Shown: positions 1 through 64,000 of the stretch, one piece after another
Layout of the letters: every line of letters starts with the position of its first letter
Numbering within the stretch: the first letter of the stretch is position 1
From: Gemmatimonadales bacterium
Lineage (GTDB): Bacteria; Gemmatimonadota; Gemmatimonadetes; Gemmatimonadales; GWC2-71-9
DNA: 64,000 bases
NCBI GenBank assembly: GCA_037189525.1
Contig: JBBCJC010000002.1
Span: 768,001 to 832,000 of the forward strand
Reading direction: 5' to 3'
Translations under genes and position numbers: made by a program
The notes under the pieces: model-generated
Seen by the model: only the letters and a program-made list of their open reading frames with translations
What the model was told of the DNA's origin: nothing
Databases searched by the model: none

Positions 1-32
1 AAAGTGAACCTTCCGAAACGGTCGTAATCGCC

Positions 33-2687
33 ATGGATTTCAACCGCCTTTCGATGGATCTGACCGCCGCGCTCGAGGAGTCGCGGCGTGTGGCTGGTCG
101 TGCGGGTTTGGCGTATATCCAAGCCAAGCATCTGCTGATTGCCTTGCTCGAACCTCAGGGCGCCTTGGGACGAACGGCGGCCAAGCTGCAGCTCGACGCC
201 GCTGCTGCGCTGCGGGCCGTGACGGCCGTGGCCGATGGCAGCGACGCGGTCAAGGCCGACGGTGCGCGGCAACCGGTTGCGGGCCGGAGTCTTCGCGACC
301 TGCTCGACCGGGCAACGGCCCGTGCCGATGCCAAGGGCGTCCGTACGATCGGACCGCTCGAGGTCGTGGCGGTGGCCATCGACTCGGATCAGGGCAATCT
401 GGGGCCGGCGCTTCGTGATGCCGGATGGACGGCGGACAAGCTAACTGCAGCGATGGCGTCTCCCGAGGTGATGCAGCCGGCGGAGGAACGCGCCGGCGAC
501 GACGGCGGCAGCGTGCTTGCCAAATTCACCCGCGACCTGACCGAAGCGGCCAGGCAGGGCAAGCTGATGCCCGTCGTTGGTCGGGACGCGGAAACCCGGA
601 ACGTGATCCAGACTCTGCTGCGCAAGACCAAGAACAACCCCGTTCTGGTCGGCGATCCGGGCACCGGCAAAACTGCGGTCGTCGAGGGGCTGGCGCTCCG
701 GATCGTCGCGGGCGATGTCCCTGAGTCGCTCAAGCAGGCTCGGCTGCTGGCGCTCGACCTGACCGGGTTGGTGGCGGGCGCCAAGTATCGCGGCGAGTTC
801 GAAGAGCGGATCAAGGCCATTGCCGATGAGGTCCGTGAGCTCGACGACGTGATCCTGTTTCTCGACGAGATCCACACCCTAGTCGGGGCCGGCGGGTCGG
901 CAGGTGGGATGGATGCCGCCAACATCCTCAAGCCGGCCCTGGCTCGCGGGGAACTCCGCTGCGTCGGCGCGACGACCTTCGACGAATATCGCGAGTCGAT
1001 CGAGAAGGATGGAGCCCTGGCGCGTCGCTTCGAGCGGATCGTTTGCGACGAACCCGACGACGAGATGACACTGGCCATGCTGCGGGGCGTCAAAGGCCGC
1101 TACGAAACCCATCACGGCGTGGCGATCACGGAGGACGCGCTCCAGGCCACGGTCAAACTGGGCCGACGCCATATCCGCGACCGGTACTTTCCCGACAAGG
1201 CGTTCGATGTGCTGGACGAGGCCGCCGCGCGTCTCCGGATGCAGCGGGAGGCCAAGCCCAATCTCCTGGACGAGAAGGAGCGCGCGCTGGTTCGTCTCCG
1301 GACCAAGCTGGAAGGTATCCGCGCCAGCGGTGAGGGAGACGCCTCCGCCGTCGAGCGCGAGATCGCCGCCGCCGAGCAGGATCTCGCGGCCGTGGCGGCG
1401 CGATGGGACGAGGAGAAGACGGTTGCCGACGGACTGCAGACTACTCGTCAGGCCATTCAGGACAAGCAGCGCGAGCTGGCGGCTGCCGAGGCCCAGGGTG
1501 ATGTCGCCAAGGCGGCGGAACTGCGCTACGGTGCGCTCAAATTCCTGGCGGAACAGGAGACTGATCTGGTTGCGCGCCAGGCGGCCATTCTCGAGCGGGG
1601 CGTGATGGTACCGCAGGACGTCCGCTCCAACGACGTTGCCGATGTCGTCGCCCGCCGCGCCGGGATTCCCATTTCCCGGATGCTCGAAAGCGAGCGGGAT
1701 CGGTTGCTCAAACTGGAAGAACGCCTGGCCGAACGGGTCATCGGTCAGCCGGAACCGGTCGAAGCGTTGGCGGAAGCCGCTCGGCGGATGCGAACGGATC
1801 TGCGCAAGAAGCGGAAACCGGCATCGTTCCTGTTCGTCGGCCCGACCGGGGTGGGCAAGACGGAACTGGCCAAGGGGCTCGCGGCCGCGCTGTTCGACGA
1901 CGAGAGCGCGTTGATTCGGATCGACATGGCCGAATACAAGGACGCCGGGTCGATCTCCGGTCTGATCGGATCACGACCGGGGCTGGTCGGATCGGAGCAG
2001 GGTGGTTTCCTCACCGAGCAGGTACGGCGTTCGCCGTATTCGGTGGTACTGTTCGACGAAATCGAAAAAGCCCACGCCGAGGTAATGGACCTGATGCTGG
2101 GGCTGCTCGATGAGGGCCGCCTGACCGACGCGAAGGGCCGCCTCTGTGATTTTACCAATACGATCGTGCTCCTGACGTCCAACCTCGGTGTCAAAGAGGC
2201 CAACGCGGTCGCCAAGACGGCCGACGAGCGGCGTGAGATCATCATGCAGGTGGTCCAGAGCACGCTCCGACCCGAGATCTTCAATCGCCTGGGCGGCGTG
2301 ATCCCGTTCAACTCGCTCGAACTCGACAGCCTGGAGCGGATCGTCCGGATCCATCTGGCGAGTCTGGCCGACCGGGTTCGGGACGAGTACAAAGCGTCGC
2401 TGGAAGTCGACGCGGACGCCGTAACGCTGCTTGCGCAGCTATCATATGATCCGGCGTATGGCGCCCGACCGGTGGAGCGGACCATCGATCGGCATCTGTT
2501 GAGTCCGCTGTCCCGGCTGATCATCGGTGGCGATGTCACCAAGGGCACGGTGGTCCGCGTCGTCAAAGACGGTGAAGAGGTCGTTCTCCTGGCAGGCACT
2601 CGGGAAGAGGTGGATGCGGAGGCCAAGAATCTGGCCGCCGCTGCGACCGCGCCGGCTGCGGACAGCGGAGAAGCGAAGGAGGCGTGA
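33..2687 (+). CDS. ClpB-like AAA+ ATPase (divergent paralog)
   Basis: N-terminal Clp repeat region. D1 has Walker A GDPGTGKT, Walker B LFLDEIH and pore loop AKYRGEFEER. Coiled-coil M-domain with AAELRYG. D2 has GPTGVGKT, VLFDEIEKAH and YGARP. The D2 pore loop is GLVG instead of GYVG. Confidence 0.9.
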   Translation: MDFNRLSMDLTAALEESRRVAGRAGLAYIQAKHLLIALLEPQGALGRTAAKLQLDAAAALRAVTAVADGSDAVKADGARQPVAGRSLRDLLDRATARADAKGVRTIGPLEVVAVAIDSDQGNLGPALRDAGWTADKLTAAMASPEVMQPAEERAGDDGGSVLAKFTRDLTEAARQGKLMPVVGRDAETRNVIQTLLRKTKNNPVLVGDPGTGKTAVVEGLALRIVAGDVPESLKQARLLALDLTGLVAGAKYRGEFEERIKAIADEVRELDDVILFLDEIHTLVGAGGSAGGMDAANILKPALARGELRCVGATTFDEYRESIEKDGALARRFERIVCDEPDDEMTLAMLRGVKGRYETHHGVAITEDALQATVKLGRRHIRDRYFPDKAFDVLDEAAARLRMQREAKPNLLDEKERALVRLRTKLEGIRASGEGDASAVEREIAAAEQDLAAVAARWDEEKTVADGLQTTRQAIQDKQRELAAAEAQGDVAKAAELRYGALKFLAEQETDLVARQAAILERGVMVPQDVRSNDVADVVARRAGIPISRMLESERDRLLKLEERLAERVIGQPEPVEALAEAARRMRTDLRKKRKPASFLFVGPTGVGKTELAKGLAAALFDDESALIRIDMAEYKDAGSISGLIGSRPGLVGSEQGGFLTEQVRRSPYSVVLFDEIEKAHAEVMDLMLGLLDEGRLTDAKGRLCDFTNTIVLLTSNLGVKEANAVAKTADERREIIMQVVQSTLRPEIFNRLGGVIPFNSLELDSLERIVRIHLASLADRVRDEYKASLEVDADAVTLLAQLSYDPAYGARPVERTIDRHLLSPLSRLIIGGDVTKGTVVRVVKDGEEVVLLAGTREEVDAEAKNLAAAATAPAADSGEAKEA

Positions 2688-3796
2688 TGCGGCGCATGGT
2701 GCTGATGACGGTGCTGGTTGCACTCTGTGCCTCGAATCTCGAGGCGCAGATTCCGCTGCCGTTCTTCAAGAAAAAGAAGAAGCCGCCGGCCGAGGCGGTG
2801 AAGCCACCCGAAGAGTTGCCGGCGCCAGGCACGGCTCCGGCCATTGCGCCCGCGGCTGCACCGGCCACGGCAGGCACCGCAGCAACGCCAGCGCAAGATG
2901 CTGCTGCGCCAGCCATCGTATCATCCGGCGCCGCCGTGCAGTCACAGGAGGAAAAGCAGGCGCTCCAGAATGCGATCCAGCAGGCGCTGGCAGCGGACCA
3001 GGCGGCGGATACCACGGTGGCGCACATTCGCGAGCGGATGGCGCGCTGGACCCAGGTCATGCTGCAGGACCCGACCAATGTCGTGGCACAGAGCGCATTG
3101 CAGCAGGCGCGGGACGATCTTCGCGCAGCCAACGAACGGGCACTGCAAGCCGGTAAAGCGGATCAGGCGACGCGCGATGTGGTCGCCAGCCGACTCAATC
3201 AGGCCGAGATCGACATCCGCGGTAAGAACTGGACGACGGCCGAGCAGCATCTGCGCTTCGTGCTCGATCAGGATAGCGCCAACCCGCGGGCCAGAAGTCT
3301 GATGGCGGAGCTCGAGAAGGGCCGGCGGCTTTCCGACCTGCAGCGCCAGGCGCTGTATATCATCCCGGTGCTGGTCATTCTGGCGGCGGGCCTGGTGCTG
3401 GTCGTCAAGTTGGGCGTCAAGTATCGGGAGTCGCGCCAGCAGAAAGCAGATGCGATTGCCGCGACCCGGGCTGCCGTACTGCAGATCGTCGACGGCGTCG
3501 GCCGGGGTAAGCTGGTGACTCTCGACAAGGACAAGGGCATCTTCAAGATCGGCGCTGCGCAGGGGCCGGCCGATGCCGAGAAGAACGATCTGGTCATCAG
3601 CGACTCGGCCAGCCAGGTATCGCGCTACCATTGCACCCTGGTTCGGAAGGCGGGGCAGTACTACTTGATCGACTCCAGCCTGAACGGCACCGCGGTCAAC
3701 GGCGATCCGCTCAAACGGGGCGATCACTTCCTGCTCGACGACGGCGACGAGATCACCCTGGCCGAGGTGACCCGCCTCAAGTTCCTGCACACCTGA
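2684..3796 (+). CDS. Membrane-anchored FHA-domain protein (signal peptide, helical/TPR-like ectodomain, TM, C-terminal FHA)
   Basis: Signal peptide ending LEA-Q. TM helix YIIPVLVILAAGLVLVV. FHA motifs VSRYH, DSSLNGTAVNG and LDDGDEITLA. GTGA overlap with the Clp gene. Confidence 0.85.
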   Translation: MMRRMVLMTVLVALCASNLEAQIPLPFFKKKKKPPAEAVKPPEELPAPGTAPAIAPAAAPATAGTAATPAQDAAAPAIVSSGAAVQSQEEKQALQNAIQQALAADQAADTTVAHIRERMARWTQVMLQDPTNVVAQSALQQARDDLRAANERALQAGKADQATRDVVASRLNQAEIDIRGKNWTTAEQHLRFVLDQDSANPRARSLMAELEKGRRLSDLQRQALYIIPVLVILAAGLVLVVKLGVKYRESRQQKADAIAATRAAVLQIVDGVGRGKLVTLDKDKGIFKIGAAQGPADAEKNDLVISDSASQVSRYHCTLVRKAGQYYLIDSSLNGTAVNGDPLKRGDHFLLDDGDEITLAEVTRLKFLHT

Positions 3797-3803
3797 GGGG
3801 CCG

Positions 3804-4619
3804 GTGGTGCCAGGCTATCGCCTGATTCAGCGGCTTTCGCGGCCTGGCGCGGCGCCGATCTGGGCTGCAGAGGACTCGGCGGGCAACCAGGTCGCCCTCA
3901 AACACCTCCTGCCGGCCGACCGGCAGCGGCTCGATCTCTTCCATCGTTTCCAGACCGAAGGACGGTTGCAGCGCGAACTCGGCGGGCAGCGACACTTGCT
4001 GCGCTGCTACCGTACCGTGCTCGAACCCGAGCCGGTTCTCGTCCTCGAACTGGCGAGTGGCGGGAGCCTGCGGGAACGTTTGGAAAGCGGGCCGTTAAGC
4101 GTTCAGCGGGCCGCCGACGTGGTCTGCCAGGTAGCCGATGCGCTCGACTGGCTGCATGGCAACGGCGTCTATCATCGCGACGTCAAACCGTCCAACATCC
4201 TGATCATGGCCGACGGCACGGTTCGCCTGGCTGATCTCGGTGTGGCGGCCTGCGGGACTCCGCCGCGCGGCTTGCCCGAAGGATGGATCGAAGAGGAGAT
4301 CGGGACGCTGGGGTACGCCGCGCCGGAGTTGCTCCGTGACCCCGCGCTGGCCACGGCCGCCATCGATGTGTATGCGCTCGGGGTGACCTTGTGCGAGTTG
4401 CTGATCGGAGCGCTGCCGTTGGTCTTTCCCGAGGGTGAATCGGAGGCCGAACTGCGGCAGCGGCTTGCGCAGGGACCGACGCCCGTGCTTCCGCGCGGAC
4501 TGGAGGAGCCGATGCGTACCGTTGTCCGTGGAGCGATTGCGCCGCTGCCCACCGAGCGGCCTGCGACGGCGGCGGCGTTTGCGGCGGCCGTGACCCGAGC
4601 AGCGAACCGGATGGTGTGA
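3804..4619 (+). CDS. Hanks-type Ser/Thr protein kinase, catalytic domain only
   Basis: VALK, HRDVKPSN, DLG, GTLGYAAPE and DVYALG motifs. No TM or sensor domain. Confidence 0.9.
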   Translation: MVPGYRLIQRLSRPGAAPIWAAEDSAGNQVALKHLLPADRQRLDLFHRFQTEGRLQRELGGQRHLLRCYRTVLEPEPVLVLELASGGSLRERLESGPLSVQRAADVVCQVADALDWLHGNGVYHRDVKPSNILIMADGTVRLADLGVAACGTPPRGLPEGWIEEEIGTLGYAAPELLRDPALATAAIDVYALGVTLCELLIGALPLVFPEGESEAELRQRLAQGPTPVLPRGLEEPMRTVVRGAIAPLPTERPATAAAFAAAVTRAANRMV

Positions 4620-4640
4620 TGCGCGGCTGCCGGACCGGCG

Positions 4641-5834
4641 CTAGGGGCCGCCGGCGGTCACGGTCCAGCGATCGCGCCGATCGCGGAAACGGTCGATGTG
4701 CAGATGGAGGCCCGTTCCCGCCCGATCGTTCCAGCCGCGGGCCCGGGCCGCCTGGATCTGCGCCTGCAGGATGGCATCGGTCGAGAAGTCTTTGACCCGG
4801 ATTCCCGAACGGCCGAACGCATCGATCAGAAAACGAACCTGTTCGGTGGAGAGGTCGCGCACGCGAATGTCCAGCGCGCTTCCTTTGCCGTACAGTGAAA
4901 CGTGCTCGGCGTGGTCCTGGCCGGTAATCGTAAACGGACGACTGTGGGCGGCCTGGAACGCGGTCTGGACCCGGTCGACCGCCTGGCGGAACTGATCGGC
5001 GGTCAGGTTCGAACTCAGCGTCTGACTCAGGTCGGCCAGCTTGCCGCCAGCTGCGCGAAGGCCGGCGGGCGGGTTGAGGCGATGAGCCTGGTAGATGTCC
5101 CGGACCGCCTTTGCCACCGTGTTGATGCTGGGCTCGACCCACGGGTTCCGGGCAATCGGGCTCGCGTCCAGCACGGTGATGGCGTCGGCCAACTGGCGAA
5201 GCCCTTCCTCCTGCAGGCCCAGATCGAGCAGTGTCGCTCCCCGTTCCAGACTTCGGGTCGATTCTACCATCAGACTGTCGTAGAGCCGCCCCTCGGCTTC
5301 GGTGAGCGGCGGTGGTCCCTCCGGTCCCCCGGCAGCCGATCGGACCGTGCGGACTAGCAGGGACGCGCCGTAGACACCGGCCGCGACGATCAAACCGATG
5401 GCCAGCCAGGCCCAGATCGGGAACCCGACCCGCGCCGATCCCGCTCGCCGCCTCCGCTTCCACCACCGAGCCCGGCGAGGAGCCTCGGGCGCATAGACCG
5501 GTGCGGGGTCGGGCTCCACCGGCTTGGCGCGCACCGCTCCGGTGACGAACTCGTAGCGCGCTGCAGGGGCAAACTCGATGATATCGGCGTCCGACAGTCG
5601 CGTGGCGGCCGAGATCTGGCGGCCTCCCACGCGTACGGTCGTGGCGCTGGAGAAGGGCGTCAGGTAAAAACCGTCTTCGCGCTCGGTAATCGAGGCGTGC
5701 CGGTCGGCGATGCCCGGCAGGTGGAGCCGGAGCGTGCTCGACGCGGAGGATCCGATCCAGAACGGCGACCGGTCGACGACGGCGGCCTCGCCCCGAGTCG
5801 GGGCAGCCGGGGCAAGGCGAGGAGGCGCAGGCAT
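4641..5834 (-). CDS. Degenerate FHA - TM - helical domain - M15/LAS-like Zn-peptidase domain protein
   Basis: Start trimmed to ATG at 5834 (MPAPPRL). N-terminal FHA-like region (FWIGS, IADRHASI, LSDADIIEF). Basic patch plus TM IWAWLAIGLIVAAGVYGASLLV. C-terminal H..GSALDI and HLHID motifs. Confidence 0.7.
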   Translation of the reverse strand: MPAPPRLAPAAPTRGEAAVVDRSPFWIGSSASSTLRLHLPGIADRHASITEREDGFYLTPFSSATTVRVGGRQISAATRLSDADIIEFAPAARYEFVTGAVRAKPVEPDPAPVYAPEAPRRARWWKRRRRAGSARVGFPIWAWLAIGLIVAAGVYGASLLVRTVRSAAGGPEGPPPLTEAEGRLYDSLMVESTRSLERGATLLDLGLQEEGLRQLADAITVLDASPIARNPWVEPSINTVAKAVRDIYQAHRLNPPAGLRAAGGKLADLSQTLSSNLTADQFRQAVDRVQTAFQAAHSRPFTITGQDHAEHVSLYGKGSALDIRVRDLSTEQVRFLIDAFGRSGIRVKDFSTDAILQAQIQAARARGWNDRAGTGLHLHIDRFRDRRDRWTVTAGGP

Positions 5835-5985
5835 CGGATTCAAGATGCTGCAGGCATTGGGCCGTGGCCAGACCCTAGCCAGTCTGATTTGCGGACGTAG
5901 GTTTGGGCTCGGCCCGTCCCTATTTTGCACGATTGGATACCTGAGAAACCTCGCGGAGCCCACCGGGGCGACGCGGTGAGGATGC

Positions 5986-7233
5986 ATGGGCTGGATTGCT
6001 TCGATAAGCGCAGTGCTGCTGTGGGCCGCGATGCCGGGGATGGTGAGAGCCCAGAACGGGCCCATCACGATCTTTGCCGGTCGCGTCATCGATGGCCAGG
6101 GCACCGTGCATCGAAATGCGACAGTGGTCGTCGATCGTGGCCGAATCCTTCGGATCGAGCCGCGGAAACTGGACGCACCCGCCTATGATTTTCCGCGGGC
6201 CACCGTCATGCCCGGCCTGATCGATCTGCACGTGCATCCGACCTGGTACATCACCACTAAAGGCCGGATGCACGTCGCCGGCGACGGCGATTCTCCCGCC
6301 ACGGCAACTCTCGCGGCGGCGGCTAATGCATACCGCACCCTGATGGCCGGCTTCACGACCATCGTCAGTTTGGGTGCGCCCGAAGATCGCGATCTACGGG
6401 ATGCCATTGCGGCCGGAACCACGCCGGGTCCACGCGTGCTGACCAGCCTGGCGCCGATCACGGATAGCGCGCTGACACCGGAGCAACTGCGAAGTCAGGT
6501 GCGGGAACGGGTGGCGGCTGGTGCGGACCTGATCAAAGTCTTCGCGTCGGCGCGTCTGGCCGACGGGGGCGGATCGACCTTTCGCCCGGCGCAGCTCGAA
6601 GCAATCTGTCAGGAAGCCCGCAGCGCCGGCGTGCGTACCTTTGTCCATGCGCACCGCGACGAGAGCATCCAGGCGGCGGCCGAAGCCGGATGCGATCAGG
6701 TGGAGCATGGTCTGTTTGCGACCCGCGCCGCCTTGGATCTGATGGCATCGAAGGGGACCTCGTTCGGTCCGCAGTGTAGCCTGATTTTCCGGAACTATCT
6801 GGACAATCGGCGCTGGTTCCAAGGGTTGCCGGGCATGGGCGACGACTTCTTTGCCGCCATGGAGCGCTCGGTGCCGCTGGCGGTAGGCGCGCTGCGCGAA
6901 GCGATCGGGGTGCCGTCGTTGACGATCGGATTCGGCACCGATGCTTTTGCGGGTTCCCACGGGCGGAACGCCGACGATCTGGTCTGCCGGGTCCGCCAGG
7001 CAGGGCAGCGGCCGGCGGACGCGCTCCTCTCCGCCACGTCGGTCAACGCCCGAATCCTCGGCCTCGACAAGGAAATCGGGCGACTGGCCCCGGGGTATCA
7101 GGCTGACCTGATCGTCCTCGACGGCAATCCGCTCGATGACATCACGGCGGTGCAGCGCGTCGTGATGGTCATGCGGGGAGGGCGCGTCTATCGCCACGAT
7201 CCGACGGCCTCCGACTTTCGGGCCTTCCGATGA
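5986..7233 (+). CDS. Secreted amidohydrolase-family protein
   Basis: Signal peptide; MPGLIDLHVH, HAH, EHG, GTDA and GYQADLIVLDGNPL motifs. Confidence 0.9.
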   Translation: MGWIASISAVLLWAAMPGMVRAQNGPITIFAGRVIDGQGTVHRNATVVVDRGRILRIEPRKLDAPAYDFPRATVMPGLIDLHVHPTWYITTKGRMHVAGDGDSPATATLAAAANAYRTLMAGFTTIVSLGAPEDRDLRDAIAAGTTPGPRVLTSLAPITDSALTPEQLRSQVRERVAAGADLIKVFASARLADGGGSTFRPAQLEAICQEARSAGVRTFVHAHRDESIQAAAEAGCDQVEHGLFATRAALDLMASKGTSFGPQCSLIFRNYLDNRRWFQGLPGMGDDFFAAMERSVPLAVGALREAIGVPSLTIGFGTDAFAGSHGRNADDLVCRVRQAGQRPADALLSATSVNARILGLDKEIGRLAPGYQADLIVLDGNPLDDITAVQRVVMVMRGGRVYRHDPTASDFRAFR

Positions 7234-8717
7234 TGGACGGCTTTGCGCTCGCGGTGGGTCTCGTCGGCGGCGGTCTCGTCGTCGGTCTCTGGGCGCGGAG
7301 AGTGGGACGGAAGCGGGATGAACTCCGCGCCACCAGTCTCGAAACGCACCGGCAGACGCTCGAAGTCGGCTCGGCCCGCGCCCGGGCGGACCTGCTCAAG
7401 GCCGAGGCGAAAGAAAAGGCCGTGACCGAAGACCTGGCGGCCACTCGGCGCACCGTAGCGGCCGTGCAGGCCGAACTCGAGGCGTTGCGGGTGGCGTTCG
7501 AAGAGGCGGATCACGGCCGGGACGTCGCGACCCATCGGATCGAGAATGCCCGGGCCGAGCTCTCTGCCAGCCGGGCACGGATCGGGGAACTCGAGCGGCA
7601 GCTGGAGACGCTGGCTGCGCGCGAGCCCGTAGTCGTTGGCTCCTGGGCCAGCGGCGGGCTCGGGGCCGATGAACCGGCCGAGACCGATCGCGGTGCGGTG
7701 CAAGACCGGGATGATGCGGAGCTGTCACGGGTCGAGGCCGAACTCGAGGCGGTGCGACAGGAGCGTGACCGCCTGGCATCGGCGGCGGCCGAGGAGCGCC
7801 GCCGGAGCGAGACCGTTCGTGCTCAGCTGGCGGCACGGGTAGCGGAAGAGGAGCGCCGTGTGGGTGAGGCGATCGAGGCCGCGGAAGCCGCCGCCGGCGA
7901 GCGCGATACCGCTACGGCGCGCGTCGACGGCCTGGCCGTGCGCGTGGGCGACCTCGAAGCGGCTCTCCGTGCCGAGCGAGTGGCGCATCAGGAAGAGCTG
8001 GCGAGCCTTGCTGCGCAGCGCGGGGCGTTGCTGGCGCAGGTCGAGCGGCTCGAACCGCTGCGCCGCCAGGTGGCCGACCGCGAGGAGCTGATCCGCTCCC
8101 TGGCGCGGGAACGGGATGACGCCACCGCGGCGCTCGTGCGGATCGAGCGGGATGCAATTGCCCAGGGAGACGAACTGGCCGCGCTCCGTCGCGAGCGGGA
8201 GCAACTGGCCAGCGCCAACGGCGCCAATCACACTCGCGTCGTGGAGCTCGAAACCCGGCTCGTCGTCATGGGCAGGGAGCGAGACCAGATCGAGGCCGAG
8301 CAGAAGCGTCTGACGGCCCGAGTCGAGAGCCTGCGGGCGGAGATCCGCGAACGGGATGTCCGGTTCCGCGCCTTGCTCGACGATCGGCGGTCGTTCGTCG
8401 AGGCCAGTCGTGCGCAGGAAGCAAAGCTGCGGGAAGATCTGGTCAGGGCTCGTCTCAACGGGCCGGCCGGCAACGGTCGCCCGCCGAGTGGCGACCGGGA
8501 CGATCTCAAGCGGATCTATGGGATCGGTCCCGCCATCGAGCGCCTCCTGTTTGCCCGGGGCATTACCACCTACCGGCAACTGGCTGAGCTGACCGAGGAG
8601 GATCTGGATGAGATCAGCCGGTCGATCGGCGGGTACCGCGGGCGGATTGCGCGAGACCATTGGGCTGAACAGGCCCGGCGGGAACACGAGCGAACTCACG
8701 GGGACCGGCTGGAATGA
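7230..8717 (+). CDS. Membrane-anchored long coiled-coil protein with C-terminal helix-hairpin-helix domain
   Basis: N-terminal TM; about 400 aa of E/R/A-rich heptads; C-terminal DDLKRIYGIGPAIERLLFARGITTYRQLA. Confidence 0.75.
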   Translation: MMDGFALAVGLVGGGLVVGLWARRVGRKRDELRATSLETHRQTLEVGSARARADLLKAEAKEKAVTEDLAATRRTVAAVQAELEALRVAFEEADHGRDVATHRIENARAELSASRARIGELERQLETLAAREPVVVGSWASGGLGADEPAETDRGAVQDRDDAELSRVEAELEAVRQERDRLASAAAEERRRSETVRAQLAARVAEEERRVGEAIEAAEAAAGERDTATARVDGLAVRVGDLEAALRAERVAHQEELASLAAQRGALLAQVERLEPLRRQVADREELIRSLARERDDATAALVRIERDAIAQGDELAALRREREQLASANGANHTRVVELETRLVVMGRERDQIEAEQKRLTARVESLRAEIRERDVRFRALLDDRRSFVEASRAQEAKLREDLVRARLNGPAGNGRPPSGDRDDLKRIYGIGPAIERLLFARGITTYRQLAELTEEDLDEISRSIGGYRGRIARDHWAEQARREHERTHGDRLE

Positions 8718-8778
8718 CGGTGGCTATATTCCGCCCGATTCCGATGGTCCCGAACGCGAACATGGTGTGCCGAATCTG

Positions 8779-9840
8779 ATGAAACTCTCTCTTCCTGTAG
8801 CGGTGGCTGCGGTTGGTGTCCTTGCGCTGGCCTGCTCCTCCGGTCAATCCGGCGCGAGCCGCGTCACGGTCGCGCCGGAGACCGGCGAGCGCCACTTGAC
8901 CAACATCCGGCAGCTCACCTTCGGCGGTAACAACGCCGAGGCGTATTTCTCGCGCGACGGTCAGAAGATCATCTTCCAGCGGCAGGAACAACTGGAAACC
9001 GGTTGCGACCAGCAATACGTGATGAATGCCGACGGGTCGGGGATGCGCCGGGTCTCGAACGGTCAGGGTCGCACGACCTGCGGTTATTTCTACGACAACG
9101 ATCGCCGGATCCTCTACAGTTCCACCTTCAAGCACGATCCGGCCTGCCCGGCGCGGCCCGATCAGTCGCGCGGCTATGTCTGGCCGCTCGGTCATTTCGA
9201 GATCTACACCGCCAAGGTCGACGGCTCCGATCTCCGCCAGCTGACCAGCAACGGCGCGTACAACGCCGAGGCTACGGTATCGCCGGATGGCCGCTCGATC
9301 ATCTTCACCTCCACGATGGATGGAGATATCGAGCTCTATACCATGGATATCGACGGGTCCAACCTCCGTCGCATCACCAAGCGCGTGGGGTACGACGGCG
9401 GGGCGTTCTTCTCGCCCGACGGCCGCTCGATCGTTTGGCGCGCATGGTATCCCGAAACGGCGCGCGACTCGGCCGACTACAGCGGGCTCCTGCAGCAGCG
9501 GTTGGTGCGTCCGGCGCGGGTCGAGCTCTGGGTTGCCGATCGTGACGGCTCCAATGCCCGGCAGATCACCCGCCTGGGCGGCGCCAACTTCGCGCCGTTT
9601 TTCCATCCGGACGGCAAGCGGATCGTCTTCTCGTCCAATTTCACGGAGCCGCGCAGCGGACGCTTCGATCTGTATCTGATCAATATCGACGGGAGTGGCC
9701 TGGAACGGGTCACCACCTACGAGGATTTCGACAGTTTCCCGATGTTCAGCCCGGACGGCACGAAACTGATCTGGGCGTCGAACCGTAACGGAAAGACGGA
9801 ACGGGAAACCAACCTCTTCATCGCGGATTGGGTGGAATAG
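8779..9840 (+). CDS. TolB-like beta-propeller (PD40 repeat) lipoprotein
   Basis: Start trimmed to ATG at 8779; lipobox ALAC; repeated FSPDG/FSRDG blades. Confidence 0.88.
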   Translation: MKLSLPVAVAAVGVLALACSSGQSGASRVTVAPETGERHLTNIRQLTFGGNNAEAYFSRDGQKIIFQRQEQLETGCDQQYVMNADGSGMRRVSNGQGRTTCGYFYDNDRRILYSSTFKHDPACPARPDQSRGYVWPLGHFEIYTAKVDGSDLRQLTSNGAYNAEATVSPDGRSIIFTSTMDGDIELYTMDIDGSNLRRITKRVGYDGGAFFSPDGRSIVWRAWYPETARDSADYSGLLQQRLVRPARVELWVADRDGSNARQITRLGGANFAPFFHPDGKRIVFSSNFTEPRSGRFDLYLINIDGSGLERVTTYEDFDSFPMFSPDGTKLIWASNRNGKTERETNLFIADWVE

Positions 9841-9846
9841 CGGTCG

Positions 9847-10545
9847 ATGCGCGGGTTCGTGCGCTGGATCTGGGATTGGATCAAATCGATCGCCGTCGCG
9901 CTGGTGGTGTGGTTTTTCCTCCGTACCTTCCTCGTCGAAGCGTTTCGGATCCCGTCCGGCAGCATGGAAAACACCCTCCTGATCGGCGATTTCCTCTTCG
10001 TCAACAAGTTGCTGTACGGGGCGGAAGTGCCCCTGATCGGAAAGCGCCTGCCGGCCGTGCGTGAACCCGAGCGGAACGATGTGATCGTGTTCGACTCGGT
10101 CGAAGAAGAAGGTCTCAAAGTCGTCAAACGGCTGGTCGGTCTCCCGGGCGACACCCTCTCGATGGAAAACGGAACGCTCTACCGTGACGGCCAGAAAGTC
10201 GACGAGCCGTGGGTGGTGCGGACCGACCTCAATTCTCACGCCGACGCATCGTCGCGGGCCCAGATGCGTCGGTGGCAGATCCGGTATTACGTCGGCAGCA
10301 ACCCGGACCGGTACAATCCGGATCTCAATACCTGGGGCCCCATCGTGGTGCCGCCGGATTCCTTCCTGATGCTGGGCGACAACCGCGACGGCTCCTATGA
10401 TGGCCGGTATTACGGCTTTCTGCCGCGGGCCAACGTGCGTGGACGGCCGTTGATCGTCTACTTCAGCTACGACCCGGAGACGTTCAAGCGGGCTCCGTAC
10501 CTGACCAACATTCGCTGGGGCCGCCTCTTTACCACACCGGAGTGA
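9847..10545 (+). CDS. lepB: Signal peptidase I
   Basis: IPSGSMENTLLIGD (catalytic Ser), VKRLVGLPGD (catalytic Lys), LGDNRDGSYDGRY. Confidence 0.96.
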   Translation: MRGFVRWIWDWIKSIAVALVVWFFLRTFLVEAFRIPSGSMENTLLIGDFLFVNKLLYGAEVPLIGKRLPAVREPERNDVIVFDSVEEEGLKVVKRLVGLPGDTLSMENGTLYRDGQKVDEPWVVRTDLNSHADASSRAQMRRWQIRYYVGSNPDRYNPDLNTWGPIVVPPDSFLMLGDNRDGSYDGRYYGFLPRANVRGRPLIVYFSYDPETFKRAPYLTNIRWGRLFTTPE

Positions 10546-10662
10546 CGAGGCCGTTTTCCGGTCATCGACTCCCGGCTCGGCGCGCGACGCGACAGTCCGC
10601 TTTGCCTCGTGCCCGGTCGCCTCTATCTTGCGCCATTCCCCAGAACGCGACGTGATCAGCGC

Positions 10663-11988
10663 ATGATCGTCTCAGGCGCCCGGTGGACCGTCTCCCTTTC
10701 GCTCGCACTCGCGGCCGGATGCGCTGCGGGGGCATCCGGTCCGGTCACGGTGCCGGCTGCCGAGCTACCCAGCCTCGAAGCGGCGCGCACCAGGACGCCA
10801 CGCGATCGCGATCTCCTGGTGCGGCTGGGCGTCGGCTACTATCAGGCCGGCCGCCTGACCCAGGCCATCGATGTGCTCCGCGCCGCTCGCGCCGTCGAAC
10901 CCTCCTTTGCCGGCCTCGTCTATCTCGGACTCGCGTTCGAAGGCGCGGGCAATCTCGACAGCGCGGCAACGGTATACCAGTCGCTCGCCGCGATGCGGCT
11001 CAGTCGTGCCGAGCAAGCGGAGGTGGGGCTGCGGCTCACCAATGTCACGCAGCGGCAACTGGCGGCGTTTGCCCGAGACGCGGTTGCGCGCGAAGGGGCT
11101 TTGAGCCGGGAGCGTCCGACGCCCAACGTGGTGGCGGTGCTGCCCTGGCGCTACCTGGGCAACAACCGGGAGCTCCAACCGCTCGAAAAGGGGATCACGC
11201 ATCTGATCCTCACCGATCTGAGCCGGATCGGATCGCTCCGATTGGTCGAGCGGGAGCGGGTACAGGCGTTGACGCAGGAAATGTCGCTCACGGCCGCGCA
11301 GCGCACCGAGCCCGGAACCGGAGCGCGATCGGGCCGCCTGCTCAAGGCGGAGCGGGTGGTGCAGGGTACTTTGCGGGACGAGCCGCGCGGCGGCAACCTC
11401 CGCCTCGATGCCAGCGCCGTGACCACGCAGACCGGCGCCGTCGCCGCCCGGGGCTCGGCCTCGGATCGCCTGGCCGAGCTGTTTGCCATGCAGAAGCGGG
11501 TGGTGCTGGAACTCATCGGCCAGCTGGGCATCACGCTCTCGGCTGCGGAGCGGCGCGCCATCGACGAGCGCCCGACCGCGGACCTGCAGGCCTTTCTCGC
11601 CTTCAGCCGCGGACTCGATGCGCGCGACCGGGGTGATTTTGCCGCCGCCGCTGCGGAGTTCCAGGCCGCCGTCGCACGCGATCCCGGATTCCAGGATGCA
11701 CGCGAGCAAGCGGCGGCCGCCAATCGGCTCAGTGTCGCCATGGGGCGGACCCCGACTCAGCTTTCCGGTTTCGTGACCGGGCCCGGAACAGCGGGGACCG
11801 AACGCGGGTTCACCACCGCGCTCGATGCCCTCGACATCGTGGCGCCCTCGAGTGCCGGGACCCTGATCCGTCAAACCGCGCACCGTCTGCCGCTGCCCCA
11901 TGCGCGGCCCACCGAGGCGTTGCGACAGGACGATCCTTCCCGGATCCGCTCGATTGCCGAGTTGATCATCGTGATTCCGCGGCCATGA
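10663..11988 (+). CDS. TPR / CsgG-FlgO-like lipoprotein
   Basis: Start trimmed to ATG at 10663; lipobox LAAGC; TPR helices; VAVLPW...LRLVERERV CsgG/TolB-N-like region. Confidence 0.7.
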   Translation: MIVSGARWTVSLSLALAAGCAAGASGPVTVPAAELPSLEAARTRTPRDRDLLVRLGVGYYQAGRLTQAIDVLRAARAVEPSFAGLVYLGLAFEGAGNLDSAATVYQSLAAMRLSRAEQAEVGLRLTNVTQRQLAAFARDAVAREGALSRERPTPNVVAVLPWRYLGNNRELQPLEKGITHLILTDLSRIGSLRLVERERVQALTQEMSLTAAQRTEPGTGARSGRLLKAERVVQGTLRDEPRGGNLRLDASAVTTQTGAVAARGSASDRLAELFAMQKRVVLELIGQLGITLSAAERRAIDERPTADLQAFLAFSRGLDARDRGDFAAAAAEFQAAVARDPGFQDAREQAAAANRLSVAMGRTPTQLSGFVTGPGTAGTERGFTTALDALDIVAPSSAGTLIRQTAHRLPLPHARPTEALRQDDPSRIRSIAELIIVIPRP

Positions 11989-13094
11989 TGCGACACCGTC
12001 TTCTGCTGGTTGCCGCCCTTGTCGTTCCGGCCGGGCTCCGGGCGCAAACTCCGGCCACTGCGGATGAGCGCAACGCCTGGGTGGTTGGTGTGCAGGCTCG
12101 GCAGCTGCGATTCAAAACCGCGGCCGACGAGTTCACCGTGCGCCAGATCGTGGTGCCCGCCGGACTCGGCTGGCGGCGTGGCGCGCTGGGGTTGGATCTG
12201 GGTACGGCCTGGGTGGACAGCCGGCTCGCGGGCGGCGTTGGCTCGCGCTCGGTATCTGGGCTCACGGATACCCAGGTCCGGGGGACCTACACCTTTGGTC
12301 ACGATCTGGCCGTGCTGACCGTGGCGGCGAATCTGCCGACCGGCCTCAAAGACGCCCCGCTCGACGATGCGCCCGTGCTCGGTGCCGTGTCCTCGAGCTT
12401 CCTGGCCTTTCCGGTTCCCGCGCACGGCAGTGGCGCCGCGTTGACGGGCGGGCTGGCCGTGGCCGTTCCCGCCGGCGAATGGAACGTCGGCTTGGCCGGC
12501 AGCCTGCGGTGGAGCGCCGAGTACACTCCCTATCGGGACGGTCAGGCCTCCTACGCCTACCAGCCCGGGATCGAAGGCCGGCTTCGGGCCGGGGTCGACC
12601 GCGTGGTCGGACGGTCTCGCGTTACGGCAGGTCTCACCTTCAGCACCTTCGGCACCGATGAATTCGGAACCGGGTCGACGGTGACCGGAGTCTATCGCCC
12701 CGGCCCCCGCTGGATTGCCGAAGCCGCCACCGTCACGGCGCTCGGCGCGCGGTCGTCGCTGGCGGTGTTCGGGTGGCACTATCAACGCACCGACGGCGAT
12801 GCCGATGGCGTGTCGGTTGGCAACCGGGAGCGGATCAGCAGCCTGGGCGCCTCGGTTCGGTCCTCGCTCACCCCGGCGGTGGAGGGCCATCTGGGCATCG
12901 ATGGCCGGCTCGCGCGCATCGGGGAAACGCCCGGGCGGATGATTGGCGCTGAGGCAGGTCTGGGTCTCCGGATGTCCGAGCGCTTCAGCCTGGTGCCAAC
13001 CATCCGGTACGAATCGGGTCGGTTAGAGCCGGGGTCGGGAGATCAGACCCTTCGGGGATTGTCAGGGTCGGTGTTTCTTCGGAGTCGCCTCTAG
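11985..13094 (+). CDS. Putative outer-membrane beta-barrel protein
   Basis: Signal peptide, alternating hydrophobic beta-strand pattern, ATGA-coupled to the upstream lipoprotein gene. Confidence 0.6.
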   Translation: MMRHRLLLVAALVVPAGLRAQTPATADERNAWVVGVQARQLRFKTAADEFTVRQIVVPAGLGWRRGALGLDLGTAWVDSRLAGGVGSRSVSGLTDTQVRGTYTFGHDLAVLTVAANLPTGLKDAPLDDAPVLGAVSSSFLAFPVPAHGSGAALTGGLAVAVPAGEWNVGLAGSLRWSAEYTPYRDGQASYAYQPGIEGRLRAGVDRVVGRSRVTAGLTFSTFGTDEFGTGSTVTGVYRPGPRWIAEAATVTALGARSSLAVFGWHYQRTDGDADGVSVGNRERISSLGASVRSSLTPAVEGHLGIDGRLARIGETPGRMIGAEAGLGLRMSERFSLVPTIRYESGRLEPGSGDQTLRGLSGSVFLRSRL

Positions 13095-13122
13095 AACTCC
13101 TCGCTATCGAGACACCGTTTTC

Positions 13123-13152
13123 TTGACGGATCCGCTGCCCATGTGATACGTT
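13123..13152 (+). promoter_or_regulatory. Putative sigma70 promoter of the histone H1-like gene
   Basis: TTGACG-N18-TACGTT with an extended -10 TG. Confidence 0.55.
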
Positions 13153-13196
13153 GACGCCCGGTCGGTCCAGCTCGAGACCGGGGAACGAGGGATCAC

Positions 13197-13712
13197 GTGG
13201 CAACCGAACTTGGCGGGATGCAGGTCACATCGCTGATGGAGGCGTTGCCGGGAATCGCATCGGTACTGCGGAATCCCGTCGCGGATGCGTTCGTCGGTTT
13301 GATCCGGGCGGGTGCCCGTCTGGGCGATTTCAAGGTCGCCGACGCGGAAGAGATCCTTCGGTACGCGGTTCGGCGCACCCTGATGACCCAGGACGAAACG
13401 GAACGGGTCCTCGCGGAAGTGCGTGAGGCAACGGAAAAGCGGGCCGAGAAGGCTGCCGAGCGGGAGCGGGGTAAGGCTGCCAAAAAGGCCGCCGCCCCGG
13501 TGGCTGAACCGAAGCGGGCCGAGCCCGTCGAGGCGCGTCGTCCGGAGCCGGCCGAGCCGAAGCGGGTCGAGAAGAAGAAGGCGGCACCCGCGCCGGCCCC
13601 CGCAGCGAAGAAAGCTGCCCCGAAAAAGGCGGCTCCTAAGCCCGCGGCAAAGAGTGCAGCCAAGGCGCCCGCCAAAGCAGCAGCCAAGCCGGCGGCAAAA
13701 AAGCGCAAGTAA
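13197..13712 (+). CDS. Histone H1-like Lys/Ala/Pro-rich protein
   Basis: C-terminal AAKK/PAKK/APKK repeats; RBS GAGGGA before the GTG start. Confidence 0.75.
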   Translation: MATELGGMQVTSLMEALPGIASVLRNPVADAFVGLIRAGARLGDFKVADAEEILRYAVRRTLMTQDETERVLAEVREATEKRAEKAAERERGKAAKKAAAPVAEPKRAEPVEARRPEPAEPKRVEKKKAAPAPAPAAKKAAPKKAAPKPAAKSAAKAPAKAAAKPAAKKRK

Positions 13713-13716
13713 ATCC

Positions 13717-13763
13717 CGCCCGCCAAAGCGGGCGACCGAGCCGGTTCGGGGTCAGCCGGCTCG
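13717..13763. terminator. Hairpins between the convergent H1-like and csp genes
   Basis: CGCCCGC-caaa-GCGGGCG (13717-13734) and CGAGCCGG/CCGGCTCG (13737-13763). Confidence 0.5.
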
Positions 13764-13958
13764 TTTGACGACGTTGGCGGCCTGGGCGCCCTTGGGTCCG
13801 TCGACGATGTCGAACTCGACCGGATCACCCTCGGCGAGCGAACGGAATCCGTCCATGCTGATCGCGGTATGATGGACGAAGATGTCCTTGCCGCCCTCCT
13901 GCGCGATGAAGCCGAACCCCTTCGCGTCGTTGAACCACTTGACGGTGCCTTTCGCCAT
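13752..13958 (-). CDS. cspA: Cold-shock protein (CspA family)
   Basis: [18 protein letters not shown]...DIFVHHTAI (RNP1/RNP2). It is the last 68 aa of the 1042-aa shadow ORF. Confidence 0.96.
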
Positions 13959-14109
13959 CGTTCCTGACCTCATCTGATGGGAGCCTGTTCGGCTCAGAGT
14001 ATCCGTCCGATCACCGTGCGATCGAACGAGCCAATCCGTCTCAGTCGGCGACCCGATGGGATGCCCCGACGGTATGCATGGACGACTGCGCCAGCCCTGC
14101 CTTCCAAAT

Positions 14110-14138
14110 ATTGTCTGGCGCGATTGCAGGTTTGTCAA
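14110..14138 (-). promoter_or_regulatory. Putative sigma70 promoter of csp, implying a ~145-nt 5' UTR
   Basis: Minus-strand TTGACA-N17-GACAAT. Confidence 0.6.
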
Positions 14139-14201
14139 TAAGGTCTTAGGTGTCCGGCAGATCCCGGTAGCGGCCCACTCGACATTCACGGGGAGAACGA
14201 G

Positions 14202-16181
14202 ATGATTGCAGGGTTCCTGGCAGCGGCGATGCTGTTGCAGCAACCGCCGCGGGCCATCGCGCGGGTCCAGATCGAGCCGGCGGGGGCCGAGATCTCGATC
14301 GGCGATACCCTCAAGCTCACGGCGCGGGCGCTCGACGCGGAGGGCCGGGTCATCGACGGCGCCGTCGTCCGGTGGTTGCAGTCCGGCGGTCACTTCGAGG
14401 GCTCGGTCGATTCCACCGGCCAGGTCATCGGCGGGGCCACCGGGACGATCGTGGCCACCGCGCTGGTGCGTTCCGGAGCAAGCGAGCGACCCGTCACGGC
14501 CATTGCGCGGGTGACCGTGCTGCCCTTGCCCGTGTCCCGGATCGAGGTGGAGCCTGTTCCTACGGCCCTGGTGGTGGGGCAGAGTCTCACCCTGGCGGCG
14601 CGACCCTACGCAGCCAACGAGGATCTCCGATCCGATCCGATTGCCTGGTCGAGTGAGAATCCCGGCGTGATTCGGGTTTCGCCCTCCGGCCGGATCACGG
14701 CGGTGGCCAACGGCCGGACCTCGGTCACGGCGCGGGTGGGCTCGGTGGAGCGGGTGCTGCCGATCACGGTCGGAGCCAATCCGGTCCGCTCGCTTGCTGT
14801 GCTGCCGGCAACCGCCAAGGCCCGTACGGGAGATGTGATTCGCTTCCAGGTCCGCGCCAGCGGCGCCGCGGGCCCACTCGAGACCGCCGTGCAGCCGGAA
14901 TGGTCGATTGCGTCGGGGAACGCGCAGATCGACGCCGACGGCGCGTTCGTTGCGGACCTGCCGGGAACTTATCAGGTGTTCGCCTCGTTTGCCGGGCAGA
15001 TGGCGGAGGCGATGGTCGAGGTGGCGCCCCGGGACGCGACTCGGCCGATCAAAGTGCTGGGCCGCCTGCCGATCGGCATGATGACCACCGAGTTCTGGCT
15101 CCATCCGAACGGAAAGATCGGCTACCTGGCTACCGGCGGCCTGACCGGTGTCGGCGGCGATCGTTTGTACGCGGTCGACGTGAGCGACCCGTCCGCGCCG
15201 CGGATCACCGACTCCGTGGTGGTCGACGCGCGTATCGTCAACGACGTGATGACGACGGAAGACGGCAAATATGCGGTGATGACGCGGGAGCAGTCGTCGA
15301 GCCGGAAGAACGGGATCGTGATCCTCTCGCTCGAAGATCCGGCCCACCCCAAGCCGATTGCCGATTACACCGAAACGGTGTCCGGCGGAGTACACAGCAC
15401 TTATGTCTATCAGGGCCACGTCTATCTGACCGACGATGCGACCGGCTCGATGCGTGTCATCAGCCTGGCCGATCCGTACAAACCGCGCGAAGTGGCGCGG
15501 TGGCAGACGCCGCCGCCCGACGCGGGGCGGACGCTGCACGACATCGACGTCAAGGATGGCCTGGCCTATCTCAGCTACTGGAACGACGGTCTGGTGGTGC
15601 TGGATGTCGGCAACGGCATCAAGGGCGGGCGTCCCGACAATCCGGTCTTCGTCTCCCAGTACAAGTACGACCTGAACGCGCTCTATCGCGAGGTCGAGGC
15701 GGTCGGCGGTCCGGGGTTCATTCGCGGGACGCACACGGCGTGGCGCGCGGGCAAGTATGCCTTCGTCGCGGACGAAGTCTTTCCTGCGCAGGCAGTGGGG
15801 CAGGGTGTGCCGGGCTTCGGCCGCGCCTATGGCCGGCTGCAGGTCATCGATCTGTCGGACATCACCAAGCCGAAGAGCGTCGCTTGGTACGAATCGAAGG
15901 ATGGCGGCACCCACAACATCTGGGTGGCGGGCGATACGCTCTTTCTGGGTGACTACCAGGGCGGTTTGCGCATTCTCGATGTCGGCGGTGAGTTGAAGGG
16001 TGATCTGTTGCGGCAGGGGCGTGTGATCGGCAACGTCGTGACGGGCGACAAGGCCGGGCACATTCCGAACGTGGCCGGAACCTGGGGCGCCATCTATCGG
16101 AACGGCTACATCTACGTTCCGGATGTCAACTCCGGGCTGTGGATCGTGCAAATCGAGCCCAAACGGCAACTTACGCCCTAA
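14202..16181 (+). CDS. Secreted Ig-like (Big_2) repeat plus LVIVD-repeat beta-propeller protein
   Basis: Three Ig-like repeats ([20 protein letters not shown]) followed by LVVLDV/LQVIDL/LRILDV repeats. Confidence 0.85.
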
Positions 16182-16205
16182 CGACCGATCCGATATCTTG
16201 AACTG

Positions 16206-16820
16206 ATGTCGACCACCCCGACGAGCCTCGTGATCCGCACCTTTTCCGATCGCGCCGAGAGCCTTGCGCATTTTCTGCTGCAGGCCGGCGAAGCGCCGCG
16301 GATCATCGCGTTCGACGATGCTGCGGGGTGTCCGGTCGATAGCGCCCTGGCGGCGCTCGAGTGGACCGGCGCGGTCGGCATCCTGCAAGACGATGACATG
16401 ATCCAGGCCGTCCGGCTGACCAGCGAGACGGCCGCTGCCGTGGTCGAGCGGAAGGTCCCGGACGGGCGGCAGTACGTCTATCTCGGTCCTCGCCTCGATG
16501 CGCCGCCGATGGACGTGTTCGAAGGTCGGGTCCTCTTCGATGAGCCCGGAGTCAAAGCGGTCGAGTTCTCTCAGCGAGCCCACGCGTTGGCCCACTTTCT
16601 CCGGGCCACGTCGGGGGTGGGGGCGCTGCTGGCCCTGTTGGGGCGCCGCGCGCCGGAAGTACGTCACATCCGGCGCTGGTTCCGGGCCATCGTGGAGCAG
16701 CTCGACGGACAGCGGATGCTGGTCGGGGGCTGGTTTGCGGCCGGGGCGGCCGGCGCGGTATTCAGTTCGATGGATCCGGTGCCCGATTATCGGTACATCG
16801 AGGTCGGCCTCGACGGCTGA
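16206..16820 (+). CDS. Hypothetical protein with an internal duplication
   Basis: Protein-like [17 protein letters not shown] recurs as [14 protein letters not shown]. Confidence 0.7.
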
Positions 16821-16821
16821 C

Positions 16822-16917
16822 TTATCCCCATTCTTTCCATCCACATTTTCCACACGGGACGAGCAGCGCCTTAAGCGCATGTCCTATCGCGTCATCAGAC
16901 CCACATCCCGATCCACA
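16822..16917 (+). promoter_or_regulatory. Cluster of co-oriented DnaA-box-like 9-mers
   Basis: TTATCCCCA 16822, CCATCCACA 16837, TTTTCCACA 16846, AGACCCACA 16897, CGATCCACA 16909, compared with consensus TTWTNCACA. Confidence 0.5.
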
Positions 16918-17026
16918 CCGATCGCGTAACCCGAAGAAATAAAGGCACTTGCGAGTTTTTGGGGCGTTTGCAACCTTGCAGATGTCTCCGATAGGGTCAT
17001 TTCTGATGGCTTTATTGTGAGCGACT

Positions 17027-17400
17027 TTCGTCGAACGTCGGGGGAGTGCTGGCGGGGTTCTGCTGAATCCGCAGTCACGTTGAGTCCGGTGATCACGTCG
17101 GCGAAAGCGGTGGAGCCAGTCGCGTGCTCCACCCACTCCGATCTGGCGCCTCGGGGTGCAGTGCGAAGGGTCGGTCCGCGACCCGATCCGACTCGCAGCG
17201 CCTGGATGAGTGAACCGGCGAAGATGGCCATCTGCGTCGGGAATCGTCCCACCGGGCCCTGGCATGCCCTACCGAAGGCGGATCAGCCTTCCGGCGGCAT
17301 CTGGGAGAAGAACGAGGCGCCTGGCGCTTCGACCGGGTGGGAGCTCGTCTGACGAACGGCCGCGACAGGTCTCCGGACTTGTGCGGCCGTTCGGCTTTTT
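17027..17400 (+). ncRNA. Candidate large structured RNA of unrecognised class
   Basis: End-closing helix 17027-17037/17346-17356, at least six nested internal helices, an upstream promoter-like TTGCAA-N18-TAGGGT and a downstream terminator. Confidence 0.55.
17353..17400 (+). terminator. Intrinsic terminator
   Basis: CGAACGGCCGC-g-ACAGGTC-tccg-GACTTGT-GCGGCCGTTCG, an 18-bp stem with a c(UCCG)g loop, followed by gcTTTTT. Confidence 0.75.
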
Positions 17401-17538
17401 CAGGAGGTAGGCGTACAAGATCGCTTCGGTCGGACGTCCCCTTCCCGGAGTGGGCGAAATGCCGCCCGCGGGGGTGGCCATGCGGGCCCGGTGTCGATCC
17501 CCGTGCAAGTAAGTTCCGCTTATTGTCGAGGTGATGAC

Positions 17539-17937
17539 ATGACGACCTCCGTATTCACGACCGGCCGTACCCTGAACGTTGTAATTGCGAGTGACCGAGA
17601 AGCCTTCACCCGCGACCTGGCGGAATCACTGCGAGCCCACGGTCACAACCCGATCGTCCAGGATTCCGGCGGTTCGGCGCTGGACGCGCTGAGCTCCGGG
17701 GCCGATGCGATTCTGGTCGACACCAACCTTCCCGGCGTCGACTGGGAGCAGGTTCGGAGCGCACTCGGCGCCAGCCGCACCAGCGTTCCGGAACCGATCG
17801 ATGCGATCGAGCGTCGCCACATTGCCGCGACGCTCCGGTTCACCGGCGGGAATCGCCGTAACGCCGCGCAGCTCCTGGGGATTGCCCGTTCGACCCTGCT
17901 GGCCAAGATCCGTAAGTACGGTCTCGACCGCGAATAA
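17539..17937 (+). CDS. Fis-family HTH protein with a degenerate, truncated receiver-like N-terminus
   Basis: Start at ATG 17539 after RBS GAGGTG; IERRHIAATLRFTGGNRRNAAQLLGIARSTLLAKIRKYGL; AILVDTNLPG. Confidence 0.85.
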   Translation: MTTSVFTTGRTLNVVIASDREAFTRDLAESLRAHGHNPIVQDSGGSALDALSSGADAILVDTNLPGVDWEQVRSALGASRTSVPEPIDAIERRHIAATLRFTGGNRRNAAQLLGIARSTLLAKIRKYGLDRE

Positions 17938-17946
17938 ACCAACCCG

Positions 17947-17973
17947 CCGGCGGTTCCGTCATGGGGCCGCCGG
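17947..17973. terminator. Hairpin between convergent genes
   Basis: CCGGCGGTTCC-gtcat-GGGGCCGCCGG. Confidence 0.45.
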
Positions 17974-17974
17974 T

Positions 17975-18406
17975 TCATTCCACCCGCAGCCGGCCGAGTC
18001 GCGAGACGACGACGGTCCGCTGGATGGTGCCGCGCTGCAGCCGATGGGTCACATTGGCGAGCCCTAGAGACAGTCCGCTCGGTCCGTAGGTCAGTGCGTG
18101 CATCGCGGGACTCGAGGTCACGGCCATCGTTCCGGGGCCTTGCCGCCGGTGGATTGGGGGCTGATCCGGGCGGGCCGGATCTCTGACGACGATCGAGTCG
18201 GCCGTCACGAGGACCTCGATCTGGCGGCTCAGGGCCTCTGCCGCCGATCGGCCGATCCGATAGGCATCCAGAATCGCAGCCTGGGCCAGCGTCACCTGCG
18301 CGCGGTCCGCCTGCCGGCTTGCGCCGGTTACGACCATCCCTGCCAGGATCCCCGCCGTACTCAAGGTGACGAGCGTTTCGAGCAGCGTCATCAGTCGACC
18401 TCCCAT
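17975..18406 (-). CDS. FimT/GspH-like minor (pseudo)pilin
   Basis: Start trimmed to ATG at 18406; MTLLETLVTLSTAGILAGMVV with Glu at +5; C-terminal TVVVSRLGRLRV. Confidence 0.75.
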   Translation of the reverse strand: MGGRLMTLLETLVTLSTAGILAGMVVTGASRQADRAQVTLAQAAILDAYRIGRSAAEALSRQIEVLVTADSIVVRDPARPDQPPIHRRQGPGTMAVTSSPAMHALTYGPSGLSLGLANVTHRLQRGTIQRTVVVSRLGRLRVE

Positions 18407-18585
18407 CGGTTGGAAGCCCAAGATGGCACAGCTCGGCGGACCCCAGCGTACCCTTCCAACGCATGAGCCGCCCGGCCGACGCAATATCCCGAAACCCTGG
18501 CGCTCCGCCCTCAGCAGTCCATCTTTAGCATACGGTCCCATCCGGGGGTCGGTCGGACACGTATAGCGAGGGGGCGCAACGGGCC

Positions 18586-19152
18586 ATGGGCTTGATAATC
18601 TTCGCGGTGGTAGTGGTCGTGATCGTCTTCTGGGTGATCGGGGCGTACAACCAGCTCATCGCGCTCAAGAATCGGGTGCTGAACGCCTGGAAGCAGATCG
18701 ACGTGCAACTCAAACGCCGGCACGATCTGATCCCCAACCTGGTCGAGACAGTGCGGGGCGCGATGAGCTTCGAGCGCGAAACGCTCGAGGCGGTCATTGC
18801 CGCGCGCAACAGCGCCGTGCAGGCCCACGGCGTCGGGGCCACCGCCAAGGCGGAGGGCGAGTTGACACAGGCGTTGGGTCGGCTCTTTGCGTTGAGTGAG
18901 AACTATCCCGATCTCAAGGCCACCACCAACGTGGGGCAGTTGCAGGAAGAGTTGGCCAGCACCGAAAACAAGATTGCGTTTGCCCGGCAGTTGTACAACG
19001 ACGAGGCGACGCTCTACAACACCAAGCAGGATCAGTTTCCCACCAATCTGGTGGCCGGGCTCGCCAAGGCCTCGCCGGCGGAACTCTGGGAAATCGAGGA
19101 CGCCGCCGAACGCGCTGTGCCCAAGGTCGATCTCGGCTTCAAGAAACCGTAA
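18586..19152 (+). CDS. lemA: LemA family protein
   Basis: N-terminal TM; YNQL..L, IDVQLKRRHDLIPNLVETV, ENYPDLKA. Confidence 0.95.
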   Translation: MGLIIFAVVVVVIVFWVIGAYNQLIALKNRVLNAWKQIDVQLKRRHDLIPNLVETVRGAMSFERETLEAVIAARNSAVQAHGVGATAKAEGELTQALGRLFALSENYPDLKATTNVGQLQEELASTENKIAFARQLYNDEATLYNTKQDQFPTNLVAGLAKASPAELWEIEDAAERAVPKVDLGFKKP

Positions 19153-19158
19153 GGTGGC

Positions 19159-20181
19159 GTGACCGACCGCAACCTGTTCGAGCAGCAGGCGCACAACAAA
19201 CGTCGTTCGGCCTGGCTCACGGCGGGGTTCATCCTGTTCACCGCCTGGGTCGGGTTCGGCGGCGACCTCGGTTTCTATCTCCTCACGCGCGATGCGGGTC
19301 CCGAAGGGTATCGCCACGTCGTCCCGGTCATCGGCCTGGTCGCCTCGGTGATTGCGGGCGGCATCGCACTCTTTTCCTGGAAACGTGGTGCGCAGCAGGT
19401 GCTCGCGGCGTCCAAAGCCCGCGAAGTGATCGATCCGACCACGCTCGAAGAACGCCAGCTGGTCAACATCGTCGAGGAGATGGCCATCGCGTCCGGGGTG
19501 CCCAAGCCCCGGGTCTGGATCGTGCCCGACACCGATCCCAACGCCTTTGCCACCGGTCCCGATCCGGAACACGCGCACGTCGCGGTCACGGCTGGCTTGC
19601 TGCGGATGCTCAACCGCGACGAGTTGCAGGGCGTCGTGGCGCACGAGATGGCCCATGTGCGCAACTACGATATCCGGCTGATGACTCTCCTGGCCGGCAT
19701 GATCGGCGCCATCGTCCTCCTGTCCGACATCATGCGAAACTTCCTCCGCTTTGGCGGCGGGCGCCGGAGTGACTCGCGGGGCGGGAAGAAGGACGCCAAT
19801 CCGCTGGCGCTCCTGGTCCTGGGACTCTGGCTCATCAGTTTGATCCTGGCCCCGATCGTGACTCGGCTGCTGGCGATGTCGATCAGCCGGAAGCGCGAGT
19901 TCCTGGCCGATGCTACCGGCGCCCAGTTCACCCGGAATCCGTCGGCGCTGGCGAGCGCGCTTGCCAAGCTGGATGGCGCGGGCGAGCCGACCCGCTTCAT
20001 TGCCCGGGGCGCGGCACACATGTGCATCGTCGATCCGGCCGAGCGGCGCCTGGCCGGTAAGAGCGGCTTCCTCGGCATGATGGCGTCGCATCCGCCGATC
20101 GGGGAGCGGATCGAACGACTGCAGGCCATGGCCTTCATCGGCCCCGACCGGTCGCCCGATGCCCAGCTACCAACCGCCTGA
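19159..20181 (+). CDS. htpX: M48 family zinc metalloprotease (HtpX-like)
   Basis: PNAFATG, HEMAH, SRKREFLADA, SHPPIGERI; follows lemA. Confidence 0.9.
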   Translation: MTDRNLFEQQAHNKRRSAWLTAGFILFTAWVGFGGDLGFYLLTRDAGPEGYRHVVPVIGLVASVIAGGIALFSWKRGAQQVLAASKAREVIDPTTLEERQLVNIVEEMAIASGVPKPRVWIVPDTDPNAFATGPDPEHAHVAVTAGLLRMLNRDELQGVVAHEMAHVRNYDIRLMTLLAGMIGAIVLLSDIMRNFLRFGGGRRSDSRGGKKDANPLALLVLGLWLISLILAPIVTRLLAMSISRKREFLADATGAQFTRNPSALASALAKLDGAGEPTRFIARGAAHMCIVDPAERRLAGKSGFLGMMASHPPIGERIERLQAMAFIGPDRSPDAQLPTA

Positions 20182-20198
20182 TTTTTTCGCGAGCGTGC

Positions 20199-20999
20199 TC
20201 AGGACCGGGGCGGCAGCTTGAATTCGGTGTACCGTCCGAACGATCGAAACCCGAGCCGGTGATAAAGAGATTCCGCGCCAGGCGCCGCCTGGAGGATGCC
20301 GATCGCGATTCCATCCCGCCTCGCGTCCTCCAGCGGCGACGTGACGAGGTGTGATCCGATTCCGCGGCCCCGGTGGGCAGCGGCCGTTCCGACGTTGTAG
20401 AGTCCGGCCACCTTGCCGCCAATCGTCACTTCCGCGGTACCGACCGCCTCATCTCCGTCCCAGGCCAGATACAGACGCAGGGGGCAACCGGGTGCGAGCA
20501 ACAGGTCGGCTGCGGCGTGGTAGAACCCGAGCACCGATTGGTCCGGAGGATCCCAGTTGGCGGCAAGCACGGCCGCAAAGCGTCGCAATTCCTCCACGGT
20601 GCCGACCCGGGCAATCCGAAGTGCGCCGCCCAATGGCGCGCGCTGCGCAGCAACCTCTTCCAGATCGGCGGCCATGGCCGCTTCGGATTCCGCGGCCACG
20701 AGACCTGCCTCAGTCAGCCGGCGATCGAGATCGGCGGGTTGATCTCCCGGACTCAGCCACCAGGAAAACGGACGATTCGCGGCGCCGAAATGATCGAGGA
20801 CGGCCGCGATTCGATCGGCCGCCAGGTCCGGAGCGAGCCGGGTGTGACAGACGGTGTTGAAGGTGTCGCAGGGAAGGCCCGAGTCGGCGAGCTGGAGGCC
20901 CAAGTCGTCCTGGCACGTCATGCCGGGCAGCTGACGCTGGATCCAGCCGCTGTGGAGCGCCAGGTTCCGGTCGGCGCGGTCGAGCAGACTGGCCGGCAC
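20199..20999 (-). CDS. GNAT family N-acetyltransferase
   Basis: Start trimmed to GTG at 20999; VGTAAAHRGRGIG motif A; LYHRLGF. Confidence 0.85.
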   Translation of the reverse strand: MPASLLDRADRNLALHSGWIQRQLPGMTCQDDLGLQLADSGLPCDTFNTVCHTRLAPDLAADRIAAVLDHFGAANRPFSWWLSPGDQPADLDRRLTEAGLVAAESEAAMAADLEEVAAQRAPLGGALRIARVGTVEELRRFAAVLAANWDPPDQSVLGFYHAAADLLLAPGCPLRLYLAWDGDEAVGTAEVTIGGKVAGLYNVGTAAAHRGRGIGSHLVTSPLEDARRDGIAIGILQAAPGAESLYHRLGFRSFGRYTEFKLPPRS

Positions 21000-21003
21000 G
21001 GCG

Positions 21004-22056
21004 CTAGAGCCGTTCGCCGACCGCCGCGAGGAGTTCATCGGCCAGCGTGGCGGGGTCGAAGGGCACCGAGACGACGCGGTCGGCGCCGGCGGCCCGGGCC
21101 CCGGTCGTGATCCCGTCGACCAGTGCCACCAGCGCATAGAGCCGATTGCGATCGGGGACGAAGCCGCCGAGCGCAGCTTTCGGATCCGAGGTGCCGGGTG
21201 CGGACAGTACGACGAGCGCCGTGTCGACCCGGTTGGCGTGCGAGGCCAGCTCGCTCGGTGAGCTGACCCGGTCGACCGTGAACCCGGTATGGCGGAGGAG
21301 CAGAGCCGCCAGCCGCGCCGTGTCTTCGTGGGTAATCCAGACCAGGGCTCGCCCGCGGTGCTGGATCACCGGCTGGTGGCCGATGGCCAGGTTGATCATG
21401 CGCAGCCCGACCTGATAATCGGCGCTGCTGGCTTGCCGGAGATCGCCGGCCTTCTTGATGATATCGCGGATGCGCAGCAGGCTGTCGCGAACCGACTCGA
21501 GCGCGCTCCGGTGATCCGAATCGAGATGGCGATCGGTAAGCAACAGCTCGACCTCGGCCGATGCGCTCATCAGCGGATTATTGATCTCGTGATGCAGCGT
21601 CACCGTCATCTCGCCGATGGCGGCGAGCCGCTCGGCGCGGACCAGCTCCTGTTCGACCGCGGTCTGCGCGGCCGTCAGGGCGCGCCGGCGCCGGACCCGC
21701 TCGACGATCTGGGGCAGCAATTCGCGCAGGTTGCCGTCTTTGACCAGATAGTCTTCCGCTCCGGCGCGTAGCGCGGCCGCGGCCAGCGTCTCGCTGCCTT
21801 CACCGGTTACCATCACGACCGAGGGCGGGTCCGGCCGGGCAACCAGGCGCGGCAGCAGGTCGATCCCGGTCCCGTCCGGCAGCTGGTAGTCGAGCAGGAT
21901 GATATCGGCGTCGCTACAGGCCGCGAGGGCTTCGGCGCCGGAATTGACGACGGTCACGTCCTCATAGCCGGCGGCGCTGAGCAGTCGGCGTACAAGGTGG
22001 ACCATGCTCGCGTCGTCGTCGACGACGAGTAATCGGGGTCTGGCGGGATCAGGCAC
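21004..22056 (-). CDS. Receiver - HisKA - degenerate receiver protein (no HATPase domain)
   Basis: LLVVDDD...ILLDYQLP...MVTG...YLVK receiver; H-box LHHEINNPL; no N/G1/G2 boxes. Confidence 0.8.
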   Translation of the reverse strand: MPDPARPRLLVVDDDASMVHLVRRLLSAAGYEDVTVVNSGAEALAACSDADIILLDYQLPDGTGIDLLPRLVARPDPPSVVMVTGEGSETLAAAALRAGAEDYLVKDGNLRELLPQIVERVRRRRALTAAQTAVEQELVRAERLAAIGEMTVTLHHEINNPLMSASAEVELLLTDRHLDSDHRSALESVRDSLLRIRDIIKKAGDLRQASSADYQVGLRMINLAIGHQPVIQHRGRALVWITHEDTARLAALLLRHTGFTVDRVSSPSELASHANRVDTALVVLSAPGTSDPKAALGGFVPDRNRLYALVALVDGITTGARAAGADRVVSVPFDPATLADELLAAVGERL

Positions 22057-23143
22057 GCGCGTCGTCGAGGAAAATGAGGGCCTCGCGACGCGCTACGACG
22101 GATTGGAGCGCCCGGTGGACGCGCGGATCGATGACGGTCCCGACGAGGTCGCGCAGCCGCTCGATGGCCAACTCGGGCACCATCTTTTCCTGATAGGGCC
22201 GGGACGTCGTCAGGGCATCGTAGATCTCGACCGCGCCGATGATCCGCGCGCCGGCGGGGATCTCGTCGCCGGCGAGTCCGTCCGGGTAGCCCTTGCCGTC
22301 CCAGCGTTCATGGTGGCTGCGCACCACGTCGATGATCTGCTTCAAATGCGCGAGCGGGGCCAGGATCTGTGATCCGGTGACCGTGTGATTCTTGACGTGC
22401 TCGAACTCTTCGTCGGTGAGGGGGCCCTGCTTGTTGAGGATCTCCTCACGGATTCCGATTTTACCGATGTCGTGGAGGCGTCCGGCGGTCCGGACCAGCT
22501 CGACGCCCTCCTCGTCCATCCCCATCTCGGCGGCCACCGTTGCCGCCATGTCGGCCACCCGCGCCGAGTGGCCGCGGAGGTACGGGTCCTTCGCTTCGAG
22601 CGCGTTGACGAGCGCTTCGAGCGTAGCCACCGAGATCCGCTCCAGGTTGGCGCGCTCCATCCGCAGCTCGGCGGTCCGGATCGCCACCTCTTCCTTGAGC
22701 CAGTGATTGATCTGCTGGCTCTCGATCATGGTATCGCGGCGGCGGAGCGCGCGATGGATGGCGCGGAGCAGGTCGGTCAGGTCGACGGGCTTGGTGAGGT
22801 AGTCCATCGCGCCGCGCTGCATGCAGAGCGCGGCGCTGGCGGCGTCGTTGACCGCGGTGAGCATCAGGATGGCGGCGTTGGGCTCGATTTCGAGGACCTG
22901 CGGCACCAGGTCGATCCCGTTGGCATCCGGCATCCGCACATCGAGCAGCACGCAGGCGATTTTCTGCCGGTGAAGCGCGTCGATCGCTTCGCTACCGGAC
23001 GCAGCCGTCGAAACCTCGTATCCCTGTTGCGTCAGGAAACGCTTGAGGGCGTTCCGGATCGGTTCCTCGTCGTCGACGACGAGGACCGTGACCGGGCCTT
23101 TGGGCGTGCTGGCAAACTGGTACGGTGCGGCGGCTTGTTCCAC
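22049..23143 (-). CDS. Response regulator with HD-GYP cyclic-di-GMP phosphodiesterase domain
   Basis: Start trimmed to GTG at 23143; VLVVDDE...LLDVRMP; LHDIGKIG; HHERWDGKGYPDGL. Confidence 0.92.
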   Translation of the reverse strand: MEQAAAPYQFASTPKGPVTVLVVDDEEPIRNALKRFLTQQGYEVSTAASGSEAIDALHRQKIACVLLDVRMPDANGIDLVPQVLEIEPNAAILMLTAVNDAASAALCMQRGAMDYLTKPVDLTDLLRAIHRALRRRDTMIESQQINHWLKEEVAIRTAELRMERANLERISVATLEALVNALEAKDPYLRGHSARVADMAATVAAEMGMDEEGVELVRTAGRLHDIGKIGIREEILNKQGPLTDEEFEHVKNHTVTGSQILAPLAHLKQIIDVVRSHHERWDGKGYPDGLAGDEIPAGARIIGAVEIYDALTTSRPYQEKMVPELAIERLRDLVGTVIDPRVHRALQSVVARREALIFLDDARA

Positions 23144-23226
23144 GAGACGATAGTCTCCCGAGTGTGCCCGTCGTGGATGAATCTGTGACAGTGACCACGG
23201 GCGGGCAAGGTCCACCGCCTGGTCTG

Positions 23227-24063
23227 CTACCCGATGAACTCGACCGCGATCTGGTGCGGAATCAGGCCGGCCGCATGGCCGCGATCGAGCAGGAGCTGGA
23301 CCGCTTTTCGGCCGCGCTCGCCGTAGTCCACCGTCCACTGATTGACGTACATCCCGACGAAGGTATCGGTCCGCTCGTCGGAGATGCCCCGGTTGTACTG
23401 CTTGGCGTGTGCCAGAGCCGCGCCGCGGTGGGCCAGCGAATACTCGATCGAGGCTTTGAGGTCCCGAGCTACCTGATTCATGACCTCGGTGCCCAGATCC
23501 CGGCGGACCACGTTCCCGCCCAGGGGGAGAGGAAGGCCGGTGTCGGCCAGCCACCAGGCGCCCAGGTCCTCCCAGAGGTGGAGGCCCAGGTCGCCAAACG
23601 TCAGCTGACCCTCGTGAATCAGCAGTCCGACTGGCACATCGCCCCGGAGCACCGCGTCTTCGATCTGGTCGAACGGCATCACGACCGGCTCGAAATCGGG
23701 CTGATACAGCTTGAGCGCGAGGAACGCGGTGGTCAGCGTTCCGGGCACGGCCACCCGCTTGCCTGCAATCGCCTGGCGGGGGTCGGCCGGCTTGGGTTCG
23801 GTCGAAACCAGGCGGGGCCCGTAGCCGTCACCCATGGATGATCCGCTGGACAGGAGCGCGTAGCGGTCCGCCAGGTAGGCGTAGGCATGGATGGAGACGG
23901 CCGTGACTTCGAGTTCTCCCTGGAGGGCCCGCCGGTTCAGCGTCTCGATATCCTGCAGCTCATGGGTGTAGGAGAGATCACCCGTGTCGATGTGGCCCGA
24001 CGAAAGGCCGTAGAACATGAAAGCATCGTCGGAATCGGGGGAATGAGCGACACGGATCAGCAT
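23227..24063 (-). CDS. mqnD: 1,4-dihydroxy-6-naphthoate synthase (futalosine menaquinone pathway)
   Basis: HSPDSDDAFMFYGL, DIETLN, GDGYGP, LLIHEGQLT, LPLPLGG, MYVN. Confidence 0.9.
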   Translation of the reverse strand: MLIRVAHSPDSDDAFMFYGLSSGHIDTGDLSYTHELQDIETLNRRALQGELEVTAVSIHAYAYLADRYALLSSGSSMGDGYGPRLVSTEPKPADPRQAIAGKRVAVPGTLTTAFLALKLYQPDFEPVVMPFDQIEDAVLRGDVPVGLLIHEGQLTFGDLGLHLWEDLGAWWLADTGLPLPLGGNVVRRDLGTEVMNQVARDLKASIEYSLAHRGAALAHAKQYNRGISDERTDTFVGMYVNQWTVDYGERGRKAVQLLLDRGHAAGLIPHQIAVEFIG

Positions 24064-24101
24064 GGCAAAGACTCGTTCGAAGGAGGGGCGCCAACTCGCC
24101 G

Positions 24102-24884
24102 TCAGCGGCTGTTGGCTTGGGCCCGGTTACGGAAGTCGGTGATGACGGCCTGATGGTCGAGGTATTCGACCCGGTTGGCCGCCATCTCGGCGTCGTAGGC
24201 GCGCAGGAAATTGGCGTAGCTGGCGGCGAGGGCCGACGAATCGTTCTCGTACTCGGCCACCTCGCCGCGGATCAGGTAGCCGAACAGATGGTCCGGTTGC
24301 CCGGCAAGGATCGTATCGGCTTTGGCCTTGGCCCGGGCAAACTCGCCGACCACGGTATGGATCATGGCGGCGTGATACCGGGCATCGGCATCGACTTCAC
24401 CCGGCGCGAGCAGACCATACGCATCGAGCGCCATCGGCGAAAACATCATCACGGTGTCGGCCGAGCGGGCTTCGGCGGCGCGCATGACACGCTCGAACAA
24501 CCGGTCGAAGCGCTGGCGCGGCGTCATGTTGCTGATATCGGGAGCCCGGCCGGCCTGCGCGACGGCTCCGCTGCCCCCGCCGGCATTGGCCATGGCAGGA
24601 GCCTGCGGTGTCGGCACATTGCCTTTGCCGACCATGTAGGCCACCGCGGCAACCGACAGCAGCGCCACGAGGCCGGCCACGACCCAGGCAAACCGTTCCT
24701 GCTTGGCCCCGACGCCTCGGCCCGCTTCCGACCCGCAGCGATGACAATAGCGCGCGCCCGGCGTGAGCTCACCGCCGCATCCTTCACAGCGCCGCTGTCC
24801 GGCCCGCGCGCCGCACTGGCTGCAGAACTGGCCGGTGAAGGGACTGCCGCAGCTGGCGCAGGTATTTTGAGACGCGTTGGTCAT
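24102..24884 (-). CDS. Double zinc-ribbon membrane protein with a TPR-like C-terminus
   Basis: Four CxxC pairs (CASC, CSQC, CEGC, CHRC), a TM helix and a helical C-terminal domain. Confidence 0.75.
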   Translation of the reverse strand: MTNASQNTCASCGSPFTGQFCSQCGARAGQRRCEGCGGELTPGARYCHRCGSEAGRGVGAKQERFAWVVAGLVALLSVAAVAYMVGKGNVPTPQAPAMANAGGGSGAVAQAGRAPDISNMTPRQRFDRLFERVMRAAEARSADTVMMFSPMALDAYGLLAPGEVDADARYHAAMIHTVVGEFARAKAKADTILAGQPDHLFGYLIRGEVAEYENDSSALAASYANFLRAYDAEMAANRVEYLDHQAVITDFRNRAQANSR

Positions 24885-24988
24885 AGCACGCGAAAAGTAA
24901 GGGGTTGGAGCCTGCACGGTGAGGGGTGGGTCTGGTGCTCCGGGGAGCCTTCCGCTACCATCCTACCTCAGGCGAACTGTAAGGACTC

Positions 24989-25255
24989 ATGACACAGCCT
25001 ACGGCAGCCGAGATTCCCAGCGTGCCTGGTGCCCATCATCTGGGCGACCTCGGGCGCGGCGGCGTTACGTGGAAGGTGTATCTGGAAACGAATACCACCA
25101 TGGTGCCCGTCAAGGGCCGGGTGCATTTCGTTGCCGACGCGACGCAGCGGTCGACTGGGTGGATCTTCATCGAACGGACGGAACAGGACCTCTTGCGGCG
25201 ATTTCATGAGTTCAGCGCGCTCGAGCTGTGGAGGGTGCTCGAAAGTCTCGCTTGA
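24989..25255 (+). CDS. Small hypothetical protein
   Basis: RBS AAGGA upstream; protein-like composition. Confidence 0.65.
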   Translation: MTQPTAAEIPSVPGAHHLGDLGRGGVTWKVYLETNTTMVPVKGRVHFVADATQRSTGWIFIERTEQDLLRRFHEFSALELWRVLESLA

Positions 25256-25282
25256 GCGGCATCGAGCCCCACGCTGTCCTCC

Positions 25283-26884
25283 ATGTTACGCTGGTCCGTT
25301 CCGTTTGCCGTGGTCGCGGCTATTGCCGCTCCGCTCAACGCGCAGACTCCTCCCGACTCCACTGGTGCACTGAATCGCATCACCGCCGTGGTGATCGAGA
25401 CCAGTGACGTCTATACCCAGGAACAAGCCAATACGCTGGTTGCCCGGATTCTGAACGGGCTCCACATCACGACGCGCCACGGCGTGATCCGTCGCGAGGT
25501 GCTGCTCCGCCCGGGCGAAGTCTATGATTCCGCCCGCGCGGCAGAGACGGAACGCGGCCTTCGGGCGCTGCGGATCTTCCGGCGGGTCACGGTCGACTCG
25601 GTCCGGTCGGACTCGGGGTTGGTACTGCGGGTCCGGACCCAGGACGCCTTCACCACCCGGTTCGAGTTTTCCATCGTCGGCTCGGACGAGAGCCGGAGTT
25701 GGGCCGTATCCGTCAACGAACTCAATCTGCTCGGCACGGCCACCCGGGTCATGGTGCGCTACCGGAAGACGCCCGACCGCGATGGGGTGACGACCTCGTT
25801 CCAGCGCCATCGCTTGATCGGCGGACGGGTGGGGCTCACGGCGTTCTACGATGCGCGGAGCGACGGCCACACCGTCTACGGTGACATAGCCCAGCCGTTC
25901 TTCTCCTTTTCGTCGCCGACCAGCTGGTTCGTTTCCGGCGAGCAACGCGATGAGCGCGTCCTGCGCTTCGCGGAGGGCGACCCCGATCCATCGGCCATTC
26001 TCGAGCGGCGCTTCTGGCTGGCCCGCACCGGGATGGGTCAGGCGCTGATCCGCTCGCCGTCGGGATACCTCCGGGTCGGCGTCAATGCGCAGCTCCGGCG
26101 CGACGATTACGCCGCGCAGTCGCGGGTCGACACGCTGGGCCGGAGCGTGTCGGGGGCCATCACGCCTTTCCTCCAATGGCGGGCCGCGCGCTTCCTGGTG
26201 AGCCGGGACTTCGAAGGGATGGGACGGCAGGAGGATGTCGACCTGAGTACCGTCGTCCATTTCGGGCTGGGCCTCACCCCGGCGGCCTTCGGCTACCAGG
26301 ACAACGGCATCGTCCCCACCCTCTCGGCGCACACCGGGGTGGGGTGGCGACGGGGGTTTGCCCGGTTTTCGACCTCGATCCACGGCCGCCTGACCGACGC
26401 CGGGGTGGTCGACTCCGGCGCGGTCCACCTGGCCAGTCTGGTCGTCCTGAAGCCGGCGCCCCGTCAGATGGCGGTCTTCCATGCGGCCCGGGGTTGGCAG
26501 AAGAACCCCATGCCCGGGGCGGAGTTCGACCTGGGACTGGGGCTGGGCCCGCGCGGTTTCCGAGCCCATGCCTTTACCGGCGACCAGGCATTCCTGGTGG
26601 GCACCGAACTCCGCTATACCGTCGTCGACGACTTCCTCAACTCGGCCGGGCTGGGGGTCGCGGCGTTTGCGGAGTATGGTGGGGCCTGGTATGCGGGGTC
26701 GCCGGTCCGGGCCGGCTATTCGGTCGGGCTGGGGCTCCGCTTCGGACTGACCTTTGCCAGCGATCTCTCACCGGCCCGGCTCGACTTTGCCTACACCGGC
26801 GGGGACGGCCTTGCCCGCCCGGCCTGGCGGGTCGCGTTCGGGAAGGGATTCGCCTTCAGTACGAGTGGTCGGCTGGACCAGTGA
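25283..26884 (+). CDS. POTRA-containing BamA/TamA-like outer-membrane protein
   Basis: Signal peptide; VIRREVLLRPGEVYD...ETERGLR POTRA; ELNLLG; GPRGF barrel loop motif. Confidence 0.75.
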   Translation: MLRWSVPFAVVAAIAAPLNAQTPPDSTGALNRITAVVIETSDVYTQEQANTLVARILNGLHITTRHGVIRREVLLRPGEVYDSARAAETERGLRALRIFRRVTVDSVRSDSGLVLRVRTQDAFTTRFEFSIVGSDESRSWAVSVNELNLLGTATRVMVRYRKTPDRDGVTTSFQRHRLIGGRVGLTAFYDARSDGHTVYGDIAQPFFSFSSPTSWFVSGEQRDERVLRFAEGDPDPSAILERRFWLARTGMGQALIRSPSGYLRVGVNAQLRRDDYAAQSRVDTLGRSVSGAITPFLQWRAARFLVSRDFEGMGRQEDVDLSTVVHFGLGLTPAAFGYQDNGIVPTLSAHTGVGWRRGFARFSTSIHGRLTDAGVVDSGAVHLASLVVLKPAPRQMAVFHAARGWQKNPMPGAEFDLGLGLGPRGFRAHAFTGDQAFLVGTELRYTVVDDFLNSAGLGVAAFAEYGGAWYAGSPVRAGYSVGLGLRFGLTFASDLSPARLDFAYTGGDGLARPAWRVAFGKGFAFSTSGRLDQ

Positions 26885-26909
26885 TCGAGTTCCCCGTAGC
26901 TTCTGAGCC

Positions 26910-27359
26910 ATGACCGCCTCCGAACCGCCGTCTGCCCCTGCGCCAGAACCCGAACCGGCCCCAGTCCCGGTGCGCCGCCGGCGCTGGCCGGTCATTCTGG
27001 CCGCCGTGATCGTCACCCCGATTCTGCTGTCGATCATCTACACCGGGTTTGTCCTGACCTGGTCCTATTCGGACGGCGAGCGATCCGGCCAACTCTACCG
27101 GTTCTCGAAAAAAGGGTGGCTCTGCAAGACCTGGGAGGGGGAGCTCAACATCACCCCGACGGCGGCGTCTCCCACCATCTGGTACTTCACGGTTCGTGAC
27201 GAAGACATCGTGCCGGCCATTACGGATATGATCGGGAAGCAGGTGGTGCTCCACTACGGTGAACACCGTGGGGTGCCCAGCAGCTGCTTCGGCGATACCA
27301 ACTTTTTTGTCTATGGCGTGCGGGGGGTGGTTGGAACCTCCTCGGACACCATACCGTAG
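26910..27359 (+). CDS. Conserved membrane-anchored hypothetical protein
   Basis: TM helix followed by YSDGERSGQLYRFSKKGWLCKTWEGEL. Confidence 0.75.
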   Translation: MTASEPPSAPAPEPEPAPVPVRRRRWPVILAAVIVTPILLSIIYTGFVLTWSYSDGERSGQLYRFSKKGWLCKTWEGELNITPTAASPTIWYFTVRDEDIVPAITDMIGKQVVLHYGEHRGVPSSCFGDTNFFVYGVRGVVGTSSDTIP

Positions 27360-27380
27360 GGTCAAAGACCGGTTCTTCCC

Positions 27381-27409
27381 TTGCCGTGATCGGGCGGCGG
27401 TGCCAATTT
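27381..27409 (+). promoter_or_regulatory. Putative tRNA promoter
   Basis: TTGCCG-N17-CAATTT with a TG extension, 12 nt before the tRNA. Confidence 0.4.
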
Positions 27410-27421
27410 TCCTGACTTCCC

Positions 27422-27492
<71 letters not shown>

Positions 27493-27517
27493 CTCACCCC
27501 CAATTCGCGGGGGAATC

Positions 27518-28267
27518 ATGCAGTTCCGGACCATCATCGTCACGACGGTGCTGGCCACCTCCTTCGGCCTCGCTGCCCATCCGGCTTCGGGTGTGGCGCA
27601 GCCGAGATTTGCCTCCATCACGGGTCGAGTCATTACCGGGCCGGCGGAACGCCCGGTGAGCGGGATTACCGTCGTTCTCCTGGCGGTCGGCGGACGTGCC
27701 ACGACGGATTCGGCGGGCCGGTTCTCGTTTCTCGGTCTCGATGCCGGAACGTATCGGGTCGAAGCCGGCGTCGAAGGCATGGCGCCTCTGGCGGCCACGG
27801 TTGCCCTGGCGCAGGGTGAGCAGAAAGAAATCGAGTTTCGGATCGACGGGGCCGGTGAGCGGTTGCCCGTGGTGGTCTCCGCCCCGGCGGGCCGCGCGGT
27901 CGCCGATGCTCCTCCCAGCGCGTTTGCCCGCCGCCGGGCCCGCGGCAACGGCCGATACTTCGACCAGGACGAGATTCAGGAGCGCCGCCCGCATCGTTTG
28001 AGCGACTTGTTGCGCCTCTTGCCGGGCGTGCGGGTCGAATGCCGGGGAGGCAGTTGCTTCGTACGCCTCAATAACGACCCGCGCGGCTGCGCGCCTGCCG
28101 TCTTTCTCGACGAGCAGCGGAGCCCGGTGTCTGCGATCGATCAGACCGCGCCAAGTGACGTGCTTGGCCTGGAGATCTATCGCGGGCCATCGGAAACGCC
28201 GCCCGAGTTGAACAATGATCAGGCGCGGTGTGGTGGGGCAATCGCGATTTCGACGCGAAGGGGGTAG
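27518..28267 (+). CDS. Carboxypeptidase-regulatory-like domain plus TonB plug-like domain protein
   Basis: Signal peptide; ITGRV...TDSAGRFSFLGLDAGTY; LSDLLRLLPGVRV; LEIYRGPSETP...CGGAIAIST. Confidence 0.8.
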   Translation: MQFRTIIVTTVLATSFGLAAHPASGVAQPRFASITGRVITGPAERPVSGITVVLLAVGGRATTDSAGRFSFLGLDAGTYRVEAGVEGMAPLAATVALAQGEQKEIEFRIDGAGERLPVVVSAPAGRAVADAPPSAFARRRARGNGRYFDQDEIQERRPHRLSDLLRLLPGVRVECRGGSCFVRLNNDPRGCAPAVFLDEQRSPVSAIDQTAPSDVLGLEIYRGPSETPPELNNDQARCGGAIAISTRRG

Positions 28268-28269
28268 TC

Positions 28270-29100
28270 ATGAAGAGCCATCTGATGCTCGTCACCTGTC
28301 TGCTGGCAGTTCCCTCGATCGGTCTGGTCGACGGGATCGAACCGATTGCCGCGCAGGCGGGGTCCGGCACCATCAAAGGCGTCGTCATGTCGACCACGCC
28401 GCGTCGGCCGCTCGAAGGGGTCCGGCTCCGCCTGGTCGGCACCGAGCTCAATGCGGTCTCGGATTCTCGGGGCCGGTTCCAGTTCCGAGACCTCGATCCC
28501 GGCCAATATGTGATCGAAGCGGCGGCCATCGGCTACACGACGATGAACTCTCCGCTCCTCCTGCGCGAGCGCGAAACGCTCGAGCTCGAGTTCCTGGCCA
28601 GCATCGAGGCGTTGCGCTTACCGGATTTGGCCGTGGAAGAGCGGGCGGCGGAGCATGGCCCGCGTGATTGGCTCCGGCGCAAGTCGGAAGGGCGCGGCCG
28701 GTACATCACCCGGAAGCATCTGGAAGAGCGCCAGGTGCGATACCTGCCTGATGCGCTGCGGATGGTCGCGGGGGTGCGGGTCGAGTGCCGAGGGTCGATC
28801 TGTCGGGCGCAGATGCTGCGGGCGCATCGCGGGTGCGGGCCCGGCTACTTCATCGATGGGATTCCGGCGCACTCGTCGGCGCTCTGGCTCACGCCGGTGA
28901 ATGAAATCGAAGGGATCGAGGTGTACTCAGGCCCGTCGGAAACGCCCCCGGAACTGGAGAGTGGCTCCACCCAGTGCGGAGCAATCGCGCTGTGGACTCG
29001 TCCCCCGCCACCGCGGCGGCCTAAGGAGCCCAAGGCCGAGCCCGAGCCGCCGGCGTCCGATTCGACGTCGACCAGCCTCAACTACGCCCTTCGGCGCTGA
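28270..29100 (+). CDS. Carboxypeptidase-regulatory-like domain plus TonB plug-like domain protein (tandem paralog)
   Basis: Start at ATG 28270; SDSRGRFQFRDLDPGQY; IEVYSGPSETPPEL...CGAIALWT. Confidence 0.8.
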   Translation: MKSHLMLVTCLLAVPSIGLVDGIEPIAAQAGSGTIKGVVMSTTPRRPLEGVRLRLVGTELNAVSDSRGRFQFRDLDPGQYVIEAAAIGYTTMNSPLLLRERETLELEFLASIEALRLPDLAVEERAAEHGPRDWLRRKSEGRGRYITRKHLEERQVRYLPDALRMVAGVRVECRGSICRAQMLRAHRGCGPGYFIDGIPAHSSALWLTPVNEIEGIEVYSGPSETPPELESGSTQCGAIALWTRPPPPRRPKEPKAEPEPPASDSTSTSLNYALRR

Positions 29101-29102
29101 AC

Positions 29103-30206
29103 TCAGCCGGCGGCGAGCGCCGCCATCTTGGCGGCCAGGCCATCGACCGCTGCCTGGTAGGAGGCGGCGAACTTGGCCAGGCCGTCTTCTTCCAGGAACG
29201 CCGTTACCTCCGCAAGACTGATATTCCGCCCGGCGAGCCGTCCCAGACGGTCTGCCGCCGTCGCGATCGCGGCATCGATCCGCACGGCAGGGTCGCCGTG
29301 ATCCCGGTACGCATTGAAGGTGTCCGGAGGAAGCGTGTTGACCGTGTCGTCGGCAATCAGCGCTTCGACATAATACACGTCCGGCAGGCGCGGGTCCTTG
29401 GTGCTGGTCGAGGCCCAGAGCGGGCGCTGCCGGGTGGCGCTATGCGCGGCGAGCCGCTGCCACCGTGGGGTCACCAGCGAGGTTCGGAAGGCCTGGTACG
29501 CCAACGCCGCATTGGCGATGGCGATGGTGCTACGGAGATCCTGGGCATCGCCCTGCTGGTCGAGCAGGCCATCGATCCGGCTGTCGACCCGGCTCACGAA
29601 GAAGCTGGCGACCGAGGCGATCTTGTTGATCGCGAGGCCGGCCTCGATCCGGGTTTCCAGTCCCGTCAGGTACGCATCGATGACGGCCTGATACCGTTCG
29701 ACCGAGAACAGCAGGGTGATGTTGACGTTGATCCCGGCCGCAATGCACTCGGTGATGGCCGGCAGGCACGCCACCGTGCCGGGGATCTTGATCATCGCAT
29801 TCGGCCGGTCGAGCGCGGTCCAGAGCCGCTTGGCTTCCGCGACCGTTCCCGCCGCGTCCTGTGCCAGCGTGGGCGACACTTCCAGCGAGACCAGCCCGTC
29901 GCGCCCTTCGGTGCTCAGATAGACCGGCAGGAAGGCGTCGCAGGCGGCCCGCACGTCCGCCACGGCCAGCGATTCGAACACCGCCGCGGGCGTGAGTCCT
30001 TCCGCCATGAACCGCCGTACGTCGGCGTCGTAGTCTTTGCTGCCCGAGATGGCTTTTTCGAAGATGGTCGGGTTCGACGTCATGCCCAGCAAGCCATCGT
30101 CGGCAATCAGCGCAGCCAGCGTACCACTCGCGATCAGGTCGCGGGTGATGAAATCGTACCACGGGCTCTGGCCGAGCTGACCCAGCCGAACGAGGGGGTT
30201 GGTCAT
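29103..30206 (-). CDS. tal: Transaldolase
   Basis: [46 protein letters not shown]. Confidence 0.96.
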
Positions 30207-32239
30207 GAGGCGCTCCGCTGGTGAACCCGACGGACCGCGGCGATGACCCGGTCCTTGGTGAATCCGAATTCTTCGAACAGGCGCTCACCGGGGGCGGACG
30301 CGCCGAAATGATCGATCCCGATCGACTCGCCCTGCTCGCCGACCCAGGTGAGCCAGCCGAAGGTCGTGGCCGCTTCGATCGAGACCCGGGCCCGGACTCC
30401 GGGGGGCAGGATCTGATTGCGATATTCGGCGGTCTGGGCCTTGAAGAGCTCCCAGCTGGGCAGCGACACCAGGCGGGTCGGAAGGCCGCTGTCGGTCAGG
30501 TCGCGCGCGGCCTCGAGGGCTACGCCGACTTCCGAGCCGGTCGCGAGGAGGATCGCTTCCGGGGGCGTCGCCGGCTCGAAGAGGACGTAGCCTCCCGCCT
30601 GGACTCCCGCCGCGCTGGCGGCCGAATGATCGACGGCGTTGACCTTCTGGCGGGACAGGATCAACGCGGTGGGGCCATCGGTCCGCGAAATCGCCGCGCG
30701 CCAGGCCTCGGCGGTCTCGGCAGCGGTTCCCGGACGCAGGACCACCAGGTTCGGGATGCTCCGCAGCATGGCCAGGTGCTCGATCGGCTGATGGGTCGGG
30801 CCGTCCTCGCCCACCCCGATCGAGTCGTGGGTCAGGATGTAGATCGCCGGCAGGTGCATCAGCGCGGCCAAGCGGATGGCCGGCTTCATGTAGTCCGCAA
30901 ACACCAGGAAGGTGCTGCCGAAGGGTCGAATGCCGCCGTGTGCGGCCATCCCGTTCATGGCGGCGCCCATGGCGTGCTCGCGGATACCCCAGGCCACCAT
31001 CTGCCCCGGGCGGCCCGCCTCGAACAGGCTCGCGCCTTTGATGTCAGTGCCGGTGCTGCCGGCCAGGTCGGCGGACCCGCCCACCAGGTTCGGCATGACT
31101 TGGGCAATGGCGTTGAGCGTGGCGGCCGAGGCCTGGCGGGTGGCCAGGGCATCGGAGGCGCCGTACTTGGGGAGCACCTGAGCCCAATCGATGTCCACGG
31201 TGCCAGCCAGCCAGCGGGTCAACTCGGCGGCCAGGGCAGGGTGGGCGGCCTCGTACCGGGCCCAGGCCGCCTTCCATTCGGCCACCCGGGCTTCGCCGCG
31301 GGTCTGGCATTCCGCCCAGTGCGACCGGGCTTCGGCCGGCACATGGAACGGTTCGTCGGGCCAGCCCAGGATGGCCTTGGTCTTGGCGATCTCGTCCTTG
31401 CCGAGCGGGGCGCCGTGGGAGGCGGCGGTATTGCGCTTGGTCGGGGCGGGGTCGGCAATTACGGTGCGAAGGACGACGAGGCAGGGCTTGTCGGACTGAG
31501 CGGCGGCGTCGGCCAGGGCCGCGTCGATGGCGCCCAGATCGTTGCCATCGCTGACGGTCAGGACCCGCCAGCCGTAGGCTTCGAAGCGGCGCTGGACGTC
31601 TTCGGAAAACGAGCGGCCGGTGGTGCCGTCGATGGTGATCCGGTTGTCGTCGTAGATGACCGTCAGCTTGCCCAGAGCCAGGTGACCGGCCAAAGACGCC
31701 GCTTCCGCCGCGACACCCTCCATCAGGTCGCCATCGCTGGCGAGGACCCAGGTCCGGTGGTCGACGATGTCGTGACCGGGCTGGTTGAACCGGCTGGCGA
31801 GGTACCGCTCCGCCATGGCCATCCCGACCGCGTTGCCGATGCCCTGGCCCAGGGGACCGGTGGTCGTCTCGACTCCGGGGGTATGGCCGCGCTCCGGGTG
31901 CCCCGGGGTGCGGGAGCCCCACTGCCGGAAGTTCCGGATCTCGTCGAGCGAGAGATCGTACCCGGACAGGTGGAGCAGCGAGTAGAGCAGCATCGACGCG
32001 TGGCCGCAGGACAGGACGAAGCGGTCGCGATCGGCCCAGTCCGGCGTGTCTGGCGCATGGCGGAGGTGGCGGTGCCACAGCACGTAGGCCACCGGGGCGA
32101 GCGCCATCGGCGTGCCGGGATGGCCGGACTTGGCCTGCTCGACGGCTTCCATCGAGAGGACCCTGATCGTGTTGATGGCGGACCACGCGGTGGCGCTGGT
32201 CAGGTCGAGCGGCATGGCAGACGGGGCGGAGGCCGACAA
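30203..32239 (-). CDS. tkt: Transketolase
   Basis: [48 protein letters not shown]. Start is TTG 32239 after AGGAGGAG, or ATG 32215. Confidence 0.97.
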
Positions 32240-32400
32240 GCGCGCTCCTCCTCTATCGAAGCGGAAGGTCGATGGTGACGGAAAGCGGGGAATATAATCG
32301 TCTGCGGGGCGGCCTCCGGCGGGAGCCGAGACGGCCCTCATTGGGGCGTTCGGGGGCCGGATGTCCCGTAATCCGACAAACTTTGTTATCTTTCTAATCT

Positions 32401-32799
32401 GTGTCGAATACCAATCGTCGCCGCCGGGGCGGTCCTGCCCCCAGTGCGGCCCGCAGCTCGGAAACTCTTCGTCGTACGGGCAGTAAATCCTATCAGGCCC
32501 ACCGGGACGTCTTGATGGCTCGGTTCGGGCCGGTGTGTGCCTATTGCGGCGAAACCTTTGCGCCGGAAGAGATCACGCTGGACCATGTTCAACCGCGTAA
32601 GGGCAAGGTCGCTTACGACCGGTCGGACAACCTGGTGCTGGCGTGTAAGACCTGCAACGCCGCCAAGGCCGATATGCCCTTCCTGGGCTTCCTGCTCGCG
32701 CGGCGCTCCCGCGGGGTGTTCCTGCTCCACTATGGAGAGCATCTGTCCGAGGGCATCCGGCAGACCGTTCGGGACCTGGTCGAGAAACCGATCCTCTAA
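32401..32799 (+). CDS. HNH endonuclease-domain protein
   Basis: CAYCG...TLDHVQP...[13 protein letters not shown]. Confidence 0.88.
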
Positions 32800-33524
32800 A
32801 AATGCGGCGGCGGGGTCGGGTCCCCGCTCTTATGGATGCGGACCGACCAGGCGGGATCGGTCCGCGCGACCGCGGCTGCGTAGCCATCGGGCGCCTCGAT
32901 CCAGGCGCCGTGGACCGGCGAGGTCCCTTGGTTGGTGACGATGGTGAAACGGTCGCCGGGCCGAGCCTCGTCGAACGCCACCGAAAAGGCTTCGAGCGGG
33001 ATCGACAGCCCGCCGCCTAACGCCTTGATGTAGGCTTCCTTGGCAACCCAGTGCTGATAGAAGAGCGTCCGATGCCGCGCCGGGTCGGCCGCCGCCAGGC
33101 GGGCTCGTTCGCGCGGTGAGAAGACCGTCTCGGCCAGTTCGAGCAGGTCGAAATGATCGTGGCCGTGTTCGATGTCGATGCCGACGTCATGGTCGAGGGT
33201 CAGCGCGATCAGCGCCTCTGACCCCGAGTGCGACAGGTTGAATCGGATCTGGCTGCCCAGGTGGGGTGCGAGTTCCGGTTTCCCGTGCGGGCCCGTGACG
33301 ATCTCGACGTCGGCGGGGGCGAGGTCCAGGTAACTGCCGAGCACCTGGCGAAGGGTGCCGCGGGCGGTGACGTAGACCGACCGGTCCTTGTCGAAGACGA
33401 AGCGGGCGGCGCGTGTTCGTTCCGCGGCGGTGAGCGTCGAGTGCAGCGCGGCGGGAACGGTGGCCGGTACCGAGACCGGCCAGACCTCGATCCGGTCAGT
33501 GTGAAGCGGCGGAGGCGGCGTCAC
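32796..33524 (-). CDS. Sfp-type 4'-phosphopantetheinyl transferase
   Basis: Start trimmed to GTG at 33524; GKP, FNLSHS, VGIDIE, WVAKEAYIKALG. Confidence 0.93.
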   Translation of the reverse strand: MTPPPPLHTDRIEVWPVSVPATVPAALHSTLTAAERTRAARFVFDKDRSVYVTARGTLRQVLGSYLDLAPADVEIVTGPHGKPELAPHLGSQIRFNLSHSGSEALIALTLDHDVGIDIEHGHDHFDLLELAETVFSPRERARLAAADPARHRTLFYQHWVAKEAYIKALGGGLSIPLEAFSVAFDEARPGDRFTIVTNQGTSPVHGAWIEAPDGYAAAVARTDPAWSVRIHKSGDPTPPPHF

Positions 33525-35142
33525 GTTGCTCGCTTGGTCGCCAGCTGTCGACGATCTGGCCGTAGTCCAGTTTGATGACGCGGTCGCCCAGGTCGAAATA
33601 TCGATCGTCGTGGGTGATGACGACGACCGTCTTGCCGCGGGCCTTGAGCTCGGGCAGCAGCTCCGCATAGAAAATCTGCCGATAGCCCGGGTCCTGATCG
33701 GCGGCCCATTCGTCGAAGACGTAGACGGGACGGTCTTCCAGGTATGCCGCCATCAGGGCGAGCCGGCGTTTCTGTCCCTGTGACAGCGCCGTCGTCGACA
33801 GGACGCCGTCCTTCACGCTCACCTTGTGGTCGAGGCCCAGGCGCACCAGGTATTCACGGGCGCGGGTGTCGATATCGCCGTCGCCCAGACCGGTGACGTC
33901 GGGGAACAGGAAAAAGTCGGAGAAGACGGTTGCGAACTGCTGGCGATAGTTCTCGCGGTTCGCCGCGGTGACGGTCTCGCCGTTCAGCGCGATCGATCCC
34001 TCATCGGGTGGGTACAAGCCCGTCAGCAGTTTGACGAAGGTCGATTTGCCGCTTCCGTTGCCGCCGATGATGAAGACGAGTTCGCCGGGATGCAGCGTCA
34101 GGTCGACGGGGCCTAGTCCGAAGCCGCCGTTTGGATCGGAGCGATCGTAGCGGAAGGCCACGTTGCGGAACTCGATGGTGGCGCCGGGGCGATCCGTTCC
34201 GGCGAGTGGCGCATCTTCGGTGACGCGCTCCAGCGAGAGGCCGAGTTCGTCGATCCGGGCCAGCGCCGTCTGGCCGCGGTGGAAGATCGGAAGCGCGCCT
34301 AGCAGGGACCAGACGGGCCCCATGGCGTAGAGCGCCACGAAGGCAAACCCGGTCAATGATCGAGTCGAGGTCTCGAAGATGGCGGGCAGGGCAAAGAGCA
34401 TGACCCCCATGATCAGGAAGAACATGCTCTGGGTCCAGCCGTCGGCGGCGAGGTAGTGACGGGCCGCGTCGAGGCTCAAGCCGCGCAATCGCTCGGTCGT
34501 CTCCGGGATACTACCAGCCAGCAGATGATCGCGCCGCGCGCGATTCATCTTGATCTCTTTGATACCTTCCGTGATGGTGCGGTAGTGCCGGAACAGGACA
34601 TCGCGTTCGCGCCGCGCCGCGGTGATGGCTCCCGAAGCTCGGCGCATCAGCACTTTGTAGCCGAGCGCGGCCAGGATTCCGAAGATCACGAGCGCCAGCG
34701 CCGACGCCCATGAGAGAGCGGCGAGGTAGATGGTGCATCCCAAGAGCACCGCCGCATTGGTGATCACGGTCGGGATGGCCTGGACCGATGCGGAAAGGGT
34801 CCCGACGTCGTCCGTCAACGTGGTCATGATGCGGGCGGCGCCGATCTCTTCGAGCGTCCGGAACGGCGTTTCGACGACACGCGCACTGAGTTGATTGCAG
34901 AGGCGCAGGATTGCCTGCTGCGCATAGGTCGCGAGGTTCCACTGAGCAATCAGGTTGGTCGCGATGCGCGCCAGCGCGACGGCGATGAAGCCGACGACGA
35001 TCAGCGGGAGATTGGTGGTGTGGAGGGCGGCATTGACCAGCGCCACGAACCCGGCGCTGGCCAGGCCGCCGACGATACCGGCCAGGATGACGGTGATGAT
35101 GCCGCGTCGTCCGGTCCGGAACAGGAAGGCCAGCAGGTTCAT
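33496..35142 (-). CDS. Cyclic-peptide export ABC transporter (PvdE/SyrD/YojI family)
   Basis: TM domain; GIKEIK; GGNGSGKST; LSQGQKRR; FDEWAADQDP; ITHDDRY. Confidence 0.93.
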   Translation of the reverse strand: MNLLAFLFRTGRRGIITVILAGIVGGLASAGFVALVNAALHTTNLPLIVVGFIAVALARIATNLIAQWNLATYAQQAILRLCNQLSARVVETPFRTLEEIGAARIMTTLTDDVGTLSASVQAIPTVITNAAVLLGCTIYLAALSWASALALVIFGILAALGYKVLMRRASGAITAARRERDVLFRHYRTITEGIKEIKMNRARRDHLLAGSIPETTERLRGLSLDAARHYLAADGWTQSMFFLIMGVMLFALPAIFETSTRSLTGFAFVALYAMGPVWSLLGALPIFHRGQTALARIDELGLSLERVTEDAPLAGTDRPGATIEFRNVAFRYDRSDPNGGFGLGPVDLTLHPGELVFIIGGNGSGKSTFVKLLTGLYPPDEGSIALNGETVTAANRENYRQQFATVFSDFFLFPDVTGLGDGDIDTRAREYLVRLGLDHKVSVKDGVLSTTALSQGQKRRLALMAAYLEDRPVYVFDEWAADQDPGYRQIFYAELLPELKARGKTVVVITHDDRYFDLGDRVIKLDYGQIVDSWRPSEQRDAASAASH

Positions 35143-38100
35143 GCGGCTTCTCCGTCGGGTCGCCCTGGCTCGGAGCGATCCAGCACTTCGCTCAGGCGTT
35201 TCCCGAGGTTGACGACGTGCGGTCGTGTCAGCATCAGTCCGGAATCACCGCCCCCGATCGGGATGACTTCCTGGCCATCGGTTGCGCGCGCGGCCCAGGC
35301 GAGCCGCCGGTCACCCAGCCCTTCATCCGGTGCGCGGTCCGAGAAGAAGTGGACGATCCGCCCGCGATAGGTGCCGGGTGAATGGCTCTTCATCGCAAAA
35401 TAATTGGCTTGCTGCACGTCGGTCCGGGTTGCTTCCTGCGCACGGGCCTCGCGGATCGGTTCCGCCTTGGCCTCGGGTACCGGACGGAATACGGCGCGGA
35501 GCCGGGCCCAGCGCCGTTCCGCCGGTTGCTGCCACCAGACGAGCACCCGGTTGATCAGGCTGGCCGGCTTCCGCAGCATCCGATGGCGCGTCAGCTGGCG
35601 GCCGAGTCGGTCTCGCCAGGTGAGGGGACGAGGGGCGGGAACGTCGAGCAGGGCCAGAAGTTCGACCTGTTCCCCCGCCTGCTGGAGCTGAGTGGCCATC
35701 GTGTGAGCGATCATCCCGCCCATGCAGCCGCCCGCCAGGCGATACGGGCCATGCGGCTGTATCTCACGCAGCGCGGCGAGGTATTGCCGGGCCATCTCGT
35801 CGATGGTGCGCAGGAGCGGGGTCCGCCCGTCCAGGCCGATGGCCTGCAGGCCGTAGAACGGCTGCTCGGGGCCGAGTTCTCTCGCGAGGTCGACGTAGTT
35901 GAGGACGTTCCCGCCGATACCGTGGACGCAGAACAACGGCCGCCGGCTGCCACGGGATTCGATGGCGACCAGCGCGCCGGCCGGCCGGGCCGGGCCGGCA
36001 TTGCCCAGGACCTCTGCAAGCTGGGCAACCGTCGGAGCGGCCAACAGGGTCGCCAGCGAGAGCCGCTGACCGAACTCGCGCTCGATCGATGCAAACAGGC
36101 GCACCGCAACCAGGGAATGGCCGCCGAGGGAGAAGAAGTCGTCGTGGATGCCGACGGCCGGGACCTCGAGCGCCTCTTCCCAGAGGCGGCAGAGTCGCAG
36201 CTCGTTGGCGTTACGCGGCGGTGTCCGTTCGATGCTCGCGGGCGCCGACTGCAGTCGGGGAAGGGCGCGGAAGTCGACCTTGCCGTTCGGAGTCCGGGGC
36301 AACGCGGGCAGGATGCCGATGGCGCTGGGGACGGCGTAGGCCGGCAGTAGCGCAGCAAGCGCACGGCGGATCTCATCGAGGTCCGGTGGCGTGTCCCATG
36401 CGCCCGCCAGGTAGGCAACCAGGCGGATCTGGTCCGGCTCGGCGCCGTCGGTCGACGCAACGGTCTCGCGGACTCCCGGTATCCGAGCGAGGGCAGCTTC
36501 GACGTCGCCCAGCTCGACCCGGAATCCCCGGATCTTGATCTGCCGATCGGCGCGGCCGATGAAATCGATCGCGCCGTCGATGCGGTAGCGCCCCAGGTCG
36601 CCGGTGCGGTAGACCCGATCGTCGCTGAGCCCAGTGTATCCGTTTGGCGGGAACCGTTGCGCCGTGAGGTCGGGCTCCCGATGGTAGCCGGCGCTCAGGT
36701 AGGGCGTCCGGATCACGATTTCACCCGGTTCGCCGATCCCGGCGAGCTTGCCGTTCCGATCGAGGACCAGCAGTTGCACGTCGGCGATGCCGCGTCCGAT
36801 CGGAATGCTGCCCGTCTCCGGCGCAGCGGAACGATCGAGGTCGGCGTAACCCATCAATTGCGGCGTTTCGGTCGCGCCGTAGCCGTTCACGATCCGGGCC
36901 TCGGGTGCCAGCCGAGCGAACCGGTTGAGGCGGGCTCGGGTCAGCCGATCGCCGCCGAAGCAGACGAGGCGGAGCGAGGGAAGCGACAACGAGGCGTCGC
37001 CGGGATCCGCGATCAGTTCGACCATCGGCGGGGTCAGATGGGTGACGGTGACCCGCGCATCGCGCAGCCAGCGGCCGAGGTGGCCGGGGCCTTCGATCAG
37101 GTCACCGTCAGGTACGCACAGGGCGCCGCCGACCCAGATCGGCGCCAGCAGGTCACGCAGGAGCGGGTCGTGCGCCAGGCCGGACAGCATGCTGATCCGG
37201 TCCGACGGTCCGAGCTCGAAGGTTTCCTGGTACCACTCGCAGAAGTGGCCGAGTGGGCGGTGTGTGCCGACGATGCCTTTGGGCGTGCCGGTGGTTCCGG
37301 AGGTAAACGCCAGGTACGCAGTGTCGTCGGGTCCGACCTCGACGGCGAGTGGCGTTGCCGGGTGCTGCCGGGCGGCGGTGTGTGCCAGGTCGGCGCCGCT
37401 GCCGAGCGGAACGCGGGTCCAGCGTCGTTCGGCGATGATTGCTTCGAGGTCGGGGGCGAGCGGTGTCTTCTGATCGAGCCGGATCAGGATCGAGGGATCA
37501 GCCAGGTCGATGATCTGGGCCAGCCGTTCGGTCGGATAGGCCGGATCGAGGATCACGAACGCCGCACCGGTTTCCAGGGTGGCGAGGATCGCGAGCAGGA
37601 GGCTCGGATCGCGCGCAGCAAGCACTGCCACGACGGTGCCCGGACGAGCGCCCTCTTGCGCCAGCGCATTCGCGACGCGCCGGACCGCCTGATGCAACTC
37701 GCCATATCGCCACTGGTAAGCCCCGGCATCGAGCGCGATGTGGTCGGGGCTCTGCTCGGCGTGCCGAGCCAGCTGTGTGCCGACCGTGCCGGCCCAGGTG
37801 CTGGCCAGCGGAGCGACCGGGTCCGGAAGGACGGTTCGCGCCTGGGGCGTGACGAGGGAGATAGTCTCGATGGCGGCGTCCGGGTCCGAGGCGACGGCAT
37901 CGACCAGTTGGCTGTATTGTGCCAGCATCTCATCGATGCGGGCGGCGTCGAACAGGTCGGCGTTGTAGACCAGGGTCAACCGAAGCCCGGGACGATGGTC
38001 GACCGCGTACAGGGTCAGGTCGAACTTGGCCTCATCGGGAACGCCGCCACGGTGTTCGATGGCGACGCCGGGCAGCTGAAACGTATTGGTGGCAAACGCC

Positions 38101-39281
38101 AACAAGTTGAAGAACACCTGGAACAGCGGAGTCCGGCTCGGGTCGGGCGGCGGCTTCAACTCGGCGATGACGCGCTCGAGCGGGACGTCCTGGTGCAGGT
38201 GGGCTTCGCGGGTCGCGGTCCGCATCTGGCCCAGCAGGTCGCGGAAGCTGGGCCGGCCCTCGAATCGGGTGCGCAGCACGACCGTATTGACGAAGAACCC
38301 GATCAACCCCTCGGTTTCTGGGCGGCCGCGCCCGGCATATGGGGCGCCGATCAGAATATCGTCCTGGCCGGAGAGCCGATGCAGCAGGGCGCCGAACGCG
38401 CCAAGCAGCGCCGCGAACGGGGTCGTCTGTTCGGCTCGGCACAGCGTCAGCAGAGCCTGTTCGGTCGCTCCGCTCAGGTCGAAGGTGCGCTGTCCCGCCC
38501 GGAAGGTGCGCACGGGAGGACGGGGCCGGTCGGTCGGCAGGTCCAGCGCGGTCGGCGCGCCGGCCAGGCTGTCCCGCCAGTAGCGCACATGGGGCTCGGC
38601 ATCCGCACCTTCCGCCCAGGCGCGATGCCAGGCGGCGAAATCCCGGTACTGGATTGGCAAGTCGGGCAGGCTCGGCGCGCCGCCGGCGATCAGGGCCTTG
38701 TAATGGGCGGTCAGTTCGCGGAAGAAAACGTGAATCGACCAGCCATCCGAAATGATGTGATGGAATACCATCACGAAGATGTGGTCGTCCGGTCCGAGTC
38801 CAATCAGGGTAGGGCGGAACAGCGGTCCCTGGTGCAGGTCGAACGGCGCCGCCATCAATCGTTCCGCCGTGTTCCATCCCGCCTGCTCGCGCTCGCCTGG
38901 CGGGAGCGTCGTCAGGTCGATGGCCTCGATCGAGACGCTCTCGGGCGGGTGCGCGACCTGGGTGGCGCCCTCGGGTCCGGAGACGAACGTCGTCCGCAGG
39001 GTTTCATGACGGCGTACGATTTCGCGGATGGCCGCTTCGAAAGCCGGCCGATCGAGCGGTCCCCGGAGCCGGAATGCGAACGGGATGGTGTAGGCGGTAC
39101 CATCGGGTTGCAGCTGATCGGCCAGCCACAGGCGCTCTTGATAGAGGGAGAGCCGGGCGGGGCCGCTTCCGTCTACGCGGGGCAGGGTGGCCTTCGTCTG
39201 GTCCGAGCCGGCGGCGGCCCGCTCGAGCAACAGTTGCTTGAGCCGGCGGCGCTTTTCGGCAACCGGATCTGGCGTCGTCAT
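35139..39281 (-). CDS. Single-module termination NRPS (docking-C-A-T-TE)
   Basis: Start trimmed to ATG at 39281; C HHIISDGWS; A FTSGTTGTPKG, YRTGDL, NGKVD; T FFSLGGHSL; TE LAGGCMGG. Confidence 0.95.
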   Translation of the reverse strand: MTTPDPVAEKRRRLKQLLLERAAAGSDQTKATLPRVDGSGPARLSLYQERLWLADQLQPDGTAYTIPFAFRLRGPLDRPAFEAAIREIVRRHETLRTTFVSGPEGATQVAHPPESVSIEAIDLTTLPPGEREQAGWNTAERLMAAPFDLHQGPLFRPTLIGLGPDDHIFVMVFHHIISDGWSIHVFFRELTAHYKALIAGGAPSLPDLPIQYRDFAAWHRAWAEGADAEPHVRYWRDSLAGAPTALDLPTDRPRPPVRTFRAGQRTFDLSGATEQALLTLCRAEQTTPFAALLGAFGALLHRLSGQDDILIGAPYAGRGRPETEGLIGFFVNTVVLRTRFEGRPSFRDLLGQMRTATREAHLHQDVPLERVIAELKPPPDPSRTPLFQVFFNLLAFATNTFQLPGVAIEHRGGVPDEAKFDLTLYAVDHRPGLRLTLVYNADLFDAARIDEMLAQYSQLVDAVASDPDAAIETISLVTPQARTVLPDPVAPLASTWAGTVGTQLARHAEQSPDHIALDAGAYQWRYGELHQAVRRVANALAQEGARPGTVVAVLAARDPSLLLAILATLETGAAFVILDPAYPTERLAQIIDLADPSILIRLDQKTPLAPDLEAIIAERRWTRVPLGSGADLAHTAARQHPATPLAVEVGPDDTAYLAFTSGTTGTPKGIVGTHRPLGHFCEWYQETFELGPSDRISMLSGLAHDPLLRDLLAPIWVGGALCVPDGDLIEGPGHLGRWLRDARVTVTHLTPPMVELIADPGDASLSLPSLRLVCFGGDRLTRARLNRFARLAPEARIVNGYGATETPQLMGYADLDRSAAPETGSIPIGRGIADVQLLVLDRNGKLAGIGEPGEIVIRTPYLSAGYHREPDLTAQRFPPNGYTGLSDDRVYRTGDLGRYRIDGAIDFIGRADRQIKIRGFRVELGDVEAALARIPGVRETVASTDGAEPDQIRLVAYLAGAWDTPPDLDEIRRALAALLPAYAVPSAIGILPALPRTPNGKVDFRALPRLQSAPASIERTPPRNANELRLCRLWEEALEVPAVGIHDDFFSLGGHSLVAVRLFASIEREFGQRLSLATLLAAPTVAQLAEVLGNAGPARPAGALVAIESRGSRRPLFCVHGIGGNVLNYVDLARELGPEQPFYGLQAIGLDGRTPLLRTIDEMARQYLAALREIQPHGPYRLAGGCMGGMIAHTMATQLQQAGEQVELLALLDVPAPRPLTWRDRLGRQLTRHRMLRKPASLINRVLVWWQQPAERRWARLRAVFRPVPEAKAEPIREARAQEATRTDVQQANYFAMKSHSPGTYRGRIVHFFSDRAPDEGLGDRRLAWAARATDGQEVIPIGGGDSGLMLTRPHVVNLGKRLSEVLDRSEPGRPDGEAA

Positions 39282-39724
39282 CGAAGGCCGAATCGGGTGG
39301 AGGACGTGATCATAGGCACGAATCGACCTAAGAAGTGCAATTTCTATGCACCATAAGATATGGTGTTGCTTAGAGGCATCACCTTCGCGTCGTTTTGCGA
39401 GAAACCTCGCTTTCAGCGGTCGCCCTGATGGCCGGGGACCGGTCAATATGGTCGGGTCTGCCGGAGCGCCGGGTCTCACTTCCTGTTGTGTTGATGTAAG
39501 TTATTGTAATATATGTAGCTTACGGTTCAGGTCATGAGGGGATTCCTGGGAGAGAATCGGGGTCGGGCAGGAACCTGACATGCGGCGCTGAGACTACACT
39601 GGAGTGCTCAGTCGTTGCATGCGCGCGACGACGACGTTAATTGGGGCGTGGTGTTTCGCCTGCGATAGACCCGAACGCCGTTGTCGGTTCCGGGGAAACC
39701 GAGGGGATGGCTTTCCCCTCTCCC

Positions 39725-39741
39725 TCGGCACAGTCGTTGCC
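39725..39741 (+). promoter_or_regulatory. Putative sigma54 (-24/-12) promoter of the TEII-PKS operon
   Basis: tcGGCACagtcgTTGCc matches GGCAC-N5-TTGC with exact spacing. Confidence 0.6.
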
Positions 39742-39898
39742 TTATCTATGGGGTTGCGGGAGTTCTGGCCCTCGTCGGTTTACCGGACCACCTAGCGAAT
39801 GACTTGCGTTCGGGGCGTCGAAGGCTGGCCCGCGCCGGGGTCTCGTTCGCCTCCGTTGGTGGGAAATCCGGGCGAGGTTGCACAACCAAGGGCACTCA

Positions 39899-40699
39899 AT
39901 GTTGCGTCGCGAAGAAATCCAGGCATCGAACGGCTGGGTAGTCGCTGTCGGACGGAATCCGGCGGCGACGGTGCGCCTGGTGTGCTTCCCGCCTGCCGGG
40001 ACCGGGGCCGCATCCTACCGCGGCTGGTCTGAGTCGGCGCCTGGGTGGCTCGAAGTCTGTGCCGTTCAGTTGCCTGGCCGGGAAACCAGACTTCGCGATG
40101 TCCCGATGACTGACCTCGATCGGCTGATCCCGGAGCTCGGGAAAGCGCTGTTGCCGGTTCTGGACCGGCCGTTTGCCTTTTACGGGCACAGCCTGGGCTC
40201 GATCATCGCGTTCGAGACGGCGCGATGGCTCCGGCACCAGGGTGCTCCGCTGCCCGCAGCCATGTTCGTCGGCGCCAGCCGTCCTCCCCAGTTTCCGTGG
40301 CCCGATCCGCCGGTTCGGGATCTGCCGGACCTCGAGCTGCTCGAGGAGGTCAATCGCCGCTACGACTCGGTGCCCGATGTCGTGATGGCGGAACCGGAAC
40401 TCCGCACGCTGCTCACGCCCGCGCTTCGGGCCGACATGGCGTTGATCGAGACCTACCGGTATCGATCCGAAATGCCCTTCGATTTTCCGATTCAGGCCTT
40501 CTGGGGCGCCGCGGACCGGAAGGTGGCGCAGGCGGATATGGCACAGTGGCAGGAGCAGACGCTTGGTGCGTTCGAGCTCCAGCGCTTTGCGGATGGGCAT
40601 CTTTTCCTGTTGCCTCGCCGGCAGGACATCGTTGCGGCAGTCGCATCGCTGCTGACCCGATCGATGGCGGTCGGGTCTGAACGTCCCGGACGCCCCTGA
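39899..40699 (+). CDS. Type II thioesterase
   Basis: LVCFPPAGTGA, QLPGRE, GHSLG, LRAD, DGHLF. Confidence 0.93.
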   Translation: MLRREEIQASNGWVVAVGRNPAATVRLVCFPPAGTGAASYRGWSESAPGWLEVCAVQLPGRETRLRDVPMTDLDRLIPELGKALLPVLDRPFAFYGHSLGSIIAFETARWLRHQGAPLPAAMFVGASRPPQFPWPDPPVRDLPDLELLEEVNRRYDSVPDVVMAEPELRTLLTPALRADMALIETYRYRSEMPFDFPIQAFWGAADRKVAQADMAQWQEQTLGAFELQRFADGHLFLLPRRQDIVAAVASLLTRSMAVGSERPGRP

Positions 40700-43600
40700 T
40701 GACGGACGGCGTGTCGCCACCTCGAATCGAACCTCGCGCTCGCGCGCCGATTGCGGTGGTGGGTATCGGCTGCCGGTATCCCGGTGGGATCGTCGACGCG
40801 GCGTCGTTTTGGCGCGTCGTCGCCGGCGGTGTCGACACGATTACCGACATCCCGGCCGATCGCTTCGATCTGGCGCGCTGGTACGATGCCAGACCCGGGA
40901 TGCCGGGGCGGATCGGCAGTCGCAAGGGCGGATTCGTTGGGCCGGTCGATCGCTTCGATGCCTATCTGTTCGGAATTTCGCCGCGGGAGGCGGAGCGGCT
41001 GGATCCGCAGCAACGGTTGCTGCTCGAAGTGGCCTGGGAGGCCTTTCTCGACGCCGGGATGGATCCGTCGGGTCAGGAGGGCAGCCGCTGCGGCGTCTAT
41101 GTCGGCCAGTGGGTCGGCGAGTACGAAAGCCGCCTCTTTGCCGACCCGACCACGATCGACTTCCACTCGACCCAAGGCACCGGGCGGTACGCCAGCTCCG
41201 GACGATTGTCGTACACGTTTGGATTGTGCGGACCGAGCGTGACGCTCGATACGGCCTGCTCGTCGTCGCTGGTTGCTACGCACCTGGCGATCAACAGCCT
41301 GCGGTCGGGCGAAACGAATGCGGCCCTGGTCGGCGGCGTCAATCTGATCCTGCAGCCGCACACCACGATTGCCTACTCGCGCGGCCGGATGATGGCCTCC
41401 GATGGCCATTCGAAGTTCGGCGATGCCTCGGCCAACGGCTATGTCCGGGCGGAGGGGGCGGCGGTGCTGCTGCTCAAGCGGCTCGATGACGCCGAGCGCG
41501 ACGGCGACCGAGTCTATGCCGTGCTGCACGGCAGCGCGATCAACAACGATGGGCGCAGTTCCGGATTGTTCGGGCGACCGAGCCGGAGCGGCCAGGTCTC
41601 GCTCCTGGTCGATGCGTATCGGGACGCGGGAGTTCCAGCGCAGCAACTGAGTTTCGTCGAAGCGCACGGAACCGGTACCCGGGCCGGCGATCCGGTCGAG
41701 CTCGATGCGCTGGCCGAGGTGGTGGGGCGGGAGCGATCGGCGCCGCTCTGGGTCGGGTCGATCAAAACCAACATCGGGCACACGGAAGCGGCGGCCGGTC
41801 TGGCTGGTCTGATCAAAGCATCGCTCAGCCTCTATCACGGGGTGGTGCCGCCGAGTCTGCATTTCCGCGAACCGACATCGTCGTTCGACTGGAGCGCCTC
41901 GTCGTTGCAGGTGCCGACGGCGGCGGTGACGCTGGAGGGCGATCGCGACCGGTGGCTCGGTGGGGTGACCTCGTTCGGGATCTCCGGCACCAATGCCCAT
42001 GTCGTCGTCGGAACCGGTCCTCAGCGCGCTCCGGTTCCGGTGCGCTCGGCTGGGCTATTGCTTCCTCTTGCCGCGCATATCCCCGCGGCCCTGGGTCAGT
42101 ACGCAAAGGCTCTGGCCGATCGGTTCGAGCACGCTACCGCAGCGGAAGTCGCGCGGACGGCCGCTGTGCTCGCTCGGCGGTCGAGTCTGCCCCATCGCGC
42201 CGCGATTGTGGGTGGCGACGTAGCCGCCGTAGTCGCCGGGTTACGCGCGCTGGCGGACGGTGAACCGGCGGCGGGCCTGGTTACCGGGGAAGCACCGATC
42301 GAGGGGCGGCATCGGACGGCGCTGGTCTTTCCGGGCCAGGGTGGGCAGTGGCTCGGCATGGGGCGGCGACTGCTCGAGACCGAGCCGGTGTTTGCGCAGA
42401 CCGTGGCGGCAATCGATGAGGTGCTTGCTCCGCTGGTCGACTGGTCTGTGACCGAGCAGCTGCAGCTCGATCCGGCCGATCCCACGTGGCAGCTCGATCG
42501 CATCGACGTGATCCAGCCCGTGCTGGTGGCGCTGGAGATGGCGTATGCGGCGCTGCTGCGCGACTACGGGATCCGGGCGGACGGCGTGGTCGGGCATAGC
42601 ATGGGCGAGGTCGGCGCCGCCTGGTATGTGGGTGCACTTTCGCTGGCTGATGCGATGACGGTCATCGTACATCGGAGCCGGCTGCTGCGCACTGTGGCCG
42701 GCGCCGGAGCGATGGCGGTGGTCGAACTTGGTGATGCCGATGCTCGCGCGGCTATCGGAGCGCGGACCGACCGAGTCGGTGTGGCAGTTCGGAATGCGAG
42801 CAACAGTTCGGTCTTGAGCGGTGATCCCGATGCGGTGGGCGAAATCATCGCTGAACTGGAAGCACGCGGCGTTTTCACCAGGTATGTGAAGGTCGATGTC
42901 GCTTCGCACAGCCCGCAGATGGATGCGCTGACGGGTCCTCTGGTCGACGCATTGGGCGCCATCGTGCCTGGAGCGACGGCGATCGCGATGTATTCGACCG
43001 TACTGGCTGAGCCGCTGGCTGGCAGCGGAACGACGGCCGCGTACTGGGGACAGAATCTTCGCGAACCGGTCCGCTTTGCGGAGACGATCGACCGGATGCT
43101 GGCCGACGGCTACGACACTTTCATCGAGGTTGGTCCGCATCCGGTGCTCACGTCGGCGGTGACGCGCGTAGCTGAGGATCGCGGCGCCGAGGTGCGGGTG
43201 TTGTCCACCGGCCGCCGGGATGAGGATGCTCAACTCGAGTTCCTCAATCTCCTGGGTGAGTGCCATGTCGCCGGCCTTCCGGTCGACTGGCATCGGGTCT
43301 ATCCCGGGCCGATCGACCACGATCTCGAGTTGCCGCCGTTTCCGATGGTGCGGGAGCGTTACTGGTTCGATCCGGGGCTCGAGGCCGTTACCGAGGGCGG
43401 GGCAACCGGTCATCCGCTCTTGGTTGCGCCGTTCGCCGCGGCAGTCGGTGTACGCGGCTGGGAAGCCTCGGCGCAGCGGATCGGAACGACGTGGCTCGCG
43501 GATCATGTGGTGCGGCAGTCGGTTCTCTGGCCCGCTGCGGCGAGTGCGGAAGGGTTGCTGGCCGCCGTGTCGGATGCGGCAGGCGGCAACTGGTTTCTGC

Positions 43601-46600
43601 GCAATGTCCGGCTCCATGAGGCGCTGCCGGTCGAGCCGGCGCGGCCGGTCCGCCTGCAGTGGTCCGAACGGGGCGATGCCAAGGGGCGGCATGTCTCATT
43701 GCACGCGCGTGAAGGTGGTGACGAGTCCGGGTGGCGCCTGATTGCGGATGCGACAGCCATTCCGCGTGTATCGGACCGGCAGGCCGTAGCGATCGATGCG
43801 CCACACGCTGCTGATTTGGTCGAGTCCGGCGAGGATTTCTACCGCCGGTTGCGACTGCGCGGGTTGGAGTATGGGCCGGCTTTTCAGACGATTACGGAAG
43901 TCCGATCGGGTAAGGACAACGCGGAAAGTCGGTTGGCGTTGCCGCAGCCGGTCCTTACCGATCCGGGTCTCGAGCGCTATCGGGTGCATCCGGTCCTCAT
44001 CGATGCTGCGCTGCAGACGATCATCGCGGCTGCGGTTGGTCCGGATAACTCGAGGGTGACTACGCCGTTGCCGGTCCGCATCGGAACCTTCGAGGTCGGC
44101 TCGGCCTCGTGGCAGAGTGGGCCGCTCGCTGTGCGGGCGAGCGTTACCGATCGGTCGCCGGGCGGATTTACGGGCAATGCCGTTGTTTCGGATTCCGAGG
44201 GTCGGCTGATCGCGACCCTCGAATCGGCCGGGTTTGCCTGGACCGGAGTCGAGACAGGGACGATCGACGAGACGTTCTTCTCGCTCGATTGGGAGCCGGT
44301 GGAGTTGGTCAATGCCGAGGTGGAAGGGCGCCGGTTCGTCGTGATTGGCGATCGGGAAGCGAGCCTGGCCGGATCACTCCGGGCTCGGGGCGGCCAGGTC
44401 GACGCGGTGTCCTCGTTGGATGCGTTGACGGCCTTGGGGGACCTGCCCGGAGCGTGCGATGTCATCTGGTGCGTCGATGGCGAAGGATCGAGCCAGGATC
44501 AGGTAATGCGCGGCGAGCAGCTCGTCACGCAGGCGGTTCGCCTGGGGCAGTGGTGTACGGAACGAGACAGCCAGGTCGCGCGGGTTGTCGTGGTGACACG
44601 TGGCGCGGTTGGGTTTGGGGGTGACGGGGCCTGCGACGTCGCGGTTGCGGCCACACGCGCCGTCGGCCGGGTGCTCGGTCATGAGGTGCCGGGGCTGCTG
44701 GTTCAGGCGGTCGACTTGCCGGTCGATGGAAGCTGGGGAGAGGCGCTTCCGGCCTCGATCGCCGCGTCGGCCGATGCGGAGCTGGCGTATCGTGACGGCC
44801 GATGGTACGCCGCACGTTTGGGTTCGTTTGCGGTACCTGAGGCGCGAGTTGGCGTAGATGAGTCGTATCAGTTGACGCTCTTGTCTCCCGGATCGCCCGA
44901 TCAGCTCGAGTGGGTTGCTCGCGGGCGGCGCGCCCCGGGGGCTGGGATGGTCGAAGTCGAGGTCGAGGCGGTCGGCCTCAACTTCATGAATGCCCTGAGC
45001 GTGCTCGGCGCTTATCCCGGCGCGCCGAACGGGGTTGGTTCACTCGGCCTCGAAGGCGCCGGCCGAGTCTCTCGGGTTGGCGAAGGTATTAGCCATGTGG
45101 CCCCTGGCGATCGGGTGCTCTTCGTGGCGCCGGACGCCATGGCCCGCCATGTCGTGACCTCGGGTGAGTTGGTCGTACCGGCGCCGACCACCGATCCCGC
45201 CGAGGTTCTCGCGGCGCTGCCGATTGCGTACCTGACGGTCCACTACGGTTTGGGTGTTCTGGCGCGGCTCTGCCGGGGCGACCGCGTCCTGATTCACAGT
45301 GCCGCGGGCGGTGTCGGGCTCGCGGCCATTGCCTATGCCCGGATGTGCGGTGCAGAGGTCTATGCGACGGCGGGCACGGCCGAGAAGCGGGAATGGCTCA
45401 AGTCGCTCGGTGTGCATCATGTATTCGACTCGCGCTCGCTGGCCTGGGCCGATGCCGTGCTCGAGGCGACGGGTGGCGAGGGCGTCGATGTCGTGCTCAA
45501 CTCCCTGGCGGGTCAGGCGCAGGAGCGTGGCCTCGACGTGCTGCGGACGGATGGCCGTTTCGTCGAGATCGGCAAGCGTGACATCTATGATGATCGCGCG
45601 CTTTCGCTGGGGGCATTTCGGAACGGTCTTGCCTTCTTTGCCGTCGACCTGGACCGAATGATTCGGGAGCGTCCCGATCGGGTCGGAGCGATGCTGCGGG
45701 ACGTCAGCGTGATGATCGGGGCGGGGCAGCTCGAGCTTCTGCCGGTCGAAACGTTCCCGGCGGATCAGGTCGGCGATGCTTTCCGGCGGATGTTGCCAGG
45801 TACGCATCGCGGGAAGCTCGTGGTCTCGCTCGCGGTGGCGCCGTCGCGACTCGCGCTCGGCCCGGCCGTTGCGCCCATTCGGGATCATGGCACGTATCTC
45901 GTCACCGGCGGACTGGGCGCTTTGGGTCTGGTCGTGGCGTCGTGGCTGGTCGAGCGCGGTGCGGGCGCGATCGTCCTGGTCGGGCGTCGAGCGCCGGATC
46001 AGGCGACGAAAGCCAAACTCGACGAACTGGCCCGGCGGGGTACCAGGATCGAAACACGTGCATTCGATATCGGCGATCGCGATGCCGTGACGAGCCTGTT
46101 CGCTTCCCTGAGCGGGCTTCCGGCGCTTCGTGGCGTCTTCCACCTTGCCGGTACGCTCGACGATGCGCCGATCTCGGCGCTCACGCCCGAGCGGATTGCG
46201 GTGCCGTATCGGCCCAAGGCGGCGGGCGGGCTACATGTTCTCGATGCGGCGCGGGCGCATCCGCTCGATTTTGCGGTCGCGTTCTCGTCGGTGGCGTCGC
46301 GGTTCGGGACACCCGGGCAGGCCAATTACGCGGCGGCCAACGCCGTACTGGATGCGCGCGCGGCTAATACAGAAGCACGGTTGCTCAGCATCAACTTCGG
46401 GCCGTTCGCATCGATCGGTCTAGCCGCGGCAGACCCTGCGCGTTTGAGTGCGCTGGCGCGGCAGGGGTTCGGCGCGCTCGACGGCGAAGAGGCTCTGCTC
46501 GCGCTCGATCGGTTGCTCGGCGCGGGTGTTCGCGGGGCGGTGACGGTTGCGCGGTTCGATGCTGAGCGCTGGGTGTCGGGTAAGGACGACGCGGATCGGC

Positions 46601-47055
46601 GATGGGTGGCCCGATTGCTGGATGGCCGGACTGATGAACCTGCGCAGCCAGTGATGGTGTCGTGGCGGGGGCAGGTCGAGGCTATTCCGCCCGGGCGCCC
46701 GCGCCGCCGTGAGCTCGAACGGCTGGTGACTGCGGAGGCCGCTGCGGCGCTCCGCCTGCCGCCCGCGCAGATCGGAGTCGACCGCCCGCTGCGGACGCTG
46801 GGGATGGATTCGTTGCTGACACTCGAGTTTCGCAAGCGGCTCGAGCGCGCGACCGATCTCCGGGTCGGCGCCCCCGTCTTTTTCAGTCATCCCACGGTGG
46901 CGGCGTTGACCTCGTATCTGGCGGAGCGGTGGGAACTGCCGCTCGATGCCGCGGCGGTTGCGGACGATAGCGAGCTCGAGACGCTGCTCGACGATCTGTC
47001 GGCGCTGAGTGAGGAAGAACTCGATGCGTTGCTGGGCGACGGAGGTGGCGCGTGA
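40699..47055 (+). CDS. Type I PKS, KS-AT-DH-ER-KR-ACP
   Basis: KS DTACSSS/HGTGT/GHTE; AT RIDVIQP, GHSMG, VASH; DH HVVRQSVLWP, DAALQ; ER IHSAAGGVG; KR GGLGALG, LDD, YAAAN; ACP GMDSL. Confidence 0.95.
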   Translation: MTDGVSPPRIEPRARAPIAVVGIGCRYPGGIVDAASFWRVVAGGVDTITDIPADRFDLARWYDARPGMPGRIGSRKGGFVGPVDRFDAYLFGISPREAERLDPQQRLLLEVAWEAFLDAGMDPSGQEGSRCGVYVGQWVGEYESRLFADPTTIDFHSTQGTGRYASSGRLSYTFGLCGPSVTLDTACSSSLVATHLAINSLRSGETNAALVGGVNLILQPHTTIAYSRGRMMASDGHSKFGDASANGYVRAEGAAVLLLKRLDDAERDGDRVYAVLHGSAINNDGRSSGLFGRPSRSGQVSLLVDAYRDAGVPAQQLSFVEAHGTGTRAGDPVELDALAEVVGRERSAPLWVGSIKTNIGHTEAAAGLAGLIKASLSLYHGVVPPSLHFREPTSSFDWSASSLQVPTAAVTLEGDRDRWLGGVTSFGISGTNAHVVVGTGPQRAPVPVRSAGLLLPLAAHIPAALGQYAKALADRFEHATAAEVARTAAVLARRSSLPHRAAIVGGDVAAVVAGLRALADGEPAAGLVTGEAPIEGRHRTALVFPGQGGQWLGMGRRLLETEPVFAQTVAAIDEVLAPLVDWSVTEQLQLDPADPTWQLDRIDVIQPVLVALEMAYAALLRDYGIRADGVVGHSMGEVGAAWYVGALSLADAMTVIVHRSRLLRTVAGAGAMAVVELGDADARAAIGARTDRVGVAVRNASNSSVLSGDPDAVGEIIAELEARGVFTRYVKVDVASHSPQMDALTGPLVDALGAIVPGATAIAMYSTVLAEPLAGSGTTAAYWGQNLREPVRFAETIDRMLADGYDTFIEVGPHPVLTSAVTRVAEDRGAEVRVLSTGRRDEDAQLEFLNLLGECHVAGLPVDWHRVYPGPIDHDLELPPFPMVRERYWFDPGLEAVTEGGATGHPLLVAPFAAAVGVRGWEASAQRIGTTWLADHVVRQSVLWPAAASAEGLLAAVSDAAGGNWFLRNVRLHEALPVEPARPVRLQWSERGDAKGRHVSLHAREGGDESGWRLIADATAIPRVSDRQAVAIDAPHAADLVESGEDFYRRLRLRGLEYGPAFQTITEVRSGKDNAESRLALPQPVLTDPGLERYRVHPVLIDAALQTIIAAAVGPDNSRVTTPLPVRIGTFEVGSASWQSGPLAVRASVTDRSPGGFTGNAVVSDSEGRLIATLESAGFAWTGVETGTIDETFFSLDWEPVELVNAEVEGRRFVVIGDREASLAGSLRARGGQVDAVSSLDALTALGDLPGACDVIWCVDGEGSSQDQVMRGEQLVTQAVRLGQWCTERDSQVARVVVVTRGAVGFGGDGACDVAVAATRAVGRVLGHEVPGLLVQAVDLPVDGSWGEALPASIAASADAELAYRDGRWYAARLGSFAVPEARVGVDESYQLTLLSPGSPDQLEWVARGRRAPGAGMVEVEVEAVGLNFMNALSVLGAYPGAPNGVGSLGLEGAGRVSRVGEGISHVAPGDRVLFVAPDAMARHVVTSGELVVPAPTTDPAEVLAALPIAYLTVHYGLGVLARLCRGDRVLIHSAAGGVGLAAIAYARMCGAEVYATAGTAEKREWLKSLGVHHVFDSRSLAWADAVLEATGGEGVDVVLNSLAGQAQERGLDVLRTDGRFVEIGKRDIYDDRALSLGAFRNGLAFFAVDLDRMIRERPDRVGAMLRDVSVMIGAGQLELLPVETFPADQVGDAFRRMLPGTHRGKLVVSLAVAPSRLALGPAVAPIRDHGTYLVTGGLGALGLVVASWLVERGAGAIVLVGRRAPDQATKAKLDELARRGTRIETRAFDIGDRDAVTSLFASLSGLPALRGVFHLAGTLDDAPISALTPERIAVPYRPKAAGGLHVLDAARAHPLDFAVAFSSVASRFGTPGQANYAAANAVLDARAANTEARLLSINFGPFASIGLAAADPARLSALARQGFGALDGEEALLALDRLLGAGVRGAVTVARFDAERWVSGKDDADRRWVARLLDGRTDEPAQPVMVSWRGQVEAIPPGRPRRRELERLVTAEAAAALRLPPAQIGVDRPLRTLGMDSLLTLEFRKRLERATDLRVGAPVFFSHPTVAALTSYLAERWELPLDAAAVADDSELETLLDDLSALSEEELDALLGDGGGA

Positions 47056-50000
47056 GCGACCTTCGGCAGCGCGTGGCATCGCTCACCCCGGAGCAGCGAG
47101 CGGCGCTGAGCAAACGTCTGGGGGAACGCACGGCCCCGGTTCGCGAGCCGATTGCGATCGTCGGTATGAGCTGCCGCCTGCCGGGTGCGGACGGGCTCGA
47201 TGCGTATTGGGACCTGCTGGTTGAGGGACGCGATGCCGTCGGCCCACCACCTCCAGGCCGGCGCGATCATCTGCGGACCGAGGCCGGGTATCTCAGCGCG
47301 GTCGATGGCTTCGACGCCGAGTTTTTCGGGGTGCCGGCGCGAGAGGCCAGGTCGATGGATCCGCAGCAGCGGCTCCTCCTCGAAGTGGCCTGGGAAGCGC
47401 TGGAGCATGCCGGAATACCCGCGGATCGGGTCCGGGGCAGCAGTGCGGGCGTGTTCGTCGGGATCCACAGTCACAGCAGCGACTACCACCTGCTCCAGCT
47501 TGCGACGCCGGGCGAGGTGGATCCGTACGGCAGCACGGGGGCAGCGCACAGCATCGTTGCGAATCGGCTGTCCTATTGGCTGGATCTGCGCGGGCCGTCG
47601 ATGGCGATCGATACCGCCTGTTCCTCATCGCTGGTCGCGGTGCATCAGGCCTGCCTGAGCTTGCGCGCCGGCGAAACCGATCTGGCGCTCGCGGGCGGTG
47701 TCAATCTGATCCTGCTCGAAGCGGCCACGACGGCATTCGACCGGCTGGGAATCCTCTCGCCTGGTGCGCGGTGCCGTGTCTTCGATGCGGCCGCCGACGG
47801 GATTGCGCGAGGCGAAGGGGTTGGCGTCGTCGTCCTCAAGCGGCTCTCGGATGCCGAGCGCGACGGCGACCGGATTCTGGCGGTGGTTCGGGGCAGCGGT
47901 GTCAATCAGGACGGCGCCAGCAACGGGCTCACCGCGCCTAACGGCGCGGCGCAGGTTGCGCTGCTCAAGAAAGTCTGGTCGGACAGCGGCATTTCCGGTG
48001 CGCAGCTTTCCTTGGTCGAGACCCATGGGACAGGGACGCCGCTGGGCGATCCGATCGAAGTGGCAGCCCTGTCGGATGCGATTGGCGCCGCCGGGGCTCA
48101 GGCTTCCATTTGGCTTGGCGCGGTCAAGTCGCAGATCGGCCATCTCGAGGCGGCAGCGGGAATTGCGGCACTGATCAAGGCGGTGCTCTGTCTCACCCGG
48201 CGGTTGGTTCCCGCGGTCTGTCACTTCCAGACCCTGAATCCGCAGATCGAGCTGGTGGGTTCCGGGCTTGCGGTTCCGACCCGAGTCGAGGCATTGCCTG
48301 CGCACGGCCGGCTCCTCGCGGGCGTCAGCTCGTTCGGGTTTGGAGGAACCAACGCGCACCTCTGCGTCGAATCGGGTCCGGAGCGAGCGATAGAGTCGGT
48401 TGAGCCCGCGCCTGTATTGGTGCTGCCGCTCTCGGCGCGCAGTGGATCGGCGGTGCGCGAGCTCGGTATGCAGCTGACCGGTCGGCTCCGATCGTCGAGC
48501 GACGCCGACCTTCGGAACATCGTCGCGACTGCCGCGCTCCGACGCACTCATCATGACCATCGTCTGGCGGCCGTCGGCGTTGATCGCGATTCGCTCGTTG
48601 CGGATCTGGAACGGCGGATGACCGATCCGGTCTGGCCGGCATCGCGTGACGGGATCGTCTTCGCTTTCGGGGGACAGGGCACCCAGTGGTCGGGGATGGG
48701 ACGTGAGCTGCGGGAGTCGGAGCGCGTTTTCCGGGCCACCTTCGATGCGATTGCGGATCGTTACCGCTCGCTTTCGGGTGTCGATCTCGTCGAACTGATC
48801 GACGGCCGCGATGCGGGACGCCTCGCGGAAACCGGATATGCGCAGCCGGCGATTTTCGCAGTGCAGGCGGGCCTGGTGGCGCTGCTCCGATCCTGGGGAA
48901 TCGTTCCTGATCGGGTTGTCGGGCACAGCGTTGGGGAGATCGCCGCGGCCCATGCGGCGGGTATTCTGTCGCTCGAGGCGGCGGTCGACGTCGTCTATCA
49001 CCGGGGCCGGCTGATGCAGTCGGTGCCGCGTGGCGGTGCGATGATTCAGGTTGGATTGGCAGAGGCGGAGCTTCGTGCTGTGCTCGACGGATTCGGCCCT
49101 GAGGTGGCTGTGGCCGCGCTCAACGCGCCGGCCGTCTCGGTTGCTGCGGGGCCGCGCGAGGTGGTCGATGCGCTCGCTTCCCGTCTCCAGGCAGACGGCG
49201 TCAGCGTTCAGCGAGTTCCGGTCGAGTATGCCTTCCACAGTCCCGCGGTTGCGCCGGTGACGGAGCCGTTAGTTCAGGCGCTACGGGGGGTCGTGCCCGG
49301 GGCGGGATCGATTCCGATCGTATCGACGGTCACGGGGTTGCCGGCGCGGGCCGGCGATTTCACCCCGGAGTACTGGGCTCGCAACGTCCGTGAGACAGTA
49401 CGGTTTGCGCCGGCGATCCGGCGCTCGCTGGAGGATGGGGCGGGCATCGTCCTCGAGATCTCGCCGCATCCCGCGTTGCTTGCCGGTGTCGCGGCGGTGG
49501 CCGATCAATTGGGTCGGCCGGTCGCCACGGTTGCCGTGATGCGCCGAGACCGGCCTGTTGCCCTGGCGCTGCGCCAAGCGGTAGCTGCGCTTTATGCGGC
49601 TGGGGTTGATCCAGATTGGTCCGCGCTGGTCGCGGCAGGTGCGCCGGTGGACCTGCCCCGCTATCCCTGGCAGCGCACCCGGCACTGGCTGGGCGCGCCG
49701 GATGTCCGCGCTCTCGGTAACAACGTACTCGGCACTGGTTCGACTGTGCCGGGAGTGACCTATCGAGTGGAGTGGCAGGCGTCGGCTGCGCAGGTAGGGC
49801 TGCCGTCGTCCGGCGAGCCAGTTGCGGTTCCGTCGATTTCGATGCCGCCGACTGAGGATGAAGGCGCGTTGCTGGCGTCCCTCGAGCGACGATCGGGAGT
49901 GTTGATTGCAGAGGCCTTTGCGCGCCTTGGGGTGCTGGACCTTGCCGATCCGATTTCGTGGGATACGGCGATGGGTCTCGGTGTATTGCCGCGCTATCGC

Positions 50001-52691
50001 CGGCTGTGGGAGCGGTCCTGCCGGATTCTGGCCGATGACGGTGTGCTGGCCGAGTCGGGGCGTGGGAGCTGGCGGGTGGTCGGGAAACCGTCGGGTCAGT
50101 CGGCTGTGGTGGCTGGAGTCGAAGGGGCGCTGCTCGAACAATGCGCCGCTCCGCTGGCCGATGTGCTGGTGGGGCGGGCCGATCCGCTGGCGCTGCTCTT
50201 TCCCGAGGGCGGGACGGTGTCTGCAGCGGCCATCTACACTTCGACGGCCAGTGCGCGGCGATTGAACGAGGCGGTGGCTGCCGCGGTGCGCCAGATCGTG
50301 ACGAATCGCGGCGGCGCGCCGGTGCGGATCGTCGAAGTGGGTGCCGGTACCGGGGCCACGACCGCGCACGTGCTTCCCATCCTGCCGTCGGGAAGTCGCT
50401 ATCTCGCGACCGACGTGTCGCCGACGTTGCTCGAAGGGCTGGCCCAGCGGTTCGGCGCGGTCGAGGGGGCGTCGTTCCATCGTCTGGATGCCGAACGGTC
50501 GCCTCGCGCGCAAGGATTGCCGACGCAGTGTGCCGATCTGGTGATTGCCTCGAACGTCCTGCACGCGACCAGAAATCTCAACGAGACACTGGCCCATGTG
50601 CGTAGCTTGCTCGCACCCGGTGGCTTGCTCATCCTGATCGAGACCACGGCGCCGAGACGATGGATCGACCTGACTTTCGGCTTGACCGAGGGGTGGTGGC
50701 GCTACGACGATCGCCGGACCGACTCGGCGCTGCTCGACCCCGCCGGCTGGGCAGCGGAGCTCGAGCAATCCGGGTTCGAGTCTGCCGCCGCATTGGGACA
50801 TGACGCAGGCGCCGTGCATGCGCAGGCCCTGATCATGGCGCGCCGCGATCGGTCGCCCCAGCGTATGGGGCCGATCTGGACGCTCACCGCCGCTGATGGA
50901 GCGCCGGCGGAGTGGCACGATCGGTTAGATCGATTCGTTTCCGTCGATCCGGTCGACTCGAGTGCGGGCACGACGGATTGGTCGGCCGAGGTTGCGAAGG
51001 CAGTCGCGCGTCATGGCGAACGGTGGGCGGGAATCGTTTATGACGCATCCCGGCTCCCTGATACGCCGACTGCTGCGGTTCAGGCTGCGCATCAGATAGC
51101 CCGGATTACTACCGCGCTTCGCGCCAAGACCGGCAGCGCGGCCCGGCTTGTCGTGGTCACCAACGGGTCGATAGCAACCAGTGGCGCCGAATCTTCGCAT
51201 GCTGCGCAGGCGACGCTCTGGGGGATGGGCCGGTCGATTGCGTTGGAAGCATCGTCGATCTGGGGCGGGTTGATCGATCTCGATCCGAGCCACGATGCCG
51301 CTCGGCAGGCCGGAACCGTTGCCGCGGGCTTGCTCGATCCGGATGAGGAGGATCAGGTGGTCTGGCGCGCCGGATCGCGGCTGGTACCCCGCTTGGTGCC
51401 GGATCGTGATCCGGCCCCGGTCGCACTGTCGCTTCGGGCAGACGCCAGCTATCTGGTTACCGGCGCGTTCGGCGGGTTGGGTCCCAAGCTGATTCGATGG
51501 CTGGCCCGCAGTGGCGCGCGGCATCTGATCCTGATCGGTCGCTCCGCACCGTTGCCATCCGACTGGTCGTCTGTCGCCCCCGACTCGGCGTCGGGTAAAG
51601 CGATCACCGAGATTCGCGCCGCTGAGGCCGATGGGGTGCAGTGCACGGTGGTTGCGGCTGACGTGGGGAATCACGACGCCATGGCGAGGATCTTCGATGA
51701 AGCTCGCGGACGCGGCTATCCGGTACGAGGGGTCGTCCATGCGGCGGCATCGATTCGGTTTGCGGGACTCGAGGAGCTCACCGAGGCCCGTCTCGAGGAA
51801 GCTCTGCATGCCAAGTCCTCCGGCGCCCTGGTCCTCGATGCCCTGACGCGCGATGGCCTGAACGATTTCCTCGTCTTCTTCTCCTCTGGCACCACGATCC
51901 TGGGGGCCAGTAAGCTTGCTGCGTATGCTGCGGCCAATCAGTTCCTGGCTGCCGTGGCCCAGGAGCGGGTCCGGGCCGGGTATCCGGCCACCGTGGTCGA
52001 CTGGGGCGCCTGGGACGAGATTCGCCTGCTTGGCAGCGATGGTACGGAATCGATGGCGGCGCTCGGATTCGAGGTGCTGGATGACGCGCGCGCGCTGGCG
52101 ACGCTGGCCGGGTTGATCGGGGAGAACAGCCCGCCGCGTTTCGTGGCAGCGCTCGACATCGGCCGGCTTCGGGAGGCGTATCAGGTGCATCGGCGGCGAC
52201 CGATGCTCGATGGTTTGCCGGCGGCAACGACGTCGGCAGCCGAGGAGATCACCCCGGCGGCGACACCGGCATCGAGTCCGTCGGCATCACTTACCGCCTT
52301 GATTGCCGGGTGTACGCCGTCTCGAGCATTGGCTCGGCTCACGGATTTCGTGGTCGGTTCGGTCGCCCATGTGCTGGGAGTCGCGCCGGATACGGTCGAT
52401 CCTTCGCGCGGGCTCTTCGATCTGGGGCTCGACTCCCTGATGGCAGTGGGACTCCGAAACCGACTCGAAGCGGCCGGCGCCGGGTCGTTACCGGCCACGC
52501 TGGTCTTCAACTATCCGACGGCCGCGGCCATTGCGGAGTTGCTGAACACCCGGCTTGGCGCGTCGGTCGCATCAGGTGACGATGTCGTGGCGGTCGAGCC
52601 GGCGAGTGCGGTGGCGGCTGAAGCCGATGAGGATGTGCGGGCGCAGCTCCTGGCCGAGCTCAAGTCGATCGATCTCGGAGTCGAAACGTGA
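47052..52691 (+). CDS. Type I PKS, KS-AT-cMT-KR-ACP
   Basis: KS DTACSSS; AT GHSVG, YAFH; MT VEVGAGTG, NVLHAT, GLTEGWW; KR GAFGGLG, no LDD, YAAAN; ACP GLDSL. Confidence 0.95.
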   Translation: MSDLRQRVASLTPEQRAALSKRLGERTAPVREPIAIVGMSCRLPGADGLDAYWDLLVEGRDAVGPPPPGRRDHLRTEAGYLSAVDGFDAEFFGVPAREARSMDPQQRLLLEVAWEALEHAGIPADRVRGSSAGVFVGIHSHSSDYHLLQLATPGEVDPYGSTGAAHSIVANRLSYWLDLRGPSMAIDTACSSSLVAVHQACLSLRAGETDLALAGGVNLILLEAATTAFDRLGILSPGARCRVFDAAADGIARGEGVGVVVLKRLSDAERDGDRILAVVRGSGVNQDGASNGLTAPNGAAQVALLKKVWSDSGISGAQLSLVETHGTGTPLGDPIEVAALSDAIGAAGAQASIWLGAVKSQIGHLEAAAGIAALIKAVLCLTRRLVPAVCHFQTLNPQIELVGSGLAVPTRVEALPAHGRLLAGVSSFGFGGTNAHLCVESGPERAIESVEPAPVLVLPLSARSGSAVRELGMQLTGRLRSSSDADLRNIVATAALRRTHHDHRLAAVGVDRDSLVADLERRMTDPVWPASRDGIVFAFGGQGTQWSGMGRELRESERVFRATFDAIADRYRSLSGVDLVELIDGRDAGRLAETGYAQPAIFAVQAGLVALLRSWGIVPDRVVGHSVGEIAAAHAAGILSLEAAVDVVYHRGRLMQSVPRGGAMIQVGLAEAELRAVLDGFGPEVAVAALNAPAVSVAAGPREVVDALASRLQADGVSVQRVPVEYAFHSPAVAPVTEPLVQALRGVVPGAGSIPIVSTVTGLPARAGDFTPEYWARNVRETVRFAPAIRRSLEDGAGIVLEISPHPALLAGVAAVADQLGRPVATVAVMRRDRPVALALRQAVAALYAAGVDPDWSALVAAGAPVDLPRYPWQRTRHWLGAPDVRALGNNVLGTGSTVPGVTYRVEWQASAAQVGLPSSGEPVAVPSISMPPTEDEGALLASLERRSGVLIAEAFARLGVLDLADPISWDTAMGLGVLPRYRRLWERSCRILADDGVLAESGRGSWRVVGKPSGQSAVVAGVEGALLEQCAAPLADVLVGRADPLALLFPEGGTVSAAAIYTSTASARRLNEAVAAAVRQIVTNRGGAPVRIVEVGAGTGATTAHVLPILPSGSRYLATDVSPTLLEGLAQRFGAVEGASFHRLDAERSPRAQGLPTQCADLVIASNVLHATRNLNETLAHVRSLLAPGGLLILIETTAPRRWIDLTFGLTEGWWRYDDRRTDSALLDPAGWAAELEQSGFESAAALGHDAGAVHAQALIMARRDRSPQRMGPIWTLTAADGAPAEWHDRLDRFVSVDPVDSSAGTTDWSAEVAKAVARHGERWAGIVYDASRLPDTPTAAVQAAHQIARITTALRAKTGSAARLVVVTNGSIATSGAESSHAAQATLWGMGRSIALEASSIWGGLIDLDPSHDAARQAGTVAAGLLDPDEEDQVVWRAGSRLVPRLVPDRDPAPVALSLRADASYLVTGAFGGLGPKLIRWLARSGARHLILIGRSAPLPSDWSSVAPDSASGKAITEIRAAEADGVQCTVVAADVGNHDAMARIFDEARGRGYPVRGVVHAAASIRFAGLEELTEARLEEALHAKSSGALVLDALTRDGLNDFLVFFSSGTTILGASKLAAYAAANQFLAAVAQERVRAGYPATVVDWGAWDEIRLLGSDGTESMAALGFEVLDDARALATLAGLIGENSPPRFVAALDIGRLREAYQVHRRRPMLDGLPAATTSAAEEITPAATPASSPSASLTALIAGCTPSRALARLTDFVVGSVAHVLGVAPDTVDPSRGLFDLGLDSLMAVGLRNRLEAAGAGSLPATLVFNYPTAAAIAELLNTRLGASVASGDDVVAVEPASAVAAEADEDVRAQLLAELKSIDLGVET

Positions 52692-55600
52692 CCGATCCGA
52701 CTTCTGTCGAACGTCAAGCGCTGGCTGCGATTCGGCAGCTCCGCGATAAGCTCGAATCGATCGAGCGGGCGCGGCGGGAACCGATTGCCATCGTCGGGGT
52801 GGGCTGCCGGATGCCGGGTGCGCCGTCGCCTGCCGCGTTTTGGGATCTGCTGGTTGGCGGCCGGGAAGCGATTCGGCCGCTGCCCGCCGAGCGGTGGGGC
52901 GGTTCGCCGGCTGAGGAGTCGGCGGGGTTCGAAGCGGGGGTCCTGGATCAGGTCGACGGGTTCGACGCCGAGTTCTTCGGGATCTCGCCGAGGGAGGCGC
53001 GCTTTACCGACCCGCAGCAGCGCCTGTTCCTCGAAGTTGCCTGGGAGGCGCTCGAGGACGCCGGAATTGCGCCGACGTCGCTCAAGGGGTCGGCGACCGG
53101 TGTCTTCGTCGGTACCACGACGACCGACTATCTCGATCTGGTGTTCAGGCATACGCCGCTCGACGCGCTCGATGCCTATGTCGTCTCCGGCAACACCTTG
53201 AACGCCGTTGCGGGTCGAGTCGCCTTCACGCTTGGTCTGCAGGGCCCCGCGATCGCGATGGATACGGCATGCTCGAGTTCGCTGGTGGCGATCGATCGGG
53301 CGTGCCGGAGTTTGCGCGACGGCGAAAGCTCGATGGCGATCGCGGGCGGCGTCAATCTGATCCTCGGGCCCGAGATCCTCGCATCGCTCGCGAAGTGGGG
53401 CATGTTGTCGCCGGCGAGCCGTTGCAAGACGTTCGACGCATCGGCCGACGGGTTCGTGCGAGGCGAAGGGTGTGGCGCTCTCGTACTCAAGCGCCTGTCG
53501 GATGCGGAGCGTGATGGTGACCCGATTCGTGCCGTGATCCTGGGCAGCGCGGTCAATCAGGACGGCGCGAGCGCCGGATTCTCCGTACCAAACGGATTGG
53601 CCCAGGAAGCGGTGATCCGCGCTGCACTCGCATCGGCCGGGATTCGCGCGGGCGAGGTCGGGTACGTCGAAACTCACGGGACCGGAACGCCGCTCGGCGA
53701 CCCGATCGAGATCGAAGCTCTCACCTCGGTGTTCGGCGACGGTCGCGCCATGGATCGGCCGCTTCTGGTTGGTTCGGTCAAGACCAACATCGGCCATCTG
53801 GAGGCGGCGGCCGGTGTGGCCGGCCTCCTCAAGGTCGTTCTGTCGCTGCAGCATGGGACGATTCCTCCGCATCTCAACCTGCGAACCCCGAATCCTCACA
53901 TTCCATGGGAGCGGATTCCGATCTCTGTACCCGGAGAGGCAACGGGCTGGGATCCGATCGGAAATCGCCGGATTGGCGCGGTCAGCTCCTTCGGGTTCAG
54001 TGGCACCAACGTCCACATCGTCCTTGCCGAGGCGGGAGCGGCGGTTGCTGTGCCGCCGGCGGAGCAGTCGACCCATCTCGTTACGCTCTCGGCCCGGTCC
54101 AAAGCGGGGCGCGGCGCCGTGGCCCAGGCGTATGCTGACGCGCTCGAATCGGGCGCTATCGAGGTTCGTGATCTGGGCCTGGCGGTAAGTGCGGGCAGGG
54201 CTGCCTTGCCGGTTCGGGCCGCCGTCGTCGGCGCCGATCGTGCGGAGGTAGTGGCCGGGCTTCGGCAGGTAGCGGAACAGACCGACGATCGGACCGGTGT
54301 GATCGCGACCGGGACCGCGCGCCGCGATACGGTCGGGTTCCTCTTTACCGGGCAAGGGTCACAGTATGTCGGGATGGCGAGTGATCTCGCCGCCAACTGT
54401 GATGCGTTCCGCGCCGCGTTCGATGAGGCGGTGGCTGCGCTCGATCCGGAACTCGATGCGCCCTTGGCCGTGGTCATGAATGCGTCGGACGGTCGGATCG
54501 ATCAGACCCGGTACACGCAGCCCGCGCTGTTTGCGCTCCAGTACGGTCTGGTGGCGGCCTGGCGGTCGTTCGGGGTCGAGCCGGCGGTCGTGCTCGGTCA
54601 TTCGATCGGCGAGTATGCCGCGGCTTGCTGTGCTGGCGTCCTCGACCTCGCGACGGCGTCCCGTCTCGTGGCCGCGCGTGCCCGGCTGATGGGCGAGTTG
54701 CCGGCGGGCGGCGCCATGGCGGCAGTTGCCGCGGACGCAGAGCGGGTCGCGGCTGTTCTCCGTAGCGCCGCCGGTATCGTCTCGATTGCGGCGACCAACG
54801 CGCCGGACGAAACGGTGATCTCGGGCGACGCCGCGGCCGTGCGCGCTGTCGTTCGCGAGCTCGAAGGCCAGGGGATTCGCGTACGGCCGCTCACGGTATC
54901 GCACGCGTTCCATTCTCCGCTGATGGAGCCGATGCTGCCCACCTTCCTACGCGCTGTCGAACCGGTGACCAGGCGCGATCCGCGCCTGACCGTCATCTCG
55001 ACTGTTTCAGGAGCGCCTGCCGACGCCGAATTTGGCACGGCACGGTATTGGGCGGAGCAGATCAGGGCGCCGGTGCGTTATGCGGACGCCGTCCGATCGC
55101 TTGCTGCGGCTGGAGTCAGTCTGGCAATCGAGATCGGTCCGCATCCCGTGCTGACCGGCCTGCTGGAACGGAACGGAGTCGCTGCGCGACCGCTGGCTTC
55201 GCTGCGTCGCGGTCAGGACGGATGGCGCACGCTGCTCGCCGCCGTGGGCGAATCGTTCGTTCGGGGCGTCGTCGACGATTGGAGCGGGGCCGACGGGGCT
55301 CGCCGCCGAGGACGCGTCGCGGTGCCGACGTACCCCTTCCAGCGCGTCAGACATTGGATTGCCGATCAGCCGCGGACCGCCGGTGTGAGTGTTACCGGTA
55401 CGTCGGTGCATCCGCTGTTGGGCGTGCGCTTGCCTGTTGCGCTCGACGAGCGGATCTACCACCGCTTCCTGAGCCTGGGCGACGCGGGAACTCTGGCGGA
55501 GCATCGGCTCGGAGACCGGGCCGTGTTGCCGGCAGCTGCGCTGCTGGATCTGTTTGCGGCCGTCGGGCGCGAGGGCCGGGTGTCAGGTTCGGTTTCGATC

Positions 55601-58600
55601 GGTCAGGTCGAATTCCGCCGGCCGCTCGAGATCATGGACGTTCCGCTCGAATTGGAAACGATCGTTCGACCGCGAGTCGATGGCGGGCTCGAGGTTCAGG
55701 TTAAAGGGCGCCGCTCGGCGGATGACGGCTGGGAAACGTATGCCGGCGCTGTCGTCGCGCCGTCCACGCCGGCCTCCGGTGAGGTGGTTGCATCCGCACC
55801 GGCTGATGCCGCATCGATCGATCTTCAAGATTGGTATGACCGCTTGGAGGCGGTCGGCGCCCATTTCGGTCCGGGGTTCCGGTCGCTGGACGCTGCGTGG
55901 CAAGAGGATGGTGTTGCCTGGGGCCGAGTCCGGGCTTCAGGGGCATGGTCGTCGGGATGGGCGCTTACGCCGACCTTGCTCGACGGGTGTATTCAGGTCG
56001 GCAATCTCGCCATCGGTGGCGACGAGCGATTGCTGATGCCGGCGGCGATGGCGGGGTATCACTTCTTCGGTGTCCGCAGCGAAGGCCCCTTGGTCGTGCG
56101 CGGCGAGCGGAGCGGAGCGTTGACGGTCAACCTCGATATTGGCACCGTGGACGGAACCCCGGTCGCCAGATTCGAGGGGCTTCGCTTTGCCGTGCCCCTG
56201 GCGCGCGATCGGGATGAGCTTCCCGAATTCGAGACGCGCTGGGTGCCGGCCGAACTGCCTGTGGGTACGGGGCCGGGCGGGTGGAGCGTCGTCGGTAGCT
56301 CCGCGGATGCCGTACTGGGCGAACAGTTGGCAACACAGTTGCGCGCGATTGGCGTCGACGCGGCGTGGCAGGATTGGGCCGGGCTCGAGATCGCTGGACG
56401 TGACAATGTTGCCGTCCTTCAAGTGGCATCGATCGATCCGCTGTCGGATGGCCTCGCCATCGCAAAACGGCTCGGTGCGGCATCGGTCAGCCGCGTCGTG
56501 CTGCTGACCTCCGGAGCGCAAGCGGTGCGCGATGGTGAGCGCCCGCGTGTCGAGGCGGCCGGTCTGTGGGGATTGTGGCGGGCGGCGCAGCTCGAGTCTC
56601 CCGCCGTCGCGACTCAGCGGATCGATCTCGATCCCGATGGTACCGATGCCGACATCGTAACCGTGGCCCGATGGCTTGCGGCGCCGGCGGCGGGTGAAAC
56701 GGAGCTCGCGCTCCGCCGAGGTGAGGCCCTTGCTGCGCGGCTTCTGCCACGATCGCGCTGGCGACAACCGACTCGGCTCGTGGTCGGCCGGCCGGGTGAG
56801 CTCGAGTCGATCGGGTTTTCGTCGTTCGAGCCGCGGACCGTCGGCCCCGACGAGGTGGCGATCGCAGTCGAAGCGGCCGGGCTCAATTTCCGAGACGTGC
56901 TTGCCGCGCTCGGGATGTTCGGCGGTGCCGACACCGTGCTCGGCGGTGAATCCAGCGGCCGCATCACCGCAGTCGGCTCGGCTGTCACCGACCTGCAGGT
57001 GGGTGATCCGGTCATCGCGCTGGCGCCGGGCGGGCTTGCGACGGAAGTGGTGGTGCCTAGAGCGGCGGTCATTCGCCGGCCGGCATTGCTGTCGCCGGCA
57101 CGTGCCGCGGGTGTGCCGGTGGCGTACCTGACCGCCATGCTCGGCCTCGAGGTCCTTGCGCGGATCAAGCCCGGCGAGCGGGTCCTGGTCCACGCCGGTG
57201 CTGGCGGAGTCGGCCAGGCGGCCATCCGCATTGCGCAGCGGGCAGGGTGTGAGGTCTACGCGACTGCGGGATCCGAGACCAAGCGCCGCCTGGTCGAGTC
57301 GTTAGGCGTGACGGGGGTGCACGATTCCCGATCGACCTCGTTCCGCGATTGGATCCTGGACCGGACCCGGGGCGAGGGTGTCGACGTCGTGGTCAACTCG
57401 CTGTCGGGACCGGCCATCGACGCCGGTTTCGAGGTCCTCCGGCCCGGCGGACGATTCCTGGAATTGGGTAAGCGGGGCATCTGGACGAGTGAGCAGGCGC
57501 ATCGCGCCTTCCCGATGGTTCGGTATCTCCCGTTCGATCTGGGTGAAATGACGGCGGCCGATCCCGACCTGCTGTCCCATCTCATGGCGCGCCTCGAAGC
57601 GGGGCTCGGGGATGGATCGATTACGCCGTTGCCCGTGACCGCGCACCGCCTGTCGCAGCCCGTCGATGCGTTCCGGGTCATGGCGCAGGGCCGGCATACC
57701 GGAAAACTCGTCTTCGTTCAGGACCTCCGACCGGTTCCCGGCCGAGTGCAGCCAGACGCGACGTATCTGATCTCCGGAGGAACCGGGGGAATTGGCTTGG
57801 AAGTTGCCCGCGAGTTGGCGCGCAGCGGAGCCAAATCGCTGGTCCTGCTTTCCAGGCAGGGGGGCGATGTTGCGCAGGCGGCAGTGGAGCGGCTGGCTGA
57901 CACTGGCGCAACCGTCCAGGTGATCGCAGTCGATCTGGCCCGTGGCGAGCGCGCGACGACGGCGTTGCGCGCGGCGCTCCAGACGGTGCCACCGGTTCGC
58001 GGGGTGATTCACGCCGCGGGTTTTGCCGTCGACGGACCGATTCAGGAACAGTCCGCGGAGTCTCTGGCGGCGACCTGGGCGGTCAAGGTCGACGGTGCGC
58101 AGGTACTGCTGGACGCGGTGGACGCCCGGGGTCTCGATTTCTTCGTCACTTTCGGCGCTGGGGCTGCGACCCTGGGGTCGGCGGGTCAAGCGACCTACGC
58201 TGCGGCAAATGCGGGGCTCGAGGCCTGGACACTCGCTCGCTTCGCATCCGGAGATGCAGCCTCGGTCGTGGCCTGGGGGCGCTGGGCCGATGTGGGCATG
58301 GCGGCCCGGTTGCGTTTGGTCGATCAGGATCGCCTCACCAGACTGGGCATCGGGACCATCGAACCGAATGCCGGTGTGTCGGTGCTCATGGATGTGATCG
58401 CTCGCTCCGTACGCGATACTGCCGTGTTACCGATGGACTGGGCCCGGTATCTCCGGGAATCCGGCCGGCAGGGCGATCGGCGGTTTCAGGAACTGGGAGG
58501 GAGCGGCACTGGCGGGAAGGCTGAATCGTTGCTCGAGCGGATCGGCGCACTTCCGGTGCGCGAGCGGCGCGCGGCCGTACGCGCGGCTGTGGAAGCGGCA

Positions 58601-58918
58601 TCGCGTCGCGTGCTCGGTGCTGCGCCCCATCTCGTGATCGATCCCGGTATCGCGCTTCGTGACTTGGGGCTCGACTCGCTGCTGGCGGTGGAGCTTCGCA
58701 ACGCGTTGGTCGCGGCGTTCGGACGACCTTTGCCGACGACGGTGGCCTTCGATCACCCCACGATCGATGCGCTGACCGATCTGGTAGGTGCGGATCTGGT
58801 CGAGGCGCCGCCGGCCGGCACGGAGTCGCGAGAGCCGGCGGAAGTCCTGGCCATGTCCGACGCGGAAGCGGAGGCGGCGCTGTTGCGGGAACTCGAAGCG
58901 GGAGAGCCGGGGCGATGA
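52688..58918 (+). CDS. Type I PKS, KS-AT-DH-ER-KR-ACP
   Basis: KS DTACSSS; AT GHSIG, HAFH; DH HRLGDRAVLP, DGCIQ; ER VHAGAGGVG; KR GGTGGIG, YAAAN; ACP GLDSL. Confidence 0.95.
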   Translation: MTDPTSVERQALAAIRQLRDKLESIERARREPIAIVGVGCRMPGAPSPAAFWDLLVGGREAIRPLPAERWGGSPAEESAGFEAGVLDQVDGFDAEFFGISPREARFTDPQQRLFLEVAWEALEDAGIAPTSLKGSATGVFVGTTTTDYLDLVFRHTPLDALDAYVVSGNTLNAVAGRVAFTLGLQGPAIAMDTACSSSLVAIDRACRSLRDGESSMAIAGGVNLILGPEILASLAKWGMLSPASRCKTFDASADGFVRGEGCGALVLKRLSDAERDGDPIRAVILGSAVNQDGASAGFSVPNGLAQEAVIRAALASAGIRAGEVGYVETHGTGTPLGDPIEIEALTSVFGDGRAMDRPLLVGSVKTNIGHLEAAAGVAGLLKVVLSLQHGTIPPHLNLRTPNPHIPWERIPISVPGEATGWDPIGNRRIGAVSSFGFSGTNVHIVLAEAGAAVAVPPAEQSTHLVTLSARSKAGRGAVAQAYADALESGAIEVRDLGLAVSAGRAALPVRAAVVGADRAEVVAGLRQVAEQTDDRTGVIATGTARRDTVGFLFTGQGSQYVGMASDLAANCDAFRAAFDEAVAALDPELDAPLAVVMNASDGRIDQTRYTQPALFALQYGLVAAWRSFGVEPAVVLGHSIGEYAAACCAGVLDLATASRLVAARARLMGELPAGGAMAAVAADAERVAAVLRSAAGIVSIAATNAPDETVISGDAAAVRAVVRELEGQGIRVRPLTVSHAFHSPLMEPMLPTFLRAVEPVTRRDPRLTVISTVSGAPADAEFGTARYWAEQIRAPVRYADAVRSLAAAGVSLAIEIGPHPVLTGLLERNGVAARPLASLRRGQDGWRTLLAAVGESFVRGVVDDWSGADGARRRGRVAVPTYPFQRVRHWIADQPRTAGVSVTGTSVHPLLGVRLPVALDERIYHRFLSLGDAGTLAEHRLGDRAVLPAAALLDLFAAVGREGRVSGSVSIGQVEFRRPLEIMDVPLELETIVRPRVDGGLEVQVKGRRSADDGWETYAGAVVAPSTPASGEVVASAPADAASIDLQDWYDRLEAVGAHFGPGFRSLDAAWQEDGVAWGRVRASGAWSSGWALTPTLLDGCIQVGNLAIGGDERLLMPAAMAGYHFFGVRSEGPLVVRGERSGALTVNLDIGTVDGTPVARFEGLRFAVPLARDRDELPEFETRWVPAELPVGTGPGGWSVVGSSADAVLGEQLATQLRAIGVDAAWQDWAGLEIAGRDNVAVLQVASIDPLSDGLAIAKRLGAASVSRVVLLTSGAQAVRDGERPRVEAAGLWGLWRAAQLESPAVATQRIDLDPDGTDADIVTVARWLAAPAAGETELALRRGEALAARLLPRSRWRQPTRLVVGRPGELESIGFSSFEPRTVGPDEVAIAVEAAGLNFRDVLAALGMFGGADTVLGGESSGRITAVGSAVTDLQVGDPVIALAPGGLATEVVVPRAAVIRRPALLSPARAAGVPVAYLTAMLGLEVLARIKPGERVLVHAGAGGVGQAAIRIAQRAGCEVYATAGSETKRRLVESLGVTGVHDSRSTSFRDWILDRTRGEGVDVVVNSLSGPAIDAGFEVLRPGGRFLELGKRGIWTSEQAHRAFPMVRYLPFDLGEMTAADPDLLSHLMARLEAGLGDGSITPLPVTAHRLSQPVDAFRVMAQGRHTGKLVFVQDLRPVPGRVQPDATYLISGGTGGIGLEVARELARSGAKSLVLLSRQGGDVAQAAVERLADTGATVQVIAVDLARGERATTALRAALQTVPPVRGVIHAAGFAVDGPIQEQSAESLAATWAVKVDGAQVLLDAVDARGLDFFVTFGAGAATLGSAGQATYAAANAGLEAWTLARFASGDAASVVAWGRWADVGMAARLRLVDQDRLTRLGIGTIEPNAGVSVLMDVIARSVRDTAVLPMDWARYLRESGRQGDRRFQELGGSGTGGKAESLLERIGALPVRERRAAVRAAVEAASRRVLGAAPHLVIDPGIALRDLGLDSLLAVELRNALVAAFGRPLPTTVAFDHPTIDALTDLVGADLVEAPPAGTESREPAEVLAMSDAEAEAALLRELEAGEPGR

Positions 58919-61900
58919 CCGAACCAGCGGGGGAGATGTCGGCGGTCAAACGCGCCCTGGTCGAGATTCGCGATCTCCGGGCCCGGCTTGCCCGCGCCGA
59001 ATCGGCGGCGCGCGAACCGATCGCGGTCATCGGGCTGGGCTGTCGTTTTCCGGGTGGTGTCACGGGCCCCGAGGAACTCTGGTCGCTGCTCGAGTCGGGG
59101 ACGGACGCGGTTGGTCCGGTGCCGGACGATCGATGGGATCGTGACGGCCTTTACCATCCCGATCCGGATCATCCCGGCACGATGGTGACGACTCAGGGTG
59201 GGTTCATCGCCGGTGTCGACCGCTTCGATGCGGAGTTCTTCGGGATTGCCCCCATCGAGGCGGCGTCGATGGATCCGCAGCAACGGCTCTTGCTCGAGGT
59301 GGCCTGGGAAGCGCTCGAACGAGCCGGAATTGCGCCGGATGCGCTGCGAGGGTCGCCGACCGGCGTGTTCATTGGGATCGGGAACAGCGACTACTGGCGG
59401 ATGATGTTCTCCGCGCGTGACCGATTGGATGCTTACGCTGGGTCTGGAGGAAGCTACGCCGTGACCGCCGGTCGGTTGGCCTATACGCTCGGTCTGCAGG
59501 GGCCGGCTATGGCGATCGACACGGCATGCTCCGCATCGCTCGTCGCAATTCACAATGCCTGTCAGAGTCTCCGCAGCGGCGAGTCGAACCTGGCGCTCGC
59601 GGGCGGCGTCAATCTGATCCTGAGTCCGGAGGCGCATATCGCGTTCTCGAAGGCCAGGATGATGGCACCGGACGGGCGCTGCAAGACGTTCGATGCCTCC
59701 GCCGACGGCTATGGACGTGGCGAAGGGTGCGGCATCGTCGTCTTGCGTCGACTCTCGGATGCGGTGGCGGGGGGCGACAGGATCCTCGCGGTGGTTCGAG
59801 GGTCGGCTCTCAACCAGGACGGCAGGAGTGGTGGCCTGACCGTTCCGAACGGTCCTGCACAGGTTGCGGTAATTCGGGCGGCGCTCGCGATGGGCGGTCT
59901 GGCGCCAGCAGACGTCGACCTGGTCGAGGCCCATGGTACCGGAACTCCGCTTGGCGACCCGATCGAGCTGGGTGCGCTCGCGACCGCCTATGGTGAAGGC
60001 CGTTCGGCCGATCGGCGTCTGCTCGTTTCATCGCTCAAGACCAACTTCGGTCATCTCGAGGCGGCGGCGGGAATCGCGGGGTTCATCAAAGCGGTGCTCG
60101 CGGTGGAGCGGGGTACCGTGCCGGCTCATCTGCACTTCCGGACGCCGAGTCCGCACGTCGACTGGGCCGCGCTGCCGGTTCGAGTGCCGGCCGTGTCGGA
60201 GCCTTGGCCTGAGGTCGGCAGTCGTCCTCGTCGCGTCGGCGTCAGCTCGTTCGGCTTCAGCGGTACCAATGCGCATGTGATCGTGGAGCAGGCACCCGCG
60301 GTCGATCAGCCCGCGGTCCCGCCTTCCCGGTGGGTGCTGAGCGGTTCGGCGCGATCGGAGGCCGCCTTGGCGCAGCTTGCGGCGCAGTATGCCGATGCCG
60401 TCGCCGGTTCCGACGATGGCGGGGCATCGCTCGCGGTGGTCAGCGGCGTCGGGCGGGCTGCCCTGCGCCATCGGTTTGCGCTTCCCATGGCGGAGCCGGG
60501 CACCCTGATCGATTCGCTGCGCACACTTGCCGAGGGCGGACGACCGTCGTTGGGACACGTGGGTGCAGTCACGCCGGGCCAGTCGCCGCGCATCGCGTTC
60601 CTGTTCTCGGGTCAGGGGTCTCAGTACGCCGGGATGGGGGCCGAGTTGTACCGGACCGAGCAGGTCTTTCAGGCCGCGGTCGATCGCGCCATTCGTGCCG
60701 CCGGCGAGATCGGGCCCACCGTACTCGGTGCGCTGCTCGGCAGTCCGGGTATCGATGCGGTTGAGCCCAGGATTGCGCAGCCGGCGTTGCTTACGCTCCA
60801 GTATGGTTTGCTCGAGTTGTGGCGCTCCTGGGGCGTCGAGCCGGCCCTTGTCGCCGGCCACAGTCTCGGGGAATTCGCGGCGGCGGTTGCTGCAGGCGTG
60901 CTCGATATCGAGATCGCGATGTCCATCGTCCGAATCCGGGGTCGGATGATGCAGGCGCTTCCCGCGGGTGGCGGCATGCTCGTGGTCGAGACCGGCGAAC
61001 AGGGGGTGCAAGGCGTGCTCCAACGTTTCCCTGAGCTCGAGCTATCCGCCGTGAATGGAACGGCTCAGGCGGTGGTGGGCGGCCCATTGGATACGATTGC
61101 CGCAGCAACCGAAGCACTCCAAGCGGAGGGGATTCGCGCGAGACCGTTGGCCTTGTCGCATGCCTATCACACCAGCGCCATGGATCCGATGCTGGAGGAG
61201 TTCGTGGCGGCTATCGGCAGTTACGGCGTGTCCCGTCCGCTGCTGCCTGTGGTGTCTTCTCTCACGGGAATCGAGGCCGATGCGACCTTCGCCACGCCGA
61301 GTTACTGGGCCAGTCAGATCCGATCGACCGTTCGGTTTTCCAATGCGCTAGGGAAGGTTCTCGATGCGGGCGCCACACATCTGATCGAGATCGGTCCGCA
61401 CCCCGTGTTACTCAGTCTGGCCGCCGATCGCGCCGGAGTCACCCCGCTGCCGTCGCTCAGGCGCGAGACGCCGGTCTGGCCCGTATTGCTCGATGGGGTC
61501 GCCGCGCTCTTCGTCGACGGCGTCCCCGTGCGCTGGCGTAATGTTCAGTCCGGCGGCGCCTGGCGTCCCGATACAGCGCCAACGTATCCGTTCGAACGGC
61601 GCCGGTATTGGATCGACGCGGTCGATGCGGATGCTCGTTACTCGTCTGCTCAGCGGTGGGATGCGGTCGTAGCCGCAGCACAACGGCAATCCGAACAGGC
61701 GCCGCTCAGGTATCGGGCCGATACGATCGGGGAGACGTGGGCTTCGCTCGCACGACTGACCTGGGCTCACGCGGCTGAGACGTTCCGGCGACTCGGTGCT
61801 TTCGATGATGCGCCGCTCGGGCGATCCGTCGATGAAGTCGTCGAGCGGACGGGGATCAAGCCGCTCTACCGCCATCTGATCGAGCGTTGGCTCGAGCGCC

Positions 61901-63273
61901 TTGTGGACACCGGACGCCTCGAACGGGTCGGGCCGCGCTACCGGCCGGCGGGAGGCTCGCTTGCCGCGGTTTCACTTGGGCCGGTGTGGCAGGAAGCTCA
62001 GGGCCGGCTGGCATCCGATCCTGCGCTGCTTACCTACCTCGAAGGATGCGGCCGACTGCTGCCCGCGGTGCTGACAGGCGAGGTCAGTCCGCTCGAAACC
62101 CTCTTTCCGAACGGATCGTCGACGCTGGCCGAAGCGCTCTACGCCGAAACGGGCGTGATGCGATACGTCAATCTGATCGCAGCCGCCGCAATCGAAGCCG
62201 CCGCATCTCGGACTCGTAGCGGTCGACTTCGCGTGCTGGAGATCGGTGCGGGGACCGGTGGCACGACGGTGGCCGTCGCGCCGCGTCTCGATCCGGAGCG
62301 AACCGACTACTGGTTTACCGACGTATCGGATCTTTTTCTGGCCCGTGCATCGGAACGGTTTGGTACCGCGTCGCAGTTCCGCTACGCTACGCTCGACCTC
62401 GATCGGGATCCTTTCGATCAGGGCTTCACGGTCGATTCGTTCGACATCGTCTTGGCGACCAACGCAGTGCACGCCACCAAGGATCTGCGCGCCAGCCTGC
62501 GGCGAATCCACGACCTGCTGGCTCCCGGGGGGGTGCTTGTTCTGGTCGAGAGTACCGAGCACCTCGACTGGTTCGATATGAGCACGGGCCTGATCGAAGG
62601 GTGGCAACACTTTGAGGACGACCTCCGGGGCGACAACCCGCTGCTCGAGCCGGCGCAATGGCGTGGTGCGCTGGGCGCCGCAGGATTTGCTGCGGTAGTC
62701 GTGGCGCCGGAGGATGACTCACCCGCGTCGGCAGGTGGGCAGCGTGTGATTCTCGCGCGGAAGCCGGGCGAAGATGTCCCGACCCGGATCGATCAGGACG
62801 CGCCCGGACAGGCTCGGGTCGCGGGGAAACCTGTGCCGGCGGTCGATCCGGCAGCATCGTTGCTCGAAATGCTTCGGGATGCGCCGTCGGATGAACGCGA
62901 ATCGATCCTGATCGGCTTTGTGCGCGACCATGTGATGCGAACCCTTCGCCTGGCTCCCGACGCGGAGCCGGGGCGAACCGACCGGCTGCTCGATATCGGC
63001 TTCGATTCGTTGATGGCAGTGCAGTTCCGCAATGCGCTCGGCGCCGGTCTGGGCCTCGATGCGCCGTTGTCCGCCACGTTGCTGTTCGATCACCCTACCA
63101 TCGAGGCGATCGCGCGCTTCCTGTTGGGCCGGCTCGGTCTCGCGGCCAGTCCTGCTGCTGCGCCGGTATCGGCTTCCGAGCCGGGTGCGGCACTCAGCGA
63201 GGCGGATCTCGCGGCCATGACCGATGACGAAGTAGCCATTTTCCTGGAACGTCGTTTGGGCGAGGGGACATGA
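58915..63273 (+). CDS. Type I PKS, KS-AT-cMT-ACP
   Basis: KS DTACSAS; AT GHSLG, HAYH; MT LEIGAGTGG, NAVHAT, GLIEGW; no KR; ACP GFDSL. Confidence 0.95.
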   Translation: MTEPAGEMSAVKRALVEIRDLRARLARAESAAREPIAVIGLGCRFPGGVTGPEELWSLLESGTDAVGPVPDDRWDRDGLYHPDPDHPGTMVTTQGGFIAGVDRFDAEFFGIAPIEAASMDPQQRLLLEVAWEALERAGIAPDALRGSPTGVFIGIGNSDYWRMMFSARDRLDAYAGSGGSYAVTAGRLAYTLGLQGPAMAIDTACSASLVAIHNACQSLRSGESNLALAGGVNLILSPEAHIAFSKARMMAPDGRCKTFDASADGYGRGEGCGIVVLRRLSDAVAGGDRILAVVRGSALNQDGRSGGLTVPNGPAQVAVIRAALAMGGLAPADVDLVEAHGTGTPLGDPIELGALATAYGEGRSADRRLLVSSLKTNFGHLEAAAGIAGFIKAVLAVERGTVPAHLHFRTPSPHVDWAALPVRVPAVSEPWPEVGSRPRRVGVSSFGFSGTNAHVIVEQAPAVDQPAVPPSRWVLSGSARSEAALAQLAAQYADAVAGSDDGGASLAVVSGVGRAALRHRFALPMAEPGTLIDSLRTLAEGGRPSLGHVGAVTPGQSPRIAFLFSGQGSQYAGMGAELYRTEQVFQAAVDRAIRAAGEIGPTVLGALLGSPGIDAVEPRIAQPALLTLQYGLLELWRSWGVEPALVAGHSLGEFAAAVAAGVLDIEIAMSIVRIRGRMMQALPAGGGMLVVETGEQGVQGVLQRFPELELSAVNGTAQAVVGGPLDTIAAATEALQAEGIRARPLALSHAYHTSAMDPMLEEFVAAIGSYGVSRPLLPVVSSLTGIEADATFATPSYWASQIRSTVRFSNALGKVLDAGATHLIEIGPHPVLLSLAADRAGVTPLPSLRRETPVWPVLLDGVAALFVDGVPVRWRNVQSGGAWRPDTAPTYPFERRRYWIDAVDADARYSSAQRWDAVVAAAQRQSEQAPLRYRADTIGETWASLARLTWAHAAETFRRLGAFDDAPLGRSVDEVVERTGIKPLYRHLIERWLERLVDTGRLERVGPRYRPAGGSLAAVSLGPVWQEAQGRLASDPALLTYLEGCGRLLPAVLTGEVSPLETLFPNGSSTLAEALYAETGVMRYVNLIAAAAIEAAASRTRSGRLRVLEIGAGTGGTTVAVAPRLDPERTDYWFTDVSDLFLARASERFGTASQFRYATLDLDRDPFDQGFTVDSFDIVLATNAVHATKDLRASLRRIHDLLAPGGVLVLVESTEHLDWFDMSTGLIEGWQHFEDDLRGDNPLLEPAQWRGALGAAGFAAVVVAPEDDSPASAGGQRVILARKPGEDVPTRIDQDAPGQARVAGKPVPAVDPAASLLEMLRDAPSDERESILIGFVRDHVMRTLRLAPDAEPGRTDRLLDIGFDSLMAVQFRNALGAGLGLDAPLSATLLFDHPTIEAIARFLLGRLGLAASPAAAPVSASEPGAALSEADLAAMTDDEVAIFLERRLGEGT

Positions 63274-64000
63274 CGACCGAGTCGACGTCCGGGTCCGGGC
63301 TGAGTCCGCTCAAGCGCGCCGTGCTGGCGCTCGAGGAGGCGCGCGCGCGGATTGCGCAGCTCGAACGGGGCGCCCGCGAGCCGATTGCGGTCATCGGCAT
63401 CGGATGTCGTTTCCCGGGTGGGGCCAATTCGCCGGCCGCGCTCTGGAAGCTGCTGTGCGATGGCGTCGATGCGATCGGTGAGATTCCTTCGGATCGTTGG
63501 GACGTCGACGCCTACTTCGACGCCGATGTCGATGCGCCGGGCAAGATGAACACGCGGTTCGGCGGCTTTGTCGATGGCATCGATCGGTTCGACCCCGGCT
63601 TCTTCGGGATCTCGCCGCGCGAGGCCGCCAGTATGGACCCGCAGCAGCGGTTGGTGCTCGAAGTCGCCTGGGAAGCGCTGGAGCGGGCGGGCATTGCGCC
63701 CGATCGGCTGGCGGAGTCGCGCACGGGCGTGTTCGTCGGGATCGTCGGGACCGACTATGCGCAGCTGATGACGGAAGCGGGCGTGGTCGGATCGGATACC
63801 TATTTTGCCTCCGGTATCGGCCACAGCGTTGCGTCCGGACGGATTTCCTATGTGCTCGGCCTCAAGGGACCCAGCGTGTCGGTCGATACCGCCTGCTCGT
63901 CGTCTCTCGTCGCGACGCATCTGGCGGTGCAGAGCCTGCGCACCGGAGAATGCGATCTCGCGCTGGCCGGCGGGACCAACGCGATCCTGACGCCGGATAC
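63270..64000 (+). CDS. Type I PKS, fifth gene, KS domain (truncated by the window end)
   Basis: Not in the ORF track. ATG at 63270 reads MTTESTSGSGLSPLKRAVLALEE...REPIAVIGIGCRFPG...MDPQQRL...DTACSSSLVA. Confidence 0.93.
   Translation, partial: MTTESTSGSGLSPLKRAVLALEEARARIAQLERGAREPIAVIGIGCRFPGGANSPAALWKLLCDGVDAIGEIPSDRWDVDAYFDADVDAPGKMNTRFGGFVDGIDRFDPGFFGISPREAASMDPQQRLVLEVAWEALERAGIAPDRLAESRTGVFVGIVGTDYAQLMTEAGVVGSDTYFASGIGHSVASGRISYVLGLKGPSVSVDTACSSSLVATHLAVQSLRTGECDLALAGGTNAILTPD

Follow-up and report, generated by a model that had tools for sequence, protein, structure and literature searches.

A Clp ATPase, two membrane FHA proteins and a kinase at the end of a T6SS-iii-like operon in a Gemmatimonadales bacterium: a likely TssH and a candidate third kind of membrane anchor

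The window analysed here is a stretch of 64,000 nucleotides from a Gemmatimonadales bacterium (assembly GCA_037189525.1, contig JBBCJC010000002.1, positions 768,001 to 832,000), and the genes studied lie at its beginning (Table 1). As a preliminary description of this DNA had it, three open reading frames are tightly coupled and a fourth lies on the opposite strand: fhaA starts either at GTG 2684, overlapping the clp stop by 4 nt (GTGA), or at ATG 2687, and the gap between fhaA and the kinase gene is 7 nt. The promoter and terminator scan gave signals at chance level only. The same description had seen no T6SS genes in the window, which is correct inside it except for the last codons of tssK at its very start; the other T6SS genes sit immediately beyond its edge.

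Table 1. Genes at the start of the window (window positions) and upstream of it (positions on the contig, C2 of genome G000)
Feature	Position	Strand	Remarks
tssK, last 9 codons	1..27	+	frame continuity from L001:18387-20000 into the window
Clp/Hsp100 ATPase	33..2687	+	884 aa; both Walker A/B pairs intact
FhaA	2684..3796	+	signal-like N-terminus, TPR-like region, one TM helix, C-terminal FHA; candidate membrane-complex subunit
Hanks-type Ser/Thr kinase	3804..4619	+	271 aa; sensorless; accessory
FhaB	4641..5834	-	397 aa; degenerate FHA, one TM helix, M15/Hedgehog-like domain; candidate membrane-complex or cell-wall-remodelling subunit
tssK	G000:C2:766387-768027		546 aa; stop 5 nt before the ATPase start
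Ubl/6-TM/FHA-like (mTM), vWA-TM, tssB, tssC, 130-aa orf, tssD-like, tssE-like, vgrG, tssF-like, tssG	G000:C2:756323-766387		

TssB (PF05591, E 1e-5) and TssC (Bacteroidota-type PF17541, E 4e-21) are encoded by adjacent genes, which indicates a two-subunit contractile sheath. VgrG (TIGR01646, E 7e-34), TssG (E 5e-12) and TssK (NCBIfam TssK, E 2e-20) were also recognized, the TssK model having its best fold matches in the TssK structures 5y0e, 5m30 and 6giy, and a PAAR gene (E 3e-24) was found approximately 7 kb upstream of the operon. The TssF-like (E 3e-9 against T6SS-iii TssF) and TssE-like (E 0.1 only) assignments are weak, as is that of the tube, whose profile matched only the Bacteroidales TssD (7yw0) in the PDB, at E 0.005. 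These findings show that the four genes are the end of a T6SS cluster and not a stand-alone system, since tssB, tssC, tssD-like, vgrG, tssF, tssG and tssK all lie upstream. Extracellular CIS (eCIS/PVC) have a single sheath protein and are not known to carry TssK or ClpV, and such a system was ruled out by the presence of TssB together with TssC, of TssK and of the Clp ATPase. Upstream genes of an ordinary T6SS had been named as the outcome that would speak against an independent module. Such genes are present, and they do speak against it because the tail genes of a T6SS end with the ATPase gene; this T6SS, however, is not an ordinary one, so the observation keeps its value in altered form.

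The sheath, tube, TssF, TssG and VgrG are nearer to T6SS-iii than to T6SS-i. The TssC profile aligned with T6SS-iii TssC over 375 columns (hhalign 99.5%) compared to 0.7% for T6SS-i TssC (two close sequences only), and the identity to T6SS-iii TssC is 21-24%. TssJ, TssL and TssM (PF12790, PF09850, PF06761) and TssA (PF06812) were not found in the 98.1% complete genome, with positive controls that matched; TssN and TssR were not found there either, with matches in the control plasmids. Queries with TssO, TssP, TssR and TssN (phmmer) had no match in the genome or the loci; of the TssNQOPR set these searches covered TssN, TssO, TssP and TssR. Among the 49 carrier genomes, TssN was found in none (with positive control) and TssM in eight, in all eight on another contig or >200 kb from the locus. 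The mTM protein was considered as a TssN homolog, which is unsupported: the mTM versus TssN profile comparison (hhalign) was null (probability 0.1%). The conserved locus has no obvious outer-membrane or lipoprotein subunit, which counts against the proposed anchor in that it offers the tube no evident way through the outer membrane.

The operon recurs in 78 loci, which by record labels fall into 48 from Gemmatimonadota, 26 from Acidobacteriota/Methylomirabilota and four with other labels. A T6SS-iii-like tail therefore occurs outside Bacteroidota, and these 78 loci do not fit the confinement of T6SS-iii to that phylum. Synteny is conserved in this gene-neighbourhood comparison: tssK is followed by clp in 67/73 loci and clp by fhaA in 54/57, and tssK leads straight to fhaA, without clp between, in four. 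The N-domain of the ATPase clade was found in 47 of the 49 carrier genomes; G406 and G409 are without the ATPase clade. These two genomes and the four loci count against the explanation favoured below. The kinase gene directly follows fhaA in 17 of the 49 loci with room for it (16/30 in Gemmatimonadota, 0/16 in the Acidobacteriota group, 1/3 in the remainder). FhaB is encoded near fhaA in 28/30 Gemmatimonadota loci (22 convergent, 6 co-directional) and in 0/16 Acidobacteriota-group loci, so that neither FhaB nor the short kinase belongs to a universal core; other kinases sit elsewhere in some acidobacterial loci. No prior description of this locus family was found in the literature, covered mostly as open-access main text, and a mention in, for example, Burroughs et al. 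2011 or in supplements is possible. The T6SSs reported on plasmids of these phyla have been assigned to i4b or T6SS-i (PMC9113992, PMC13098142).

The best NCBIfam models for the ATPase were ClpB (904 bits) and TssH (687 bits), both below cut-off. The protein is 44% identical to the ClpB of its own genome, which encodes a separate ClpB and a separate ClpC and thus rules out that this is the only clpB; all 10 genomes searched for a ClpB-type gene also hold one. In a quick tree the ATPases formed their own clade (SH-aLRT 100), and a split with support 98-99 placed them with ClpV and apart from ClpB/ClpC; a smaller tree held 24 of the 53 rows, one long and one truncated row being among those omitted. 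AU tests left the sister group unfixed (ClpV-iii p 0.36, ClpV-i p 0.37, ClpB p 0.066), the grouping with ClpB being formally unrejected. Long branches may attract each other in this tree. The view of a dedicated paralog rather than housekeeping ClpB was borne out by the separate genes and clade, and the ClpB-type M-domain is indeed kept: the M region has 130 residues with AAELRYG here, and an M region of 128-137 residues with AAE(L/I)RYG is common to this ATPase and housekeeping ClpB. The motif Tyr, presumably the equivalent of E. coli Y503, is present in 44/60 near-full homologs and is His in 8/60. Pore loop 1 is ClpB-like (KYRG), and pore loop 2 reads GLVG in place of GYVG, with Leu for Tyr in 61/61 homologs. 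The prediction of a complex between the ATPase N-domain (1-150) and TssC (1-110) scored 0.13 against a mark of 0.32. Gene linkage and the separate clade suggest that the ATPase is likely TssH, the sheath recycler of this T6SS. The FHA proteins, which had been proposed as its partners, do not fit that role: the ATPase goes with sheath and baseplate genes, and FHA genes away from the tail come without it.

In FhaA, the FHA domain was identified by Pfam (E 2e-14), the TM helix spans residues 222-240, the N-terminal signal-like stretch was read from the sequence, and weak PDB profile matches point to a TPR-like, predicted periplasmic region; the type I topology with a cytoplasmic FHA domain described earlier agrees with prediction. 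The kinase (Pkinase, E 9e-36) retains the catalytic Lys and the HRD, DLG and APE motifs and, as described, has no sensor domain. An intact phosphothreonine-binding FHA site carries G-R, S-x-x-H and N-G. The G-R arginine is gone from FhaA in 50/50 sequences (G-A/G-S), with S-R-x-H and N-G invariant, and from FhaB in 28/28, with Ala for Ser in 27/28. The proposed control by phosphorylation is therefore weak: loci can do without the kinase, and the phosphate-binding Arg is missing from the FHA domains of FhaA and FhaB alike.

FhaB consists of an N-terminal FHA domain (E 9e-9), a TM helix (143-161), a predicted periplasmic helical region and a C-terminal domain with the signature DHxEHxSLYGxGxAxDxR...GTGLHLHxDRF, invariant in 28 homologs, which we take to resemble the M15/Hedgehog motif. 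M15/VanY-type zinc ligands are H-x6-D and H-x-H on the Hedgehog/DD-peptidase fold; in FhaB, A-x-D and H-x-H are invariant, the first canonical His is Tyr, and two invariant His lie just upstream. An Atlas lead for this domain was Peptidase_M15_3 (score 0.91, on 32% of the cluster's members). Profile searches with the domain alone (PDB, Pfam, PHROGs) returned nothing significant, which counts against M15, and in fold searches with the full FhaB model the FHA domain took up the match list. The bitopic architecture given for FhaB stands, but its "peptidase-like" ectodomain rests on motif likeness and one Atlas lead.

FhaA and FhaB travel with the upstream Ubl/6-TM protein (mTM) and the vWA protein, and a mTM-vWA-fhaA-fhaB cassette was found away from tail genes in G224, G300, G356 and G038. 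This recurrence indicates that the four genes behave as one unit, and since both FHA proteins stay with mTM and vWA even in these orphan cassettes, the four proteins likely form a third kind of T6SS membrane anchor. In G224 and G300 the cassette occurs with no tail of this clade, a point against an anchor; the ATPase was encountered solely alongside tail genes, and genomes that hold nothing but an orphan cassette lack it. The trans-envelope module for secretion or conflict that had been envisaged is plausible for the membrane proteins, but the ATPase is part of the T6SS tail. The vWA-TM tail carries a conserved D-x-T type Thr. By eye, TIR-like motifs were read in genes adjoining the orphan cassettes of G224 and G300.

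An E1-RING-Ubl-E2 set adjoins mTM in 15/15 fetched acidobacterial regions, which had been chosen for their E2 match; the free Ubl ends in -NG in 14 of them and the E2 Cys is present in 15. This Ubl is homologous to residues 1-81 of mTM in the Gemmatimonadales genome, where it is fused to the membrane protein and where no E2 or RING match and two weak ThiF-like matches were found.

We consider it probable, at roughly 60%, that the four genes end a T6SS-iii-like operon in which the ATPase would be TssH and the FHA proteins, with mTM and vWA-TM, would form a third anchor. The mTM, vWA-TM and FhaA proteins (with FhaB in Gemmatimonadota) would assemble in the inner membrane, and their cytoplasmic Ubl and FHA-type domains might dock the TssK baseplate, by analogy with TssN in T6SS-iii. 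The periplasmic domain of FhaB might bind or locally open peptidoglycan, like TagX. Sheath contraction would then drive out the TssD tube and the VgrG/PAAR spike. The contracted sheath would be taken apart by the ATPase, which would thread it chiefly via pore loop 1. The kinase would have a dispensable, tuning role, and its target may be the conserved Thr of the vWA-TM tail. In Acidobacteriota a free Ubl tag might be conjugated to the anchor by E1, RING and E2; here it is fused to the candidate anchor protein.

It is rather unlikely that the ATPase is TssH and that FhaA, FhaB and the kinase instead make up an arm for regulation or sensing in the manner of PpkA-Fha1 (TagE-TagH), with an anchor made of mTM and vWA-TM alone or encoded elsewhere. 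FHA proteins and kinases form a known threonine-phosphorylation pathway, and TagH binds ClpV in Pseudomonas according to a 2026 review (PMC13584744). The invariant S-R-x-H and N-G of FhaA, the conserved Thr in the vWA-TM tail and the lineage-restricted kinase and FhaB also fit such an arm. In contrast, FhaA spans the membrane and has a region predicted to be periplasmic, is present at 54/57 loci including lineages without the short kinase, lacks the G-R Arg throughout and still accompanies mTM and vWA where the cassette is an orphan. T6SS-i with the PpkA-Fha1 pathway and the endopeptidase TagX (PMC13584744) likewise combines a Clp ATPase, an FHA protein and a Ser/Thr kinase in one locus with a membrane-bound, possibly peptidoglycan-active protein; here, however, TssJLM and TssA were not found, the FHA proteins span the membrane, and the kinase is without a TM-sensor part.

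It is improbable that the locus is a plain T6SS-iii outside Bacteroidota whose TssNQOPR have diverged or permuted past recognition, with mTM as TssN and vWA-TM as TssR. The affinities of the tail proteins would agree with this, TssA was not found here either (none is known from T6SS-iii), and the Ubl-TM and vWA themes are common to both. TssN crosses the membrane several times and recruits TssK through a ubiquitin-like cytoplasmic domain, while a vWA domain is present in TssR (PMC10781749); a PF17541-type TssC, TssD-like tube, TssF/G/K baseplate and lack of TssJLM are likewise shared, and the anchor candidates here also include a multi-TM protein bearing a ubiquitin-like domain and one of vWA type. 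The null mTM-TssN comparison, the Ubl at the N-terminus here and at the C-terminus in TssN, the failed TssO, TssP, TssR and TssN queries, the low TssC identity and an ATPase unlike ClpV-iii in its M-domain and both pore loops argue against it. The locus also differs from T6SS-iii in its phyla, in FHA-type cytoplasmic domains on three membrane proteins, in its ATPase lineage, in the E1/RING/E2 genes of Acidobacteriota and in a membrane cassette that also occurs alone, whereas a full T6SS-iii membrane complex is reported never to occur where the remaining T6SS is absent (PMC10781749).

A contractile system anchored in the inner membrane that fires into its own envelope or periplasm, for example as a form of programmed cell death that stress or infection would set off through the Ubl cascade, is of similarly low probability. 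The conserved locus shows no outer-membrane subunit, TIR-like genes (by eye) lie beside two orphan cassettes, and the Ubl cascades known from bacteria serve to defend against phages (PMC11601596). However, the loci are flanked by PAAR, DUF4123 adaptor, Rhs-like and effector- or lipoprotein-like genes, as in antagonistic T6SSs, and a dedicated recycling ATPase implies repeated firing. With a ThiF-family E1, Cys-bearing E2, TM-RING and Gly-ending Ubl, the acidobacterial loci resemble the prokaryotic E1/E2/RING/Ubl operons (Pfam Prok-RING_2), reportedly described by Burroughs, Iyer and Aravind in 2011, and the Bil and Bub pathways (PMC11601596), but the E2 of Bub is Ser-type and that of the acidobacterial loci Cys-type, and these loci, unlike Bil, have a RING protein. 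The T6SS linkage sets them further apart from the prokaryotic Ubl operons, and no JAB peptidase was seen nearby. Very improbable is a T6SS-independent device under phosphorylation control whose FHA proteins would bring in the Clp ATPase for envelope remodelling, as first proposed: the coupling of clp, fhaA and kinase and the occurrence of the membrane module without tail genes would suit it, but the tssK stop 5 nt upstream and the tss operon behind it largely refute it, the ATPase is seen only with tail genes, and the kinase is optional.

The 2026 review distinguishes four T6SS clades with T6SS-iii confined to Bacteroidota (PMC13584744), and a screen of >20,000 non-Bacteroidota genomes found no T6SS-iii (PMC10781749); the present family places a T6SS-iii-like tail in two other phyla abundant in soil and water, and the anchor genes searched for are missing from it. 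For Hsp100 threading, the ATPase amounts to a natural experiment. It shares with housekeeping ClpB the N-AAA1-M-AAA2 layout, the length of the M region and its motif, but is encoded in the locus, forms a paralog clade of its own and reads GLVG at pore loop 2; compared to the ClpV-i proteins sampled, it is a mirror image, with pore-1 KYRG and the ClpB M-domain motif kept and the pore-2 Tyr lost. ClpB itself is used for sheath disassembly by the Francisella T6SS-ii (PMC7182274). The acidobacterial E1-RING-Ubl-E2 genes beside the anchor gene, together with the fusion here, name a testable substrate for a bacterial RING-type cascade.

Tentatively, and at somewhat less than even odds, we propose that Gemmatimonadota and Acidobacteriota share a so far undescribed T6SS subtype that combines a third, independently built membrane complex with a third ClpV lineage and whose assembly would be switched on by a eukaryote-like E1-E2-RING Ubl cascade in Acidobacteriota and hard-wired by Ubl fusion here; the orphan cassettes would represent the kind of envelope module that was co-opted for anchors. 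If the membrane module is the anchor, the stand-alone cassettes would offer a handle on anchor origins, which PMC10781749 sought and did not find, and the module itself would be a third way for a bacterial envelope to dock a phage tail.

The four ORFs claimed in the preliminary description were all present at the positions it had given, and Pfam supported a pair of AAA modules, one FHA domain in each of two proteins, and one kinase (see the table). By hydropathy, the FHA domain follows the transmembrane (TM) helix in FhaA and precedes it in FhaB, upholding the opposite topology proposed for the two proteins. The first bases of the window belong to tssK, whose end lies 5 nt ahead of the ATPase gene. 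The 12 kb upstream carry, on a single strand, mTM, vWA-TM (a membrane protein with a vWA domain), tssB and tssC, an orf of 130 aa, a gene for the tube, then tssE-like, vgrG, tssF-like, tssG and tssK genes; farther upstream lie ORFs that resemble effectors, together with PAAR and DUF4123 genes. The 381-aa mTM protein begins with a ubiquitin-like (Ubl) domain, continues with six TM helices and ends in an FHA-like region. The fold of the TssK model matches solved TssK, and its C-terminal domain is all-beta. These findings show that the locus is a type VI secretion system (T6SS) by gene content, and that the ATPase is its last tail gene, because the upstream tss genes run through tssK to within 5 nt of it. 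The tssB-tssK operon found upstream thus goes, in form, against the reading first proposed, for which upstream tss genes of an ordinary T6SS had been named as counter-evidence.

Coordinates of the genes and regions discussed (no prefix, window positions; G000:C2, source genome and contig; other G numbers, relative genomes; L numbers, extracted loci)
Feature	Position	Strand	Description
Clp ATPase	33-2687	+	two AAA modules by Pfam
FhaA	2684/2687-3796	+	FHA domain by Pfam; one TM helix, 222-240, by hydropathy
Kinase	3804-4619	+	kinase domain by Pfam
FhaB	5834-4641	-	FHA domain by Pfam; one TM helix, 143-161, by hydropathy
tssG	L001:17479-18387		PASTA-like domain at the N-terminus (Pfam E 1.7e-4), which is not usual in a cytoplasmic baseplate protein
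130-aa orf	L001:12617-13009		between tssC and the gene for the tube; conservation restricted to Gemmatimonadota loci; matched no family
Protein pair	L001:1453-6800 (G000:C2:749453-754800)		protein of 1350 aa with an OmpA-like match and a weak match to M6 metalloproteases, then a lipoprotein predicted to form a beta-propeller; resembles an effector with its immunity protein; flanked by PAAR and DUF4123 genes
TM-Sel1 protein	L002:9909-11786 (G000:C2:737909-739786)		membrane protein; kinase-N-lobe-like repeats, one TM helix, Sel1-like repeats
Orphan cassettes	L211:5380-10133 (G224); L212:8833-13961 (G300); L213 (G356); L218 (G038)		TM-Sel1 / mTM without Ubl / vWA-TM / FhaA / (kinase) / FhaB; no tail genes
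Second Clp N-domain	G445:C85:13237-13668		second copy of the ATPase clade's N-domain, within a 1305-aa open frame
Acidobacterial fhaA	L100:14361-16472		example; ~700 aa; two periplasmic 3-keto-disaccharide-hydrolase-like (lectin-type) domains replace the low-complexity linker of source-genome FhaA

Alignment of TssK gave 161 related stretches in GTDB genomes, from which 78 loci were kept; by group label, 48 were Gemmatimonadota, 26 Acidobacteriota/Methylomirabilota and 4 carried other labels and are possibly misbinned. The order mTM-vWA-tssB-tssC-tube-tssE-(vgrG)-tssF-tssG-tssK-clp-fhaA is common to both phyla, with rearrangements, so that synteny is conserved through clp-fhaA. Of the loci with room for the next gene, 67/73 have clp after tssK and 54/57 have fhaA after clp; these counts are descriptive, as related loci are not independent. 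The proposed four-gene neighborhood held for clp-fhaA in both phyla and, for the other two genes, mainly in Gemmatimonadota: the short kinase directly follows fhaA in 16/30 Gemmatimonadota loci and fhaB lies near fhaA in 28/30, compared to 0/16 Acidobacteriota-group loci for each. The system is patchy, since TssK of the clade was full-length in 8 genomes and a fragment in one in an even sample of 401 phylum genomes.

The TssC of the locus matches the Bacteroidota family PF17541, and its only six plasmid matches were all Bacteroidota proteins, at 21-24% identity. The locus-family TssC profile matched the T6SS-iii reference at 4e-26 and no T6SS-i reference, and the TssF profile gave 3e-9 for T6SS-iii compared to 0.36 for T6SS-i. 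T6SS-iii references also scored better with TssG and VgrG, and the two subtypes were about equal with TssK and TssB. The sole PDB matches of the tube profile were Bacteroidales TssD. In contrast, TssN and TssR of T6SS-iii were not found in the source genome (98.1% complete), although the control plasmids were detected; TssL, TssM, TssJ and TssA of T6SS-i were not found there either, with the control detected. Among 49 carrier genomes, which represent 49 loci picked out of the 78 for their longer contigs, TssN was found in 0 and TssM in 8, and every TssM was on another contig or >200 kb from the locus; most of these genomes are MAGs, so that any one absence carries little weight. By this test of the membrane anchor the locus falls outside T6SS-i and T6SS-iii; our verdict, read from the genes, is that it works most like T6SS-iii.

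The ATPase scored below the cut-offs of both the ClpB and TssH models, and the source genome encodes a separate ClpB (on C5) as well as a ClpC (C3). In a quick tree of 53 rows the locus ATPases grouped together in a clade of their own (SH-aLRT 100), distinct from ClpB/ClpC, ClpV-i and ClpV-iii, and ClpB/ClpC split from the three T6SS-linked groups with support of 98-99; AU tests did not fix the sister group of the clade. The M-domain is retained as had been described (128-137 residues in 16/17 clade rows compared to 127-135 in ClpB), and it shares with ClpB the AAE(L/I)RYG motif, which the sampled ClpV-i and ClpV-iii do not have. The pore-1 loop is the ClpB-type KYRG, unlike GVKG or similar in ClpV-i. 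In pore loop 2, Leu replaces Tyr in all 61 sequences reaching it, a change unique to the clade; 35 of 36 other tree rows have GYVG and one was unmatched by the pattern. Of 49 carriers, 47 have the N-domain of this clade, which was not found in the two genomes that hold the membrane cassette alone. One locus, L083 (G420), has an ATPase with the M-domain deleted. Because the ATPase is linked to the T6SS tail, we infer that it is the TssH. A full tail and membrane module with no dedicated ATPase occur in L056, L060, L076 and L084 and in G406 and G409. In these last two carriers, from which the ATPase clade is absent, ClpB may be used instead; in Francisella, one account has ClpB itself doing the TssH job (PMC7182274).

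Full-length FhaA and FhaB were found in 10/401 and 11/401 genomes, respectively. Two of these genomes, G224 (99% complete) and G300 (97% complete), gave no TssK, TssC or ATPase of the clade; their cassettes adjoin one gene that looks TIR-like by eye and another that looks SLOG/SLATT-like. In G356 and G038, the orphan-type cassette is a second copy. The vWA-TM is shortened in orphan cassettes, with the vWA domain largely deleted in three. Proteins similar to the source-genome TM-Sel1 protein stand at the head of these cassettes, and ~10 loci have members of a related family. Since the cassettes hold FhaA, FhaB, mTM and vWA-TM without tail or ATPase, we group FhaA and FhaB with mTM and vWA-TM, and assign the ATPase to the tail. 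TssN, the hub of T6SS-iii, is described as a protein with five TM helices whose ubiquitin-like domain, on the cytoplasmic side, recruits TssK, and TssR as having a vWA domain (PMC10781749). Because mTM and vWA-TM repeat these Ubl/TM and vWA themes, and FhaA and FhaB belong with both, the four proteins together are the leading candidate for an anchor here. Homology of mTM or vWA-TM to T6SS-iii membrane proteins was not detectable by profile or sequence comparison, and the main gap in the anchor reading is that no outer-membrane subunit is evident.

Phosphorylation control of the complex, as first proposed, looks weak. The FHA domain of FhaA retains S-R-x-H and N-G and carries G-A or G-S in place of G-R in 50/50 sequences; in FhaB the Arg is lost in 28/28 and the Ser in at least 27/28. 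The kinase looks catalytically intact by motifs but is optional, and the vWA-TM tail offers a conserved Thr that could be phosphorylated. With the FHA Arg lost and the kinase optional, phosphorylation control would be at most an accessory layer. A peptidase-like ectodomain was claimed for FhaB. In its C-terminal domain, a His, an Asp and an H-x-H motif are invariant, an arrangement that we take to resemble M15/Hedgehog peptidases, with Tyr at the usual first-His position. Beyond this motif, the sole support for an M15-type assignment is an Atlas lead; profile searches with the domain gave no significant match. TagX offers a functional analogy for FhaB (PMC13584744).

Next to mTM, acidobacterial loci encode an E1 of the ThiF family, a TM protein that matches Prok-RING_2 weakly, a Ubl of 86 aa and a UQ_con E2. 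An E2 model built from three acidobacterial E2s matched strongly in 19/24 non-Gemmatimonadota carriers (three being its own seeds) and in 0/26 Gemmatimonadota, including the source genome, with one weak match. The E1-RING-Ubl-E2 set lay beside mTM in 15/15 regions examined from the 19 E2-positive carriers (L146-L160), mostly divergent from mTM and often with a kinase next; no JAB peptidase was seen near these operons. The Ubl ends in -NG in 14/15 regions, and one is fused to E2 (L159). The free acidobacterial Ubl is homologous to the N-terminus of the source-genome mTM (E 5e-34), and some Gemmatimonadota mTM copies are entirely without Ubl. Fusion of the Ubl to mTM here, and the free tag with its enzymes in acidobacterial loci, suggest that mTM may be the conjugation target of the Ubl.

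No prior description of this T6SS locus family was found in literature searches. The ATPase clade with its pore-loop pattern, the split between the tail-linked ATPase and the membrane cassette, and the orphan cassettes appear to be new.

Follow-up and report, generated by a model that had tools for sequence, protein, structure and literature searches.

A new family of folded non-coding RNA in Gemmatimonadales with a predicted double-pseudoknot core

A 64,000-nt stretch of a Gemmatimonadales genome (the window; G000:C2:768001-832000) holds what is almost certainly an independent, stand-alone gene for a non-protein-coding, heavily folded RNA of about 415 bases. The RNA represents a genuine new family of non-coding RNA and is a member of no Rfam family. 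Its fold is shown by covariation among homologues and is predicted to comprise three domains with a double pseudoknot at the centre. An earlier note on this DNA had described an unrecognised, large, multi-branched structured RNA with its own promoter and terminator, a description that covariation, a conserved promoter region and the lack of an Rfam match bear out.

The RNA gene (16984..17400, + strand, from the deduced start to the U-tract) sits between the gene for P204, an orphan protein, and a Fis-type HTH gene, both on the + strand. Its sigma-70-type promoter (16949..16976, +) consists of a -35 element at 16949-54, a 16-nt spacer and a -10 element at 16971-76 that is degenerate in this genome; a strict promoter and terminator scan called neither signal at the locus, and the promoter is placed here by its homologues. 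Upstream of 76 homologous loci (counted after removal of 21 loci in which the motif is missing, of three duplicates and of L064), TAnnnT lies 16-18 nt from the -35 in 64, and the first paired base falls 5-9 nt past the -10 in 72, the lower bound being fixed by the point at which folding was started. This spacing puts the start of the RNA here near 16984, about 20 nt upstream of the 5' boundary proposed earlier (17005), which falls in the loop of the 5' hairpin. That hairpin, P0 (16984..17024, +; z = -2.9), is variable in sequence, and long 5' hairpins are also present in homologues. At the other end, the intrinsic terminator (17353..17400, +) is an 18-bp stem followed, after a 2-nt gap, by five U; described earlier as UNCG-capped, it has a UCCG cap and folds with z = -7.3. 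Homologues carry a hairpin and a U-rich tail at the same position with unrelated loops. The loops of helix P15 are GNRA or UNCG in 28 of 51 rows when read on the + strand and in 0 of 51 on the - strand, which assigns the RNA to the + strand. The whole stretch folds better than its shuffles, a comparison proposed in the earlier note (z = -3.3; none of 100 shuffles as good).

The structure was derived from a MAFFT alignment, not fitted to any structure, of 51 copies below 88% identity. A revised 106-pair model is 92.7% paired in these homologues, and 76 of its pairs show two-sided change, whereas shuffles give 50 and sliding the model along the alignment gives at most 50; because the model was chosen from the same alignment these figures lean in its favour, and the pair counts are inflated by related sequences. 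An unsupervised covariation scan of 66 copies also ranked Watson-Crick pairs at the top. Domain I (17025..17107, +) contains P1 (17025-32/17100-07), P2 (17038-42/17085-89), the P3 hairpin (17046-78) and the P5 palindrome (17089-96); its helices are 83-96% paired, and most pairs show two-sided change. The core (17109..17202, +), whose helices are 96-99.5% paired, is made of P6 (17109-16/17126-33), P7 (17134-41/17151-58), P8/P9 (17162-97), a kissing loop (17119-24/17177-82) and a second pseudoknot, PK2 (17145-49/17198-202). The kissing loop and PK2 each have one compensated pair, in 7 and 8 of 51 rows, respectively; across the set of 124 copies, 12 of 116 readable kissing loops have the A-U form, and by eye the extra copies L078 and L087 add further compensated kisses. 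Domain III (17203..17351, +), with which the single-sequence fold agrees (z = -3.2), starts immediately after PK2 with its closing helix P10 (17203-11/17343-51), in which all nine pairs show two-sided change, and continues with P11 and its GGCC loop (17226-29), P12 (17247-55/17333-42) and P13-P15.

All the helices listed in the earlier note can be drawn on this sequence, including 10 of 11 pairs of a helix, 17027-37/17346-56, that it took to close the whole RNA. Homologues keep those at 17046-17078, 17109-16/17126-33, 17162-97, 17264-17300 and 17314-30, together with the inner part of 17247-55/17333-42. The global topology drawn from them found no such support, as the three long-range helices (17027-37/17346-56, 17086-96/17210-18 and 17097-101/17138-42) stay at the level of shuffles, with 60.3% pairing compared with 58.6% and two-sided change in 11 pairs compared with 10.1; in the first of these helices, two pairs lie outside the alignment and three more have letters in only 3-5 rows. 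A stem at 17146-59 could formally pair in 99% of rows, but it never covaries and conflicts with the covarying P7 and PK2. A GC-GAAA-GC element, previously set down as a feature of its own, is now assigned to the 3' strand of P1.

A 111-aa open reading frame within the RNA, which the earlier note allowed might encode a conserved protein, is not conserved: it has no Pfam match, a + frame is open across the span in only 20 of 51 homologues, and none is open in an 87%-identical relative. Searching the window against Rfam 15 (all 4227 families), a check that the earlier note had proposed, returned only a tRNA at gathering thresholds; at E<=10 the RNA region gave five matches, all far below cut-off, and eight matches to 16 homologous loci were likewise far below it. 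The window carries tRNA-Cys at 27422-27493 and tRNA-Ala at 44313-44391. Exclusion of RNase P, tmRNA and SRP RNA, claimed earlier, agrees with the location of these genes elsewhere in the genome. The RNase P RNA gene is at G000:C2:386805-387190, about 3.3 kb from dnaA, with no RF00010 match at the RNA locus; ARAGORN found no tmRNA in the window, and the true gene is on C3; and the model for large SRP RNA with an Alu domain (RF01854) found nothing at the locus, with an S-domain match on C3. A likeness by eye between the domain III consensus and the RNase P 5' motif had no support from the models. Models of OLE, raiA, ROOL and GOLLD matched neither the window, the RNA region nor the 16 homologous loci. 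Among article titles and the openings of abstracts we found no description of this RNA, which motif tables in supplements (for example, of PMC11109978) could hold, and the main text of the Minerva preprint does not contain the string 'Gemmatimonad'.

Searches with a covariance model built from the RNA core delimit the family sharply. The RNA is present in 67 of 68 genomes of the window's own family and 13 of 14 of a second Gemmatimonadales family, and was found in 0 of 68 of a third (a sample that includes G111, flagged unpublished) and 0 of 45 genomes from nine other families of the phylum. With BLAST, the stretch was detected in 38 of the 61 related genomes searched. The usual copy number is one per genome, with two or three in some. 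A scan for the core motif gave at least 119 matches; among the 80 named relatives listed, 79 are Gemmatimonadota, and the lone exception, L191, looks like coding DNA and is not matched by the profile. Carriers are mostly uncultured Gemmatimonadales, four of their records being labelled Gemmatimonadaceae by the depositors. Collections of phages, plasmids and viral contigs contained no match, so that a mobile origin was rejected, and no remnants of the RNA were seen beside the YhaM-like gene at 14 loci of the non-carrier family.

Metatranscriptomes weakly support the presence of a discrete RNA. In four runs from four studies, the RNA was the sole piece of the stretch found at >=99% identity, on contigs covering 17013-17361, 17024-17361, 17085-17347 and 17059-17357. 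Two of these contigs end at 17361, and the first bears 21 extra 5' letters, 18 of which match 16994-17014 by our own reading. The runs were chosen for holding the stretch and the contigs show neither strand, ends nor level; they therefore hint at a discrete, abundant RNA without measuring it, and uncovered flanks in these runs do not mean that the flanking genes are silent.

Natural deletion variants reduce the RNA to a small part of its core. By eye, several genera are without domain I, domain III or both, and at nine loci (L021, L027, L076, L077, L079-L082 and L096) the promoter stands almost directly before the core, which the terminator then follows. At L109 and L110, from the same genus as this genome, the kissing loop and P9 are deleted and, by eye, only P7/PK2 and short flanking stems are left, whereas L108 (G022:C667) keeps the outer domains, with PK2 rewritten yet pairable and the kissing loop apparently lost. 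The minimal variants are about 100-150 nt long, and the predicted P7/PK2 pseudoknot is the common remainder of the deletion series. Extra copies of the RNA retain the fold under different upstream sequence. Several of the copies L078, L087-L090, L095, L098 and L099 are without the 26-bp site found upstream of the main copy and show by eye TTCAY direct repeats about 11 nt apart followed by a different -10-like hexamer, which suggests that another regulator may act on them. Others (L091-L094 and L097) appear to have a -35 and -10 like the main copy and to be without domain I. L090 lies beside RtcB and L095 beside a beta-CASP metallo-hydrolase; the neighbours of the other extra copies are unrelated.

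The outer domains carry two self-complementary loop tetranucleotides, at 17091-94 (P5) and 17226-29 (P11). The P5 8-mer (17089-96) leaves no room for a loop when fully paired. Its two adjacent middle bases form a Watson-Crick combination in 63 of 80 rows and G-U in 8, making 71 pairable and 9 unable to pair, in a count that leaves out the 44 of 124 rows with longer loops; parsimony reconstructs 16 changes, of which 11 lead to a pairable combination and none to A-C. Of 124 rows, 105 have GGCC as the P11 loop, two have GATC and one has GCGC (three palindromic switches). A clade of eight rows has a non-palindromic loop, most extra copies break the pattern, and the minimal variants are without both palindromic loops. 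Kretsch et al. 2025 take covariation of adjacent loop bases as a palindrome to support intermolecular bridges in OLE and GOLLD (PMC12286853). For the present RNA, the palindromic loops are suggestive only, and we give the full-length form an even chance of being a homodimer.

The gene for P204 (16206..16820, +), a 204-aa orphan, is the constant neighbour of the RNA, and its product is the candidate partner. P204 has the same distribution as the RNA (67/68, 13/14 and 0/68 genomes of the three families; 156/165, 5/5 and 0/230 by profile search) and adjoins it in 80 of 82 primary loci, the other two being cut by contig ends. Across 98 distinct loci, P204 is upstream on the same strand in 66 and downstream and convergent in 14, and 16 are extra RNA copies without an adjacent P204; in G022 it is on a separate contig (L114, G022:C686) and does not adjoin the RNA. 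The protein is acidic (pI about 5.6), shows a weak internal duplication and forms a narrow family of 123 matches with no Pfam family above cut-off and no NCBIfam or PADLOC match. A confident predicted model (pLDDT 85) retrieved nothing with Foldseek at E<=0.001 and no usable match in an Atlas search, and its best structural likeness (Z 5.3 over 67 residues, rmsd 3.0, with WGR, BMC and AP2 rows tied) is too weak to name a fold.

Adjacency must be read against the surrounding synteny. A control gene 3 kb upstream (13197-13712; unannotated, with an Ala/Lys-rich tail) is found in 67/68 and 12/14 genomes of the carrier families, stays near the RNA and is missing from the same two genomes, G120 and G058; unlike P204 and the RNA, it has weak relatives in 32/68 genomes of the third family. 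Because the control gene shares their pattern and gaps, the joint absences of RNA and P204 are probably assembly gaps and their adjacency may be plain synteny. Co-loss of the two was accordingly rejected, as G120 and G058 are also without the control gene and the gap in G019 is at a contig end. The wider neighbourhood is also syntenic, local inversions would leave RNA and P204 adjacent without selection, and the two-family carrier pattern amounts to one phylogenetic event, which argues against over-reading the link. The acidity of P204 and the 16 extra RNA copies that have no P204 beside them also count against a partnership. Binding of the RNA by P204 is a tentative proposal that we think more probably wrong than right.

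The reading we prefer, with a probability that we place a little short of even, is that of an abundant, pseudoknot-centred scaffold RNA that acts in trans and is probably dimeric and protein-bound. P7/PK2 would be its working part, as no natural deletion variant examined has lost this element. The outer domains would act as an accessory scaffold in which two molecules pair through the self-complementary loops 17091-94 and 17226-29, as in OLE and GOLLD, and the core would offer a docking site for protein, with P204 the leading candidate, yielding a lineage-specific ribonucleoprotein.

An unlikely alternative is that the RNA regulates globally by binding RNA polymerase or the ribosome, in place of 6S or Ms1 and with an unrelated fold. 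In 61 genomes of the order RF00013 had no match, which means that any 6S RNA there escapes this model. The present RNA is usually single-copy and shows signs of abundance, and in six of six related genomes its gene is located 41-395 kb from dnaA and directed away from it. However, the third family has neither a recognised 6S nor this RNA, so that the two are not complementary, and the retained core is a compact pseudoknot and not a rod with a bubble, in keeping with the earlier view that this is no 6S-like rod.

The DNA upstream of the RNA is itself conserved, raising the possibility, which we consider improbable, that selection acts most strongly on the DNA, as a regulatory or chromosome-cycle site at which firing of the promoter is required, and that the RNA is largely dispensable. 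This site would combine a DnaA-box-like array with CCACA cores (16837..16917, +; boxes 16837-45, 16846-54, 16897-905 and 16909-17) and a 26-bp conserved site (16927..16952, +) that abuts and overlaps the -35 and usually occurs once per genome. Across 76 upstream regions, CCACA-core boxes number 239 compared with 26.7 expected, and their offsets recur near -116, -105, -93, -53 and -42 from the -35; by comparison with the consensus they are putative DnaA boxes. Besides G000, the 26-bp site is found at <=2 mismatches in 70/72 and 2/2 genomes of the carrier families and 0/76 others, and even beside RNAs reduced to about 100-150 nt it is kept at 0-1 mismatch, which favours this reading. Further support comes from similar CCACA clusters in this genome, one in the dnaA-dnaN gap and others preceding a recA-like and a sigma-70-like gene. 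Against this reading stand the extensive covariation in full-length copies, the extra copies that keep the fold under other upstream sequence and the distance of the site, 395 kb here, from dnaA. An origin of replication at the RNA locus was rejected, the GC-skew minimum and dnaA being about 400 kb away. This genome has seven 200-bp windows with three or more CCACA boxes, the RNA promoter among them. The densest CCACA/TGTGG clusters (G000:C3:463438, C1:346817, C2:390445 and C3:73010) are situated before the recA-like gene, before the sigma-70-like gene, in the dnaA-dnaN gap and in one further intergenic region, with genes named by eye from translations; one global regulator possibly serves all such clusters. 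A second DnaA C-terminal domain is encoded at G000:C14:18586-18774, on a 43-kb contig with phage-like reading frames.

Catalysis, with the double-pseudoknot core as active site, seems distinctly improbable. Compact nested pseudoknots with many invariant nucleotides would suit a ribozyme, and the raiA paper makes the case that catalysis is common among large conserved bacterial RNAs (PMC10861870); yet no Rfam ribozyme matches, and an active site would have to survive deletion of the kissing loop and P9 at L109 and L110 and rewriting of the core at L108.

It is very unlikely that the RNA is a pseudoknot antidote that sequesters P204 in the manner of a type III toxin-antitoxin system. The last element to be retained is an H-type-like pseudoknot beside the gene for a 204-aa orphan, and neither RNA nor P204 was seen alone in a well-assembled region. 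However, in type III toxin-antitoxin systems pseudoknots are repeated in tandem ahead of a toxin gene with which they are co-transcribed, whereas this RNA is a single unit without tandem repeats and has P204 either upstream or convergent, the two being separately oriented in 14 loci. Inheritance is also vertical and single-copy, with no match to phages, plasmids or viral contigs, and P204 belongs to no Pfam or PADLOC family.

A cis-acting riboswitch or attenuator of the Fis-like gene, as the earlier note had suggested from an overlap between its closing helix and the terminator, is largely refuted and has next to no probability: the gene is downstream on the same strand here and the U-tract is short, but the overlapping helix is not conserved, the conserved P10 ends before the terminator without touching it, metatranscriptome contigs end at or before 17361, only 21 of 98 loci have the Fis-like gene no more than 350 nt downstream, and what follows the RNA is often a gene in convergent orientation (YhaM-like at 33 of 34 matched loci, P204 at 14). 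The Fis-type HTH gene itself (17491..17937, +; Pfam HTH_8) is not part of the element and is present in 26/68, 0/14 and 0/68 genomes of the three families; because the YhaM-like and Fis-like neighbours are both patchy, switching of the Fis-like gene in cis is ruled out as the role of the family. At 17410-17440, after the terminator, lies a short motif pair that by eye is also seen ahead of the Fis-like gene in relatives of the same genus; it may be a promoter belonging to the Fis-like gene itself. A YhaM-like OB/HD nuclease, although a frequent neighbour, was rejected as a third partner: in the carrier families it occurs in only 37/68 and 9/14 genomes, the non-carrier family has it just as often (37/68), and it was not found in the present genome. 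At L079 (G065:C3), the YhaM-like gene is followed by the RNA on the same strand and then by a convergent P204.

Large conserved bacterial RNAs of unclassified type are rare, and the source group is widespread and barely cultured. Three features make the RNA amenable to testing: its two-pseudoknot fold has covariation behind it, its deletion variants narrow attention to a small core, and there is a candidate for a protein partner. We think it rather unlikely that the whole would amount to a new class of ribonucleoprotein, in which a self-dimerising double-pseudoknot RNA would be bound by a protein without a clear fold match and expressed from its own single-copy operator, itself linked to the DnaA-box-like array, and in which the deletion series would map function to one small pseudoknot.

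The RNA resembles RNase P, tmRNA, SRP and 6S RNA in size range, single copy and possession of its own promoter and terminator, and differs in that none of their models matches it or the 16 homologous loci. Like OLE, as described in a recent structural study (PMC12286853), it is a large chromosomal orphan RNA with self-complementary loop tetranucleotides that switch among GGCC, GAUC and AGCU in OLE; protein partners are established there (Oap) and a candidate only here, and dimer and protein binding are in our case predictions from sequence alone. Unlike OLE, it is about 415 nt long, has natural variants of about 100-150 nt, occurs in another phylum without an Rfam match and neighbours P204, a protein of no known family. 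raiA motif RNA (PMC10861870) is likewise highly structured and encoded at a fixed locus, and it is abundant and acts in trans, as is probable here. PMC12286853 describes raiA RNA as monomeric, whereas this RNA has candidate dimer loops; this RNA also has no Rfam match and is limited to two Gemmatimonadales families. ROOL is phage- or prophage-borne and often near tRNA islands, according to PMC12286853, in contrast to an RNA that is unmatched in phage, plasmid and viral collections. With ROOL and GOLLD as presented there, our RNA has in common an ornate fold, kissing loops and palindromic loops, differing in that it has only two candidate bridges.

Follow-up and report, generated by a model that had tools for sequence, protein, structure and literature searches.

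The eight polyketide synthase (PKS) genes and the nonribosomal peptide synthetase (NRPS) gene of the cluster described here are read as one assembly line; about even chances are given to its product being a methyl-branched acyl chain with a 6,6-spiroketal and one acidic amino acid, released by a histidine-less cysteine thioesterase (TE) and exported. The full cluster (58 kb; G000:C2:800796-859242) is larger than can be seen in the 64-kb window (the whole stretch of DNA analysed). The first-pass annotation had it open at the right edge, and it does continue for 27 kb beyond, to a total of eight PKS genes and an EamA gene. Its 13 genes, eight single-module cis-AT PKS, one C-A-PCP-TE NRPS, type II TE (TEII), EamA, exporter and phosphopantetheinyl transferase (PPTase), are arranged as follows (window coordinates unless given on G000):

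32796..33524, minus strand: 4'-phosphopantetheinyl transferase (Sfp/HetI-like), 242 aa, GTG start; left cluster border; PF01648, NF042922
33496..35142, minus strand: cyclic-peptide export ABC transporter, 548 aa; TIGR01194, 470.7 bits against a cut-off of 286.2
35139..39281, minus strand: terminal NRPS C-A-PCP-TE, 1380 aa; C motif HHIISDG; A code DPRHCGGQLK
39282..39877, no strand: intergenic region separating the divergent operons; sigma-70-like matches, 1 against an expected 0.2 (minus strand; weak evidence)
39878..40699, plus strand: type II (editing) thioesterase; GHSLG; PF00975
40699..47055, plus strand: PKS1, KS-AT(VASH, methylmalonyl-type)-DH-ER-KR-ACP; active-site Cys; no N-terminal docking helix, no loading module
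47052..52691, plus strand: PKS2, KS-AT-cMT-KR(no LDD)-ACP; predicted source of the C15 hydroxyl
52688..58918, plus strand: PKS3, KS-AT-DH-ER-KR-ACP; Ala in place of the KR's catalytic Ser; motifs of DH and ER intact
58915..63273, plus strand: PKS4, KS-AT-cMT-ACP; no reductive loop; predicted source of the C11 ketone (spiro centre)
63270..64000 (start), G000:C2:831270-838817, plus strand: PKS5, KS-AT-DH-cMT-ER-KR(His for Tyr)-ACP
G000:C2:838814-845362, plus strand, beyond the window: PKS6, KS-AT(LAAH)-DH-cMT-KR(no LDD)-ACP
G000:C2:845362-846264, plus strand, beyond the window: EamA/DMT membrane protein
G000:C2:846261-852716, plus strand, beyond the window: PKS7, KS-AT-DH-ER-KR-ACP
G000:C2:852721-859242, plus strand, beyond the window: PKS8, KS-AT-DH-ER-KR-ACP; right cluster border, followed by a convergent host amidohydrolase and sucA

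The PPTase, exporter, terminal NRPS and TEII were found intact where they had been placed earlier; the window also contains four whole PKS genes and the beginning of another. Modules 5–8 and the hydroxyl–ketone–hydroxyl spacing lay beyond that reader's view. Translational coupling throughout had been claimed; it fits the overlaps within the operons (1, 4 or 29 nt; sole exception a 4-nt gap 5' of the last gene, PKS8), but not the two operons as a pair, which are divergent and ~600 nt apart. Likewise, the cluster is self-contained in that it is complete with its genes intact, but not in its priming: no loading module (AT-ACP, KSQ or FAAL-ACP) was found in the cluster, PKS1 begins at a KS with its Cys, and none of the 17 PF00550 matches of the genome is an extra carrier domain in or adjoining the cluster.

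Borders and assembly: in three congeners the cluster is inserted between tkt and sucA; close relatives carrying a cluster at this one chromosomal site have flanks mostly 84-95% identical, against 34-80% for the cluster genes. The sequence immediately left of the PPTase is matched in 22/22 genus genomes and is therefore host DNA. A 118-aa ORF (32386-32742) was rejected as a spirocyclase, its DNA being matched in 22/22 genus genomes and in none of the other-genus clusters; it is probably the shadow of a host gene. No spirocyclase-like gene was found in the cluster, the 13 genes that the host flanks enclose all being otherwise assigned, and none of the 13 is a tailoring enzyme. The transaldolase of the window falls in the same 90% cluster as two proteins named Gemmatimonadales bacterium, in agreement with the phylum, Gemmatimonadota, assumed on first pass. 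A chimeric assembly was ruled out: a Logan contig of 81,146 bases (run X1, possibly the source run) covers both compared 20-kb stretches with zero differences, and contigs of X2 (a different study, activated sludge), ~95-98% alike, bridge tkt-PPTase-ABC-NRPS, EamA-PKS7 and PKS8-amidohydrolase-sucA. No RNA run was listed as carrying the sequence, from which nothing follows about expression.

PKS modules: the cis-AT PKS/NRPS class was confirmed by an AT with GHSxG in 8/8 modules, each also with KS Cys-His-His and ACP Ser, and by the C-A-PCP-TE NRPS. AT1 is of VASH type and each AT in modules 2-4 is malonyl-like. All four methyltransferase (MT) domains carry the ExGxGTG SAM motif, the HAT catalytic His and a long N-terminal lid; in a PDB search with two of them the top match was the CurJ C-MT (E 1e-62 and 1e-55), and no PKS O-MT was among the matches, by which O-methylation of the beta-methoxyacrylate type by modules 2 and 4 was rejected. 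The chain logic proposed earlier for modules 1-4 (reduced and methyl-branched; alpha-methyl-beta-hydroxy; reduced; alpha-(di)methyl-beta-keto) is upheld by the VASH AT1 and the CurJ-type MTs; full reduction by module 3 is less sure because of the Ala at the catalytic Ser position of KR3. Supply of hydroxy- or methoxymalonyl units to the LAAH AT was also rejected, the only FkbH-like gene lying ~470 kb away by lasso-peptide-like genes and without a carrier domain. A homologue search with the PKS1 KS was uninformative, its list being swamped by multi-module actinobacterial proteins.

Proposed pathway: the genes present, the order of their domains, the residues in their active sites and how far the order is conserved were read directly, and the steps that follow are inferred. 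PKS1, being without a loading module, would be primed directly with a short acyl unit. Numbered from the amide carbonyl and taken in gene order, the chain would then carry a C16-methyl, C15-OH, C14-methyl, CH2 at C13 and C12, the C11-ketone, C10 with one or two methyls, CH2 at C9, C8-methyl, C7-OH, C6 with one or two methyls, and four CH2. The C15 and C7 hydroxyls, each 1,5 to the C11-ketone, would add to it to close the rings, either spontaneously or while still enzyme-bound; the ring methylation so predicted would resemble that of calcimycin and aplysiatoxin. This ketone, with a hydroxyl in 1,5 spacing to either side, is predicted from the domains and is conserved; some doubt comes from DH6 and KR3. 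The DH of module 6 might be blocked by a gem-dimethyl alpha-carbon, or its enoyl thioester might undergo add-back of the hemiketal. The C domain would acylate the amino acid, and the TE would take the chain onto Cys1186 and let it go with no histidine as base. Since no hydroxyl would remain for a macrolactone, the product would most probably be either the N-acyl amino acid in free form or a small ring made of the residue; without its His the TE could also be inactive. The sequence leaves mono- or dimethylation, the starter unit and the substrate of the LAAH AT ambiguous. Formation of a spiroketal from a ketone and two hydroxyls set by PKS logic is described for the pteridic acids, there with spontaneous closure proposed (available text of PMC10652019), and for ossamycin (available text of PMC6490886).

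Five-module core: the order KR-only, DH-ER-KR, cMT without KR, DH-cMT-ER-KR, cMT-KR was found on one contig in 9/12 Gemmatimonadota genomes examined (G000, G021, G504, G505, G519, G561, G179, G252, G546) and split over contigs in the remaining three (G614, four core genes and the fifth on another contig; G005 and G558, fragmentary); the 12 genomes are kin selected by similarity, so that these counts are not independent. For five of the genomes, chosen solely by their KR-less module, the order was predicted in advance; three matched in full and two as far as their contigs reach. Fused bimodules, DH-ER-KR plus cMT-only (P0316 from Vicinamibacterales, P0310, P0320), fix the order of modules 3 and 4. 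The first hydroxyl module arrives at one methyl-hydroxy unit by two routes, a cMT or a VASH-type AT, and the chain ends outside the core vary among relatives. A GTDB locus scan gave no orthologue among the matches listed. An undescribed Gemmatimonadota family, with relatives in Acidobacteriota, of spiroketal lipo-amino-acids and lipopeptides having a fixed five-module core, swappable spacers and peptide tails, no loading module and a Cys/Asp/Arg class of TE is proposed tentatively, at clearly less than even chances. Neither this phylum-wide family nor the His-less Cys thioesterase had been noticed on first pass.

Terminal NRPS: its C (with HHxxxDG)-A-PCP-TE order is that of a canonical termination module. 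The A code DPRHCGGQLK points to an acidic residue of the Asp/Glu type, related DPRH codes being assigned to acidic or amide residues in the available text of PMC12283262 and PMC3547906. The exact code was not found in the literature searched (most subscription papers being outside the search), nor in the text of the PMC12283262 supplement, whose image tables could bear on it, nor in any A domain among the PDB alignments listed. The code varies among orthologues (e.g. DPRHCGFQAK). Best specific-function NCBIfam matches include aminoadipate reductase, below cut-off; the best plasmid NRPS match (Burkholderia gladioli, 36%) differs in gene set and carries a Ser/His TE. The TE, a confident alpha/beta hydrolase fold in the predicted structure (pLDDT 89.6), has Cys1186 as nucleophile (GGCMGG), Asp1213 at site I and, departing from the canonical Ser/Cys-Asp-His triad, Asp1346 (DSG motif) where, in the alignment, His stands in His-type TEs and in AB3403 (4ZXH), the best PDB match to the Cys/DSG subfamily profile. 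A Cys TE with Asp for His was not found described in the literature searched, which left out most subscription papers.

Permanent dehydration by module 6 is unlikely, but of real weight; it would leave an alpha-methyl alkene in a product that has either a single hemiketal ring or an open ketone, with the Cys TE joining the C15 hydroxyl to the amino acid as a macrolactone. DH6 of G000 has HxxxGxxxxP and Asp intact, and the His and Asp are kept in G000 and seven other genomes, for which a C6=C7 alkene is accordingly the default reading; among characterised TEs, those with Cys preferentially close rings, and Ser variants of them hydrolyse (available text of PMC6668435 and PMC13288461). An exporter of the cyclic-peptide family directly follows this TE type at 5/7 loci, against 6/130 for other TEs. 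However, KR6 of G000 is without the LDD motif, which is usually paired with dehydration; the equivalent module is without DH in 4/12 relatives (G504, G505, G252, G546), where a hydroxyl is the plain reading; and the conserved 1,5,9 spacing would be left unexplained. That reduction is overstated is distinctly less probable: either KR3, with its Ser changed to Ala, or KR5, with its Tyr changed to His, would be dead, or PKS1 would iterate like mycocerosic acid synthase (Mas), giving a polyketone or a longer chain and another cyclisation. A Ser-to-Ala change can abolish KR activity (PMC7327777); His sometimes stands for Tyr (available text of the same review). In 7/11 the KR preceding the ketone module carries Ala (background KRs, 1/209), but in four relatives Ser; the His-type KR5 is common to 12/12 genomes (background, 2/209), and both altered-KR modules keep DH catalytic residues and ER cofactor motifs. 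PKS1 shares with Mas its domain order and has the VASH AT, no docking helix and a KS in its own first-module clade, but the first module is KR-only in six relatives and Mas is not the top structural match of PKS1.

A slim chance is left to the NRPS TE being neither hydrolase nor cyclase, with acyl transfer from Cys to an outside acceptor, or a dead domain and release by the TEII. Asp replaces the catalytic His, TE stretches with Asp at that position have Cys in 25/25 and Ser in none, and two Arg are invariant in the subfamily; yet Cys, DSG and Arg are strictly kept across proteins 36-44% identical, which argues against a dead domain, and no gene of the cluster would supply an acceptor. This reading touches release alone, and the spiroketal could stand alongside it. 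A silent or decaying island without product is very improbable: the distribution is patchy (3/22 genus genomes) and G519, G252 and G546 have split cluster genes, but 13/13 genes of G000 are full-length with KS, AT and ACP catalytic residues intact, and in independent samples the same stretches are covered by strains 95-98% alike, for which few indels are listed.

By the spiroketal reading, an anonymous cluster of an almost uncultured phylum is given a testable structure, a methylated spiroketal core, of which there are natural versions with other spacer lengths and peptide tails; being complete, without tailoring genes and of 58 kb, the cluster suits heterologous expression. The Cys/DSG TEs form a conserved subfamily lacking the catalytic histidine, a residue counted by reviews within the triad, and their mechanism is thus a question of enzymology. 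The 7- and 8-module versions at one site in close relatives are a natural record of module exchange.

Comparison with known systems: the cluster had not been recognised as a characterised one, and no close characterised relative was found; AjuB is the best named PKS match (44%), and named matches outside congeners are at ~50% identity or lower. No characterised modular-PKS product from Gemmatimonadota was found in the literature searched (most subscription papers outside it). With the Streptomyces pteridic acid (pta) and ossamycin/oligomycin (oss/olm) systems the cluster would share a retained ketone and two module-set hydroxyls, here predicted from the domains (available text of PMC10652019 and PMC6490886). 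Those are multi-module actinobacterial PKSs, of which oss has a putative spirocyclase (pta needs none; the cluster encodes none); here, by contrast, methyls come largely from cMT domains and the amino acid is added last. The GxCxG nucleophile ending the NRPS module is shared with ObiF1, SulM, MacB/PmxB and AB3403. ObiF1, SulM and MacB use Cys-His-Asp (available text of PMC6668435, PMC11298585 and PMC13288461), and AB3403 has His where the cluster TE has Asp, then Ser-Gly, and two invariant Arg. The beta-lactone/beta-lactam TEs ObiF1 and SulM have in common with it the Cys, but not the His base or the Asp moved from site I (here kept), and neither the Gln-Cys-Asn motif nor the sulfotransferase of SulM is in the cluster (available text of PMC11298585). 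The main text of the angiolam (ang) paper is without the word methyltransferase (PMC10913735). The ang system of Myxococcaceae is likewise a cis-AT hybrid in which a single module adds an amino acid and a TE releases the chain, and differs in its 12 modules on five genes, loading module and internal Ala module (available text of PMC10913735). Unlike the cyanobacterial and myxobacterial lines of CurJ (curacin, PDB 5THY), DisA (6CCA) and AjuB (ajudazol), the cluster has no loading module, another module order, a Gemmatimonadota host, a His-less Cys TE and no tailoring enzymes; it is like them in one AT per module, mostly malonyl-type, embedded C-methyltransferases (its SAM C-MT domains being closest to CurJ), single-module genes, helical docking ends, TEII, PPTase and exporter. 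The cluster is a variant of known cis-AT PKS/NRPS hybrids.

The PKS/NRPS cluster is real and larger than the first-pass annotation had reported: the genome sequence (4.65 Mb, completeness 98%) continues it 27 kb beyond the right edge of the window (G000:C2:768001-832000), where it had been called open, and the at least five mono-modular PKS genes became eight (PKS1–PKS8). The PPTase, cyclic-peptide exporter and C-A-PCP-TE NRPS on the minus strand, and the type II thioesterase and PKS genes on the plus strand, were verified (Pfam, NCBIfam); stops and starts overlap as had been claimed, but the arms are two divergent operons and not one coupled series. An EamA gene is placed between PKS6 and PKS7; the right end is followed by a convergent amidohydrolase, then sucA. 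Chimeric assembly, the objection named earlier, was not borne out: one 81-kb Logan contig (possibly the source itself) showed no difference over both compared cluster stretches, and contigs of a separate activated-sludge study span the left border, EamA–PKS7 and the right border at about 95–98% identity. The assembly across the cluster is sound.

The KS Cys-His-His triad was present in 8/8 modules, and the active Ser in every AT and every ACP. AT1 carries VASH, a methylmalonyl motif, and AT2–5, AT7 and AT8 an HAFH-like motif, HAFH denoting malonyl (PMC7327777); AT6 has LAAH, without assigned specificity. The MT domains are assigned from sequence as C-methyltransferases because SAM and HAT motifs are present and CurJ was the top PDB match of the two searched. 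In KR5 Tyr is replaced by His, in KR3 Ser by Ala, and KR2 and KR6 are without LDD; in PKS1 a docking helix and a loading domain were searched for and neither was found.

Assuming gene order and a starter of two or more carbons, C15 would carry OH (from module 2), C13 would be CH2 (module 3), C11 a ketone (module 4), C9 CH2 (module 5), and C7 would have either a hydroxyl or an alkene (module 6); OH–ketone–OH at C15, C11 and C7 would be a 1,7-dioxaspiro[5.5]undecane precursor. The same logic has been described for pteridic acids, whose rings are held to close spontaneously (PMC10652019), and discussed for ossamycin (PMC6490886). Whether the predicted product is a spiroketal is judged an even chance, the three strongest points against it being that DH6 is intact, that KR3 is altered and that a search of the cluster genes found no spirocyclase. 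With regard to DH6, a cMT acting with an AAH- or ASH-type AT could produce a quaternary carbon, at which dehydration would be blocked; this combination of domains accompanies the DH of the fifth core module in G000 (the source genome), G179, G614, G519 and G561.

The core in question comprises modules 2–6 (KR-only; DH-ER-KR; cMT without KR; DH-cMT-ER-KR; cMT-KR). Running the TE profile against 400 phylum genomes gave further clusters: the five-module core recurs in G504, G505, G519 and G561 with differing tails, which we take to be Gly-Gly-PKS-Val, Gly-PKS-Val or Thr-Gly-PKS-X (A codes assigned by comparison with standard codes); G463 loci and contig G505:C1 have similar NRPS ends, the long PKS series being absent from the stretches examined. 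Five extra genomes were chosen on the KR-less module alone, out of 9 matches of full length among 400, the spiroketal prediction having been written down before they were examined; the core was found in order in three of them (G179, G252, G546) and agreed up to the contig limits in two (G614, G558). The whole core occurs in 9/12 genomes overall; this count and those that follow describe conservation and are no statistical test, the genomes being kin picked through similarity. The DH of the fifth core module is absent in 4/12 and present in 8/12. A His-type KR occurs in 12/12 fourth core modules vs 2/209 KRs of homologues, and an Ala-type KR in 7/11 second core modules vs 1/209. All seven first modules placed in the KS tree (FastTree) form a single clade (98% local support); in fused bimodules, one from Vicinamibacterales, module 3 precedes and is joined to module 4.

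Two irregularities were recorded among these relatives. A stand-alone condensation-domain gene lies between the KR-less and next modules in one relative only (G505:C4:476450-477961, L217); PKS/NRPS genes with overlapping split frames or an undetected domain (G519:C13:355510-360094, G252:C1:172187-209512, G546:C1:3871876-3875469) may reflect assembly error or decay.

Release would be effected by a His-less TE. The NRPS TE has a normal predicted alpha/beta hydrolase fold (pLDDT 89.6), nucleophile Cys1186 and Asp1346 in the expected His place. Of 216 TE stretches (query and matches in 152 related proteins), 124 have Ser/His at these two positions, 40 have Cys/His and 25 Cys/Asp, with no case of Ser/Asp; an xSG motif occurs in 26/216, including the query and orthologues (four), all with Cys and two invariant Arg. 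In a screen of 160 loci (23 without room downstream), the cyclic-peptide exporter directly followed this TE type in 5/7 loci with room, vs 6/130 for other TEs. Characterised Cys TEs depend on Cys to close the ring and employ a His (PMC6668435, PMC11298585, PMC13288461, PMC10510592); a literature search for the His-less Cys type found no description. The Cys/DSG TE was also seen, among proteins P0240 and P0256 and locus stretch L113:4434-5375, in three other settings: an A-PCP-TE frame that continues into a thiamine-diphosphate enzyme, a C-PCP-TE protein lacking an A domain, and a separate short ORF downstream of a C-A protein.

The A-domain code is DPRHCGGQLK (DPRHCGFQAK among orthologues), and the residue taken is likely acidic; DPRHLALLAK is listed as 'AMA' and DPRHVSLLAK as Asn in PMC12283262, and aminoadipate was predicted from the former for zeamine A1 (PMC3547906).

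The assignment to Gemmatimonadota stands, because the transaldolase in the window falls in the same 90% cluster as two proteins named Gemmatimonadales bacterium. The orthologous NRPS is present in 2/21 congeners (G005, G021; 63–65% identity), and only these two gave orthologue-level PCP-TE matches among 400 family genomes (73–76%; rest ≤49%). As judged from gene order, the cluster is an insertion in one subclade, because in congeners without it tkt and sucA lie close together (same contig, at most about 8 kb apart, in 16/19; separate contigs in 3/19). G021 has seven PKS genes; five are visible in G005, across an assembly gap. Between G000 and G021, 12/13 flanking genes show 84–95% identity and cluster genes 34–80%, and modules 6–8 have no one-to-one pairing in KS and AT trees; third-position GC is 0.73–0.79 in PKS genes vs 0.84–0.88 in three flanking genes. 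Modules may have been exchanged during or after acquisition.

Elsewhere in the window, a ClpV/TssH-like ATPase, FHA protein and Ser/Thr kinase (33-4619; all under curated cut-offs) suggest that a type VI secretion-like locus ends here; a 1042-aa open frame (13752-16880, minus strand) matches just one family, a cold-shock domain within the last 70 residues, and may be a small csp gene that shares its frame with a long shadow ORF. On the same contig, locus stretch L191:5045-12330 (G000:C2 about 327,000-334,300) holds an FkbH-like gene flanked by lasso-peptide-like genes (transglutaminase-like protein, asparagine-synthase-like protein, S9 peptidase), the four having low third-position GC (0.52–0.55). 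Three more NRPS or NRPS-PKS loci of this genome lie at G000:C1:223,000-235,100, G000:C2:1,088,000-1,094,400 and G000:C5:1,072,400-1,074,500.

In mode of working the cluster resembles cyanobacterial or myxobacterial cis-AT PKS-NRPS lines; no characterised cluster to which it belongs could be identified.

Follow-up and report, generated by a model that had tools for sequence, protein, structure and literature searches.

The NRPS that terminates a polyketide-peptide assembly line in the window (the whole stretch of DNA that was analysed, 64,000 nucleotides) ends in a type I thioesterase (TE) domain that has a Cys nucleophile and lacks the catalytic His. The Cys and the loss of His are kept under selection and do not represent decay, and the same pairing occurs in a family of TE domains. 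We read the window TE, tentatively and at somewhat less than an even chance, as a His-independent acyl transferase that would accept the chain by thioester exchange onto Cys79 and release it by amine attack as an amide rather than as a free acid.

Translation of the minus strand at 35139-35960 gave LAGGCMGG, LALLD, GGGDSGLML and RPHV at the expected coordinates, confirming the elbow Cys and the loop Ser described in an earlier note on this DNA. The features of the domain are:

35139..35960, minus strand, type I thioesterase domain with a Cys nucleophile and without a catalytic His (PF00975 E 4e-28; pLDDT 90.5)
35724..35726 (TGC), minus strand, Cys79 in the nucleophile elbow GGCMG within LAGGCMGG
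35643..35645, minus strand, Asp106 of LALLD, triad acid position I
35304..35306, minus strand, Arg219 of DRRLAW
35238..35246, minus strand, Asp239-Ser240-Gly241 in place of the His loop (Asp 35246-35244; Ser TCC 35243-35241)
35217..35219, minus strand, His248 of RPHV

The C-A-T-TE reading frame is intact, and the TE forms its C-terminal end. Like the type I NRPS/PKS TEs of PF00975, it has a lidded alpha/beta-hydrolase fold, lies C-terminal to a T domain and carries, as GGCMG, the GxS/CxG elbow. AlphaFold modelled a confident TE fold (pLDDT 90.5) with a predicted long four-helix lid. The loop that follows the last core strand holds no catalytic His and reads GGGDSG in both possible registers. 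The missing His claimed earlier was thus upheld, and the loop (G-D-S-G) is one residue longer than usual. Asp239 occupied the His column in MAFFT and HMMER alignments; aligned from the C-terminal side, with Met at His+3 and Pro at His+7, Ser240 falls on the His site. A short helix that is predicted to begin at Ser240 and to be capped by Asp239 would also place Ser240 at the His site.

Orthologues of 74-91% identity retain both motifs, and two same-genus orthologues keep the pairing. Over the Cys and Asp106 codons, a contig of an independent run (X2 record 7) was letter-identical, with no other letters. The dN/dS of the TE was 0.11-0.18 vs. 0.27-0.44 for the A domain of the same gene. Assembly error or frameshift was ruled out by the orthologues with the same motifs, the dN/dS of the TE and the independent-run contig; decay is excluded by the orthologues, the dN/dS and the confident fold.

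A search for TE homologs, proposed in the earlier note, gathered 452 TE domains in a sample collected using His-less queries, and 129 of these paired Cys with [D/N][S/A]G. This family and the low dN/dS of the TE bear out the view that the paired changes are a specialisation. His was present in all 214 Ser-TEs vs. 55 of 224 Cys-TEs. The elbow Cys is shared by all 143 main-clade members and by four close orthologous sequences, and the His column held no His in any of the 142 scorable members of this clade. Family sequences are mutually just 30-40% identical, yet the elbow Cys is invariant. The loop among the 129 members is D (109) or N (20) at Asp239, S (124, 96%) or A (5) at Ser240 and always G at Gly241 (129/129), while Arg219 occurs in 120/129 (93%) vs. 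28/214 (13%) of the Ser/His TEs. The clade signature, consisting of a GxC[MFITL]G elbow, D-x-R-x-x-W and a [D/N][S/A]G loop with a one-residue insertion, is complete in the window TE.

Other candidates for the lost base fared poorly. The Asp of LALLD, earlier described as retained, is present here as Asp106 but is not a family trait: position I is Glu in 85 members (65%), Asp in 39 (30%), Gly in three and Gln in two, so that an acid persists in 124/129, compared with Asp in 98% of Ser/His TEs. The suggestion that the RPHV His substitutes as base did not hold up; it is unlikely because this His is not family-conserved (48% vs. 44% in ordinary Ser/His TEs). The HGIGG His was ruled out (only 9% of the family), the HxxGG His being replaced by Pro in 86%, and no family column held His above 49%. 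Asp239 as an obligatory base was weakened by the Asn found in 20/129. As judged from family conservation, neither the RPHV His nor the position-I Asp appears to stand in for the triad, whereas Ser240, Gly241 and Arg219 are conserved.

In free trees with the motif columns excluded, the window TE was a long branch whose placement close to Ser/His TEs was weakly supported; the tree uniting it with the 143-member main clade was 8.7 lnL better (p-AU 0.65; 46 rows, LG+G4). Every loss of His that was observed had a Cys background; the losses span several lineages, with about 10 state changes. An underpowered comparison of five starred pairs across independent lineages gave no statistical support for the link between Cys and His loss (sign test p 0.5).

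Searches for well-studied producers scored up to 12 candidates per genome, and the eight best matches among 401 Corallococcus-phylum genomes and the three best among 401 Moorena-phylum genomes were all Ser/His TEs. A genome-contig scan with a generic pattern gave three family loci among 80. The best 15 of 580 plasmid records had 32-36% identity, identity alone being compared, and ESM Atlas matches were generic thioesterase clusters only. No publication on a His-less NRPS TE was found in the largely open-access literature.

The best PDB match of the family profile was the AB3403 termination-module TE of Acinetobacter baumannii (PDB 4ZXH/4ZXI; E 1e-79 over T-TE), which also ends a C-A-T-TE module and has a Cys elbow (GWCFGG) and a position-I acid but retains the PGDH His; its pathway and product are uncharacterised (PMC10510592). 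The closest folds to the TE model were the skyllamycin NRPS TE (PDB 7CRN/7DXO), NocB TE and Pks13 TE (Foldseek E 2e-16). The match of 7CRN to the model had a Z of 21.8 and an rmsd of 3.5 over 205 residues, but 7CRN has a Ser nucleophile and a common fold shows no function. The TEs of ObiF1 (obafluorin beta-lactone) and SulM (sulfazecin beta-lactam) share the Cys nucleophile with the window TE, form an acyl-S-Cys intermediate and are each helped by an Arg (PMC6668435, PMC11298585). They differ in having a Cys-His-Asp triad, as the earlier note correctly held for the His, with the Asp at position II (after beta7) and substrates with a beta-nucleophile (PMC6668435, PMC11298585). The family has no conserved acid after beta7, though the window TE and its orthologues read FFSD there.

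The MacB/PmxB TE (macolacin, polymyxin) and BulbE TE (bulbiferamide) are Cys-type type I TEs that form amides and suppress hydrolysis. Their native triad includes His, their intramolecular nucleophile is known and no [D/N]SG loop has been reported for them; the Cys-His-Asp triad of these macrocyclising TEs is absent in the window TE. In MacB-TE, amine macrocyclisation persists at a reduced level in H218A and C89S gives hydrolysis only (PMC13288461). LgnA (legonmycin), a shuttling type II TE, uses the TE fold for acyl transfer and not for hydrolysis alone (PMC8748450), but it is a stand-alone protein that shifts aminoacyl groups between T domains, whereas the window TE sits at a C-terminus and no carrier follows it in the cluster.

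The genes around the TE are:

32796..33668, minus strand, 4'-phosphopantetheinyl transferase
33496..35142, minus strand, PvdE/SyrD-type cyclic peptide export ABC transporter (TIGR01194 471 bits, cut-off 286)
35139..39281, minus strand, 1380-aa NRPS of the termination module (docking helix-C-A-T-TE), with an inferred ATG start in a frame open from 39479
36279..37769, minus strand, A domain, code DPRHCGGQL(K) (motif-derived; TIGR03443 similarity below cut-off)
39878..40699, plus strand, type II thioesterase that has both Ser and His (motifs GHSLG and DGH)
40699..47055, plus strand, PKS1, KS-AT-DH-ER-KR-ACP, without an N-terminal docking segment
47052..52691, plus strand, PKS2, KS-AT-cMT-KR-ACP, without DH, hydroxyl predicted to remain
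52688..58918, plus strand, PKS3, KS-AT-DH-ER-KR-ACP
58915..63273, plus strand, PKS4, KS-AT-cMT-ACP, without KR
63270..64000, plus strand, start of PKS5

Past the window, PKS5-PKS8 continue together with an EamA gene as far as G000:C2:859242, and the assembly line is eight PKS modules and one NRPS module with the TE terminal. The C-domain motif HHIISDG is intact, and the A-domain code predicts loading of a dicarboxylic amino acid or its amide. No aminotransferase domain was found in the cluster. Neither here nor in the sister clusters does the PKS-NRPS line have an integrated release domain besides the TE. The exporter gene overlaps the NRPS stop codon, and an exporter of this type adjoins the family TE gene in 26/36 loci vs. 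0/83 controls. The predicted complex of TE and exporter scored 0.00 in two runs without folded controls and was given no weight.

A-domain codes suggest that the residues loaded by lines ending in a family TE are of the Val, Gly, Orn/Lys or DPRH type. The family TE closes FAAL-ACP-C-A(Gly-type)-T proteins, which lack an internal nucleophile, as well as FAAL-ACP-C-A(Orn/Lys-type)-T proteins, where the side chain provides an amine; A-T-TE-ThDP fusions also belong to the family. One of the single-protein FAAL-ACP-C-A-T-TE members is encoded in a Nitrospira sp. M1 genome (WP_447971595.1). Most members share an N-acyl-aminoacyl thioester as their end substrate. The penultimate PKS modules of relatives have intact-looking KR motifs, and others carry a plain amino-acid module. 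For want of an upstream beta-keto amide, Dieckmann release was ruled out as the family's function.

If the window TE is a His-independent transferase, the finished polyketide-acyl-amino-acid chain would move from the T domain to Cys79, the elbow thiolate allowing an energy-neutral thioester exchange without a base. Loss of His would prevent water activation and leave a long-lived acyl-S-Cys, and binding and positioning of the acceptor, such as an amine carrying a carboxylate or phosphate, would fall to the Asp/Asn-Ser-Gly loop and Arg219. Neither the window cluster nor any sister cluster yielded a gene to supply an acceptor, so the acceptor here would be a common cellular amine. In Orn/Lys-loading relatives it would be the terminal residue's side-chain amine, and the fused enzyme would supply it in the A-T-TE-ThDP fusions. 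Transacylation is favoured because it fits the FAAL-Gly-type, FAAL-Orn/Lys-type and ThDP-fused architectures alike, and a His-free transferase is favoured by the invariant Cys of the His-less clade, the conserved new Ser240, Gly241 and Arg219, the low dN/dS and the role of the TE as sole integrated release domain. MacB H218A is a precedent, as is SulM, for which ring closure was proposed to be Arg-assisted without a catalytic base (PMC11298585). Against it, ObiF H1284A lowers activity about 80-fold, equal to C1146A (PMC6668435), so a Cys-TE may need His even for acylation. The lack of an acceptor gene in sister clusters also counts against it, and the chain could also leave through any active type II TE of these clusters.

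It is unlikely that the domain is a His-free macrocyclase in which the PKS2 hydroxyl attacks acyl-S-Cys79 to give a cyclic depsipeptide (about 19-21 ring atoms if the line is collinear) and protons are relayed by Asp239/Ser240, the position-I acid or Arg219. A KR-without-DH module stands at position 1 or 2 in 6/6 sister clusters seen in full (G000, G021, G216, G220, G241, and G303), but KR-only modules early in the line are common in modular PKSs. The modelled lid and the cyclic-peptide export family of the neighbouring transporter would suit cyclisation, but FAAL-Gly-type and ThDP-fused members have no such hydroxyl, and the Asp-to-Asn change at Asp239, with both residues found within the ThDP-fused group, speaks against a general base. 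Cys-TEs favour cyclisation and suppress hydrolysis (PMC13288461), but alcohol attack in ObiF requires His (PMC6668435).

Slow or assisted hydrolysis, in which a free N-acyl amino acid leaves acyl-S-Cys79 via acid-activated water or a substrate-formed oxazolone or anhydride, is also improbable. It would use the end substrate common to most members and the persistent position-I acid, a DPRH-type residue would bring a spare carboxylate or amide, and it requires no extra gene, as in bare clusters. However, Ser/His TEs already hydrolyse well, which makes a conserved Cys switch with His loss an odd route, and Cys-to-Ser exchange raises rather than lowers hydrolysis in ObiF (PMC6668435), MacB (PMC13288461) and BulbE. 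A hydrolysed acid and a macrolactone, the products that the earlier note named as refuting its reading, both keep some probability.

We give little credence to a non-catalytic domain that parks the chain or docks the exporter, with release by the type II TE, cellular thiols or spontaneously. The absent His, variable position-I acid and HxxGG His-to-Pro change, the tight genetic linkage to the exporter, the intact-looking type II TE at the head of each PKS operon and the likeness of the ObiF His mutant to the Cys mutant (PMC6668435) agree with such a role, but an elbow Cys invariant at 30-40% identity is hard to explain without covalent chemistry and the catalytic core is under purifying selection. 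Closure of a strained beta-lactone or beta-lactam ring is very improbable despite the Cys nucleophile and the base-free proposal for SulM (PMC11298585), given the His and position-II Asp of ObiF and SulM, terminal A codes that are mostly Val- or Gly-type and predict no beta-nucleophile, clusters in which no aldolase, hydroxylase or sulfotransferase gene was seen, and nearest solved structures (AB3403, skyllamycin, NocB and Pks13 TEs) other than ObiF or SulM. Of the unusual release chemistry proposed in the earlier note, strained-ring closure is therefore not supported (no His, acid at position I, no beta-nucleophile), and acceptor transfer or substrate-assisted release is still the leading mechanism class.

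Reviews and mechanistic papers hold that NRPS TEs need a Ser/Cys-His-Asp triad, which places the His-less family outside current release models; annotation would wrongly label such domains inactive. The family poses the testable questions of whether a Cys nucleophile makes His dispensable and how the acyl-enzyme is resolved, and its sequence signature can be used for mining uncharacterised PKS-NRPS clusters. It may, with rather more doubt than confidence, represent a widespread, undescribed class of NRPS termination: a Cys-only transacylase with an Asx-Ser-Gly loop and Arg that would attach finished polyketide-peptide chains to external acceptors, either amines or acyloins from a fused ThDP enzyme, and be coupled to a dedicated PvdE/SyrD-type exporter. 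If true, such a hydrolysis-resistant transacylase would be a possible biocatalyst for amide ligation.

The minus-strand translation of 35139-35960 contains LAGGCMGG, LALLD and GGGDSGLMLTRPHV, and bears out the earlier note's description of a thioesterase (TE) with a Cys elbow and a loop with Ser in place of GDH, at these codons:

35726-35724, minus strand: Cys codon of the TE (translation)
35243-35241, minus strand: Ser codon of the TE loop (translation)

The TE is a PF00975 domain at the C-terminus of an unbroken 1380-aa docking-C-A-T-TE NRPS. Both motifs were present in orthologues of 91, 78 and 74% identity, and a contig from an independent run matched the window letter for letter at the Cys and Asp106 codons. 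The AlphaFold model (36-row alignment) had a mean pLDDT of 90.5, with residues 231-250 at about 95, and a short helix beginning at Ser240, directly preceded by Asp239. Because the loop exceeds PGDH by one residue, the His column holds Asp239 when aligned from the N-terminal side or Ser240 from the C-terminal side; no His occupies the catalytic position in either register. The triad acid is Asp106 (LALLD). Among three genomes, dN/dS (Nei-Gojobori) was 0.11-0.18 for the TE, 0.12-0.19 for C and 0.27-0.44 for A, values that are rough because dS was 1-1.5, and Cys79, Asp106, Arg219, Asp239, Ser240 and Gly241 were identical, most of them despite synonymous codon changes. The His-less Cys TE is not a product of decay; low TE dN/dS, conserved orthologues and a 129-member family uphold the earlier proposal of specialisation.

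The earlier note proposed a search for TE homologues sharing the Cys elbow and the DSG loop. Cys with [D/N][S/A]G (the Cys/DSG family) was found in 129 of 452 distinct TE domains, each of at least 200 aa and pooled from sequence searches with His-less queries, so the counts are not population frequencies; a third search gave 17 further members among 100 domains parsed from new matches. The His column held His in all 214 scorable Ser-TEs versus 55 of 224 Cys-TEs, after exclusion of 3 truncated sequences and 11 whose elbow residue is neither Ser nor Cys. In the family, residue 240 was Ser in 124/129, residue 241 was Gly in 129/129, and residue 239 was Asp (109) or Asn (20). Arg219 was present in 120/129 members versus 28/214 Ser/His TEs, and column 210 was Arg in 115/129, the window TE's Arg sitting one position earlier. 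Retention of the LALLD Asp holds for the window TE and its orthologues but not for the family, where the column is Glu in 85 and Asp in 39 of 129. The RPHV His, once suggested as a replacement base, occurred in 48% of Cys/DSG TEs versus 44% of controls, and the HxxGG His position was Pro in 86%; this pattern excludes a substitute His.

A FastTree phylogeny with nucleophile and loop columns excluded recovered a 143-member clade (support 0.95), Cys throughout, with no His in the His column of 142 scorable members. In unconstrained trees the window TE and three near relatives lay outside it on a long branch; uniting them with it improved the tree by 8.7 log units, the AU test did not reject that topology (p-AU 0.65, on 46 rows once one long branch was removed), and a single origin is plausible. 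Further His-less lineages occur, each of them with Cys (about 10 state changes), and the independent-pairs test of His loss against Cys was underpowered (p 0.5). Named members, almost all from metagenome-assembled genomes, belong to Nitrospira/Nitrospirales, Rokubacteria/Methylomirabilota, Vicinamibacterales, Deltaproteobacteria, Burkholderiaceae, Rhodospirillaceae, Gemmatimonadota, Acidimicrobiia and Steroidobacteraceae.

Two other His-less Cys-TE types were detected. One, chiefly from Acidobacteria, has a GYC[ML]GG elbow and P[VG]YP[AG] at the His loop (loci L037, L043, L055, L056, L060, L062, L063, L071, L072, L077 and L084; proteins P0043, P0045, P0054 and P0057); at L055 and L071 it is encoded by a T-TE gene of its own; next come a gene for a class IV aminotransferase-like protein and a further T-TE gene, of Ser/His type, with glycosyltransferase-like genes nearby. 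The other, from Dormiibacterota, has a GDCLGG elbow with PTYFTT and ends a formyltransferase-A(luciferase-like monooxygenase insert)-T-TE protein (L036:4658-10807, L081; P0032, P0046).

Cys/DSG TEs occur, among other settings, in PKS-NRPS hybrids, in single proteins of the type FAAL-ACP-C-A-T-TE (one from Nitrospira), in A-less C-T-TE proteins and in A-T-TE-ThDP fusions. The A-less docking-C-T-TE proteins are P0052, P0130, P0151 and P0152, one named Nitrospirales. The ThDP fusion recurs in a two-gene system, followed by an A-T-C-A-T protein whose C-terminal Ldh_2 domain (PF02615) stands where a TE or reductase would be (L022:8102-19160, L064:7907-18656; P0017, P0137, P0154, P0163-P0171); both fusions appear to be undescribed. 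Among 64 loci from a motif scan of metagenomes, the gene after a terminal Cys/DSG TE with readable elbow (36 loci) was for an exporter of the window's type at 26 loci, for a PPTase at 2 and for another product at 8, versus no exporter after 83 terminal non-DSG TEs from genome-scan controls, a different collection with different taxa. With near-duplicates collapsed, adjacency was 19/28 at 90% identity and 13/17 at 70%; the linkage owes part to shared descent.

Terminal A codes of the family were DAF/DAL in 50 of 82 parsed, which we take to be Val-like, and DIL (Gly) in 13; others were DPR, aryl/keto-acid-like and, presumably, Orn/Lys-like. The window A domain (36279-37769) had 53-61% orthologue identity versus 69-80% for its C and TE neighbours, a contrast that exchange of A domains may explain. 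Its motif-derived code is DPRHCGGQL(K); accessible sections of two papers assign DPRH codes to aminoadipate or Asn (PMC12283262, PMC3547906), and the domain is thus predicted to load a dicarboxylic residue or its amide.

The window NRPS is accompanied by:

downstream, overlapping the NRPS stop codon: TIGR01194 cyclic-peptide ABC exporter (domain search)
downstream: PPTase gene (domain search)
divergently transcribed: type II TE (TEII) with Ser and His motifs
divergent, extending beyond the window to C2:859242: eight cis-AT PKS genes of one module each, with an EamA gene interposed

No PKS gene of the cluster carries a TE or reductase, which makes the window TE the sole integrated release domain of the PKS-NRPS line. 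Neither an aminotransferase nor a hydroxylase or sulfotransferase turned up in the cluster. Of 21 genomes searched from the same genus, two have a syntenic cluster, G021 and G005 (contig stops within PKS2, a divergent PKS gene). In a sample of 401 genomes from the window's phylum, the C-terminal profile matched in 9; beyond the window's own genome (G000) and G005, these held five Cys/DSG loci (G216, G220 with two, G241 and G303), two Ser/His TEs and, in G160, a Cys TE with His.

Complete sister clusters share a layout of TEII and PKS genes divergent from NRPS-TE, and no tailoring or acceptor-making genes were found in them. With the ABC exporter and PPTase genes, this layout marks a cluster family (window 39878-64000 and G000:C2 to 859242; G021, G216, G220, G241, G303). 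Its conserved core runs from a fully reducing module through KS-AT-cMT-ACP without KR to KS-AT-DH-cMT-ER-KR; the first KS has neither loading module nor docking segment, and peptide tails vary from genome to genome. The EamA gene separates the sixth and seventh of eight PKS genes in G000 (C2:845362-852716) and comes last after seven in G021 (C14), which suggests that a PKS module was gained or lost. Elsewhere, the window encodes a ClpB-like AAA+ ATPase, then an FHA-domain protein and a Ser/Thr kinase (33-4619), and G000 has two more NRPS or NRPS-PKS loci (C1:223373-230641, C2:1092296-1094380).

By likeness to the ObiF, SulM, MacB/PmxB and BulbE TEs, the window TE probably makes an acyl-S-Cys, although all of these retain the His that it lacks (for BulbE, accessible sections of PMC11792885, PMC11536411). 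The chain would pass from the T domain to the elbow thiolate by thioester exchange, which is described as energy-neutral (PMC6668435, in part) and might not need His. Water would be poorly activated without His, which should leave acyl-S-Cys intact until a more capable nucleophile attacks it. An amine would fit best, because MacB-TE H218A continues amine cyclisation at a lower level (C89S gives hydrolysis only; PMC13288461, in part), whereas H1284A costs ObiF, which uses an alcohol, about 80-fold (PMC6668435). For SulM, a ring closure that is base-free and aided by an Arg has been proposed by its authors (PMC11298585, in part). We tentatively favour release by amide-forming transfer, given the invariant Cys, lost His, new conserved loop and Arg, selection and terminal position; members without an internal nucleophile and the ThDP fusions are both compatible with a transacylase. 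The ObiF loss weighs against every catalytic reading, amide-forming transfer included. Macrolactonisation onto a PKS2 hydroxyl appears unlikely; in its favour, an early KR-without-DH module is present in 6/6 complete sister clusters, a count that covers sister clusters only. Assisted hydrolysis is as unlikely as macrolactonisation. A non-catalytic role, which would sidestep the ObiF loss, is improbable beside an invariant Cys under selection. Strained-ring closure is very improbable: the window TE fails on three tested features of the ObiF/SulM group, both of whose namesakes keep His, and the earlier note's leaning towards beta-lactone or beta-lactam chemistry is not borne out.

By fold, the window TE is closest to those of skyllamycin, NocB and Pks13, and the nearest solved relative, AB3403, has Cys with PGDH. 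The accessible part of a TE review knows Asp-His-Ser/Cys triads alone (PMC10510592), and no His-less NRPS TE was found in the literature searched, which comprised main texts mostly from outside subscription journals, a mention in an alignment figure elsewhere being possible. The Cys nucleophile with an Asx-Ser-Gly loop replacing His is a real, conserved and apparently new variant of type I thioesterase.
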